Assembly: GCA_000004985.1 (NCBI GenBank) | Contig: GG739018.1 | Source of the DNA: Naegleria gruberi | Lineage: Eukaryota | Strand: one strand, 5' to 3' | DNA: 38,160 nucleotides | Shown: positions 1-38,160 of the stretch, in pieces | How the letters are laid out: every line of letters starts with the position of its first letter | Numbering within the stretch: position 1 is the first letter of the stretch | Program-made: the position numbers and the translations under genes | Notes under the pieces: generated by a model | Told to the model about the DNA's origin: nothing | Database searches by the model: none | What the model saw: the letters and a program-made list of their open reading frames with translations, nothing else

Positions 1-78
1 TCCCACCACCANTCAATCCAATTCCAAGAGAGCAATAATTTTTACTTTAGAATAAATTAATTTACTGTTTTTTTTGAA

Positions 79-1150
79 TTAGTGGTATAATTTAAACACC
101 ATGTCAGAATATCCATTCTCAGCATCAACAAGATCCAAAAGGTGTCTTCTGAATAAATATTCAGACGACATGTAAATGTTTGGCATAATTGTGTTAGATG
201 AATCAATAGTTGTTATGTAAAAGAAGGTATGCTGGAAACCAGGTGCGGCAGCAAACATTTCACCAGGTTTCAATATTGATGGATCCAACAATACTTTGTG
301 TGGAGATTTAACCAATTGATAAACTTCTCCAATACCAGATTGACCACATGAATTAAATCCCATTGAATACATATTACTATCTGTGCAATTTAGGAATAGT
401 GTCTTTATGCCAAGATAAATGTTTGTAATGCTAACACCTGGAGGCAAACCAAAACTAATCAACCCCACAGAGTTATCATTCGTAACGTCTGTGACAGAAG
501 TAAAAGAAAAACCAGCACCATAAAATCTATTAAGGGAAGTTCTGTACAGCTCAAAGTAATCAGAATCAAATACATCCTGTACTATTTCATCTTTCTTGAG
601 CGGTAGTGTTAGTCGAGCAAATACTTTTTCTCTCTGTCTGAAAATATGCCCCTTTTCTTTTTGAATTAATTGTGATACTTGTTAATATAATTAATCTCTT
701 TTTGGTTCCTGCTATTTTCTCAATAATGTCAGTTGTAAACAATTCAGTTTTCAATTTGTAAAGTGCATTATTCTTGGTAAAGCACTTTTTAACATATTTG
801 GGATCAAATACACGATGATTAGCAATGAAAATTCTGGAATTTCTCGTTAGGAATGCACTCCAAGAACCCCCTTGAAACATATCCTGTCCAATTAAAACCT
901 GTTTAAAAGGTAATTTAAACAAACTTCGACGAGTATTAAAAACATCCAATGGAACAATCCTATGGAAATGAAAATCATTATCAATACCCATCTCATAACT
1001 CATATTATACCCAATTCCATACAATTCTCCTCTGTCGTTCTCGAAAATATTTGTCGAATATCCCAAAACACAATTTACAATCACCATGCCTGATAATTCT
1101 CTAATAAGGGTTGGTTTTACAGCAAAGCTTGCACTTCCAATTCCAAGTTG
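79..1150 (-). CDS. Hypothetical protein, 3' portion; the 5' end runs into the N block. The coding sequence is split into two overlapping frames: 1150..587 (ATG at 1087, open upstream to the N block, TGA at 589-587) and 681..79 (TAA at 81-79). The second frame is +1 relative to the first and has no ATG for ~150 codons.
   Basis: Minus-strand translation was done by hand. Frame 1 reads ...QLGIGSASFAVKPTLIRELSGMVIVNCVLGYSTNIFENDRGELYGIGYNMSYEMGIDNDFHFHRIVPLDVF...TKKRLIILTSITINSKRKGAYFQTERKSICSTNTTAQER*. The +1 frame opens after TAA 684-682 and reads QVSQLIQKEKGHIFRQREKVFARLTLPLKKDEIVQDVFDSDYFELYRTSLNRFYGAGFSFTSVTDVTNDNSVGLISFGLPPG...MVFKLYH*. Both parts look like protein, with no low-complexity or antisense signature. 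The ORF-track entry 79..468 starts at a GTG, not an ATG. Confidence 0.5.
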
Positions 1151-1151
1151 A

Positions 1152-1396
1152 NNNNNNNNNNNNNNNNNNNNNNNNNNNNNNNNNNNNNNNNNNNNNNNNN
1201 NNNNNNNNNNNNNNNNNNNNNNNNNNNNNNNNNNNNNNNNNNNNNNNNNNNNNNNNNNNNNNNNNNNNNNNNNNNNNNNNNNNNNNNNNNNNNNNNNNNN
1301 NNNNNNNNNNNNNNNNNNNNNNNNNNNNNNNNNNNNNNNNNNNNNNNNNNNNNNNNNNNNNNNNNNNNNNNNNNNNNNNNNNNNNNNNNNNNNNNN
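1152..1396. other. Run of 245 N (masked sequence or assembly gap); content unknown
   Basis: Contiguous n characters in the supplied sequence. The length is not a multiple of 3. Confidence 1.
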
Positions 1397-1743
1397 CGTA
1401 GAGTTTGGATCTTGAGGTGAATTTCTATTAACTCATTCAATTTTACATTCTTTTCCATTAATTTTTCAACATCTTCCTTACTCAATGTTTCCTTTTCAAT
1501 TAGTTCATTAATTGGTTTTCTTACATTGAGTGAAAATATCTCTAGTCCTCTTTCATTCAAGTCCTTGTTGAGCTCCTCCATGAAATTATTATCAATGTTT
1601 GTGAATTTCTCCACAACTTTCTCAATTAATTCTTCCATTTCCTTTCGATCTAAGACTTTCTTTTCATCTTTATCCAATAACCTTTCAGATATTTCCAAAA
1701 ATCCTTTCCTATTCTTTTCATAATCCACAATACTAACTTTCAT
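1397..1743 (-). CDS. E/K-rich coiled-coil protein, N-terminal part (first ATG at 1743-1741; the C-terminal part disappears into the N block at 1396)
   Basis: Minus ORF MKVSIVDYEKNRKGFLEISERLLDKDEKKVLDRKEMEELIEKVVEKFTNIDNNFMEELNKDLNERGLEIFSLNVRKPINELIEKETLSKEDVEKLMEKNVKLNELIEIHLKIQTL... The opposite strand reads as a S/F-rich antisense artefact. The same frame is open for a further 67 codons upstream (1944..1744: FGNSLKRIRDGKIIVSRRGIVWPFQSSRIIKLDQPLLKVCVANNINNNNIGGLIKFDWNEREFPIER) with no ATG. The M at 1851 in the ORF track is really a TTG. Several rare codons (AGG, CGA, CTC, CTA) lower confidence. Confidence 0.4.
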
Positions 1744-1927
1744 TCTCTCAATCGGAAATTCTCTTTCATTCCAATCAAACTTTATTAATCCACCAATATT
1801 ATTATTATTAATATTATTAGCAACACATACTTTCAATAGAGGTTGATCCAATTTAATAATTCGTGATGATTGAAAGGGCCAAACAATTCCCCTCCTACTA
1901 ACAATTATTTTACCATCCCTAATTCTC

Positions 1928-2077
1928 TTAAGAGAATTCCCGAATTAAATATTCTGCCTCTGAATTACAAACTCTGAATCGGGATATTATTAGAGAAGCC
2001 ATCACAGAGGAGCTGACTATTATTGCACCCAATTTGAATCCAAAAGAAGGTTGTGGTTTAGCATCACTTTGATTCAT
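1928..2077 (-). CDS. 49-aa ATG-initiated ORF predicted to encode a single-TM micro-protein (MNQSDAKPQPSFGFKLGAIIVSSSVMASLIISRFRVCNSEAEYLIREFS). Alternatively it is the true first coding segment of the coiled-coil gene, in the +1 frame.
   Basis: ATG at 2077-2075 (plus-strand cat at 2075-2077) and TAA at 1930-1928. Hydrophobic 21-residue core GFKLGAIIVSSSVMASLIIS. The ORF ends 14 nt inside the start of the open frame of the downstream coiled-coil ORF. Confidence 0.2.
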   Translation of the reverse strand: MNQSDAKPQPSFGFKLGAIIVSSSVMASLIISRFRVCNSEAEYLIREFS

Positions 2078-2135
2078 TTTTTTGTAAGAAACTAATGTTT
2101 ATTGCAAGAAACATTTACATGAAATTTAAGTGAAT

Positions 2136-3405
2136 CTAATTTCTTTTGAAAAAGAAGAGAAAGTTAGCATAAAATCCACCAGTATCGAATTGGGGTGCAT
2201 AAATTGTTTCTGTTTCAGAAATATCGTCAATTTCTGTTATTTCTTCCTGTTTAGAACCAACATTAGCTTGGTAGAATATTTTGTAAGCTAGTTTAATTTC
2301 CTCATTGGCGAGATCGTTTTGAAAGGTGAGATCCCACCAAAAAGCTGAGCTCCTGGAAGCACATGAAACATCAATACGAACCTTGCCATCAAATAAATTA
2401 AAATCCTTAACATGGTTAAAATTGTTAATAACTATTATAAAATTTCTCACTTACCTCACCTGAGTCTTCTTCTGCTCCCATAGAAATATAAACAGTATCA
2501 GCACAACGATAGTGTTTGCGTTTGCATGGATTTTCTTTTGGCTGTTTCAATTCCAATAATTTGAACATTGTTGGGTCAATGTTCTCAGATTGGTTTGGTA
2601 ATAAGTATTTGGATTCCTTTCTCATTTTTTTGATGCAATCTGAAAATGGTTGTAGCATTTCTTTTGTAATCACAAACCCTTTGTTATTTTGTGTTAAATG
2701 ACGTTGTAAAAGGTTAACTTTGATAAATAGAGGAACCAATTGTTGTTGGCAAATATATGAGATTAGTTCATTCGAATATCCTTTCACTTCTTCGCCGTAA
2801 TTATTTTTAAATCGATTAGTTAATTTGAAAATTAGATCAACAATCTCATGCTCAGTCAACTCTCCTTTCAATGAGTACTTGATTGGGAAATATTTAAGTG
2901 AAAATTGAATTCCATCAAGTATCTTTGTGATAAGAGAGGGAATATCCAAATATTTGGCCATGTCAATAATTCTTTTCAAGGTTGAAGTACCCATATAACA
3001 ATTAAAATCATCACAATACAAATATCGGAAAATGATTTCAAAATCTTTTTTTTTCAAAGGTTCTCCCTCTGTTGAAATAGAGCCTTCAACACTTGTCAAA
3101 TCAATATTGAATTTATCATCAACTTTTCCCAATTTCCACTGTTCATTCGAATCAATCATGGTTCTAAATAAGCCACTTCTCTTGACTGCAAATTCATGAA
3201 CATTAAAATCTTTAAACGAAGTCTTTACAATAACATTCGGAGGAACAATAACAGTGTTATTATTATTATTATTTGCTCCTTCTTCATTCTCTCCATTACA
3301 ACTATCATACAAACTCGATAAGTGATCATAAAGATTCATCTCTTGTGGTTCTCTTGCTTCCTCAAGATCCTTGTCTTGATCAATTGTGCGGCTTCTCTTG
3401 CCCAT
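2136..3405 (-). CDS. BTB/POZ-domain protein. Proposed structure: exon 1 3405..2455, intron 2454..2406, exon 2 2405..2136 (406 aa spliced). The unspliced alternative ends at TAA 2427-2425 (326 aa).
   Basis: ATG at 3405-3403 sits in an A-rich context (GAAAAAAAAAATGGGC). A BTB-like fold signature is present: NVIVKTSFKDFNVHEFAVKRSGLFRTMI...DFEIIFRYLYCDDFNC...LKRIIDMAKYLDIPSL. A poly-Asn tract is encoded by (TTA)5 at 3257-3273. Exon 1 ends on a complete codon GAG, immediately followed by GTAAGT. The downstream 104-codon ORF (DFNLFDGKVRIDVSCASRSSAFWWDLTFQNDLANEEIKLAYKIFYQANVGSKQEEITEIDDISETETIYAPQFDTGGFYANFLFFFKRN*) is in frame after the first AG. Confidence 0.55.
2406..2454 (-). other. Putative 49-nt spliceosomal intron: 5' splice site GTAAGT (2454-2449), branch-like TATTAAC (2430-2424), 3' splice site TTAAG (AG at 2407-2406)
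   Basis: Minus strand reads GGT GAG|GTAAGTGAGAAATTTTATAATAGTTATTAACAATTTTAACCATGTTAAG|GAT TTT AAT. Removing it joins two long ORFs in frame. A second in-frame AG 24 nt further on (GGCAAG|GTT) is an alternative acceptor. Confidence 0.4.
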
Positions 3406-3582
3406 TTTTTTTTCTTGTTTTTATTTGAAAATCATCTTTACAATTTCCATAAAATTATTTCTCACTTGCCCATTCATTTTTTTTGTTCAGGATCCAAAAA
3501 TTAGAAGAATCATCTACGGTAAGTTTGGCGCCAAAACAAAGATTGTCTTTTTCGAAAAATCAAGTCGTTATTCAATAAAAAA
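3406..3582. promoter_or_regulatory. 177-bp divergent intergenic region between the BTB gene (minus) and the 3583 gene (plus); T- and A-rich
   Basis: Lies between two outward-facing ATGs. Homopolymer T10 at 3406-3415 and A-rich sequence before both starts. Confidence 0.4.
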
Positions 3583-3854
3583 ATGAGTAAGGAAGAATTG
3601 CCGTTAGATATTGAGGACAGCTATTATCAACATCAGCCAATTTTACAAGACTTTTCATATTTTGGATATTATCCACCAAAACATATAGTAGATGCTCAAC
3701 AAGCAGTCAAATCAAAATTGATAAGGTCTGCCAAGAAAGAGGCAGCTGCATCTTCATCAGGAAAAAGTACTCTCCGATATAAAAAGTTGCAAGAACAAGC
3801 TAAAAAGACAAAGGAAACTATAAAGAATGAACGAGAGAATGATATAATGCACAT
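3583..3854 (+). CDS. Hypothetical protein, N-terminal 90 codons only (the rest is in the N block); basic and K/E-rich after residue 40
   Basis: ATG at 3583 in the context AAAAAAATGAGT. Reads MSKEELPLDIEDSYYQHQPILQDFSYFGYYPPKHIVDAQQAVKSKLIRSAKKEAAASSSGKSTLRYKKLQEQAKKTKETIKNERENDIMH, then N. Preferred yeast codons are used. Confidence 0.45.
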
Positions 3855-6800
3855 NNNNNNNNNNNNNNNNNNNNNNNNNNNNNNNNNNNNNNNNNNNNNN
3901 NNNNNNNNNNNNNNNNNNNNNNNNNNNNNNNNNNNNNNNNNNNNNNNNNNNNNNNNNNNNNNNNNNNNNNNNNNNNNNNNNNNNNNNNNNNNNNNNNNNN
4001 NNNNNNNNNNNNNNNNNNNNNNNNNNNNNNNNNNNNNNNNNNNNNNNNNNNNNNNNNNNNNNNNNNNNNNNNNNNNNNNNNNNNNNNNNNNNNNNNNNNN
4101 NNNNNNNNNNNNNNNNNNNNNNNNNNNNNNNNNNNNNNNNNNNNNNNNNNNNNNNNNNNNNNNNNNNNNNNNNNNNNNNNNNNNNNNNNNNNNNNNNNNN
4201 NNNNNNNNNNNNNNNNNNNNNNNNNNNNNNNNNNNNNNNNNNNNNNNNNNNNNNNNNNNNNNNNNNNNNNNNNNNNNNNNNNNNNNNNNNNNNNNNNNNN
4301 NNNNNNNNNNNNNNNNNNNNNNNNNNNNNNNNNNNNNNNNNNNNNNNNNNNNNNNNNNNNNNNNNNNNNNNNNNNNNNNNNNNNNNNNNNNNNNNNNNNN
4401 NNNNNNNNNNNNNNNNNNNNNNNNNNNNNNNNNNNNNNNNNNNNNNNNNNNNNNNNNNNNNNNNNNNNNNNNNNNNNNNNNNNNNNNNNNNNNNNNNNNN
4501 NNNNNNNNNNNNNNNNNNNNNNNNNNNNNNNNNNNNNNNNNNNNNNNNNNNNNNNNNNNNNNNNNNNNNNNNNNNNNNNNNNNNNNNNNNNNNNNNNNNN
4601 NNNNNNNNNNNNNNNNNNNNNNNNNNNNNNNNNNNNNNNNNNNNNNNNNNNNNNNNNNNNNNNNNNNNNNNNNNNNNNNNNNNNNNNNNNNNNNNNNNNN
4701 NNNNNNNNNNNNNNNNNNNNNNNNNNNNNNNNNNNNNNNNNNNNNNNNNNNNNNNNNNNNNNNNNNNNNNNNNNNNNNNNNNNNNNNNNNNNNNNNNNNN
4801 NNNNNNNNNNNNNNNNNNNNNNNNNNNNNNNNNNNNNNNNNNNNNNNNNNNNNNNNNNNNNNNNNNNNNNNNNNNNNNNNNNNNNNNNNNNNNNNNNNNN
4901 NNNNNNNNNNNNNNNNNNNNNNNNNNNNNNNNNNNNNNNNNNNNNNNNNNNNNNNNNNNNNNNNNNNNNNNNNNNNNNNNNNNNNNNNNNNNNNNNNNNN
5001 NNNNNNNNNNNNNNNNNNNNNNNNNNNNNNNNNNNNNNNNNNNNNNNNNNNNNNNNNNNNNNNNNNNNNNNNNNNNNNNNNNNNNNNNNNNNNNNNNNNN
5101 NNNNNNNNNNNNNNNNNNNNNNNNNNNNNNNNNNNNNNNNNNNNNNNNNNNNNNNNNNNNNNNNNNNNNNNNNNNNNNNNNNNNNNNNNNNNNNNNNNNN
5201 NNNNNNNNNNNNNNNNNNNNNNNNNNNNNNNNNNNNNNNNNNNNNNNNNNNNNNNNNNNNNNNNNNNNNNNNNNNNNNNNNNNNNNNNNNNNNNNNNNNN
5301 NNNNNNNNNNNNNNNNNNNNNNNNNNNNNNNNNNNNNNNNNNNNNNNNNNNNNNNNNNNNNNNNNNNNNNNNNNNNNNNNNNNNNNNNNNNNNNNNNNNN
5401 NNNNNNNNNNNNNNNNNNNNNNNNNNNNNNNNNNNNNNNNNNNNNNNNNNNNNNNNNNNNNNNNNNNNNNNNNNNNNNNNNNNNNNNNNNNNNNNNNNNN
5501 NNNNNNNNNNNNNNNNNNNNNNNNNNNNNNNNNNNNNNNNNNNNNNNNNNNNNNNNNNNNNNNNNNNNNNNNNNNNNNNNNNNNNNNNNNNNNNNNNNNN
5601 NNNNNNNNNNNNNNNNNNNNNNNNNNNNNNNNNNNNNNNNNNNNNNNNNNNNNNNNNNNNNNNNNNNNNNNNNNNNNNNNNNNNNNNNNNNNNNNNNNNN
5701 NNNNNNNNNNNNNNNNNNNNNNNNNNNNNNNNNNNNNNNNNNNNNNNNNNNNNNNNNNNNNNNNNNNNNNNNNNNNNNNNNNNNNNNNNNNNNNNNNNNN
5801 NNNNNNNNNNNNNNNNNNNNNNNNNNNNNNNNNNNNNNNNNNNNNNNNNNNNNNNNNNNNNNNNNNNNNNNNNNNNNNNNNNNNNNNNNNNNNNNNNNNN
5901 NNNNNNNNNNNNNNNNNNNNNNNNNNNNNNNNNNNNNNNNNNNNNNNNNNNNNNNNNNNNNNNNNNNNNNNNNNNNNNNNNNNNNNNNNNNNNNNNNNNN
6001 NNNNNNNNNNNNNNNNNNNNNNNNNNNNNNNNNNNNNNNNNNNNNNNNNNNNNNNNNNNNNNNNNNNNNNNNNNNNNNNNNNNNNNNNNNNNNNNNNNNN
6101 NNNNNNNNNNNNNNNNNNNNNNNNNNNNNNNNNNNNNNNNNNNNNNNNNNNNNNNNNNNNNNNNNNNNNNNNNNNNNNNNNNNNNNNNNNNNNNNNNNNN
6201 NNNNNNNNNNNNNNNNNNNNNNNNNNNNNNNNNNNNNNNNNNNNNNNNNNNNNNNNNNNNNNNNNNNNNNNNNNNNNNNNNNNNNNNNNNNNNNNNNNNN
6301 NNNNNNNNNNNNNNNNNNNNNNNNNNNNNNNNNNNNNNNNNNNNNNNNNNNNNNNNNNNNNNNNNNNNNNNNNNNNNNNNNNNNNNNNNNNNNNNNNNNN
6401 NNNNNNNNNNNNNNNNNNNNNNNNNNNNNNNNNNNNNNNNNNNNNNNNNNNNNNNNNNNNNNNNNNNNNNNNNNNNNNNNNNNNNNNNNNNNNNNNNNNN
6501 NNNNNNNNNNNNNNNNNNNNNNNNNNNNNNNNNNNNNNNNNNNNNNNNNNNNNNNNNNNNNNNNNNNNNNNNNNNNNNNNNNNNNNNNNNNNNNNNNNNN
6601 NNNNNNNNNNNNNNNNNNNNNNNNNNNNNNNNNNNNNNNNNNNNNNNNNNNNNNNNNNNNNNNNNNNNNNNNNNNNNNNNNNNNNNNNNNNNNNNNNNNN
6701 NNNNNNNNNNNNNNNNNNNNNNNNNNNNNNNNNNNNNNNNNNNNNNNNNNNNNNNNNNNNNNNNNNNNNNNNNNNNNNNNNNNNNNNNNNNNNNNNNNNN

Positions 6801-7989
6801 NNNNNNNNNNNNNNNNNNNNNNNNNNNNNNNNNNNNNNNNNNNNNNNNNNNNNNNNNNNNNNNNNNNNNNNNNNNNNNNNNNNNNNNNNNNNNNNNNNNN
6901 NNNNNNNNNNNNNNNNNNNNNNNNNNNNNNNNNNNNNNNNNNNNNNNNNNNNNNNNNNNNNNNNNNNNNNNNNNNNNNNNNNNNNNNNNNNNNNNNNNNN
7001 NNNNNNNNNNNNNNNNNNNNNNNNNNNNNNNNNNNNNNNNNNNNNNNNNNNNNNNNNNNNNNNNNNNNNNNNNNNNNNNNNNNNNNNNNNNNNNNNNNNN
7101 NNNNNNNNNNNNNNNNNNNNNNNNNNNNNNNNNNNNNNNNNNNNNNNNNNNNNNNNNNNNNNNNNNNNNNNNNNNNNNNNNNNNNNNNNNNNNNNNNNNN
7201 NNNNNNNNNNNNNNNNNNNNNNNNNNNNNNNNNNNNNNNNNNNNNNNNNNNNNNNNNNNNNNNNNNNNNNNNNNNNNNNNNNNNNNNNNNNNNNNNNNNN
7301 NNNNNNNNNNNNNNNNNNNNNNNNNNNNNNNNNNNNNNNNNNNNNNNNNNNNNNNNNNNNNNNNNNNNNNNNNNNNNNNNNNNNNNNNNNNNNNNNNNNN
7401 NNNNNNNNNNNNNNNNNNNNNNNNNNNNNNNNNNNNNNNNNNNNNNNNNNNNNNNNNNNNNNNNNNNNNNNNNNNNNNNNNNNNNNNNNNNNNNNNNNNN
7501 NNNNNNNNNNNNNNNNNNNNNNNNNNNNNNNNNNNNNNNNNNNNNNNNNNNNNNNNNNNNNNNNNNNNNNNNNNNNNNNNNNNNNNNNNNNNNNNNNNNN
7601 NNNNNNNNNNNNNNNNNNNNNNNNNNNNNNNNNNNNNNNNNNNNNNNNNNNNNNNNNNNNNNNNNNNNNNNNNNNNNNNNNNNNNNNNNNNNNNNNNNNN
7701 NNNNNNNNNNNNNNNNNNNNNNNNNNNNNNNNNNNNNNNNNNNNNNNNNNNNNNNNNNNNNNNNNNNNNNNNNNNNNNNNNNNNNNNNNNNNNNNNNNNN
7801 NNNNNNNNNNNNNNNNNNNNNNNNNNNNNNNNNNNNNNNNNNNNNNNNNNNNNNNNNNNNNNNNNNNNNNNNNNNNNNNNNNNNNNNNNNNNNNNNNNNN
7901 NNNNNNNNNNNNNNNNNNNNNNNNNNNNNNNNNNNNNNNNNNNNNNNNNNNNNNNNNNNNNNNNNNNNNNNNNNNNNNNNNNNNNNNNN
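3855..7989. other. Run of 4,135 N (masked sequence or gap). It hides the bodies and 3' ends of the two convergent genes that start at 3583 (plus) and 8267 (minus).
   Basis: Contiguous n characters. Confidence 1.
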
Positions 7990-8267
7990 GCATGAATTAT
8001 TGGAAAATTTTCATTTCTTATCCTTGTAATGTATTCTCTAGAAAGTGAAAGAAGAGAATGGTTATCATCGGAATCTTCTTGACGATTCAAAAGTGCTTGA
8101 CTGTTAGTTTCCATCTTTTTCTGATTCAAATATTGTTGCCACATTGATTGTTTCTCCTCTTCACTAACATTATTCAAAGACGCTTGTTGTTGTTGATTCT
8201 TCATGATTGTTCTTTTAGTAATGTAAATTCCAGCAGAAAGTCCGAGTACGAAACCAAACATGCCCAT
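7990..8267 (-). CDS. Hypothetical membrane-anchored protein, N-terminal 92 codons (N-terminal hydrophobic helix with GxxxGxxxG, then a Q/N/E-rich region); the remainder is in the N block
   Basis: ATG at 8267-8265. Reads MGMFGFVLGLSAGIYITKRTIMKNQQQQASLNNVSEEEKQSMWQQYLNQKKMETNSQALLNRQEDSDDNHSLLSLSREYITRIRNENFPIIH... It is divergent from CWC15. Confidence 0.45.
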
Positions 8268-8691
8268 TTTGATTGTTGTATTATTATTGAATTATAAATG
8301 TTAAATGATTGCTTTTTAACCTCAGTGTTTTATACTGCTAGTCGGTTGTTGTGTTTTTTTCTTATTGTACTTCTTCACAAAGGAGAGAAAGCTTTTATTG
8401 TGGAATTGTTGAGGATGAAATTTTGATTGGGTTTGTTATCGGAATAGGCTTCTCGGTTTTGGCGTCATCTGGATGATTAATATCGCAACAATCTACGCGT
8501 GCATATTATCGATTTCAAATTGATTGAGAGTACTCTGCCAAGGATAGCCAAAATGATAAAATTGTCTAATCCAAATGTTAATAAGATGACTATTGATGAT
8601 ATTGCTACAATGTTTAAAAAATTGAAAATATTGTTGAAGAAGAATATATTATTGACAAATGTATTATTAGAAAACAAGCATCAAATAAAAA
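8268..8691. promoter_or_regulatory. 424-bp divergent promoter region between the 8267 gene (minus) and CWC15 (plus). It contains one ACGCGT (MluI/MCB-like) hexamer at 8495-8500.
   Basis: Flanked by outward-facing ATGs. The small ORFs 8477..8677 (minus) and 8499..8714 (plus) in the track overlap each other and the CWC15 start, and are regarded as spurious. Confidence 0.4.
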
Positions 8692-9220
8692 ATGTCATCA
8701 AGACCAACATTTAATGCAGCGAAAGCAACCGAGACACAAGGTGGTTATAAACGTTATGTTCCATCACATACACAATCTGTATATTTAATGCCTTCCCACA
8801 CAGTCTTAAAAACAAGACAGATCGGGCAAGGAAATGAGGAAGAAATTAAACATAAAGATTTAAAGAAGGAATTACAAGAACGAGAACAATTAGTACAAAA
8901 AAAGAAGAATAATCAATCATCAACAATAATACCAGCAATAGAGGAAGAAAAAAATAAAGATATAATTGAAGAAATTGTAGAGGAAGAAACAGAGGAATTT
9001 ACAAAAGTTCCAAAATCAAACTATGATGATTCTGATGATGATTTAAATACATCTTCTGATTCCGACTCTGATGGTGACTCTGATAATGATGAACTAATTA
9101 AGGAATTGGAAAGAGTAAAAAGAGCAAAAGAGGAGAAGGAAAGACTTGCAACACAAGAACGAGCATTGACTAGTAATCCATTATTAAAACCAATAAGTAG
9201 TAGAAGGATGATGATGATGA
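8692..9220 (+). CDS. CWC15: Pre-mRNA-splicing factor Cwc15 (CWC15/AD002 family), N-terminal 176 codons; the 3' end is lost in the N block
   Basis: MSSRPTFNAAKATETQGGYKRYVPSHTQ... aligns with the conserved Cwc15 N-terminus (human TTAARPTFEPARGG...LPSHTKIK), as remembered. KELQEREQL matches RELEERER. The acidic/Ser cluster DDSDDDLNTSSDSDSDGDSDNDELIKELERVKRAKEEKERL corresponds to the D/E-rich region plus ALLAELEKIKKERAEE. TSNPLL matches LSGNPLL. Start context AAAAATGTC. Confidence 0.8.
9208..9220 (+). repeat. (ATG)4 trinucleotide microsatellite abutting the N block; encodes MMMM in the CWC15 frame
   Basis: atgatgatgatga directly followed by n. Confidence 0.7.
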
Positions 9221-12200
9221 NNNNNNNNNNNNNNNNNNNNNNNNNNNNNNNNNNNNNNNNNNNNNNNNNNNNNNNNNNNNNNNNNNNNNNNNNNNNNNNN
9301 NNNNNNNNNNNNNNNNNNNNNNNNNNNNNNNNNNNNNNNNNNNNNNNNNNNNNNNNNNNNNNNNNNNNNNNNNNNNNNNNNNNNNNNNNNNNNNNNNNNN
9401 NNNNNNNNNNNNNNNNNNNNNNNNNNNNNNNNNNNNNNNNNNNNNNNNNNNNNNNNNNNNNNNNNNNNNNNNNNNNNNNNNNNNNNNNNNNNNNNNNNNN
9501 NNNNNNNNNNNNNNNNNNNNNNNNNNNNNNNNNNNNNNNNNNNNNNNNNNNNNNNNNNNNNNNNNNNNNNNNNNNNNNNNNNNNNNNNNNNNNNNNNNNN
9601 NNNNNNNNNNNNNNNNNNNNNNNNNNNNNNNNNNNNNNNNNNNNNNNNNNNNNNNNNNNNNNNNNNNNNNNNNNNNNNNNNNNNNNNNNNNNNNNNNNNN
9701 NNNNNNNNNNNNNNNNNNNNNNNNNNNNNNNNNNNNNNNNNNNNNNNNNNNNNNNNNNNNNNNNNNNNNNNNNNNNNNNNNNNNNNNNNNNNNNNNNNNN
9801 NNNNNNNNNNNNNNNNNNNNNNNNNNNNNNNNNNNNNNNNNNNNNNNNNNNNNNNNNNNNNNNNNNNNNNNNNNNNNNNNNNNNNNNNNNNNNNNNNNNN
9901 NNNNNNNNNNNNNNNNNNNNNNNNNNNNNNNNNNNNNNNNNNNNNNNNNNNNNNNNNNNNNNNNNNNNNNNNNNNNNNNNNNNNNNNNNNNNNNNNNNNN
10001 NNNNNNNNNNNNNNNNNNNNNNNNNNNNNNNNNNNNNNNNNNNNNNNNNNNNNNNNNNNNNNNNNNNNNNNNNNNNNNNNNNNNNNNNNNNNNNNNNNNN
10101 NNNNNNNNNNNNNNNNNNNNNNNNNNNNNNNNNNNNNNNNNNNNNNNNNNNNNNNNNNNNNNNNNNNNNNNNNNNNNNNNNNNNNNNNNNNNNNNNNNNN
10201 NNNNNNNNNNNNNNNNNNNNNNNNNNNNNNNNNNNNNNNNNNNNNNNNNNNNNNNNNNNNNNNNNNNNNNNNNNNNNNNNNNNNNNNNNNNNNNNNNNNN
10301 NNNNNNNNNNNNNNNNNNNNNNNNNNNNNNNNNNNNNNNNNNNNNNNNNNNNNNNNNNNNNNNNNNNNNNNNNNNNNNNNNNNNNNNNNNNNNNNNNNNN
10401 NNNNNNNNNNNNNNNNNNNNNNNNNNNNNNNNNNNNNNNNNNNNNNNNNNNNNNNNNNNNNNNNNNNNNNNNNNNNNNNNNNNNNNNNNNNNNNNNNNNN
10501 NNNNNNNNNNNNNNNNNNNNNNNNNNNNNNNNNNNNNNNNNNNNNNNNNNNNNNNNNNNNNNNNNNNNNNNNNNNNNNNNNNNNNNNNNNNNNNNNNNNN
10601 NNNNNNNNNNNNNNNNNNNNNNNNNNNNNNNNNNNNNNNNNNNNNNNNNNNNNNNNNNNNNNNNNNNNNNNNNNNNNNNNNNNNNNNNNNNNNNNNNNNN
10701 NNNNNNNNNNNNNNNNNNNNNNNNNNNNNNNNNNNNNNNNNNNNNNNNNNNNNNNNNNNNNNNNNNNNNNNNNNNNNNNNNNNNNNNNNNNNNNNNNNNN
10801 NNNNNNNNNNNNNNNNNNNNNNNNNNNNNNNNNNNNNNNNNNNNNNNNNNNNNNNNNNNNNNNNNNNNNNNNNNNNNNNNNNNNNNNNNNNNNNNNNNNN
10901 NNNNNNNNNNNNNNNNNNNNNNNNNNNNNNNNNNNNNNNNNNNNNNNNNNNNNNNNNNNNNNNNNNNNNNNNNNNNNNNNNNNNNNNNNNNNNNNNNNNN
11001 NNNNNNNNNNNNNNNNNNNNNNNNNNNNNNNNNNNNNNNNNNNNNNNNNNNNNNNNNNNNNNNNNNNNNNNNNNNNNNNNNNNNNNNNNNNNNNNNNNNN
11101 NNNNNNNNNNNNNNNNNNNNNNNNNNNNNNNNNNNNNNNNNNNNNNNNNNNNNNNNNNNNNNNNNNNNNNNNNNNNNNNNNNNNNNNNNNNNNNNNNNNN
11201 NNNNNNNNNNNNNNNNNNNNNNNNNNNNNNNNNNNNNNNNNNNNNNNNNNNNNNNNNNNNNNNNNNNNNNNNNNNNNNNNNNNNNNNNNNNNNNNNNNNN
11301 NNNNNNNNNNNNNNNNNNNNNNNNNNNNNNNNNNNNNNNNNNNNNNNNNNNNNNNNNNNNNNNNNNNNNNNNNNNNNNNNNNNNNNNNNNNNNNNNNNNN
11401 NNNNNNNNNNNNNNNNNNNNNNNNNNNNNNNNNNNNNNNNNNNNNNNNNNNNNNNNNNNNNNNNNNNNNNNNNNNNNNNNNNNNNNNNNNNNNNNNNNNN
11501 NNNNNNNNNNNNNNNNNNNNNNNNNNNNNNNNNNNNNNNNNNNNNNNNNNNNNNNNNNNNNNNNNNNNNNNNNNNNNNNNNNNNNNNNNNNNNNNNNNNN
11601 NNNNNNNNNNNNNNNNNNNNNNNNNNNNNNNNNNNNNNNNNNNNNNNNNNNNNNNNNNNNNNNNNNNNNNNNNNNNNNNNNNNNNNNNNNNNNNNNNNNN
11701 NNNNNNNNNNNNNNNNNNNNNNNNNNNNNNNNNNNNNNNNNNNNNNNNNNNNNNNNNNNNNNNNNNNNNNNNNNNNNNNNNNNNNNNNNNNNNNNNNNNN
11801 NNNNNNNNNNNNNNNNNNNNNNNNNNNNNNNNNNNNNNNNNNNNNNNNNNNNNNNNNNNNNNNNNNNNNNNNNNNNNNNNNNNNNNNNNNNNNNNNNNNN
11901 NNNNNNNNNNNNNNNNNNNNNNNNNNNNNNNNNNNNNNNNNNNNNNNNNNNNNNNNNNNNNNNNNNNNNNNNNNNNNNNNNNNNNNNNNNNNNNNNNNNN
12001 NNNNNNNNNNNNNNNNNNNNNNNNNNNNNNNNNNNNNNNNNNNNNNNNNNNNNNNNNNNNNNNNNNNNNNNNNNNNNNNNNNNNNNNNNNNNNNNNNNNN
12101 NNNNNNNNNNNNNNNNNNNNNNNNNNNNNNNNNNNNNNNNNNNNNNNNNNNNNNNNNNNNNNNNNNNNNNNNNNNNNNNNNNNNNNNNNNNNNNNNNNNN

Positions 12201-15200
12201 NNNNNNNNNNNNNNNNNNNNNNNNNNNNNNNNNNNNNNNNNNNNNNNNNNNNNNNNNNNNNNNNNNNNNNNNNNNNNNNNNNNNNNNNNNNNNNNNNNNN
12301 NNNNNNNNNNNNNNNNNNNNNNNNNNNNNNNNNNNNNNNNNNNNNNNNNNNNNNNNNNNNNNNNNNNNNNNNNNNNNNNNNNNNNNNNNNNNNNNNNNNN
12401 NNNNNNNNNNNNNNNNNNNNNNNNNNNNNNNNNNNNNNNNNNNNNNNNNNNNNNNNNNNNNNNNNNNNNNNNNNNNNNNNNNNNNNNNNNNNNNNNNNNN
12501 NNNNNNNNNNNNNNNNNNNNNNNNNNNNNNNNNNNNNNNNNNNNNNNNNNNNNNNNNNNNNNNNNNNNNNNNNNNNNNNNNNNNNNNNNNNNNNNNNNNN
12601 NNNNNNNNNNNNNNNNNNNNNNNNNNNNNNNNNNNNNNNNNNNNNNNNNNNNNNNNNNNNNNNNNNNNNNNNNNNNNNNNNNNNNNNNNNNNNNNNNNNN
12701 NNNNNNNNNNNNNNNNNNNNNNNNNNNNNNNNNNNNNNNNNNNNNNNNNNNNNNNNNNNNNNNNNNNNNNNNNNNNNNNNNNNNNNNNNNNNNNNNNNNN
12801 NNNNNNNNNNNNNNNNNNNNNNNNNNNNNNNNNNNNNNNNNNNNNNNNNNNNNNNNNNNNNNNNNNNNNNNNNNNNNNNNNNNNNNNNNNNNNNNNNNNN
12901 NNNNNNNNNNNNNNNNNNNNNNNNNNNNNNNNNNNNNNNNNNNNNNNNNNNNNNNNNNNNNNNNNNNNNNNNNNNNNNNNNNNNNNNNNNNNNNNNNNNN
13001 NNNNNNNNNNNNNNNNNNNNNNNNNNNNNNNNNNNNNNNNNNNNNNNNNNNNNNNNNNNNNNNNNNNNNNNNNNNNNNNNNNNNNNNNNNNNNNNNNNNN
13101 NNNNNNNNNNNNNNNNNNNNNNNNNNNNNNNNNNNNNNNNNNNNNNNNNNNNNNNNNNNNNNNNNNNNNNNNNNNNNNNNNNNNNNNNNNNNNNNNNNNN
13201 NNNNNNNNNNNNNNNNNNNNNNNNNNNNNNNNNNNNNNNNNNNNNNNNNNNNNNNNNNNNNNNNNNNNNNNNNNNNNNNNNNNNNNNNNNNNNNNNNNNN
13301 NNNNNNNNNNNNNNNNNNNNNNNNNNNNNNNNNNNNNNNNNNNNNNNNNNNNNNNNNNNNNNNNNNNNNNNNNNNNNNNNNNNNNNNNNNNNNNNNNNNN
13401 NNNNNNNNNNNNNNNNNNNNNNNNNNNNNNNNNNNNNNNNNNNNNNNNNNNNNNNNNNNNNNNNNNNNNNNNNNNNNNNNNNNNNNNNNNNNNNNNNNNN
13501 NNNNNNNNNNNNNNNNNNNNNNNNNNNNNNNNNNNNNNNNNNNNNNNNNNNNNNNNNNNNNNNNNNNNNNNNNNNNNNNNNNNNNNNNNNNNNNNNNNNN
13601 NNNNNNNNNNNNNNNNNNNNNNNNNNNNNNNNNNNNNNNNNNNNNNNNNNNNNNNNNNNNNNNNNNNNNNNNNNNNNNNNNNNNNNNNNNNNNNNNNNNN
13701 NNNNNNNNNNNNNNNNNNNNNNNNNNNNNNNNNNNNNNNNNNNNNNNNNNNNNNNNNNNNNNNNNNNNNNNNNNNNNNNNNNNNNNNNNNNNNNNNNNNN
13801 NNNNNNNNNNNNNNNNNNNNNNNNNNNNNNNNNNNNNNNNNNNNNNNNNNNNNNNNNNNNNNNNNNNNNNNNNNNNNNNNNNNNNNNNNNNNNNNNNNNN
13901 NNNNNNNNNNNNNNNNNNNNNNNNNNNNNNNNNNNNNNNNNNNNNNNNNNNNNNNNNNNNNNNNNNNNNNNNNNNNNNNNNNNNNNNNNNNNNNNNNNNN
14001 NNNNNNNNNNNNNNNNNNNNNNNNNNNNNNNNNNNNNNNNNNNNNNNNNNNNNNNNNNNNNNNNNNNNNNNNNNNNNNNNNNNNNNNNNNNNNNNNNNNN
14101 NNNNNNNNNNNNNNNNNNNNNNNNNNNNNNNNNNNNNNNNNNNNNNNNNNNNNNNNNNNNNNNNNNNNNNNNNNNNNNNNNNNNNNNNNNNNNNNNNNNN
14201 NNNNNNNNNNNNNNNNNNNNNNNNNNNNNNNNNNNNNNNNNNNNNNNNNNNNNNNNNNNNNNNNNNNNNNNNNNNNNNNNNNNNNNNNNNNNNNNNNNNN
14301 NNNNNNNNNNNNNNNNNNNNNNNNNNNNNNNNNNNNNNNNNNNNNNNNNNNNNNNNNNNNNNNNNNNNNNNNNNNNNNNNNNNNNNNNNNNNNNNNNNNN
14401 NNNNNNNNNNNNNNNNNNNNNNNNNNNNNNNNNNNNNNNNNNNNNNNNNNNNNNNNNNNNNNNNNNNNNNNNNNNNNNNNNNNNNNNNNNNNNNNNNNNN
14501 NNNNNNNNNNNNNNNNNNNNNNNNNNNNNNNNNNNNNNNNNNNNNNNNNNNNNNNNNNNNNNNNNNNNNNNNNNNNNNNNNNNNNNNNNNNNNNNNNNNN
14601 NNNNNNNNNNNNNNNNNNNNNNNNNNNNNNNNNNNNNNNNNNNNNNNNNNNNNNNNNNNNNNNNNNNNNNNNNNNNNNNNNNNNNNNNNNNNNNNNNNNN
14701 NNNNNNNNNNNNNNNNNNNNNNNNNNNNNNNNNNNNNNNNNNNNNNNNNNNNNNNNNNNNNNNNNNNNNNNNNNNNNNNNNNNNNNNNNNNNNNNNNNNN
14801 NNNNNNNNNNNNNNNNNNNNNNNNNNNNNNNNNNNNNNNNNNNNNNNNNNNNNNNNNNNNNNNNNNNNNNNNNNNNNNNNNNNNNNNNNNNNNNNNNNNN
14901 NNNNNNNNNNNNNNNNNNNNNNNNNNNNNNNNNNNNNNNNNNNNNNNNNNNNNNNNNNNNNNNNNNNNNNNNNNNNNNNNNNNNNNNNNNNNNNNNNNNN
15001 NNNNNNNNNNNNNNNNNNNNNNNNNNNNNNNNNNNNNNNNNNNNNNNNNNNNNNNNNNNNNNNNNNNNNNNNNNNNNNNNNNNNNNNNNNNNNNNNNNNN
15101 NNNNNNNNNNNNNNNNNNNNNNNNNNNNNNNNNNNNNNNNNNNNNNNNNNNNNNNNNNNNNNNNNNNNNNNNNNNNNNNNNNNNNNNNNNNNNNNNNNNN

Positions 15201-18200
15201 NNNNNNNNNNNNNNNNNNNNNNNNNNNNNNNNNNNNNNNNNNNNNNNNNNNNNNNNNNNNNNNNNNNNNNNNNNNNNNNNNNNNNNNNNNNNNNNNNNNN
15301 NNNNNNNNNNNNNNNNNNNNNNNNNNNNNNNNNNNNNNNNNNNNNNNNNNNNNNNNNNNNNNNNNNNNNNNNNNNNNNNNNNNNNNNNNNNNNNNNNNNN
15401 NNNNNNNNNNNNNNNNNNNNNNNNNNNNNNNNNNNNNNNNNNNNNNNNNNNNNNNNNNNNNNNNNNNNNNNNNNNNNNNNNNNNNNNNNNNNNNNNNNNN
15501 NNNNNNNNNNNNNNNNNNNNNNNNNNNNNNNNNNNNNNNNNNNNNNNNNNNNNNNNNNNNNNNNNNNNNNNNNNNNNNNNNNNNNNNNNNNNNNNNNNNN
15601 NNNNNNNNNNNNNNNNNNNNNNNNNNNNNNNNNNNNNNNNNNNNNNNNNNNNNNNNNNNNNNNNNNNNNNNNNNNNNNNNNNNNNNNNNNNNNNNNNNNN
15701 NNNNNNNNNNNNNNNNNNNNNNNNNNNNNNNNNNNNNNNNNNNNNNNNNNNNNNNNNNNNNNNNNNNNNNNNNNNNNNNNNNNNNNNNNNNNNNNNNNNN
15801 NNNNNNNNNNNNNNNNNNNNNNNNNNNNNNNNNNNNNNNNNNNNNNNNNNNNNNNNNNNNNNNNNNNNNNNNNNNNNNNNNNNNNNNNNNNNNNNNNNNN
15901 NNNNNNNNNNNNNNNNNNNNNNNNNNNNNNNNNNNNNNNNNNNNNNNNNNNNNNNNNNNNNNNNNNNNNNNNNNNNNNNNNNNNNNNNNNNNNNNNNNNN
16001 NNNNNNNNNNNNNNNNNNNNNNNNNNNNNNNNNNNNNNNNNNNNNNNNNNNNNNNNNNNNNNNNNNNNNNNNNNNNNNNNNNNNNNNNNNNNNNNNNNNN
16101 NNNNNNNNNNNNNNNNNNNNNNNNNNNNNNNNNNNNNNNNNNNNNNNNNNNNNNNNNNNNNNNNNNNNNNNNNNNNNNNNNNNNNNNNNNNNNNNNNNNN
16201 NNNNNNNNNNNNNNNNNNNNNNNNNNNNNNNNNNNNNNNNNNNNNNNNNNNNNNNNNNNNNNNNNNNNNNNNNNNNNNNNNNNNNNNNNNNNNNNNNNNN
16301 NNNNNNNNNNNNNNNNNNNNNNNNNNNNNNNNNNNNNNNNNNNNNNNNNNNNNNNNNNNNNNNNNNNNNNNNNNNNNNNNNNNNNNNNNNNNNNNNNNNN
16401 NNNNNNNNNNNNNNNNNNNNNNNNNNNNNNNNNNNNNNNNNNNNNNNNNNNNNNNNNNNNNNNNNNNNNNNNNNNNNNNNNNNNNNNNNNNNNNNNNNNN
16501 NNNNNNNNNNNNNNNNNNNNNNNNNNNNNNNNNNNNNNNNNNNNNNNNNNNNNNNNNNNNNNNNNNNNNNNNNNNNNNNNNNNNNNNNNNNNNNNNNNNN
16601 NNNNNNNNNNNNNNNNNNNNNNNNNNNNNNNNNNNNNNNNNNNNNNNNNNNNNNNNNNNNNNNNNNNNNNNNNNNNNNNNNNNNNNNNNNNNNNNNNNNN
16701 NNNNNNNNNNNNNNNNNNNNNNNNNNNNNNNNNNNNNNNNNNNNNNNNNNNNNNNNNNNNNNNNNNNNNNNNNNNNNNNNNNNNNNNNNNNNNNNNNNNN
16801 NNNNNNNNNNNNNNNNNNNNNNNNNNNNNNNNNNNNNNNNNNNNNNNNNNNNNNNNNNNNNNNNNNNNNNNNNNNNNNNNNNNNNNNNNNNNNNNNNNNN
16901 NNNNNNNNNNNNNNNNNNNNNNNNNNNNNNNNNNNNNNNNNNNNNNNNNNNNNNNNNNNNNNNNNNNNNNNNNNNNNNNNNNNNNNNNNNNNNNNNNNNN
17001 NNNNNNNNNNNNNNNNNNNNNNNNNNNNNNNNNNNNNNNNNNNNNNNNNNNNNNNNNNNNNNNNNNNNNNNNNNNNNNNNNNNNNNNNNNNNNNNNNNNN
17101 NNNNNNNNNNNNNNNNNNNNNNNNNNNNNNNNNNNNNNNNNNNNNNNNNNNNNNNNNNNNNNNNNNNNNNNNNNNNNNNNNNNNNNNNNNNNNNNNNNNN
17201 NNNNNNNNNNNNNNNNNNNNNNNNNNNNNNNNNNNNNNNNNNNNNNNNNNNNNNNNNNNNNNNNNNNNNNNNNNNNNNNNNNNNNNNNNNNNNNNNNNNN
17301 NNNNNNNNNNNNNNNNNNNNNNNNNNNNNNNNNNNNNNNNNNNNNNNNNNNNNNNNNNNNNNNNNNNNNNNNNNNNNNNNNNNNNNNNNNNNNNNNNNNN
17401 NNNNNNNNNNNNNNNNNNNNNNNNNNNNNNNNNNNNNNNNNNNNNNNNNNNNNNNNNNNNNNNNNNNNNNNNNNNNNNNNNNNNNNNNNNNNNNNNNNNN
17501 NNNNNNNNNNNNNNNNNNNNNNNNNNNNNNNNNNNNNNNNNNNNNNNNNNNNNNNNNNNNNNNNNNNNNNNNNNNNNNNNNNNNNNNNNNNNNNNNNNNN
17601 NNNNNNNNNNNNNNNNNNNNNNNNNNNNNNNNNNNNNNNNNNNNNNNNNNNNNNNNNNNNNNNNNNNNNNNNNNNNNNNNNNNNNNNNNNNNNNNNNNNN
17701 NNNNNNNNNNNNNNNNNNNNNNNNNNNNNNNNNNNNNNNNNNNNNNNNNNNNNNNNNNNNNNNNNNNNNNNNNNNNNNNNNNNNNNNNNNNNNNNNNNNN
17801 NNNNNNNNNNNNNNNNNNNNNNNNNNNNNNNNNNNNNNNNNNNNNNNNNNNNNNNNNNNNNNNNNNNNNNNNNNNNNNNNNNNNNNNNNNNNNNNNNNNN
17901 NNNNNNNNNNNNNNNNNNNNNNNNNNNNNNNNNNNNNNNNNNNNNNNNNNNNNNNNNNNNNNNNNNNNNNNNNNNNNNNNNNNNNNNNNNNNNNNNNNNN
18001 NNNNNNNNNNNNNNNNNNNNNNNNNNNNNNNNNNNNNNNNNNNNNNNNNNNNNNNNNNNNNNNNNNNNNNNNNNNNNNNNNNNNNNNNNNNNNNNNNNNN
18101 NNNNNNNNNNNNNNNNNNNNNNNNNNNNNNNNNNNNNNNNNNNNNNNNNNNNNNNNNNNNNNNNNNNNNNNNNNNNNNNNNNNNNNNNNNNNNNNNNNNN

Positions 18201-21200
18201 NNNNNNNNNNNNNNNNNNNNNNNNNNNNNNNNNNNNNNNNNNNNNNNNNNNNNNNNNNNNNNNNNNNNNNNNNNNNNNNNNNNNNNNNNNNNNNNNNNNN
18301 NNNNNNNNNNNNNNNNNNNNNNNNNNNNNNNNNNNNNNNNNNNNNNNNNNNNNNNNNNNNNNNNNNNNNNNNNNNNNNNNNNNNNNNNNNNNNNNNNNNN
18401 NNNNNNNNNNNNNNNNNNNNNNNNNNNNNNNNNNNNNNNNNNNNNNNNNNNNNNNNNNNNNNNNNNNNNNNNNNNNNNNNNNNNNNNNNNNNNNNNNNNN
18501 NNNNNNNNNNNNNNNNNNNNNNNNNNNNNNNNNNNNNNNNNNNNNNNNNNNNNNNNNNNNNNNNNNNNNNNNNNNNNNNNNNNNNNNNNNNNNNNNNNNN
18601 NNNNNNNNNNNNNNNNNNNNNNNNNNNNNNNNNNNNNNNNNNNNNNNNNNNNNNNNNNNNNNNNNNNNNNNNNNNNNNNNNNNNNNNNNNNNNNNNNNNN
18701 NNNNNNNNNNNNNNNNNNNNNNNNNNNNNNNNNNNNNNNNNNNNNNNNNNNNNNNNNNNNNNNNNNNNNNNNNNNNNNNNNNNNNNNNNNNNNNNNNNNN
18801 NNNNNNNNNNNNNNNNNNNNNNNNNNNNNNNNNNNNNNNNNNNNNNNNNNNNNNNNNNNNNNNNNNNNNNNNNNNNNNNNNNNNNNNNNNNNNNNNNNNN
18901 NNNNNNNNNNNNNNNNNNNNNNNNNNNNNNNNNNNNNNNNNNNNNNNNNNNNNNNNNNNNNNNNNNNNNNNNNNNNNNNNNNNNNNNNNNNNNNNNNNNN
19001 NNNNNNNNNNNNNNNNNNNNNNNNNNNNNNNNNNNNNNNNNNNNNNNNNNNNNNNNNNNNNNNNNNNNNNNNNNNNNNNNNNNNNNNNNNNNNNNNNNNN
19101 NNNNNNNNNNNNNNNNNNNNNNNNNNNNNNNNNNNNNNNNNNNNNNNNNNNNNNNNNNNNNNNNNNNNNNNNNNNNNNNNNNNNNNNNNNNNNNNNNNNN
19201 NNNNNNNNNNNNNNNNNNNNNNNNNNNNNNNNNNNNNNNNNNNNNNNNNNNNNNNNNNNNNNNNNNNNNNNNNNNNNNNNNNNNNNNNNNNNNNNNNNNN
19301 NNNNNNNNNNNNNNNNNNNNNNNNNNNNNNNNNNNNNNNNNNNNNNNNNNNNNNNNNNNNNNNNNNNNNNNNNNNNNNNNNNNNNNNNNNNNNNNNNNNN
19401 NNNNNNNNNNNNNNNNNNNNNNNNNNNNNNNNNNNNNNNNNNNNNNNNNNNNNNNNNNNNNNNNNNNNNNNNNNNNNNNNNNNNNNNNNNNNNNNNNNNN
19501 NNNNNNNNNNNNNNNNNNNNNNNNNNNNNNNNNNNNNNNNNNNNNNNNNNNNNNNNNNNNNNNNNNNNNNNNNNNNNNNNNNNNNNNNNNNNNNNNNNNN
19601 NNNNNNNNNNNNNNNNNNNNNNNNNNNNNNNNNNNNNNNNNNNNNNNNNNNNNNNNNNNNNNNNNNNNNNNNNNNNNNNNNNNNNNNNNNNNNNNNNNNN
19701 NNNNNNNNNNNNNNNNNNNNNNNNNNNNNNNNNNNNNNNNNNNNNNNNNNNNNNNNNNNNNNNNNNNNNNNNNNNNNNNNNNNNNNNNNNNNNNNNNNNN
19801 NNNNNNNNNNNNNNNNNNNNNNNNNNNNNNNNNNNNNNNNNNNNNNNNNNNNNNNNNNNNNNNNNNNNNNNNNNNNNNNNNNNNNNNNNNNNNNNNNNNN
19901 NNNNNNNNNNNNNNNNNNNNNNNNNNNNNNNNNNNNNNNNNNNNNNNNNNNNNNNNNNNNNNNNNNNNNNNNNNNNNNNNNNNNNNNNNNNNNNNNNNNN
20001 NNNNNNNNNNNNNNNNNNNNNNNNNNNNNNNNNNNNNNNNNNNNNNNNNNNNNNNNNNNNNNNNNNNNNNNNNNNNNNNNNNNNNNNNNNNNNNNNNNNN
20101 NNNNNNNNNNNNNNNNNNNNNNNNNNNNNNNNNNNNNNNNNNNNNNNNNNNNNNNNNNNNNNNNNNNNNNNNNNNNNNNNNNNNNNNNNNNNNNNNNNNN
20201 NNNNNNNNNNNNNNNNNNNNNNNNNNNNNNNNNNNNNNNNNNNNNNNNNNNNNNNNNNNNNNNNNNNNNNNNNNNNNNNNNNNNNNNNNNNNNNNNNNNN
20301 NNNNNNNNNNNNNNNNNNNNNNNNNNNNNNNNNNNNNNNNNNNNNNNNNNNNNNNNNNNNNNNNNNNNNNNNNNNNNNNNNNNNNNNNNNNNNNNNNNNN
20401 NNNNNNNNNNNNNNNNNNNNNNNNNNNNNNNNNNNNNNNNNNNNNNNNNNNNNNNNNNNNNNNNNNNNNNNNNNNNNNNNNNNNNNNNNNNNNNNNNNNN
20501 NNNNNNNNNNNNNNNNNNNNNNNNNNNNNNNNNNNNNNNNNNNNNNNNNNNNNNNNNNNNNNNNNNNNNNNNNNNNNNNNNNNNNNNNNNNNNNNNNNNN
20601 NNNNNNNNNNNNNNNNNNNNNNNNNNNNNNNNNNNNNNNNNNNNNNNNNNNNNNNNNNNNNNNNNNNNNNNNNNNNNNNNNNNNNNNNNNNNNNNNNNNN
20701 NNNNNNNNNNNNNNNNNNNNNNNNNNNNNNNNNNNNNNNNNNNNNNNNNNNNNNNNNNNNNNNNNNNNNNNNNNNNNNNNNNNNNNNNNNNNNNNNNNNN
20801 NNNNNNNNNNNNNNNNNNNNNNNNNNNNNNNNNNNNNNNNNNNNNNNNNNNNNNNNNNNNNNNNNNNNNNNNNNNNNNNNNNNNNNNNNNNNNNNNNNNN
20901 NNNNNNNNNNNNNNNNNNNNNNNNNNNNNNNNNNNNNNNNNNNNNNNNNNNNNNNNNNNNNNNNNNNNNNNNNNNNNNNNNNNNNNNNNNNNNNNNNNNN
21001 NNNNNNNNNNNNNNNNNNNNNNNNNNNNNNNNNNNNNNNNNNNNNNNNNNNNNNNNNNNNNNNNNNNNNNNNNNNNNNNNNNNNNNNNNNNNNNNNNNNN
21101 NNNNNNNNNNNNNNNNNNNNNNNNNNNNNNNNNNNNNNNNNNNNNNNNNNNNNNNNNNNNNNNNNNNNNNNNNNNNNNNNNNNNNNNNNNNNNNNNNNNN

Positions 21201-24200
21201 NNNNNNNNNNNNNNNNNNNNNNNNNNNNNNNNNNNNNNNNNNNNNNNNNNNNNNNNNNNNNNNNNNNNNNNNNNNNNNNNNNNNNNNNNNNNNNNNNNNN
21301 NNNNNNNNNNNNNNNNNNNNNNNNNNNNNNNNNNNNNNNNNNNNNNNNNNNNNNNNNNNNNNNNNNNNNNNNNNNNNNNNNNNNNNNNNNNNNNNNNNNN
21401 NNNNNNNNNNNNNNNNNNNNNNNNNNNNNNNNNNNNNNNNNNNNNNNNNNNNNNNNNNNNNNNNNNNNNNNNNNNNNNNNNNNNNNNNNNNNNNNNNNNN
21501 NNNNNNNNNNNNNNNNNNNNNNNNNNNNNNNNNNNNNNNNNNNNNNNNNNNNNNNNNNNNNNNNNNNNNNNNNNNNNNNNNNNNNNNNNNNNNNNNNNNN
21601 NNNNNNNNNNNNNNNNNNNNNNNNNNNNNNNNNNNNNNNNNNNNNNNNNNNNNNNNNNNNNNNNNNNNNNNNNNNNNNNNNNNNNNNNNNNNNNNNNNNN
21701 NNNNNNNNNNNNNNNNNNNNNNNNNNNNNNNNNNNNNNNNNNNNNNNNNNNNNNNNNNNNNNNNNNNNNNNNNNNNNNNNNNNNNNNNNNNNNNNNNNNN
21801 NNNNNNNNNNNNNNNNNNNNNNNNNNNNNNNNNNNNNNNNNNNNNNNNNNNNNNNNNNNNNNNNNNNNNNNNNNNNNNNNNNNNNNNNNNNNNNNNNNNN
21901 NNNNNNNNNNNNNNNNNNNNNNNNNNNNNNNNNNNNNNNNNNNNNNNNNNNNNNNNNNNNNNNNNNNNNNNNNNNNNNNNNNNNNNNNNNNNNNNNNNNN
22001 NNNNNNNNNNNNNNNNNNNNNNNNNNNNNNNNNNNNNNNNNNNNNNNNNNNNNNNNNNNNNNNNNNNNNNNNNNNNNNNNNNNNNNNNNNNNNNNNNNNN
22101 NNNNNNNNNNNNNNNNNNNNNNNNNNNNNNNNNNNNNNNNNNNNNNNNNNNNNNNNNNNNNNNNNNNNNNNNNNNNNNNNNNNNNNNNNNNNNNNNNNNN
22201 NNNNNNNNNNNNNNNNNNNNNNNNNNNNNNNNNNNNNNNNNNNNNNNNNNNNNNNNNNNNNNNNNNNNNNNNNNNNNNNNNNNNNNNNNNNNNNNNNNNN
22301 NNNNNNNNNNNNNNNNNNNNNNNNNNNNNNNNNNNNNNNNNNNNNNNNNNNNNNNNNNNNNNNNNNNNNNNNNNNNNNNNNNNNNNNNNNNNNNNNNNNN
22401 NNNNNNNNNNNNNNNNNNNNNNNNNNNNNNNNNNNNNNNNNNNNNNNNNNNNNNNNNNNNNNNNNNNNNNNNNNNNNNNNNNNNNNNNNNNNNNNNNNNN
22501 NNNNNNNNNNNNNNNNNNNNNNNNNNNNNNNNNNNNNNNNNNNNNNNNNNNNNNNNNNNNNNNNNNNNNNNNNNNNNNNNNNNNNNNNNNNNNNNNNNNN
22601 NNNNNNNNNNNNNNNNNNNNNNNNNNNNNNNNNNNNNNNNNNNNNNNNNNNNNNNNNNNNNNNNNNNNNNNNNNNNNNNNNNNNNNNNNNNNNNNNNNNN
22701 NNNNNNNNNNNNNNNNNNNNNNNNNNNNNNNNNNNNNNNNNNNNNNNNNNNNNNNNNNNNNNNNNNNNNNNNNNNNNNNNNNNNNNNNNNNNNNNNNNNN
22801 NNNNNNNNNNNNNNNNNNNNNNNNNNNNNNNNNNNNNNNNNNNNNNNNNNNNNNNNNNNNNNNNNNNNNNNNNNNNNNNNNNNNNNNNNNNNNNNNNNNN
22901 NNNNNNNNNNNNNNNNNNNNNNNNNNNNNNNNNNNNNNNNNNNNNNNNNNNNNNNNNNNNNNNNNNNNNNNNNNNNNNNNNNNNNNNNNNNNNNNNNNNN
23001 NNNNNNNNNNNNNNNNNNNNNNNNNNNNNNNNNNNNNNNNNNNNNNNNNNNNNNNNNNNNNNNNNNNNNNNNNNNNNNNNNNNNNNNNNNNNNNNNNNNN
23101 NNNNNNNNNNNNNNNNNNNNNNNNNNNNNNNNNNNNNNNNNNNNNNNNNNNNNNNNNNNNNNNNNNNNNNNNNNNNNNNNNNNNNNNNNNNNNNNNNNNN
23201 NNNNNNNNNNNNNNNNNNNNNNNNNNNNNNNNNNNNNNNNNNNNNNNNNNNNNNNNNNNNNNNNNNNNNNNNNNNNNNNNNNNNNNNNNNNNNNNNNNNN
23301 NNNNNNNNNNNNNNNNNNNNNNNNNNNNNNNNNNNNNNNNNNNNNNNNNNNNNNNNNNNNNNNNNNNNNNNNNNNNNNNNNNNNNNNNNNNNNNNNNNNN
23401 NNNNNNNNNNNNNNNNNNNNNNNNNNNNNNNNNNNNNNNNNNNNNNNNNNNNNNNNNNNNNNNNNNNNNNNNNNNNNNNNNNNNNNNNNNNNNNNNNNNN
23501 NNNNNNNNNNNNNNNNNNNNNNNNNNNNNNNNNNNNNNNNNNNNNNNNNNNNNNNNNNNNNNNNNNNNNNNNNNNNNNNNNNNNNNNNNNNNNNNNNNNN
23601 NNNNNNNNNNNNNNNNNNNNNNNNNNNNNNNNNNNNNNNNNNNNNNNNNNNNNNNNNNNNNNNNNNNNNNNNNNNNNNNNNNNNNNNNNNNNNNNNNNNN
23701 NNNNNNNNNNNNNNNNNNNNNNNNNNNNNNNNNNNNNNNNNNNNNNNNNNNNNNNNNNNNNNNNNNNNNNNNNNNNNNNNNNNNNNNNNNNNNNNNNNNN
23801 NNNNNNNNNNNNNNNNNNNNNNNNNNNNNNNNNNNNNNNNNNNNNNNNNNNNNNNNNNNNNNNNNNNNNNNNNNNNNNNNNNNNNNNNNNNNNNNNNNNN
23901 NNNNNNNNNNNNNNNNNNNNNNNNNNNNNNNNNNNNNNNNNNNNNNNNNNNNNNNNNNNNNNNNNNNNNNNNNNNNNNNNNNNNNNNNNNNNNNNNNNNN
24001 NNNNNNNNNNNNNNNNNNNNNNNNNNNNNNNNNNNNNNNNNNNNNNNNNNNNNNNNNNNNNNNNNNNNNNNNNNNNNNNNNNNNNNNNNNNNNNNNNNNN
24101 NNNNNNNNNNNNNNNNNNNNNNNNNNNNNNNNNNNNNNNNNNNNNNNNNNNNNNNNNNNNNNNNNNNNNNNNNNNNNNNNNNNNNNNNNNNNNNNNNNNN

Positions 24201-27200
24201 NNNNNNNNNNNNNNNNNNNNNNNNNNNNNNNNNNNNNNNNNNNNNNNNNNNNNNNNNNNNNNNNNNNNNNNNNNNNNNNNNNNNNNNNNNNNNNNNNNNN
24301 NNNNNNNNNNNNNNNNNNNNNNNNNNNNNNNNNNNNNNNNNNNNNNNNNNNNNNNNNNNNNNNNNNNNNNNNNNNNNNNNNNNNNNNNNNNNNNNNNNNN
24401 NNNNNNNNNNNNNNNNNNNNNNNNNNNNNNNNNNNNNNNNNNNNNNNNNNNNNNNNNNNNNNNNNNNNNNNNNNNNNNNNNNNNNNNNNNNNNNNNNNNN
24501 NNNNNNNNNNNNNNNNNNNNNNNNNNNNNNNNNNNNNNNNNNNNNNNNNNNNNNNNNNNNNNNNNNNNNNNNNNNNNNNNNNNNNNNNNNNNNNNNNNNN
24601 NNNNNNNNNNNNNNNNNNNNNNNNNNNNNNNNNNNNNNNNNNNNNNNNNNNNNNNNNNNNNNNNNNNNNNNNNNNNNNNNNNNNNNNNNNNNNNNNNNNN
24701 NNNNNNNNNNNNNNNNNNNNNNNNNNNNNNNNNNNNNNNNNNNNNNNNNNNNNNNNNNNNNNNNNNNNNNNNNNNNNNNNNNNNNNNNNNNNNNNNNNNN
24801 NNNNNNNNNNNNNNNNNNNNNNNNNNNNNNNNNNNNNNNNNNNNNNNNNNNNNNNNNNNNNNNNNNNNNNNNNNNNNNNNNNNNNNNNNNNNNNNNNNNN
24901 NNNNNNNNNNNNNNNNNNNNNNNNNNNNNNNNNNNNNNNNNNNNNNNNNNNNNNNNNNNNNNNNNNNNNNNNNNNNNNNNNNNNNNNNNNNNNNNNNNNN
25001 NNNNNNNNNNNNNNNNNNNNNNNNNNNNNNNNNNNNNNNNNNNNNNNNNNNNNNNNNNNNNNNNNNNNNNNNNNNNNNNNNNNNNNNNNNNNNNNNNNNN
25101 NNNNNNNNNNNNNNNNNNNNNNNNNNNNNNNNNNNNNNNNNNNNNNNNNNNNNNNNNNNNNNNNNNNNNNNNNNNNNNNNNNNNNNNNNNNNNNNNNNNN
25201 NNNNNNNNNNNNNNNNNNNNNNNNNNNNNNNNNNNNNNNNNNNNNNNNNNNNNNNNNNNNNNNNNNNNNNNNNNNNNNNNNNNNNNNNNNNNNNNNNNNN
25301 NNNNNNNNNNNNNNNNNNNNNNNNNNNNNNNNNNNNNNNNNNNNNNNNNNNNNNNNNNNNNNNNNNNNNNNNNNNNNNNNNNNNNNNNNNNNNNNNNNNN
25401 NNNNNNNNNNNNNNNNNNNNNNNNNNNNNNNNNNNNNNNNNNNNNNNNNNNNNNNNNNNNNNNNNNNNNNNNNNNNNNNNNNNNNNNNNNNNNNNNNNNN
25501 NNNNNNNNNNNNNNNNNNNNNNNNNNNNNNNNNNNNNNNNNNNNNNNNNNNNNNNNNNNNNNNNNNNNNNNNNNNNNNNNNNNNNNNNNNNNNNNNNNNN
25601 NNNNNNNNNNNNNNNNNNNNNNNNNNNNNNNNNNNNNNNNNNNNNNNNNNNNNNNNNNNNNNNNNNNNNNNNNNNNNNNNNNNNNNNNNNNNNNNNNNNN
25701 NNNNNNNNNNNNNNNNNNNNNNNNNNNNNNNNNNNNNNNNNNNNNNNNNNNNNNNNNNNNNNNNNNNNNNNNNNNNNNNNNNNNNNNNNNNNNNNNNNNN
25801 NNNNNNNNNNNNNNNNNNNNNNNNNNNNNNNNNNNNNNNNNNNNNNNNNNNNNNNNNNNNNNNNNNNNNNNNNNNNNNNNNNNNNNNNNNNNNNNNNNNN
25901 NNNNNNNNNNNNNNNNNNNNNNNNNNNNNNNNNNNNNNNNNNNNNNNNNNNNNNNNNNNNNNNNNNNNNNNNNNNNNNNNNNNNNNNNNNNNNNNNNNNN
26001 NNNNNNNNNNNNNNNNNNNNNNNNNNNNNNNNNNNNNNNNNNNNNNNNNNNNNNNNNNNNNNNNNNNNNNNNNNNNNNNNNNNNNNNNNNNNNNNNNNNN
26101 NNNNNNNNNNNNNNNNNNNNNNNNNNNNNNNNNNNNNNNNNNNNNNNNNNNNNNNNNNNNNNNNNNNNNNNNNNNNNNNNNNNNNNNNNNNNNNNNNNNN
26201 NNNNNNNNNNNNNNNNNNNNNNNNNNNNNNNNNNNNNNNNNNNNNNNNNNNNNNNNNNNNNNNNNNNNNNNNNNNNNNNNNNNNNNNNNNNNNNNNNNNN
26301 NNNNNNNNNNNNNNNNNNNNNNNNNNNNNNNNNNNNNNNNNNNNNNNNNNNNNNNNNNNNNNNNNNNNNNNNNNNNNNNNNNNNNNNNNNNNNNNNNNNN
26401 NNNNNNNNNNNNNNNNNNNNNNNNNNNNNNNNNNNNNNNNNNNNNNNNNNNNNNNNNNNNNNNNNNNNNNNNNNNNNNNNNNNNNNNNNNNNNNNNNNNN
26501 NNNNNNNNNNNNNNNNNNNNNNNNNNNNNNNNNNNNNNNNNNNNNNNNNNNNNNNNNNNNNNNNNNNNNNNNNNNNNNNNNNNNNNNNNNNNNNNNNNNN
26601 NNNNNNNNNNNNNNNNNNNNNNNNNNNNNNNNNNNNNNNNNNNNNNNNNNNNNNNNNNNNNNNNNNNNNNNNNNNNNNNNNNNNNNNNNNNNNNNNNNNN
26701 NNNNNNNNNNNNNNNNNNNNNNNNNNNNNNNNNNNNNNNNNNNNNNNNNNNNNNNNNNNNNNNNNNNNNNNNNNNNNNNNNNNNNNNNNNNNNNNNNNNN
26801 NNNNNNNNNNNNNNNNNNNNNNNNNNNNNNNNNNNNNNNNNNNNNNNNNNNNNNNNNNNNNNNNNNNNNNNNNNNNNNNNNNNNNNNNNNNNNNNNNNNN
26901 NNNNNNNNNNNNNNNNNNNNNNNNNNNNNNNNNNNNNNNNNNNNNNNNNNNNNNNNNNNNNNNNNNNNNNNNNNNNNNNNNNNNNNNNNNNNNNNNNNNN
27001 NNNNNNNNNNNNNNNNNNNNNNNNNNNNNNNNNNNNNNNNNNNNNNNNNNNNNNNNNNNNNNNNNNNNNNNNNNNNNNNNNNNNNNNNNNNNNNNNNNNN
27101 NNNNNNNNNNNNNNNNNNNNNNNNNNNNNNNNNNNNNNNNNNNNNNNNNNNNNNNNNNNNNNNNNNNNNNNNNNNNNNNNNNNNNNNNNNNNNNNNNNNN

Positions 27201-30200
27201 NNNNNNNNNNNNNNNNNNNNNNNNNNNNNNNNNNNNNNNNNNNNNNNNNNNNNNNNNNNNNNNNNNNNNNNNNNNNNNNNNNNNNNNNNNNNNNNNNNNN
27301 NNNNNNNNNNNNNNNNNNNNNNNNNNNNNNNNNNNNNNNNNNNNNNNNNNNNNNNNNNNNNNNNNNNNNNNNNNNNNNNNNNNNNNNNNNNNNNNNNNNN
27401 NNNNNNNNNNNNNNNNNNNNNNNNNNNNNNNNNNNNNNNNNNNNNNNNNNNNNNNNNNNNNNNNNNNNNNNNNNNNNNNNNNNNNNNNNNNNNNNNNNNN
27501 NNNNNNNNNNNNNNNNNNNNNNNNNNNNNNNNNNNNNNNNNNNNNNNNNNNNNNNNNNNNNNNNNNNNNNNNNNNNNNNNNNNNNNNNNNNNNNNNNNNN
27601 NNNNNNNNNNNNNNNNNNNNNNNNNNNNNNNNNNNNNNNNNNNNNNNNNNNNNNNNNNNNNNNNNNNNNNNNNNNNNNNNNNNNNNNNNNNNNNNNNNNN
27701 NNNNNNNNNNNNNNNNNNNNNNNNNNNNNNNNNNNNNNNNNNNNNNNNNNNNNNNNNNNNNNNNNNNNNNNNNNNNNNNNNNNNNNNNNNNNNNNNNNNN
27801 NNNNNNNNNNNNNNNNNNNNNNNNNNNNNNNNNNNNNNNNNNNNNNNNNNNNNNNNNNNNNNNNNNNNNNNNNNNNNNNNNNNNNNNNNNNNNNNNNNNN
27901 NNNNNNNNNNNNNNNNNNNNNNNNNNNNNNNNNNNNNNNNNNNNNNNNNNNNNNNNNNNNNNNNNNNNNNNNNNNNNNNNNNNNNNNNNNNNNNNNNNNN
28001 NNNNNNNNNNNNNNNNNNNNNNNNNNNNNNNNNNNNNNNNNNNNNNNNNNNNNNNNNNNNNNNNNNNNNNNNNNNNNNNNNNNNNNNNNNNNNNNNNNNN
28101 NNNNNNNNNNNNNNNNNNNNNNNNNNNNNNNNNNNNNNNNNNNNNNNNNNNNNNNNNNNNNNNNNNNNNNNNNNNNNNNNNNNNNNNNNNNNNNNNNNNN
28201 NNNNNNNNNNNNNNNNNNNNNNNNNNNNNNNNNNNNNNNNNNNNNNNNNNNNNNNNNNNNNNNNNNNNNNNNNNNNNNNNNNNNNNNNNNNNNNNNNNNN
28301 NNNNNNNNNNNNNNNNNNNNNNNNNNNNNNNNNNNNNNNNNNNNNNNNNNNNNNNNNNNNNNNNNNNNNNNNNNNNNNNNNNNNNNNNNNNNNNNNNNNN
28401 NNNNNNNNNNNNNNNNNNNNNNNNNNNNNNNNNNNNNNNNNNNNNNNNNNNNNNNNNNNNNNNNNNNNNNNNNNNNNNNNNNNNNNNNNNNNNNNNNNNN
28501 NNNNNNNNNNNNNNNNNNNNNNNNNNNNNNNNNNNNNNNNNNNNNNNNNNNNNNNNNNNNNNNNNNNNNNNNNNNNNNNNNNNNNNNNNNNNNNNNNNNN
28601 NNNNNNNNNNNNNNNNNNNNNNNNNNNNNNNNNNNNNNNNNNNNNNNNNNNNNNNNNNNNNNNNNNNNNNNNNNNNNNNNNNNNNNNNNNNNNNNNNNNN
28701 NNNNNNNNNNNNNNNNNNNNNNNNNNNNNNNNNNNNNNNNNNNNNNNNNNNNNNNNNNNNNNNNNNNNNNNNNNNNNNNNNNNNNNNNNNNNNNNNNNNN
28801 NNNNNNNNNNNNNNNNNNNNNNNNNNNNNNNNNNNNNNNNNNNNNNNNNNNNNNNNNNNNNNNNNNNNNNNNNNNNNNNNNNNNNNNNNNNNNNNNNNNN
28901 NNNNNNNNNNNNNNNNNNNNNNNNNNNNNNNNNNNNNNNNNNNNNNNNNNNNNNNNNNNNNNNNNNNNNNNNNNNNNNNNNNNNNNNNNNNNNNNNNNNN
29001 NNNNNNNNNNNNNNNNNNNNNNNNNNNNNNNNNNNNNNNNNNNNNNNNNNNNNNNNNNNNNNNNNNNNNNNNNNNNNNNNNNNNNNNNNNNNNNNNNNNN
29101 NNNNNNNNNNNNNNNNNNNNNNNNNNNNNNNNNNNNNNNNNNNNNNNNNNNNNNNNNNNNNNNNNNNNNNNNNNNNNNNNNNNNNNNNNNNNNNNNNNNN
29201 NNNNNNNNNNNNNNNNNNNNNNNNNNNNNNNNNNNNNNNNNNNNNNNNNNNNNNNNNNNNNNNNNNNNNNNNNNNNNNNNNNNNNNNNNNNNNNNNNNNN
29301 NNNNNNNNNNNNNNNNNNNNNNNNNNNNNNNNNNNNNNNNNNNNNNNNNNNNNNNNNNNNNNNNNNNNNNNNNNNNNNNNNNNNNNNNNNNNNNNNNNNN
29401 NNNNNNNNNNNNNNNNNNNNNNNNNNNNNNNNNNNNNNNNNNNNNNNNNNNNNNNNNNNNNNNNNNNNNNNNNNNNNNNNNNNNNNNNNNNNNNNNNNNN
29501 NNNNNNNNNNNNNNNNNNNNNNNNNNNNNNNNNNNNNNNNNNNNNNNNNNNNNNNNNNNNNNNNNNNNNNNNNNNNNNNNNNNNNNNNNNNNNNNNNNNN
29601 NNNNNNNNNNNNNNNNNNNNNNNNNNNNNNNNNNNNNNNNNNNNNNNNNNNNNNNNNNNNNNNNNNNNNNNNNNNNNNNNNNNNNNNNNNNNNNNNNNNN
29701 NNNNNNNNNNNNNNNNNNNNNNNNNNNNNNNNNNNNNNNNNNNNNNNNNNNNNNNNNNNNNNNNNNNNNNNNNNNNNNNNNNNNNNNNNNNNNNNNNNNN
29801 NNNNNNNNNNNNNNNNNNNNNNNNNNNNNNNNNNNNNNNNNNNNNNNNNNNNNNNNNNNNNNNNNNNNNNNNNNNNNNNNNNNNNNNNNNNNNNNNNNNN
29901 NNNNNNNNNNNNNNNNNNNNNNNNNNNNNNNNNNNNNNNNNNNNNNNNNNNNNNNNNNNNNNNNNNNNNNNNNNNNNNNNNNNNNNNNNNNNNNNNNNNN
30001 NNNNNNNNNNNNNNNNNNNNNNNNNNNNNNNNNNNNNNNNNNNNNNNNNNNNNNNNNNNNNNNNNNNNNNNNNNNNNNNNNNNNNNNNNNNNNNNNNNNN
30101 NNNNNNNNNNNNNNNNNNNNNNNNNNNNNNNNNNNNNNNNNNNNNNNNNNNNNNNNNNNNNNNNNNNNNNNNNNNNNNNNNNNNNNNNNNNNNNNNNNNN

Positions 30201-33200
30201 NNNNNNNNNNNNNNNNNNNNNNNNNNNNNNNNNNNNNNNNNNNNNNNNNNNNNNNNNNNNNNNNNNNNNNNNNNNNNNNNNNNNNNNNNNNNNNNNNNNN
30301 NNNNNNNNNNNNNNNNNNNNNNNNNNNNNNNNNNNNNNNNNNNNNNNNNNNNNNNNNNNNNNNNNNNNNNNNNNNNNNNNNNNNNNNNNNNNNNNNNNNN
30401 NNNNNNNNNNNNNNNNNNNNNNNNNNNNNNNNNNNNNNNNNNNNNNNNNNNNNNNNNNNNNNNNNNNNNNNNNNNNNNNNNNNNNNNNNNNNNNNNNNNN
30501 NNNNNNNNNNNNNNNNNNNNNNNNNNNNNNNNNNNNNNNNNNNNNNNNNNNNNNNNNNNNNNNNNNNNNNNNNNNNNNNNNNNNNNNNNNNNNNNNNNNN
30601 NNNNNNNNNNNNNNNNNNNNNNNNNNNNNNNNNNNNNNNNNNNNNNNNNNNNNNNNNNNNNNNNNNNNNNNNNNNNNNNNNNNNNNNNNNNNNNNNNNNN
30701 NNNNNNNNNNNNNNNNNNNNNNNNNNNNNNNNNNNNNNNNNNNNNNNNNNNNNNNNNNNNNNNNNNNNNNNNNNNNNNNNNNNNNNNNNNNNNNNNNNNN
30801 NNNNNNNNNNNNNNNNNNNNNNNNNNNNNNNNNNNNNNNNNNNNNNNNNNNNNNNNNNNNNNNNNNNNNNNNNNNNNNNNNNNNNNNNNNNNNNNNNNNN
30901 NNNNNNNNNNNNNNNNNNNNNNNNNNNNNNNNNNNNNNNNNNNNNNNNNNNNNNNNNNNNNNNNNNNNNNNNNNNNNNNNNNNNNNNNNNNNNNNNNNNN
31001 NNNNNNNNNNNNNNNNNNNNNNNNNNNNNNNNNNNNNNNNNNNNNNNNNNNNNNNNNNNNNNNNNNNNNNNNNNNNNNNNNNNNNNNNNNNNNNNNNNNN
31101 NNNNNNNNNNNNNNNNNNNNNNNNNNNNNNNNNNNNNNNNNNNNNNNNNNNNNNNNNNNNNNNNNNNNNNNNNNNNNNNNNNNNNNNNNNNNNNNNNNNN
31201 NNNNNNNNNNNNNNNNNNNNNNNNNNNNNNNNNNNNNNNNNNNNNNNNNNNNNNNNNNNNNNNNNNNNNNNNNNNNNNNNNNNNNNNNNNNNNNNNNNNN
31301 NNNNNNNNNNNNNNNNNNNNNNNNNNNNNNNNNNNNNNNNNNNNNNNNNNNNNNNNNNNNNNNNNNNNNNNNNNNNNNNNNNNNNNNNNNNNNNNNNNNN
31401 NNNNNNNNNNNNNNNNNNNNNNNNNNNNNNNNNNNNNNNNNNNNNNNNNNNNNNNNNNNNNNNNNNNNNNNNNNNNNNNNNNNNNNNNNNNNNNNNNNNN
31501 NNNNNNNNNNNNNNNNNNNNNNNNNNNNNNNNNNNNNNNNNNNNNNNNNNNNNNNNNNNNNNNNNNNNNNNNNNNNNNNNNNNNNNNNNNNNNNNNNNNN
31601 NNNNNNNNNNNNNNNNNNNNNNNNNNNNNNNNNNNNNNNNNNNNNNNNNNNNNNNNNNNNNNNNNNNNNNNNNNNNNNNNNNNNNNNNNNNNNNNNNNNN
31701 NNNNNNNNNNNNNNNNNNNNNNNNNNNNNNNNNNNNNNNNNNNNNNNNNNNNNNNNNNNNNNNNNNNNNNNNNNNNNNNNNNNNNNNNNNNNNNNNNNNN
31801 NNNNNNNNNNNNNNNNNNNNNNNNNNNNNNNNNNNNNNNNNNNNNNNNNNNNNNNNNNNNNNNNNNNNNNNNNNNNNNNNNNNNNNNNNNNNNNNNNNNN
31901 NNNNNNNNNNNNNNNNNNNNNNNNNNNNNNNNNNNNNNNNNNNNNNNNNNNNNNNNNNNNNNNNNNNNNNNNNNNNNNNNNNNNNNNNNNNNNNNNNNNN
32001 NNNNNNNNNNNNNNNNNNNNNNNNNNNNNNNNNNNNNNNNNNNNNNNNNNNNNNNNNNNNNNNNNNNNNNNNNNNNNNNNNNNNNNNNNNNNNNNNNNNN
32101 NNNNNNNNNNNNNNNNNNNNNNNNNNNNNNNNNNNNNNNNNNNNNNNNNNNNNNNNNNNNNNNNNNNNNNNNNNNNNNNNNNNNNNNNNNNNNNNNNNNN
32201 NNNNNNNNNNNNNNNNNNNNNNNNNNNNNNNNNNNNNNNNNNNNNNNNNNNNNNNNNNNNNNNNNNNNNNNNNNNNNNNNNNNNNNNNNNNNNNNNNNNN
32301 NNNNNNNNNNNNNNNNNNNNNNNNNNNNNNNNNNNNNNNNNNNNNNNNNNNNNNNNNNNNNNNNNNNNNNNNNNNNNNNNNNNNNNNNNNNNNNNNNNNN
32401 NNNNNNNNNNNNNNNNNNNNNNNNNNNNNNNNNNNNNNNNNNNNNNNNNNNNNNNNNNNNNNNNNNNNNNNNNNNNNNNNNNNNNNNNNNNNNNNNNNNN
32501 NNNNNNNNNNNNNNNNNNNNNNNNNNNNNNNNNNNNNNNNNNNNNNNNNNNNNNNNNNNNNNNNNNNNNNNNNNNNNNNNNNNNNNNNNNNNNNNNNNNN
32601 NNNNNNNNNNNNNNNNNNNNNNNNNNNNNNNNNNNNNNNNNNNNNNNNNNNNNNNNNNNNNNNNNNNNNNNNNNNNNNNNNNNNNNNNNNNNNNNNNNNN
32701 NNNNNNNNNNNNNNNNNNNNNNNNNNNNNNNNNNNNNNNNNNNNNNNNNNNNNNNNNNNNNNNNNNNNNNNNNNNNNNNNNNNNNNNNNNNNNNNNNNNN
32801 NNNNNNNNNNNNNNNNNNNNNNNNNNNNNNNNNNNNNNNNNNNNNNNNNNNNNNNNNNNNNNNNNNNNNNNNNNNNNNNNNNNNNNNNNNNNNNNNNNNN
32901 NNNNNNNNNNNNNNNNNNNNNNNNNNNNNNNNNNNNNNNNNNNNNNNNNNNNNNNNNNNNNNNNNNNNNNNNNNNNNNNNNNNNNNNNNNNNNNNNNNNN
33001 NNNNNNNNNNNNNNNNNNNNNNNNNNNNNNNNNNNNNNNNNNNNNNNNNNNNNNNNNNNNNNNNNNNNNNNNNNNNNNNNNNNNNNNNNNNNNNNNNNNN
33101 NNNNNNNNNNNNNNNNNNNNNNNNNNNNNNNNNNNNNNNNNNNNNNNNNNNNNNNNNNNNNNNNNNNNNNNNNNNNNNNNNNNNNNNNNNNNNNNNNNNN

Positions 33201-36200
33201 NNNNNNNNNNNNNNNNNNNNNNNNNNNNNNNNNNNNNNNNNNNNNNNNNNNNNNNNNNNNNNNNNNNNNNNNNNNNNNNNNNNNNNNNNNNNNNNNNNNN
33301 NNNNNNNNNNNNNNNNNNNNNNNNNNNNNNNNNNNNNNNNNNNNNNNNNNNNNNNNNNNNNNNNNNNNNNNNNNNNNNNNNNNNNNNNNNNNNNNNNNNN
33401 NNNNNNNNNNNNNNNNNNNNNNNNNNNNNNNNNNNNNNNNNNNNNNNNNNNNNNNNNNNNNNNNNNNNNNNNNNNNNNNNNNNNNNNNNNNNNNNNNNNN
33501 NNNNNNNNNNNNNNNNNNNNNNNNNNNNNNNNNNNNNNNNNNNNNNNNNNNNNNNNNNNNNNNNNNNNNNNNNNNNNNNNNNNNNNNNNNNNNNNNNNNN
33601 NNNNNNNNNNNNNNNNNNNNNNNNNNNNNNNNNNNNNNNNNNNNNNNNNNNNNNNNNNNNNNNNNNNNNNNNNNNNNNNNNNNNNNNNNNNNNNNNNNNN
33701 NNNNNNNNNNNNNNNNNNNNNNNNNNNNNNNNNNNNNNNNNNNNNNNNNNNNNNNNNNNNNNNNNNNNNNNNNNNNNNNNNNNNNNNNNNNNNNNNNNNN
33801 NNNNNNNNNNNNNNNNNNNNNNNNNNNNNNNNNNNNNNNNNNNNNNNNNNNNNNNNNNNNNNNNNNNNNNNNNNNNNNNNNNNNNNNNNNNNNNNNNNNN
33901 NNNNNNNNNNNNNNNNNNNNNNNNNNNNNNNNNNNNNNNNNNNNNNNNNNNNNNNNNNNNNNNNNNNNNNNNNNNNNNNNNNNNNNNNNNNNNNNNNNNN
34001 NNNNNNNNNNNNNNNNNNNNNNNNNNNNNNNNNNNNNNNNNNNNNNNNNNNNNNNNNNNNNNNNNNNNNNNNNNNNNNNNNNNNNNNNNNNNNNNNNNNN
34101 NNNNNNNNNNNNNNNNNNNNNNNNNNNNNNNNNNNNNNNNNNNNNNNNNNNNNNNNNNNNNNNNNNNNNNNNNNNNNNNNNNNNNNNNNNNNNNNNNNNN
34201 NNNNNNNNNNNNNNNNNNNNNNNNNNNNNNNNNNNNNNNNNNNNNNNNNNNNNNNNNNNNNNNNNNNNNNNNNNNNNNNNNNNNNNNNNNNNNNNNNNNN
34301 NNNNNNNNNNNNNNNNNNNNNNNNNNNNNNNNNNNNNNNNNNNNNNNNNNNNNNNNNNNNNNNNNNNNNNNNNNNNNNNNNNNNNNNNNNNNNNNNNNNN
34401 NNNNNNNNNNNNNNNNNNNNNNNNNNNNNNNNNNNNNNNNNNNNNNNNNNNNNNNNNNNNNNNNNNNNNNNNNNNNNNNNNNNNNNNNNNNNNNNNNNNN
34501 NNNNNNNNNNNNNNNNNNNNNNNNNNNNNNNNNNNNNNNNNNNNNNNNNNNNNNNNNNNNNNNNNNNNNNNNNNNNNNNNNNNNNNNNNNNNNNNNNNNN
34601 NNNNNNNNNNNNNNNNNNNNNNNNNNNNNNNNNNNNNNNNNNNNNNNNNNNNNNNNNNNNNNNNNNNNNNNNNNNNNNNNNNNNNNNNNNNNNNNNNNNN
34701 NNNNNNNNNNNNNNNNNNNNNNNNNNNNNNNNNNNNNNNNNNNNNNNNNNNNNNNNNNNNNNNNNNNNNNNNNNNNNNNNNNNNNNNNNNNNNNNNNNNN
34801 NNNNNNNNNNNNNNNNNNNNNNNNNNNNNNNNNNNNNNNNNNNNNNNNNNNNNNNNNNNNNNNNNNNNNNNNNNNNNNNNNNNNNNNNNNNNNNNNNNNN
34901 NNNNNNNNNNNNNNNNNNNNNNNNNNNNNNNNNNNNNNNNNNNNNNNNNNNNNNNNNNNNNNNNNNNNNNNNNNNNNNNNNNNNNNNNNNNNNNNNNNNN
35001 NNNNNNNNNNNNNNNNNNNNNNNNNNNNNNNNNNNNNNNNNNNNNNNNNNNNNNNNNNNNNNNNNNNNNNNNNNNNNNNNNNNNNNNNNNNNNNNNNNNN
35101 NNNNNNNNNNNNNNNNNNNNNNNNNNNNNNNNNNNNNNNNNNNNNNNNNNNNNNNNNNNNNNNNNNNNNNNNNNNNNNNNNNNNNNNNNNNNNNNNNNNN
35201 NNNNNNNNNNNNNNNNNNNNNNNNNNNNNNNNNNNNNNNNNNNNNNNNNNNNNNNNNNNNNNNNNNNNNNNNNNNNNNNNNNNNNNNNNNNNNNNNNNNN
35301 NNNNNNNNNNNNNNNNNNNNNNNNNNNNNNNNNNNNNNNNNNNNNNNNNNNNNNNNNNNNNNNNNNNNNNNNNNNNNNNNNNNNNNNNNNNNNNNNNNNN
35401 NNNNNNNNNNNNNNNNNNNNNNNNNNNNNNNNNNNNNNNNNNNNNNNNNNNNNNNNNNNNNNNNNNNNNNNNNNNNNNNNNNNNNNNNNNNNNNNNNNNN
35501 NNNNNNNNNNNNNNNNNNNNNNNNNNNNNNNNNNNNNNNNNNNNNNNNNNNNNNNNNNNNNNNNNNNNNNNNNNNNNNNNNNNNNNNNNNNNNNNNNNNN
35601 NNNNNNNNNNNNNNNNNNNNNNNNNNNNNNNNNNNNNNNNNNNNNNNNNNNNNNNNNNNNNNNNNNNNNNNNNNNNNNNNNNNNNNNNNNNNNNNNNNNN
35701 NNNNNNNNNNNNNNNNNNNNNNNNNNNNNNNNNNNNNNNNNNNNNNNNNNNNNNNNNNNNNNNNNNNNNNNNNNNNNNNNNNNNNNNNNNNNNNNNNNNN
35801 NNNNNNNNNNNNNNNNNNNNNNNNNNNNNNNNNNNNNNNNNNNNNNNNNNNNNNNNNNNNNNNNNNNNNNNNNNNNNNNNNNNNNNNNNNNNNNNNNNNN
35901 NNNNNNNNNNNNNNNNNNNNNNNNNNNNNNNNNNNNNNNNNNNNNNNNNNNNNNNNNNNNNNNNNNNNNNNNNNNNNNNNNNNNNNNNNNNNNNNNNNNN
36001 NNNNNNNNNNNNNNNNNNNNNNNNNNNNNNNNNNNNNNNNNNNNNNNNNNNNNNNNNNNNNNNNNNNNNNNNNNNNNNNNNNNNNNNNNNNNNNNNNNNN
36101 NNNNNNNNNNNNNNNNNNNNNNNNNNNNNNNNNNNNNNNNNNNNNNNNNNNNNNNNNNNNNNNNNNNNNNNNNNNNNNNNNNNNNNNNNNNNNNNNNNNN

Positions 36201-36486
36201 NNNNNNNNNNNNNNNNNNNNNNNNNNNNNNNNNNNNNNNNNNNNNNNNNNNNNNNNNNNNNNNNNNNNNNNNNNNNNNNNNNNNNNNNNNNNNNNNNNNN
36301 NNNNNNNNNNNNNNNNNNNNNNNNNNNNNNNNNNNNNNNNNNNNNNNNNNNNNNNNNNNNNNNNNNNNNNNNNNNNNNNNNNNNNNNNNNNNNNNNNNNN
36401 NNNNNNNNNNNNNNNNNNNNNNNNNNNNNNNNNNNNNNNNNNNNNNNNNNNNNNNNNNNNNNNNNNNNNNNNNNNNNNNNNNNNNN
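9221..36486. other. Run of 27,266 N (masked sequence or gap). It begins inside CWC15 and ends inside an ABCG transporter gene; the content cannot be assessed.
   Basis: Contiguous n characters. The 9,273-aa, 9,157-aa and 9,104-aa ORFs in the track are poly-X artefacts. Confidence 1.
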
Positions 36487-36487
36487 A

Positions 36488-37294
36488 TCTTCACTCAAAT
36501 GTTTTGGTGCTGATAAGGAACTCTATAGACGTGAAGCTCAGAATGGTATCAACAAGATGAGTTACTTCCTTGGTAAATTGACTGGTGAAATTCCTTCCTT
36601 GTTGATCTATCCATTGGTCTTTGTTACTTTCTGGTATATCCTCGTTAATCCTGAAGCTGAATTCTACACATACTATGGACTCTTCTTATTATTCGAAATT
36701 GTTTTCAGTTCTCTTGGCTATTTCATTTCAGTTTTCGTTCAAAGAACTCATGCTGAATTTGTTGGTGTAATGTACATTATTTTGTGTGCCTTGTTGGGTG
36801 GTGTTCAACCAACAGTTCGTACCATGTCTAAGGAATGGTATACATTGGTTTTGGTTTGTTCTTCTCCAGTGAGATGGGCTGTCGAATTAATGTACACTGT
36901 TGAAATTAGAAAGTATCAAGAAAGTAATCAAAATGTTGCTACTGCTTTGGAGAATTATGGTTTCTCCTATAAGGCCTACTATATTTCACCAATTATCTTG
37001 ATTGCTATCACTATCATTTTCTTGGTATTATCATTCGTTGGTTTGGTTATGAGAGATCCACAAGCTGTCGAAAGAATCAAGACTCTCACTAGAGTTTACA
37101 TTAGAAAGGGTAAGAGAAAGTTGAAGAAATTGAAGAGTGAAAGAAAGAAGCCTGGTGACTATGTCTTCCAACAAGAAAGTGAAATTCAAGTTCTCGAAGA
37201 TGGTGAAGAAAGTGAATCAGATGAAGACGACGAATTGTTATTGCAACAAGATGAAGTCTATCAACCACCATCCATGCAACAAGATCAACAATAA
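36488..37294 (+). CDS. ABC transporter of the ABCG/White subfamily, C-terminal membrane domain (inter-TM loop motif, TM3-TM6, charged tail). The nucleotide-binding domain, TM1-2 and the start are in the N block.
   Basis: Frame open from the first visible base: SSLKCFGADKELYRREAQNGINKMSYFLGKLTGEIP (the ABCG hallmark, cf. ABCG2 ...GYYRVSSYFLGKLLSDLLP and White ...YFLGKTIAELP). Four hydrophobic helices follow (SLLIYPLVFVTFWYILV, FYTYYGLFLLFEIVFSSLGYFISVFV, FVGVMYIILCALLGGV, YYISPIILIAITIIFLVLSFVGLVM) with an amphipathic WYTLVLVCSSPVRWAVELMY between them. Then the tail KGKRKLKKLKSERKK...GEESESDEDDELLLQQDE and TAA at 37292-37294. Codon bias is very strong (TTG, GGT, TTC, ATC, GAA, AGA). The ATG at 36557 in the ORF track is internal. 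Confidence 0.85.
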   Translation, partial: SSLKCFGADKELYRREAQNGINKMSYFLGKLTGEIPSLLIYPLVFVTFWYILVNPEAEFYTYYGLFLLFEIVFSSLGYFISVFVQRTHAEFVGVMYIILCALLGGVQPTVRTMSKEWYTLVLVCSSPVRWAVELMYTVEIRKYQESNQNVATALENYGFSYKAYYISPIILIAITIIFLVLSFVGLVMRDPQAVERIKTLTRVYIRKGKRKLKKLKSERKKPGDYVFQQESEIQVLEDGEESESDEDDELLLQQDEVYQPPSMQQDQQ

Positions 37295-37490
37295 ACAACC
37301 AACTTGTGTGAAAACAACACGTAAATCTTGTCTTTTAACATCTTGTTGTGTTGAAATTTTTTCAGACAAAAATTTTTCATATTTATTGGTGTAGTTTGAT
37401 GAGTGGGTGATTTTCATTAATAAAACACCGTACTAACATAATAGTATATAGGGAGTGTTCAGGATATATTTTTAAGAACATCAATGTGAA

Positions 37491-37547
37491 TCGGGTGTGT
37501 ATAGTGGTAGCATTCCAGACTGTCACTCTGGCGACCCGGGTTCAATT
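37491..37547 (+). tRNA. tRNA-Asp(GUC), 5' segment of a gene interrupted in the T-loop: acceptor 5' strand TCGGGTG, U8, D-loop AGTGGTA, anticodon arm CCAGA-CTGTCAC-TCTGG (anticodon GTC at 37522-37524), 4-nt variable CGAC, T-stem 5' strand CCGGG, T-loop TTCAATT
   Basis: Perfect 5-bp anticodon stem with a 7-nt loop, U33 and GUC. The T-loop TTCAATT is the same as the yeast tRNA-Asp T-loop UUCAAUU (recalled). The 4-nt variable region is as in tRNA-Asp. The D-stem is imperfect (GTAT/GCAT or GTGT/GCAT) and the D region is 2 nt short. The 3' strands are absent locally but present at 37967-37986. Confidence 0.5.
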
Positions 37548-37585
37548 TGTTTTGTTAGTTGAATGATATCGGTCATTCCTTATTT

Positions 37586-37627
37586 GGAAATTTCATTCCC
37601 GGTACCCATGGTATGAACGAGAGTTTT
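37586..37627 (+). repeat. 42-bp direct repeat, copy 1 (GGAAATTTCATTCCCGGTACCCATGGTATGAACGAGAGTTTT). It contains the near-palindrome GGTACCCATGGTA at 37601-37613.
   Basis: Matches 37927-37968 at 39 of 42 positions. A CTCGAG hexamer follows both copies within 21 nt (37643-37648 and 37981-37986). Confidence 0.7.
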
Positions 37628-37690
37628 GACTGTGTTAAATTACTCGAGTGCTTTTGATCAAGAAGTTACAGTTATGAATAATTATCAAGG

Positions 37691-37754
37691 AATTTGGCGA
37701 CACGGTATTATATTAATAATGTGTTATTATTAAATGTTAATTTGGCGTCACGGT
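37691..37754 (+). repeat. Pair of 16-bp direct repeats AATTTGGCG[A/T]CACGGT (37691-37706 and 37739-37754), period 48 bp. They are GC-rich islands in AT-rich DNA.
   Basis: 15/16 identity. Both copies are followed by R-ATT. Confidence 0.5.
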
Positions 37755-37823
37755 GATTGCAATGTGTTTTTATTACAGTTAGTATCTGTTCAACAACAAA
37801 TCATCAATAATTAATTAACAATC

Positions 37824-37841
37824 AGTGACCTAACGGTCACT
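37824..37841. repeat. Perfect 7-bp inverted repeat AGTGACC-TAAC-GGTCACT (hairpin-forming)
   Basis: Read directly from the sequence. It does not extend beyond 7 bp. Confidence 0.5.
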
Positions 37842-37926
37842 ATTTAATAAACATTAATAACCATTAATTTATTACTGTTAATTTGTTTTGTTGTTATTAT
37901 TGTTGTTGAAGTCATCTTCCAAATTA

Positions 37927-37968
37927 GGAAGTTTCATTCCCGGTAGCCATGATATGAACGAGAGTTTT
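37927..37968 (+). repeat. 42-bp direct repeat, copy 2 (GGAAGTTTCATTCCCGGTAGCCATGATATGAACGAGAGTTTT). It ends at the tRNA T-loop junction.
   Basis: See copy 1. Confidence 0.7.
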
Positions 37969-37986
37969 CAATTCCCGGCACTCGAG
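37967..37986 (+). tRNA. tRNA-Asp 3' segment: T-loop TTCAATT, T-stem 3' strand CCCGG, acceptor 3' strand CACTCGA, discriminator G
   Basis: CCCGG pairs with CCGGG at 37536-37540. CACTCGA pairs 7/7 (one G.U) with TCGGGTG at 37491-37497, giving U1-A72 and G73 as in tRNA-Asp. A T4 run at 37992-37995 and T5CT5 at 38019-38029 lie downstream. Confidence 0.45.
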
Positions 37987-38018
37987 ATCAATTTTAGACA
38001 CTATCTCCAAGATTTGAG

Positions 38019-38029
38019 TTTTTCTTTTT
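38019..38029 (+). terminator. Oligo-T tract TTTTTCTTTTT, a candidate RNA polymerase III terminator for the tRNA-Asp 3' segment (a weaker T4 lies at 37992-37995)
   Basis: It lies 33 nt downstream of discriminator G at 37986. Yeast Pol III normally needs a run of T5 or longer. Confidence 0.25.
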
Positions 38030-38160
38030 GCATATTAGGAGGAATGATATGTAATCTACCTATATATCAATTTTCAAAGTTTCATCTCTTAAAACCACTG
38101 ATAAAATAATCAAAGATTTTACACCCTCATTTTCCTTTTAAAAAATATTACTGTAAGTTA

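What the first reader, a model, noticed from the sequence alone, without database searches (positions are those of the whole stretch)
9221..36486. 83% of the window is hidden; the 27-kb block begins inside CWC15 and ends inside an ABCG transporter gene
Seen in sequence: three N runs (245, 4,135 and 27,266 nt). At the left edge of the large block only ~0.2-0.4 kb of CWC15 can remain, judging from family length. At the right edge, ~1-3 kb of the ABCG gene (its NBD plus TM1-2) must precede 36488. That leaves roughly 23-25 kb of completely unknown content between them. Any gene cluster or novel system in this locus would be there, and it cannot be evaluated. The giant ORFs in the supplied track are artefacts. 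Frame relationships across the N runs are only meaningful if the run lengths are true rather than gap estimates (245 is not divisible by 3).
Basis: seen in the sequence. Interest (0 to 1): 0.5.

Follow-up and report, generated by a model that had tools for sequence, protein, structure and literature searches.

The report
Assembly gaps in redundant Naegleria scaffold
The 27-kb run of Ns is an ordinary sequencing gap in a small, redundant scaffold of the Naegleria gruberi draft genome, and the same stretch, with both genes intact and eleven ordinary genes between them, is already sequenced on a large scaffold of the same assembly.

Summary
The window has N runs of 1, 245, 4,135 and 27,266 nt, which is 82.9% of its length. 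The big run starts inside a Cwf15/Cwc15 gene and ends inside an ABCG ("white") transporter gene.

The window is an entire 38,160-bp scaffold of the Sanger-era Naegleria gruberi NEG-M draft. The annotated protein XP_002668550 (245 aa) lies on a contig of exactly that length and starts at the first Met after the gap, so the Ns were already there at annotation. They are scaffold gaps, not a mask.

The content is not unknown. Complete CWC15 (226 aa) and complete ABCG (1,691 aa) both lie on a 941,567-bp scaffold of the same assembly, on the same strand, with eleven gene models between them.
- Five of those models were identified here: a 384-aa protein, proteasome beta, a 625-aa protein, an 862-aa protein and a Sensor-like membrane protein.
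- A sixth is probably a WD40 gene, by synteny.
- The gap hides 151 nt of CWC15 and 4,268 nt of ABCG.

Nothing unusual was found. The interest is very low: this is a draft-assembly artefact.

The parts
79..2079 (-). Fragments of a gene with weak RCC1-like similarity, interrupted by the 245-nt gap. There are apparent frame changes near 620-700 and near 1935.
   Evidence: Six-frame translation. Pfam gives sub-threshold WD40_RLD and RCC1 hits. There is no counterpart in the sister-species loci.
1152..1396 (.). Scaffold gap 1 (245 N), inside the RCC1-like gene.
   Evidence: The reading frames on the two sides are out of register by 248 nt, as expected for an estimated gap length.
2136..3405 (-). 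Gene for a protein with a weak BTB/POZ match, possibly with a roughly 49-nt intron near 2410-2458.
   Evidence: ORFs 2425-3405 and 2136-2450. Pfam BTB E = 0.0014, below the curated cutoff.
3583..3854 (+). First 90 codons of the orthologue of a 554-570-aa TPR protein of N. lovaniensis and N. fowleri. It runs into gap 2.
   Evidence: tblastn gives 61% identity to L002 4305-4580 and L003 4313-4576.
3855..7989 (.). Scaffold gap 2 (4,135 N). By synteny it should hold the rest of the TPR gene, an APH-family kinase-like gene, a tRNA(U5)-methyltransferase gene and the 3' end of the small membrane-protein gene.
   Evidence: The equivalent interval is 4,828 nt in N. lovaniensis L002 (4580-9408) and about 4.9 kb in N. 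fowleri L003. L001 1-839 extends into the gap and carries the methyltransferase N-terminus.
7990..8267 (-). First 92 codons of a small gene with a hydrophobic, probably membrane-spanning N-terminus (112 aa in the close relative L001).
   Evidence: ORF. The L001 gene is at 782-1120. tblastn matches L002 and L003.
8692..9220 (+). CWC15 (Cwf15/Cwc15 spliceosome protein), codons 1-176 of 226. A 1-nt deletion at 9201/9202, 19 nt before the contig end, shifts the frame.
   Evidence: Pfam PF04889 E = 5e-23. 99% identity to P0001. Base-level alignment to L001. Exact counts.
9221..36486 (.). Scaffold gap 3 (27,266 N, an estimated length). The inferred content is the last 151 nt of CWC15, eleven gene models, and the first 4,268 nt of ABCG. 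The models are D2V0R0 (384 aa), D2V0Q9 (proteasome beta), D2V0Q8 (625 aa), D2V0Q7 (862 aa), D2V0Q6 (Sensor-like membrane protein) and D2V0Q5-Q0 (six not retrievable here; the first is probably a WD40 gene).
36487..37294 (+). Last 268 codons plus the stop of the ABCG ('white family') gene, equal to residues 1424-1691 of P0012. The public model XP_002668550 (P0009, 245 aa) is ORF 36557-37291.
   Evidence: Pfam ABC2_membrane_7 and ABC2_membrane.. Exact identity confirmed.
37491..37610 (+). tRNA-Asp(GTC)-like remnant split by a 50-nt insertion (37547-37596) in the T-loop. It is not part of the finding.
   Evidence: ARAGORN calls it only after the insertion is removed. No Rfam hit. The fold is no better than shuffles.

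Best explanation
The window is one complete, very gappy 38,160-bp scaffold of the Sanger-era draft assembly of Naegleria gruberi NEG-M. The N runs are scaffold gaps whose lengths are estimates, not measured sequence.

The scaffold is a redundant 'shadow' copy of a region that is fully assembled on a 941,567-bp scaffold of the same assembly. Most likely it represents the second haplotype, or leftover low-quality reads that the assembler failed to merge.

Inferred mechanism:
1. Most reads from this region were assembled into the main scaffold.
2. A few reads that differed, through allelic differences or read-end errors, formed four small contigs of 1.1-2.5 kb.
3. Clone-end pairs ordered and spaced those contigs, leaving N-filled gaps.

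The 27-kb gap therefore corresponds to known sequence:
- the last 151 nt of CWC15;
- eleven ordinary gene models;
- the first 4,268 nt of a 1,691-aa ABCG-type protein.

What is shown: the organism, the identity of the scaffold, the existence, strand and order of the full-length genes on the main scaffold, and the content of the first 9 kb.

What is inferred: haplotig versus leftover reads as the cause, the mate-pair origin of the gap sizes, and the identity of the six middle genes.
For: 1. Organism and scaffold identity.
- CWC15 is 99% identical to N. gruberi P0001.
- P0009 (EFC35806/XP_002668550, 'predicted protein', NEG-M) lies on a contig of 38,160 bp, which is the window length.
- P0009 equals ORF 36557-37291 exactly.

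2. The gaps pre-date annotation. P0009 starts at the first Met after the N run, and no CWC15 model from this scaffold clusters with P0001. The annotators therefore had no sequence there.

3. Redundancy.
- Full-length CWC15 (P0001, 226 aa) and full-length ABCG (P0012, 1,691 aa) are both on the 941,567-bp scaffold.
- The window fragments are identical to them over 170-176 aa and 268 aa.
- A third scaffold (56,452 bp) carries another partial copy of the ABCG N-terminus with one substitution (P0013).

4. Order, strand and spacing agree.
- UniProt accessions D2V0Q6 to D2V0R1 run consecutively in exactly the gene order seen in contig L001. ABCG is D2V0P9, seven models further on.
- The GenBank numbers put CWC15 (EFC49771) and ABCG (EFC49763) in the same strand series, matching the + / + arrangement in the window.
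- Budget: 151 + 8,972 (L001) + 4,268 nt leaves 13,875 nt for six models. That is in line with about 1.8 kb per gene in L001.

5. The second gap also fits. 4,135 N corresponds to 4.8-4.9 kb in N. lovaniensis and N. fowleri with conserved gene order.

6. Assembly type. NEG-M is a Sanger assembly of 40.9 Mb in 1,977 pieces, and heterozygosity is reported for N. gruberi (PMC9928731).

7. The only frame-breaking difference from the main copy is a 1-nt deletion 19 nt from a contig end. That is typical of a low-quality read end.
Against: - I could not obtain the DNA of the 941-kb scaffold. P0001 and P0009 are not indexed in the look-up of encoding contigs. Collinearity therefore rests on protein identity, accession order and a 96.6%-identical relative, not on a direct DNA alignment.
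- Six of the eleven intervening gene models were not seen.
- The left-hand genes of the window (BTB-like, RCC1-like) could not be placed on the main scaffold.
- In N. lovaniensis the ABCG orthologue is on a different contig from CWC15, so sister-species synteny does not independently confirm the linkage.
- That the gap sizes are mate-pair estimates is my knowledge of Sanger-era scaffolding. It is not documented by a tool result.
Confidence: 0.85

Rival explanations
1. The scaffold is a genuine second genomic locus, from a recent segmental duplication or a strongly diverged haplotype. In that case the hidden 23 kb could differ in content from the main-scaffold copy.
For: - A frameshifting 1-nt deletion in the window's CWC15 could mark a decaying paralogue.
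- A third scaffold carries an ABCG N-terminal copy with an R18C difference.
- Heterozygosity is reported for N. gruberi (PMC9928731).
Against: - The fragments are 100% identical at the protein level over 170 and 268 residues.
- The deletion sits 19 nt from a contig end.
- The estimated gap lengths match the single-copy gene budget and the distances in relatives.
- The readable islands are only 1.1-2.5 kb, as expected for leftover reads and not for an independently assembled locus.
Confidence: 0.08
2. The Ns are a mask laid over real sequence, either hard repeat-masking or deliberate masking by the data provider, and not gaps in the assembly.
For: - One tool description states that a few stretches of one collection are masked as runs of N.
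- The full-length CWC15 protein shows that the missing 50 codons exist somewhere in the assembly.
Against: - The full-length CWC15 and ABCG models are on a different scaffold of 941,567 bp.
- The only model on this scaffold's ABCG piece is truncated to the first Met after the N run. That would not happen if the annotators had had the sequence.
- 27 kb containing at least eleven protein-coding genes is not repeat sequence.
Confidence: 0.04
3. The scaffold is a chimeric mis-join, so the CWC15 contig and the ABCG contig are not really about 27 kb apart on one molecule.
For: - The scaffold is made of tiny contigs with very little sequence support.
- In N. lovaniensis the two genes lie on different contigs.
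Against: - On the N. gruberi main scaffold the two genes are twelve accession steps apart and in the same strand series.
- The estimated distance fits the gene budget.
- The order across gap 2 also matches conserved synteny.
Confidence: 0.03

Closest known systems
Scaffold gap in a redundant (haplotig or 'shadow') scaffold of a Sanger-era draft eukaryotic assembly
   Same: - Non-round N-run lengths and small read-sized contigs.
- Gene models truncated at the gap edges.
- Identical full-length genes on a large primary scaffold, plus a further partial copy on a third small scaffold.
   Different: Nothing distinguishes it from the usual case. Whether allelic divergence or read error caused the failure to merge could not be determined without the main-scaffold DNA.
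Cwf15/Cwc15 spliceosome (NTC-associated) protein family, Pfam PF04889
   Same: The window fragment matches the profile over positions 5-170 of 244 (E = 5e-23). It is the N. gruberi orthologue (P0001, 226 aa), with orthologues in N. lovaniensis, N. fowleri, Willaertia and Acrasis.
   Different: The window copy is truncated by the gap and carries a 1-nt deletion near the contig end.
ABCG ('white') transporters with the ABC2_membrane_7 (PF19055) membrane domain
   Same: - The C-terminal membrane domain matches PF19055 and PF01061.
- The NBD-like region precedes the membrane domain, as in ABCG proteins.
- The source names the protein 'abc transporter, white family'.
   Different: - The full protein is 1,691 aa, with a Cys-rich N-terminal extension of about 900 aa that has no Pfam match.
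- The NBD is degenerate: ABC_tran scores 21.6 bits, below the cutoff of 25, there is no GxxxxGK[ST] Walker A and no [LIVMFY]SGG signature motif. It may not hydrolyse ATP.

Membership tests
Assembly gap in a public draft scaffold | The N run is part of the deposited record, so the scaffold length includes the Ns. | tested here: met
   P0009 (XP_002668550) is recorded on a contig of 38,160 bp, the window length including the Ns.
Assembly gap in a public draft scaffold | Annotation stops at the gap edges. | tested here: met
   P0009 equals ORF 36557-37291, which starts at the first Met after the gap. No CWC15 fragment model clusters with P0001.
Assembly gap in a public draft scaffold | The gap length is an estimate from paired clone ends, not a measured sequence length. 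| not testable with these tools
   There is no access to the AGP file or the read placements. Indirect support: reading frames do not match across the 245-nt gap, and the 4,135-nt gap corresponds to 4.8-4.9 kb in relatives.
Redundant haplotig or shadow scaffold | The same genes are present, complete and near-identical, on a primary scaffold of the same assembly. | tested here: met
   P0001 and P0012 lie on the 941,567-bp scaffold. Identity to the window fragments is 170-176 of 176 aa and 268 of 268 aa.
Redundant haplotig or shadow scaffold | Collinear order, orientation and spacing with the primary copy. | tested here: inconclusive
   Accession order (D2V0P9 to D2V0R1), the strand series (EFC497xx) and the gene budget all agree. 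No DNA alignment to the primary scaffold was possible.
Cwf15/Cwc15 (PF04889) | A match to the family profile above the curated cutoff. | tested here: met
   82.6 bits against a cutoff of 30.4.
ABCG / white half-transporter | An ABC-2 type membrane domain at the C-terminus. | tested here: met
   For the window fragment, PF19055 scores 65 bits (cutoff 22.7) and PF01061 scores 54.8 bits (cutoff 26.9). For P0012, PF19055 scores 116.7 bits.
ABCG / white half-transporter | A functional nucleotide-binding domain (Walker A, ABC signature, Walker B) N-terminal to the membrane domain. | tested here: not met
   In full-length P0012, ABC_tran scores only 21.6 bits, below the cutoff of 25. There is no GxxxxGK[ST] and no [LIVMFY]SGG motif in the NBD region. 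The fold is recognisable but the catalytic motifs are degenerate.

The most novel reading that the evidence does not exclude
The small scaffold could be a structurally distinct second haplotype or paralogous locus of N. gruberi NEG-M. Its unsequenced 23 kb might then differ from the main-scaffold copy, for example through a haplotype-specific insertion, a mobile element or allele-specific genes.
Probability: 0.04. Interest if true: 0.3.

Novelty: not a real feature. Interest (0 to 1): 0.03.

Why it matters
It matters only as housekeeping. Windows like this one should be filtered out or redirected to the primary scaffold before they are scanned for novel systems. The N block is an assembly artefact, and the giant ORFs it creates are spurious.

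The genes that belong in the gap are a spliceosome factor 3' end, a proteasome beta subunit, several Naegleria-specific hypothetical proteins, probably a WD40 protein, and an ABCG-type protein. They are ordinary and already annotated, and no open question becomes testable.

The one mildly interesting by-product is the ABCG-type protein itself. It is a 1,691-aa 'white family' member with a huge Cys-rich N-terminal extension and a degenerate ATP-binding domain, and it is conserved between N. gruberi and N. lovaniensis.

Tried and rejected
1. A direct look-up of the N. gruberi loci for P0001 and P0009 failed, because neither is on record in the look-up of encoding contigs. The main-scaffold DNA could not be read.
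The word-based candidate step evidently does not cope with a chimeric query.
3. A metagenome-contig scan with the full ABCG protein found no relative.
4. Exact look-ups of eight guessed (partial) gene models for the window's left-hand genes and the CWC15 fragment found none in the collection. The BTB-like and RCC1-like genes therefore could not be placed on the main scaffold.
5. I tried to fill the gap by sister-species synteny from both ends.
- The CWC15 side works for 10 kb.
- The ABCG orthologue of N. lovaniensis is on another contig, so its neighbours (LRR protein, glutamate dehydrogenase, Epg5) cannot be assumed to be in the N. gruberi gap.
6. A literature search for the accession numbers of the intervening models found nothing. 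The 2010 genome paper is not held.
7. A functional tRNA downstream of ABCG was rejected. ARAGORN and Rfam find nothing in the native sequence, and the fold is no better than shuffles.
8. A pipeline mask was rejected because the public gene model is truncated at the gap edge.
Full report
**Observation.** The window holds N runs at position 12 (1 nt), 1152-1396 (245 nt), 3855-7989 (4,135 nt) and 9221-36486 (27,266 nt). That is 31,647 of 38,160 bases, or 82.9%. Four islands are readable: 13-1151, 1397-3854, 7990-9220 and 36487-38160. All are about 32% GC. The very long ORFs that a mechanical ORF finder lists are strings of X running through the Ns. The description in the finding is accurate.

**What flanks the large block.**
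- On the left, ORF 8692-9220 (+) matches Pfam Cwf_Cwc_15 at 82.6 bits (E = 5e-23). It is 99% identical to the Naegleria gruberi Cwf15/Cwc15 protein P0001 (226 aa).
- On the right, 36488-37291 (+) matches ABC2_membrane_7 and ABC2_membrane. It is identical to the last 268 residues of P0012, a 1,691-aa N. gruberi 'abc transporter, white family'.

**What the window is.** The homology search with the ABCG fragment returned P0009 (EFC35806.1 / XP_002668550.1, 'predicted protein', N. gruberi NEG-M). It is 245 aa and lies on a contig of 38,160 bp, which is exactly the window length. P0009 is identical to ORF 36557-37291, the ORF from the first Met after the N run. The window is therefore one entire small scaffold of the public NEG-M assembly. 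The annotators already lacked the sequence upstream of 36487.

NEG-M is a Sanger assembly of 40.9 Mb in 1,977 pieces (PMC9928731 Table 1). The Ns are scaffold gaps and not a mask. Their non-round lengths are what Sanger-era scaffolders wrote as size estimates from paired clone ends; this last point is my background knowledge and was not tested. Consistent with that, the reading frames on either side of the 245-nt gap are separated by 248 nt and do not agree.

**The hidden content is already sequenced elsewhere in the same assembly.** Exact-sequence cluster look-ups show that complete CWC15 (P0001 = EFC49771 / D2V0R1) and complete ABCG (P0012 = EFC49763 / D2V0P9) both lie on a scaffold of 941,567 bp.

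L001 is a metagenome contig from a very close relative (ENA ERZ929261, 11,179 bp). It aligns with window 7990-9220 at 96.6% identity and extends 9.1 kb further right. It carries five genes after CWC15. Their NEG-M counterparts are all on the 941,567-bp scaffold and have consecutive UniProt accessions in the same order:

| L001 gene | Strand | NEG-M counterpart |
|---|---|---|
| 384-aa protein | − | P0022 / D2V0R0 |
| proteasome beta subunit | + | P0025 / D2V0Q9 |
| 625-aa protein | + | P0019 / D2V0Q8 |
| 862-aa protein | − | P0015 / D2V0Q7 |
| 480-aa membrane protein with a Pfam 'Sensor' match | + | P0017 / D2V0Q6 |

Accession order therefore tracks gene order. ABCG (D2V0P9) lies seven models beyond D2V0Q6, with D2V0Q0-Q5 in between. 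The GenBank numbers place CWC15 and ABCG in the same strand series (EFC497xx), with four same-strand models between EFC49768 and EFC49763. That implies two more models on the other strand. This matches the window, where both genes are on the + strand with ABCG downstream.

**Arithmetic.**

| Item | nt |
|---|---|
| Gap length as written | 27,266 |
| CWC15 hidden, including the stop | 151 |
| ABCG hidden (residues 1-1423) | 4,268 |
| Space between the two genes | 22,847 |
| Accounted for by L001 (five genes) | 8,972 |
| Left for the six remaining models | 13,875 |

The ABCG orthologue of N. lovaniensis is intronless. The 13,875 nt left for six models is in line with about 1.8 kb per gene in L001, so the gap estimate is realistic.

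The figure for ABCG (1-3 kb) is clearly too low, because the protein has an N-terminal extension of about 900 aa. The figure for the space between the genes (23-25 kb) is about right.

**Synteny in other Naegleria species.** N. lovaniensis (L002) and N. fowleri (L003) share the following order: TPR protein, APH-family protein, tRNA(U5)-methyltransferase, small membrane protein, CWC15, a roughly 385-aa protein, proteasome beta, a roughly 540-580-aa protein, a roughly 850-aa protein, a roughly 468-aa membrane protein, and then a WD40-repeat gene on the minus strand.
- tblastn confirms orthology of each N. gruberi protein.
- The next gene in the N. gruberi gap (D2V0Q5) is therefore probably the WD40 gene. 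This is an inference.
- The window's gene start at 3583 is the orthologue of the TPR gene (61% identity). The 4,135-nt gap corresponds to 4.8-4.9 kb in the sister species, carrying the rest of the TPR gene, the APH gene and the methyltransferase gene. The order of contigs across gap 2 is thus also sensible.
- The ABCG orthologue of N. lovaniensis (P0029, 1,721 aa, found) lies on a different contig from CWC15. The CWC15-to-ABCG linkage is specific to the N. gruberi lineage, and the neighbours of ABCG in N. lovaniensis cannot be used to fill the gap.

**Why a redundant scaffold exists.** The readable islands are 1.1-2.5 kb, the size of one to a few Sanger reads. At the protein level they are identical to the main copy. 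The one exception is a single missing A at 9201/9202, 19 nt before the contig end. It shifts the CWC15 frame (…SSRRMMMM instead of …SSKKDDDD) and is absent from both L001 and P0001. A third scaffold (56,452 bp) carries yet another partial copy of the ABCG N-terminus, with one substitution (P0013). Heterozygosity is reported for N. gruberi (PMC9928731).

The simplest account is this. Reads from the second haplotype, or reads with errors, failed to merge with the main scaffold. They formed tiny contigs and were strung together by clone-end links. The gaps mark places where the reads went into the main scaffold instead. I could not tell allelic divergence from read error, because the main-scaffold DNA was not retrievable.

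**Rivals.**
- A genuine second locus with different hidden content is not excluded, but it is disfavoured by the identities and the matching distances.
- A mask over real sequence is contradicted by the truncated public gene model.
- A chimeric join is contradicted by the agreement of order, strand and distance with the main scaffold.

**Verdict.** The 'hidden' block is an assembly gap in a redundant scaffold. Its content is ordinary and already public. Five of the eleven intervening genes were identified here and a sixth was inferred; none suggests a gene cluster or a novel system. The novelty class is 'not a real feature' and the interest is very low.

Noticed in passing
window 37491-37610 (+): A tRNA-Asp(GTC)-like sequence is split by a 50-nt insertion (37547-37596) between GGTTCAAT and TCCCGG of the T-arm. 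ARAGORN calls a weak tRNA-Asp only after the insertion is removed. Rfam finds nothing, the fold is no better than shuffles, and there is no tRNA in the sister-species loci. It is probably a tRNA-derived remnant.
   Followed up: partly
window 37576-37627 and 37917-37968: A 52-nt direct repeat (88% identical, 341 nt apart) includes the 3' part of the tRNA-like sequence (TTCATTCCCGGTA[C/G]CCATG[G/A]TATGAACGAGAGTTTT). It may be a small tRNA-derived repeat element.
   Followed up: partly
P0012 (full-length copy of the gene ending at window 36487-37294): The 1,691-aa 'white family' ABC protein has a Cys-rich N-terminal extension of about 900 aa with no Pfam match. Its NBD is degenerate: ABC_tran scores 21.6 bits, below the cutoff of 25; the Walker A region reads IIGVDSEATS; there is no LSGG signature; and the Walker B region reads LFVDNP. 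The protein is conserved at 65% identity, and is intronless, in N. lovaniensis (L004 10001-15166).
   Followed up: partly
window 9201/9202: A single-base deletion relative to L001 and to the main-scaffold protein frameshifts CWC15 19 nt before the contig end. It is probably a read-end error, though it could be an allelic difference.
   Followed up: yes
L001 9730-11172 vs P0017; L001 4697-6681 vs P0019: The NEG-M gene model P0017 (230 aa, NAEGRDRAFT_78062) looks truncated. The close relative has an intact 480-aa ORF, and N. lovaniensis and N. fowleri have 468-469 aa. Conversely, the prokaryote-style gene calls on the metagenome contig split intron-containing genes (the proteasome gene, the 625-aa gene and the 384-aa gene) into pieces.
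   Followed up: partly
L001 (ENA ERZ929261, contig k127_371540): A sample labelled as a metagenome contains an 11-kb contig from an amoeba 96.6% identical to N. gruberi NEG-M over this locus. It is presumably another member of the N. gruberi species complex.
   Followed up: no
window 79-2079 (-): The RCC1-like gene changes reading frame near 620-700 and near 1935 without an obvious GT-AG intron. The cause could be very short introns or indel errors in low-coverage contigs.
   Followed up: no
window 1-12: The scaffold starts with 11 GC-rich bases (TCCCACCACCA) followed by a single N. This is unlike the AT-rich remainder and is probably a low-quality or vector-adjacent read start.
   Followed up: no
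L002 vs L004 (N. lovaniensis PYSW02000002.1 and PYSW02000004.1): CWC15 and the ABCG orthologue are on different large contigs in N. lovaniensis, whereas they are twelve gene models apart in N. gruberi. There has been a rearrangement between the lineages somewhere inside the interval that the gap covers.
   Followed up: partly
P0013 (N. gruberi scaffold of 56,452 bp): A third NEG-M scaffold carries a partial copy of the ABCG N-terminus (132 aa, R18C). Several small redundant scaffolds therefore shadow this region of the main scaffold.
   Followed up: no

What the first reader, a model, noticed from the sequence alone, without database searches (positions are those of the whole stretch)
37491..37995. 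tRNA-Asp(GUC) gene split in its T-loop by a 419-bp insertion with a 7-bp target-like duplication
Seen in sequence: 37491-37547 carries everything up to and including the T-loop of a tRNA with a perfect anticodon arm (GUC) and T-loop TTCAATT. That comprises the acceptor 5' strand, U8, the D-loop AGTGGTA, the anticodon arm, a 4-nt variable loop and the T-stem 5' strand CCGGG. The T-stem 3' strand and acceptor 3' strand are missing there. Exactly those pieces (TTCAATT-CCCGG-CACTCGA-G) reappear at 37967-37986. CCCGG completes the T-stem. CACTCGA pairs 7/7 with TCGGGTG, giving U1-A72 and G73, both tRNA-Asp traits. Oligo-T runs follow. The heptamer TTCAATT is present at both junctions. The intervening 419 bp is non-coding and internally repetitive. 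This pattern fits an insertion into a tRNA gene. Yeast retroelements normally target sequence upstream of tRNA genes rather than the body, so a body insertion that leaves a dead tRNA is unusual. If the element family is undescribed it would be worth naming. Alternatively this could be a recombination scar between tRNA-associated repeats.
Basis: partly seen in the sequence, partly recalled or inferred. Interest (0 to 1): 0.7.

Follow-up and report, generated by a model that had tools for sequence, protein, structure and literature searches.

The report
Insertion-broken tRNA-Asp gene in Naegleria
A copy of the aspartate tRNA gene of the amoeba Naegleria gruberi has been cut in two by about 420 bases of repeat-bearing non-coding DNA, which most likely makes it an ordinary dead tRNA gene, with a hint that a small undescribed mobile element hit the same spot twice.

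Summary
Joining 37491-37547 to 37974-37986 gives a 70-nt tRNA-Asp(GUC) that ARAGORN accepts; the uncut window yields no tRNA. TTCAATT sits at both junctions, far beyond chance.

The context was wrong. The window is a small, gap-filled scaffold of Naegleria gruberi, not yeast. It appears to be a redundant copy of a region on a 941-kb scaffold.

The 419-bp insert is composite:
- **E1 and E2:** two same-orientation copies (78 and 83 bp, 86% identical) of a short non-coding unit, each directly preceded by the heptamer.
- **M:** about 250 bp of unrelated AT-rich DNA between them.

Tests run:
- No inverted termini, LTR hallmarks or ORF were found.
- No splicing (BHB) motif forms in any register.
- Five T4-5 runs lie inside the insert, so a giant intron is very unlikely.

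Best reading (about 0.5): mobile, non-coding DNA inserted once or twice into the T-loop with a 7-bp target duplication, leaving a pseudogene. The main rival is local duplication between tRNA-Asp-associated repeats.

No other copy could be sought, because no N. gruberi genomic DNA beyond this window is reachable with these tools. A distant relative has no tRNA at this locus. Interest is modest.

The parts
37491..37540 (+). tRNA-Asp(GUC) positions 1-53: acceptor 5' strand, weak D arm, anticodon arm (GTC at 37522-37524), variable loop, T-stem 5' strand CCGGG
   Evidence: Sequence read. ARAGORN cloverleaf after the in-silico join.
37541..37547 (+). H1: T-loop heptamer TTCAATT, left copy of the junction duplication
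   Evidence: All 8 junction registers give the same joined tRNA.
37548..37625 (+). E1: 78-bp non-coding repeat unit, TGTTTTGTT...GAGAGTT
   Evidence: Direct repeat with E2. Local alignment score 110 against 36+-5 for shuffles. 66 of 77 aligned columns are identical. The 52-nt core is 88% identical.
37635..37655 (+). Possible second tRNA 3'-end relic: TTAAATT (heptamer with one change), ACTCGAG (37642-37648), TGC, TTTT. On the minus strand 37643-37651 reads GCACTCGAG, identical to the last 9 nt of the tRNA.
   Evidence: Only suggestive: p~0.025-0.044 for the 7-mer, 0.016 for the 9-mer and 0.10 for the heptamer-like site.
37628..37879 (.). M: 252 bp of AT-rich spacer unrelated to either flank. 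It has imperfect inverted ends (13/20), two 16-mers AATTTGGCGwCACGGT 48 bp apart, and a hairpin at 37823-37842.
   Evidence: No similarity to the flanks (z about 0). Inverted ends (I6, 59). 16-mers (D3). Hairpin.
37877..37883 (+). H3: GTTAATT, the heptamer with its C missing (TT-AATT), directly left of E2
   Evidence: A heptamer with at most one edit at a fixed junction occurs at 1.1% of positions in the window's own non-coding DNA.
37884..37966 (+). E2: 83-bp second copy of the repeat unit. All length differences from E1 lie in its first ~35 nt, which read on the minus strand are a CAA/TAA-rich stretch ending AACAAAACA next to the heptamer.
37967..37973 (+). H4: second exact TTCAATT, right copy of the junction duplication
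37974..37986 (+). tRNA-Asp positions 61-73: T-stem 3' strand CCCGG, acceptor 3' strand CACTCGA (7/7 pairs with TCGGGTG, one of them G-U), discriminator G
37992..37995 (+). TTTT run 6 nt after the tRNA 3' end, a terminator-like run for RNA polymerase III
   Evidence: The terminator role is inferred from general knowledge of Pol III.

Best explanation
This is a dead copy of a nuclear tRNA-Asp(GUC) gene of Naegleria gruberi. Foreign non-coding DNA was inserted into its T-loop, and the loop heptamer TTCAATT was duplicated as a 7-bp target-site duplication.

The 419 bp between the two exact heptamers is composite. E1 (78 bp) and E2 (83 bp) are same-orientation copies of one short unit. Each has the heptamer directly on its left. 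They are separated by about 250 bp of unrelated AT-rich DNA (M).

The most economical history is two insertions of members of one mobile family at the same T-loop position, separated by a slightly decayed copy of the duplicated heptamer (TT-AATT). E2 shares only the heptamer-proximal end with the longer E1+M copy. That end, read on the minus strand, is a CAA/TAA-rich stretch ending AACAAAACA. This is the pattern expected of retroposed copies lying antisense to the tRNA, one of them 5'-truncated. A cut-and-paste element with a later nested insertion of M is about equally possible.

Consequence: the T-stem and acceptor 3' strands lie 426 bp away from their partners, and a T4 run begins 3 nt after the T-loop. 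Pol III would at most make a ~60-nt 5' fragment and no tRNA.

Shown: the split, the heptamer copies, the E1/E2 repeat, the lack of coding capacity and the lack of a splicing motif. Inferred: mobility, the class of element, the order of events and the transcriptional outcome.
For: - **Split gene:** the joined halves make a tRNA-Asp(gtc); 0 of 200 shuffles do.
- **Not chance:** about 2e-6 such sites are expected.
- **Junction duplication:** exact TTCAATT at both junctions.
- **E1/E2 are homologous:** score 110 against 36+-5; 66/77 identical.
- **Second unit has its own heptamer:** E2 has one on each side; the left one has p~0.011.
- **M is foreign to the locus:** unrelated to either flank, so this is not a plain tandem duplication.
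- **One variable end:** the length differences between E1 and E2 all fall in the low-complexity end next to the heptamer.
- **No coding, no stable fold:** no ORF above 35 aa; no significant structure in E.
- **Not an intron:** five T4-5 runs lie inside the insert, and no register gives a BHB splicing motif.
- **Lineage-specific DNA:** a relative's orthologous ABCG gene is followed by only 155 bp and no tRNA, so this DNA is specific to the N. gruberi lineage or was lost in the relative.
- **Literature:** tandem insertions separated by the target duplication, 6-7-bp duplications and absence of inverted termini are documented for elements that live inside small-RNA genes (PMC3706591). Most N. gruberi repeats are unclassified (PMC12344493). 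The genome carries about 924 tDNAs (PMC2888827).
Against: - No second genomic copy of E or M with different flanks was seen. No N. gruberi genomic DNA beyond this window could be searched, and scans of the other collections gave nothing.
- No inverted termini (4-6 of 20), no clean TG...CA ends, no PBS or PPT, no ORF.
- E1 is followed by TTAAATT-ACTCGAG-T4, which may be a second tRNA 3' end and would favour duplication of an already interrupted gene (p~0.03-0.04).
- The structure rests on a 1,674-bp contig at the end of a gap-filled, apparently redundant scaffold.
- The D arm is abnormal, so the tRNA-like part may itself belong to a tRNA-derived repeat rather than to a once-working gene.
Confidence: 0.5

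Rival explanations
1. Two relics rather than one split gene. An already interrupted tRNA-Asp gene (5' part, heptamer, E, heptamer, 3' part) was duplicated locally or recombined with a paralogue. The first unit kept its 5' part and a damaged 3' end (TTAAATT-ACTCGAG-T4). The second unit lost its 5' part and kept a perfect 3' end. No new transposition is needed beyond the original E insertion.
For: The R1/R2 homology runs from the heptamer through E and picks up again at ACTCGAG in both copies. A T4 run follows both ACTCGAG copies. The 7-mer after E1 has p~0.025-0.044, and the 9-mer GCACTCGAG on the minus strand has p~0.016. N. gruberi has about 924 tDNAs, which gives many substrates for recombination (PMC2888827).
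Against: M shows no trace of the missing tRNA 5' part, nor of the DNA downstream of the second unit (z about 0 to -1). The CCCGG strand is absent from the first unit. Joining unit 1 to its own putative 3' end gives no tRNA. The statistics for the relic are only suggestive. The breakpoint falling exactly at heptamer H3 would be unexplained.
Confidence: 0.22
2. One 419-bp miniature LTR-type retroelement (TRIM/SMART-like). E1 and E2 are its terminal direct repeats and M is its internal domain, inserted once.
For: Terminal direct repeats of ~80 bp, 86% identical, flank a ~250-bp internal part. E begins with TG, and E2 plus the next bases ends in CA. A 9-nt match to the complement of the tRNA-Asp 3' end (CTCGAGTGC, 37643-37651) lies 14 nt after E1, where a primer-binding site might be.
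Against: The duplication is 7 bp, or 3 bp if the ends are set at TG...CA; LTR integrases give 4-6 bp (general knowledge). E1 ends in GA, not CA. No purine tract precedes E2. The putative primer site lacks the TGG for CCA, is too far from the repeat, and is a 1.6% chance event. The repeat homology extends 4 nt into the left heptamer before E2 (p~0.011), which an LTR model does not predict.
Confidence: 0.1
3. A working gene with a giant non-canonical intron in the T-loop, or a split tRNA whose halves are joined at the RNA level, as in Cyanidioschyzon merolae or some archaea.
For: The two halves remain perfectly complementary in all three long stems. Interrupted and permuted tRNA genes exist in one eukaryote (PMC3728597).
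Against: Introns do not duplicate exon sequence, yet the heptamer is present twice. Five T4-5 runs lie inside the insert, the first starting 3 nt after the T-loop, and would stop Pol III (terminator role from general knowledge). No register gives a bulge-helix-bulge; the best has h 4/4, H 2/4, h' 3/4 (geometry from memory). The whole-region fold is only z=-2.5 and shows no junction helix. No Rfam intron or ribozyme family matches. The D arm is defective.
Confidence: 0.02
4. An assembly or cloning artefact. The small end-of-scaffold contig joins reads from different tRNA-Asp-associated loci.
For: The feature lies on a 1,674-bp contig between a 27-kb N run and the scaffold end. The scaffold duplicates genes of a 941-kb scaffold. 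A related ENA contig shows 670 bp where the window has 245 N, so the N runs look like real gaps.
Against: A chimeric join makes one breakpoint. It does not make two exact heptamer copies with precisely complementary tRNA halves in the right order and orientation.
Confidence: 0.05

Closest known systems
Dada DNA transposons (PMC3706591, PMC8869645)
   Same: They insert inside multicopy small-RNA genes, including tRNA-Asp, give 6-7-bp target duplications and have no terminal inverted repeats. Tandem insertions separated by one copy of the duplication are documented. Internally deleted non-coding derivatives exist.
   Different: Known Dada sites are tRNA nucleotides 8-13 or the anticodon arm, not the T-loop. 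Dada is reported from animals and Perkinsus, not Heterolobosea. No transposase, no sub-terminal inverted repeats and no shared termini between E2 and E1+M are seen here.
Site-specific non-LTR retrotransposons of multicopy RNA genes (R2 type; Utopia in U2 snRNA genes, PMC4640811)
   Same: A fixed insertion point inside a multicopy RNA gene, copies that share the 3' end and differ by 5' truncation, and short target duplications.
   Different: No reverse-transcriptase remnant is present. The tail is only A-rich, not poly(A). No such family is described for tRNA T-loops or for Naegleria. The resemblance rests on two copies.
tRNA-gene-targeting retrotransposons of Dictyostelium and yeast (TRE5-A, TRE3, DGLT-A, Ty1, Ty3; PMC5006619, PMC5911963)
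   Same: They use Pol III genes as landing marks in a gene-dense protist genome.
   Different: Those elements land tens of bp upstream or downstream and leave the tRNA gene intact. Here the gene body itself is cut.
Miniature LTR retroelements (TRIM, SMART; from memory)
   Same: Total size of a few hundred bp, terminal direct repeats of ~80-100 bp, no ORF.
   Different: The 7-bp duplication, the absence of a PBS and PPT, inconsistent TG...CA ends, and repeat homology reaching into the heptamer.
Ectopic introns and permuted tRNA genes of Cyanidioschyzon merolae (PMC3728597)
   Same: tRNA coding sequence interrupted outside position 37/38 in a eukaryotic nucleus.
   Different: Those introns are short and form BHB-type motifs without duplicating exon bases. 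Here no BHB forms, the heptamer is duplicated, the insert is 419 nt and it contains internal T runs.

Membership tests
tRNA-Asp(GUC) gene | Cloverleaf with anticodon GUC, U1-A72 and G73 | tested here: met
   Met only after in-silico removal of 37548-37973.
tRNA-Asp(GUC) gene | Contiguous coding sequence, or an intron at 37/38 | tested here: not met
   ARAGORN and Rfam find nothing in the native sequence. The halves lie 426 bp apart.
tRNA-Asp(GUC) gene | Canonical D arm (3-4 pairs, nucleotide 9 present) | tested here: not met
   Two Watson-Crick pairs.
Transposable-element insertion (any class) | Target-site duplication at both junctions | tested here: met
   Exact TTCAATT at 37541-37547 and 37967-37973. 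A third copy, TT-AATT, lies at 37877-37883.
Transposable-element insertion (any class) | Other copies in the genome with different flanks | not testable with these tools
   No N. gruberi genomic DNA beyond this window is reachable. There were 0 hits in the viral, JGI metagenome and GTDB collections, and none elsewhere in the window.
Transposable-element insertion (any class) | Empty site in an allele or a relative | tested here: inconclusive
   The relative with a 64%-identical ABCG protein has a 155-bp intergenic region and no tRNA at all. The allelic 941-kb scaffold cannot be read.
Dada superfamily | Insertion inside a small-RNA gene with a 6-7-bp duplication and no terminal inverted repeats | tested here: met
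   (4-6 of 20 terminal matches). Criteria taken from PMC3706591.
Dada superfamily | DDE transposase, or termini shared with an autonomous Dada | tested here: not met
   No ORF above 35 aa in the insert. An autonomous partner could not be sought.
Dada superfamily | Insertion at tRNA nucleotides 8-13 or in the anticodon arm, with sub-terminal inverted repeats mirrored in the target | tested here: not met
   The site here is the T-loop (nt 54-60). No such sub-terminal repeats were found. Criteria from PMC8869645 and PMC3706591.
Miniature LTR retroelement (TRIM/SMART) | Terminal direct repeats | tested here: met
   E1 and E2 share 66 of 77 aligned bases.
Miniature LTR retroelement (TRIM/SMART) | 4-6-bp duplication, TG...CA ends, PBS next to the 5' repeat, purine tract before the 3' repeat | tested here: not met
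   The duplication is 7 bp, or 3 bp with TG...CA ends. E1 ends in GA. Only a 9-nt match lacking TGG lies 14 nt away (p 0.016). No purine tract at 37860-37883.
Non-LTR retroposon / SINE, antisense to the tRNA | Shared A-rich 3' end next to the duplication, variable 5' truncation | tested here: inconclusive
   Both copies end in AACAAAACA next to the heptamer, with a CAA/TAA stretch of variable length. E2 stops where E1 continues into M. There are only two copies.
Non-LTR retroposon / SINE, antisense to the tRNA | Internal Pol III promoter or a reverse-transcriptase partner | not testable with these tools
   No tRNA, 5S or 7SL match on either strand. A partner element would need the genome.
Non-canonical tRNA intron / split tRNA | BHB or relaxed BHB at the exon-intron junctions | tested here: not met
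   In 8 registers, none has h, H and h' together. The minimum-free-energy fold shows no junction helix.
Non-canonical tRNA intron / split tRNA | Transcribable as one Pol III unit | tested here: not met
   T4-5 runs begin at 37550, 37624, 37652, 37767 and 37886, and a sixth (from 37965) straddles the right junction. The terminator role is inferred from general knowledge.

The most novel reading that the evidence does not exclude
E is a member of an undescribed Naegleria mobile family that homes to the T-loop heptamer of tRNA-Asp genes. It would integrate inside the B box with a 7-bp duplication, so it can stack in tandem at the same site. It would then be the first body-targeting, T-loop-specific element of tRNA genes, and the first target-specific element reported from Heterolobosea. 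It could also account for some of the interrupted, decayed copies among the organism's roughly 924 tDNAs and for part of its unclassified repeats.
Probability: 0.2. Interest if true: 0.6.

Novelty: new member of a known kind. Interest (0 to 1): 0.3.

Why it matters
As it stands, this is one more tRNA pseudogene in a genome with hundreds of tDNAs. Its practical value is for annotation: tRNA finders miss it, and it marks an unclassified repeat.

It would matter more if E proves to be a family that repeatedly lands in the T-loop of tRNA-Asp genes. Known elements that use tRNA genes as safe havens either land beside the gene (Ty, TRE, DGLT-A) or, for Dada, cut the A-box or anticodon region. A B-box or T-loop-specific family in a deep-branching protist would add an independent example of targeting multicopy RNA genes, and a candidate sequence-specific integration system.

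Tried and rejected
- **tRNA and RNA-family scans:** ARAGORN and Rfam (gathering and E<=10) on the native sequence found no tRNA, intron, ribozyme or other RNA family.
- **Other copies in public collections:** exact-pattern scans for the E core and for the tRNA 5' half gave 0 hits in IMG/VR, JGI metagenomes and GTDB genomes.
- **Other copies in the window:** none.
- **Fetching N. gruberi DNA through its proteins:** failed for XP_002668550, XP_002682507, XP_002668888 and a window ORF.
- **Small ORFs of the locus:** exact look-up found nothing. A full HMMER search of 1.84 billion representatives with the 73-aa ORF over E2 gave only a 35-bit low-complexity hit.
- **Plain tandem duplication of a ~337-bp unit:** rejected, because M is unrelated to the DNA after the second repeat.
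- **tRNA fragments inside the insert** (TTCATTCCCGG, TGGCGACACGG): not above chance individually, with scores 17-18 against a null 95th percentile of 20.
- **Stable structure in E on either strand:** none, z -0.6 to -1.8.
- **Helitron and inverted-repeat transposon readings:** rejected from the termini.
- **Acrasis kona and an unidentified heterolobosean contig:** no tRNA near their ABCG homologues.
- **Searching for a Dada transposase in Naegleria:** considered but not run. Hits could not be filtered by taxon or linked to E.
Full report
**What the window is**

Only 6.5 kb of the 38,160 positions are bases: 1-3854 (with 245 N inside), 7990-9220 and 36487-38160. The ORF ending at 37294 is 100% identical to Naegleria gruberi XP_002668550.1, whose contig length is 38,160, so the window is a whole small scaffold of that amoeba.

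The same 245 residues are 100% identical to the C-terminus of a 1,691-aa ABCG protein on a 941,567-bp scaffold. The protein at the other end of the window also has a twin, at least 90% identical, on that scaffold. The window is therefore probably a redundant haplotype scaffold.

An ENA metagenome assembly (ERZ929261) holds contigs 94-99% identical to window 1-3455. One of them has 670 bp where the window has 245 N, so the N runs look like true gaps. The finding sits on a 1,674-bp contig at the scaffold end, 196 bp downstream of the ABCG stop codon.

**Observation check**

- The native sequence gives no tRNA with ARAGORN or Rfam.
- Joining 37491-37547 to 37974-37986 gives a 70-nt tRNA-Asp(gtc).
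- Any of the eight junction registers inside the heptamer gives the same product.
None of 200 shuffles is called.
- About 2e-6 sites completing both stems after a second exact TTCAATT are expected in 700 nt.

The acceptor, anticodon and T stems are perfect. The D arm has only two Watson-Crick pairs and the molecule is 2 nt shorter than usual, so the tRNA part is itself slightly degenerate.

**Anatomy of the insert**

The 42-bp repeat is part of a longer direct repeat. From left to right:

| Part | Coordinates | Content |
|---|---|---|
| H1 | 37541-37547 | TTCAATT |
| E1 | 37548-37625 | 78-bp repeat unit |
| spacer | 37626-37634 | 9 nt |
| H2-like | 37635-37641 | TTAAATT |
| 3'-end-like | 37642-37655 | ACTCGAG, TGC, TTTT |
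| M | about 37628-37879 | AT-rich spacer (overlaps the three rows above) |
| H3 | 37877-37883 | GTTAATT, i.e. TT-AATT |
| E2 | 37884-37966 | 83-bp repeat unit |
| H4 | 37967-37973 | TTCAATT |
| tRNA 3' end | 37974-37986 | CCCGG, CACTCGA, G |
| T run | 37992-37995 | TTTT |

E1 and E2 share 66 of 77 aligned bases. All indels lie in the first ~35 nt, which on the minus strand is a CAA/TAA-rich stretch ending AACAAAACA next to the heptamer. M is unrelated to either flank and has imperfect inverted ends (13/20).

- A heptamer with at most one edit directly left of E2 has p~0.011.
- The heptamer-like site after E1 has p~0.10.
- The shared ACTCGAG has p~0.025-0.044.
- The 9-mer GCACTCGAG on the minus strand has p~0.016.
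- Other tRNA-like fragments in the insert are within chance.

**Testing the readings**

- **Intron or split gene:** the exon heptamer is duplicated. Five T4-5 runs lie inside the insert, the first starting 3 nt after the T-loop. No register gives a bulge-helix-bulge. There is no junction helix in the fold and no Rfam intron or ribozyme match. Rejected, about 0.02.
- **Inverted-repeat transposon or Helitron:** the termini do not fit.
- **Miniature LTR element:** terminal direct repeats are present. However, the duplication is 7 bp (or 3 bp), there is no PPT, the PBS-like 9-mer is weak, and the homology runs into the heptamer. About 0.1.
- **Plain tandem duplication:** rejected, because M has no counterpart after E2.
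- **Two relics of an already interrupted gene:** supported only by the suggestive 3'-end-like sequence after E1. M holds no trace of a 5' half, and unit 1 with its own 3' piece is not a tRNA. About 0.22.
- **Artefact:** a chimera cannot create two heptamers and complementary halves. About 0.05.

**Best explanation (about 0.5)**

Mobile non-coding DNA entered the T-loop with a 7-bp duplication. Because E2 carries its own heptamer pair, the simplest history is two hits at the same position. These would be E2 and a longer E1+M copy that shares only the heptamer-proximal, A-rich end.

That pattern fits antisense retroposed copies with 5' truncation. Alternatively, two E insertions were followed by insertion of M. 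Tandem insertions separated by one copy of the duplication are known for elements that live inside small-RNA genes (PMC3706591).

The gene is dead. The B box is cut from the 3' strands, and Pol III would stop at the first T4 run. That last step is an inference.

**External evidence**

- No further copy could be sought. No N. gruberi genomic DNA beyond this window is available through any tool.
- Pattern scans of the viral, metagenome and prokaryote collections gave nothing.
- A full-library protein search with the ORF over E2 found nothing real.
- A relative whose ABCG protein is 64% identical has a 155-bp intergenic region and no tRNA on 18.6 kb. The tRNA plus insert is therefore lineage-specific, or was lost there.
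- Acrasis kona also has no tRNA near its homologue.

**Comparison with known systems**

- **Dada transposons** share the 6-7-bp duplication, the lack of inverted termini, the habit of cutting small-RNA genes and tandem stacking. They hit nucleotides 8-13 or the anticodon arm, carry a DDE transposase, and are not reported from Heterolobosea (PMC3706591, PMC8869645). Membership is not supported.
- **Site-specific non-LTR elements** (PMC4640811) share the fixed site and one common end.
- **Ty, TRE and DGLT-A elements** land beside tRNA genes, not in them (PMC5006619, PMC5911963).
- **C. merolae ectopic introns** differ in every tested feature (PMC3728597).

**Verdict**

The locus is best filed as an insertion-disrupted tRNA-Asp pseudogene carrying an unclassified short repeat. 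This fits a genome with about 924 tDNAs (PMC2888827) and mostly unclassified repeats (PMC12344493).

Interest is 0.3. It would rise to about 0.6 if E proves to be a T-loop-specific family, which I rate at about 0.2.

Noticed in passing
window 1-38160: 83% of the window is N. It is a complete 38,160-bp Naegleria gruberi scaffold. The genes at both ends have twins, 90-100% identical in protein, on a 941,567-bp scaffold, so it looks like a redundant haplotype scaffold.
   Followed up: partly
L003 1-2986 and L004 1-1245, against window 1-3455: ENA metagenome assembly ERZ929261 (ERR1078381, PRJEB11402) contains contigs 94-99% identical in DNA to this scaffold. L003 has 670 bp where the window shows 245 N (1152-1396). 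An N. gruberi-group strain is therefore present in that sample.
   Followed up: partly
window 37628-37879: The spacer M has imperfect inverted ends (GACTGTGTTAAATTA... / ...TAATTTATTACTGTT, 13 of 20). It might itself be a small inverted-repeat element nested between the two E copies.
   Followed up: partly
window 37691-37706 and 37739-37754: Two copies of AATTTGGCGwCACGGT lie 48 bp apart inside M. They faintly resemble the tRNA's variable loop plus T stem (TGGCGACCCGG), but the similarity is not above chance.
   Followed up: yes
window 37823-37842: A perfect 7-8-bp hairpin, CAGTGACC-TAAC-GGTCACTG, lies in the middle of M.
   Followed up: no
window 37576-37589 and 37917-37930: The small stem TTCC...GGAA inside E has its 6-nt loop apparently flipped between the copies (TTATTT against AAATTA). 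The match is 13/14 as reverse complement and 11/14 direct (pair I5).
   Followed up: no
L002 13075-13229: In an unidentified heterolobosean contig (ENA ERZ2098899) the ABCG orthologue, 64% identical in protein, is followed after 155 bp by a convergent 1,789-aa gene. There is no tRNA anywhere on the 18.6-kb contig.
   Followed up: yes
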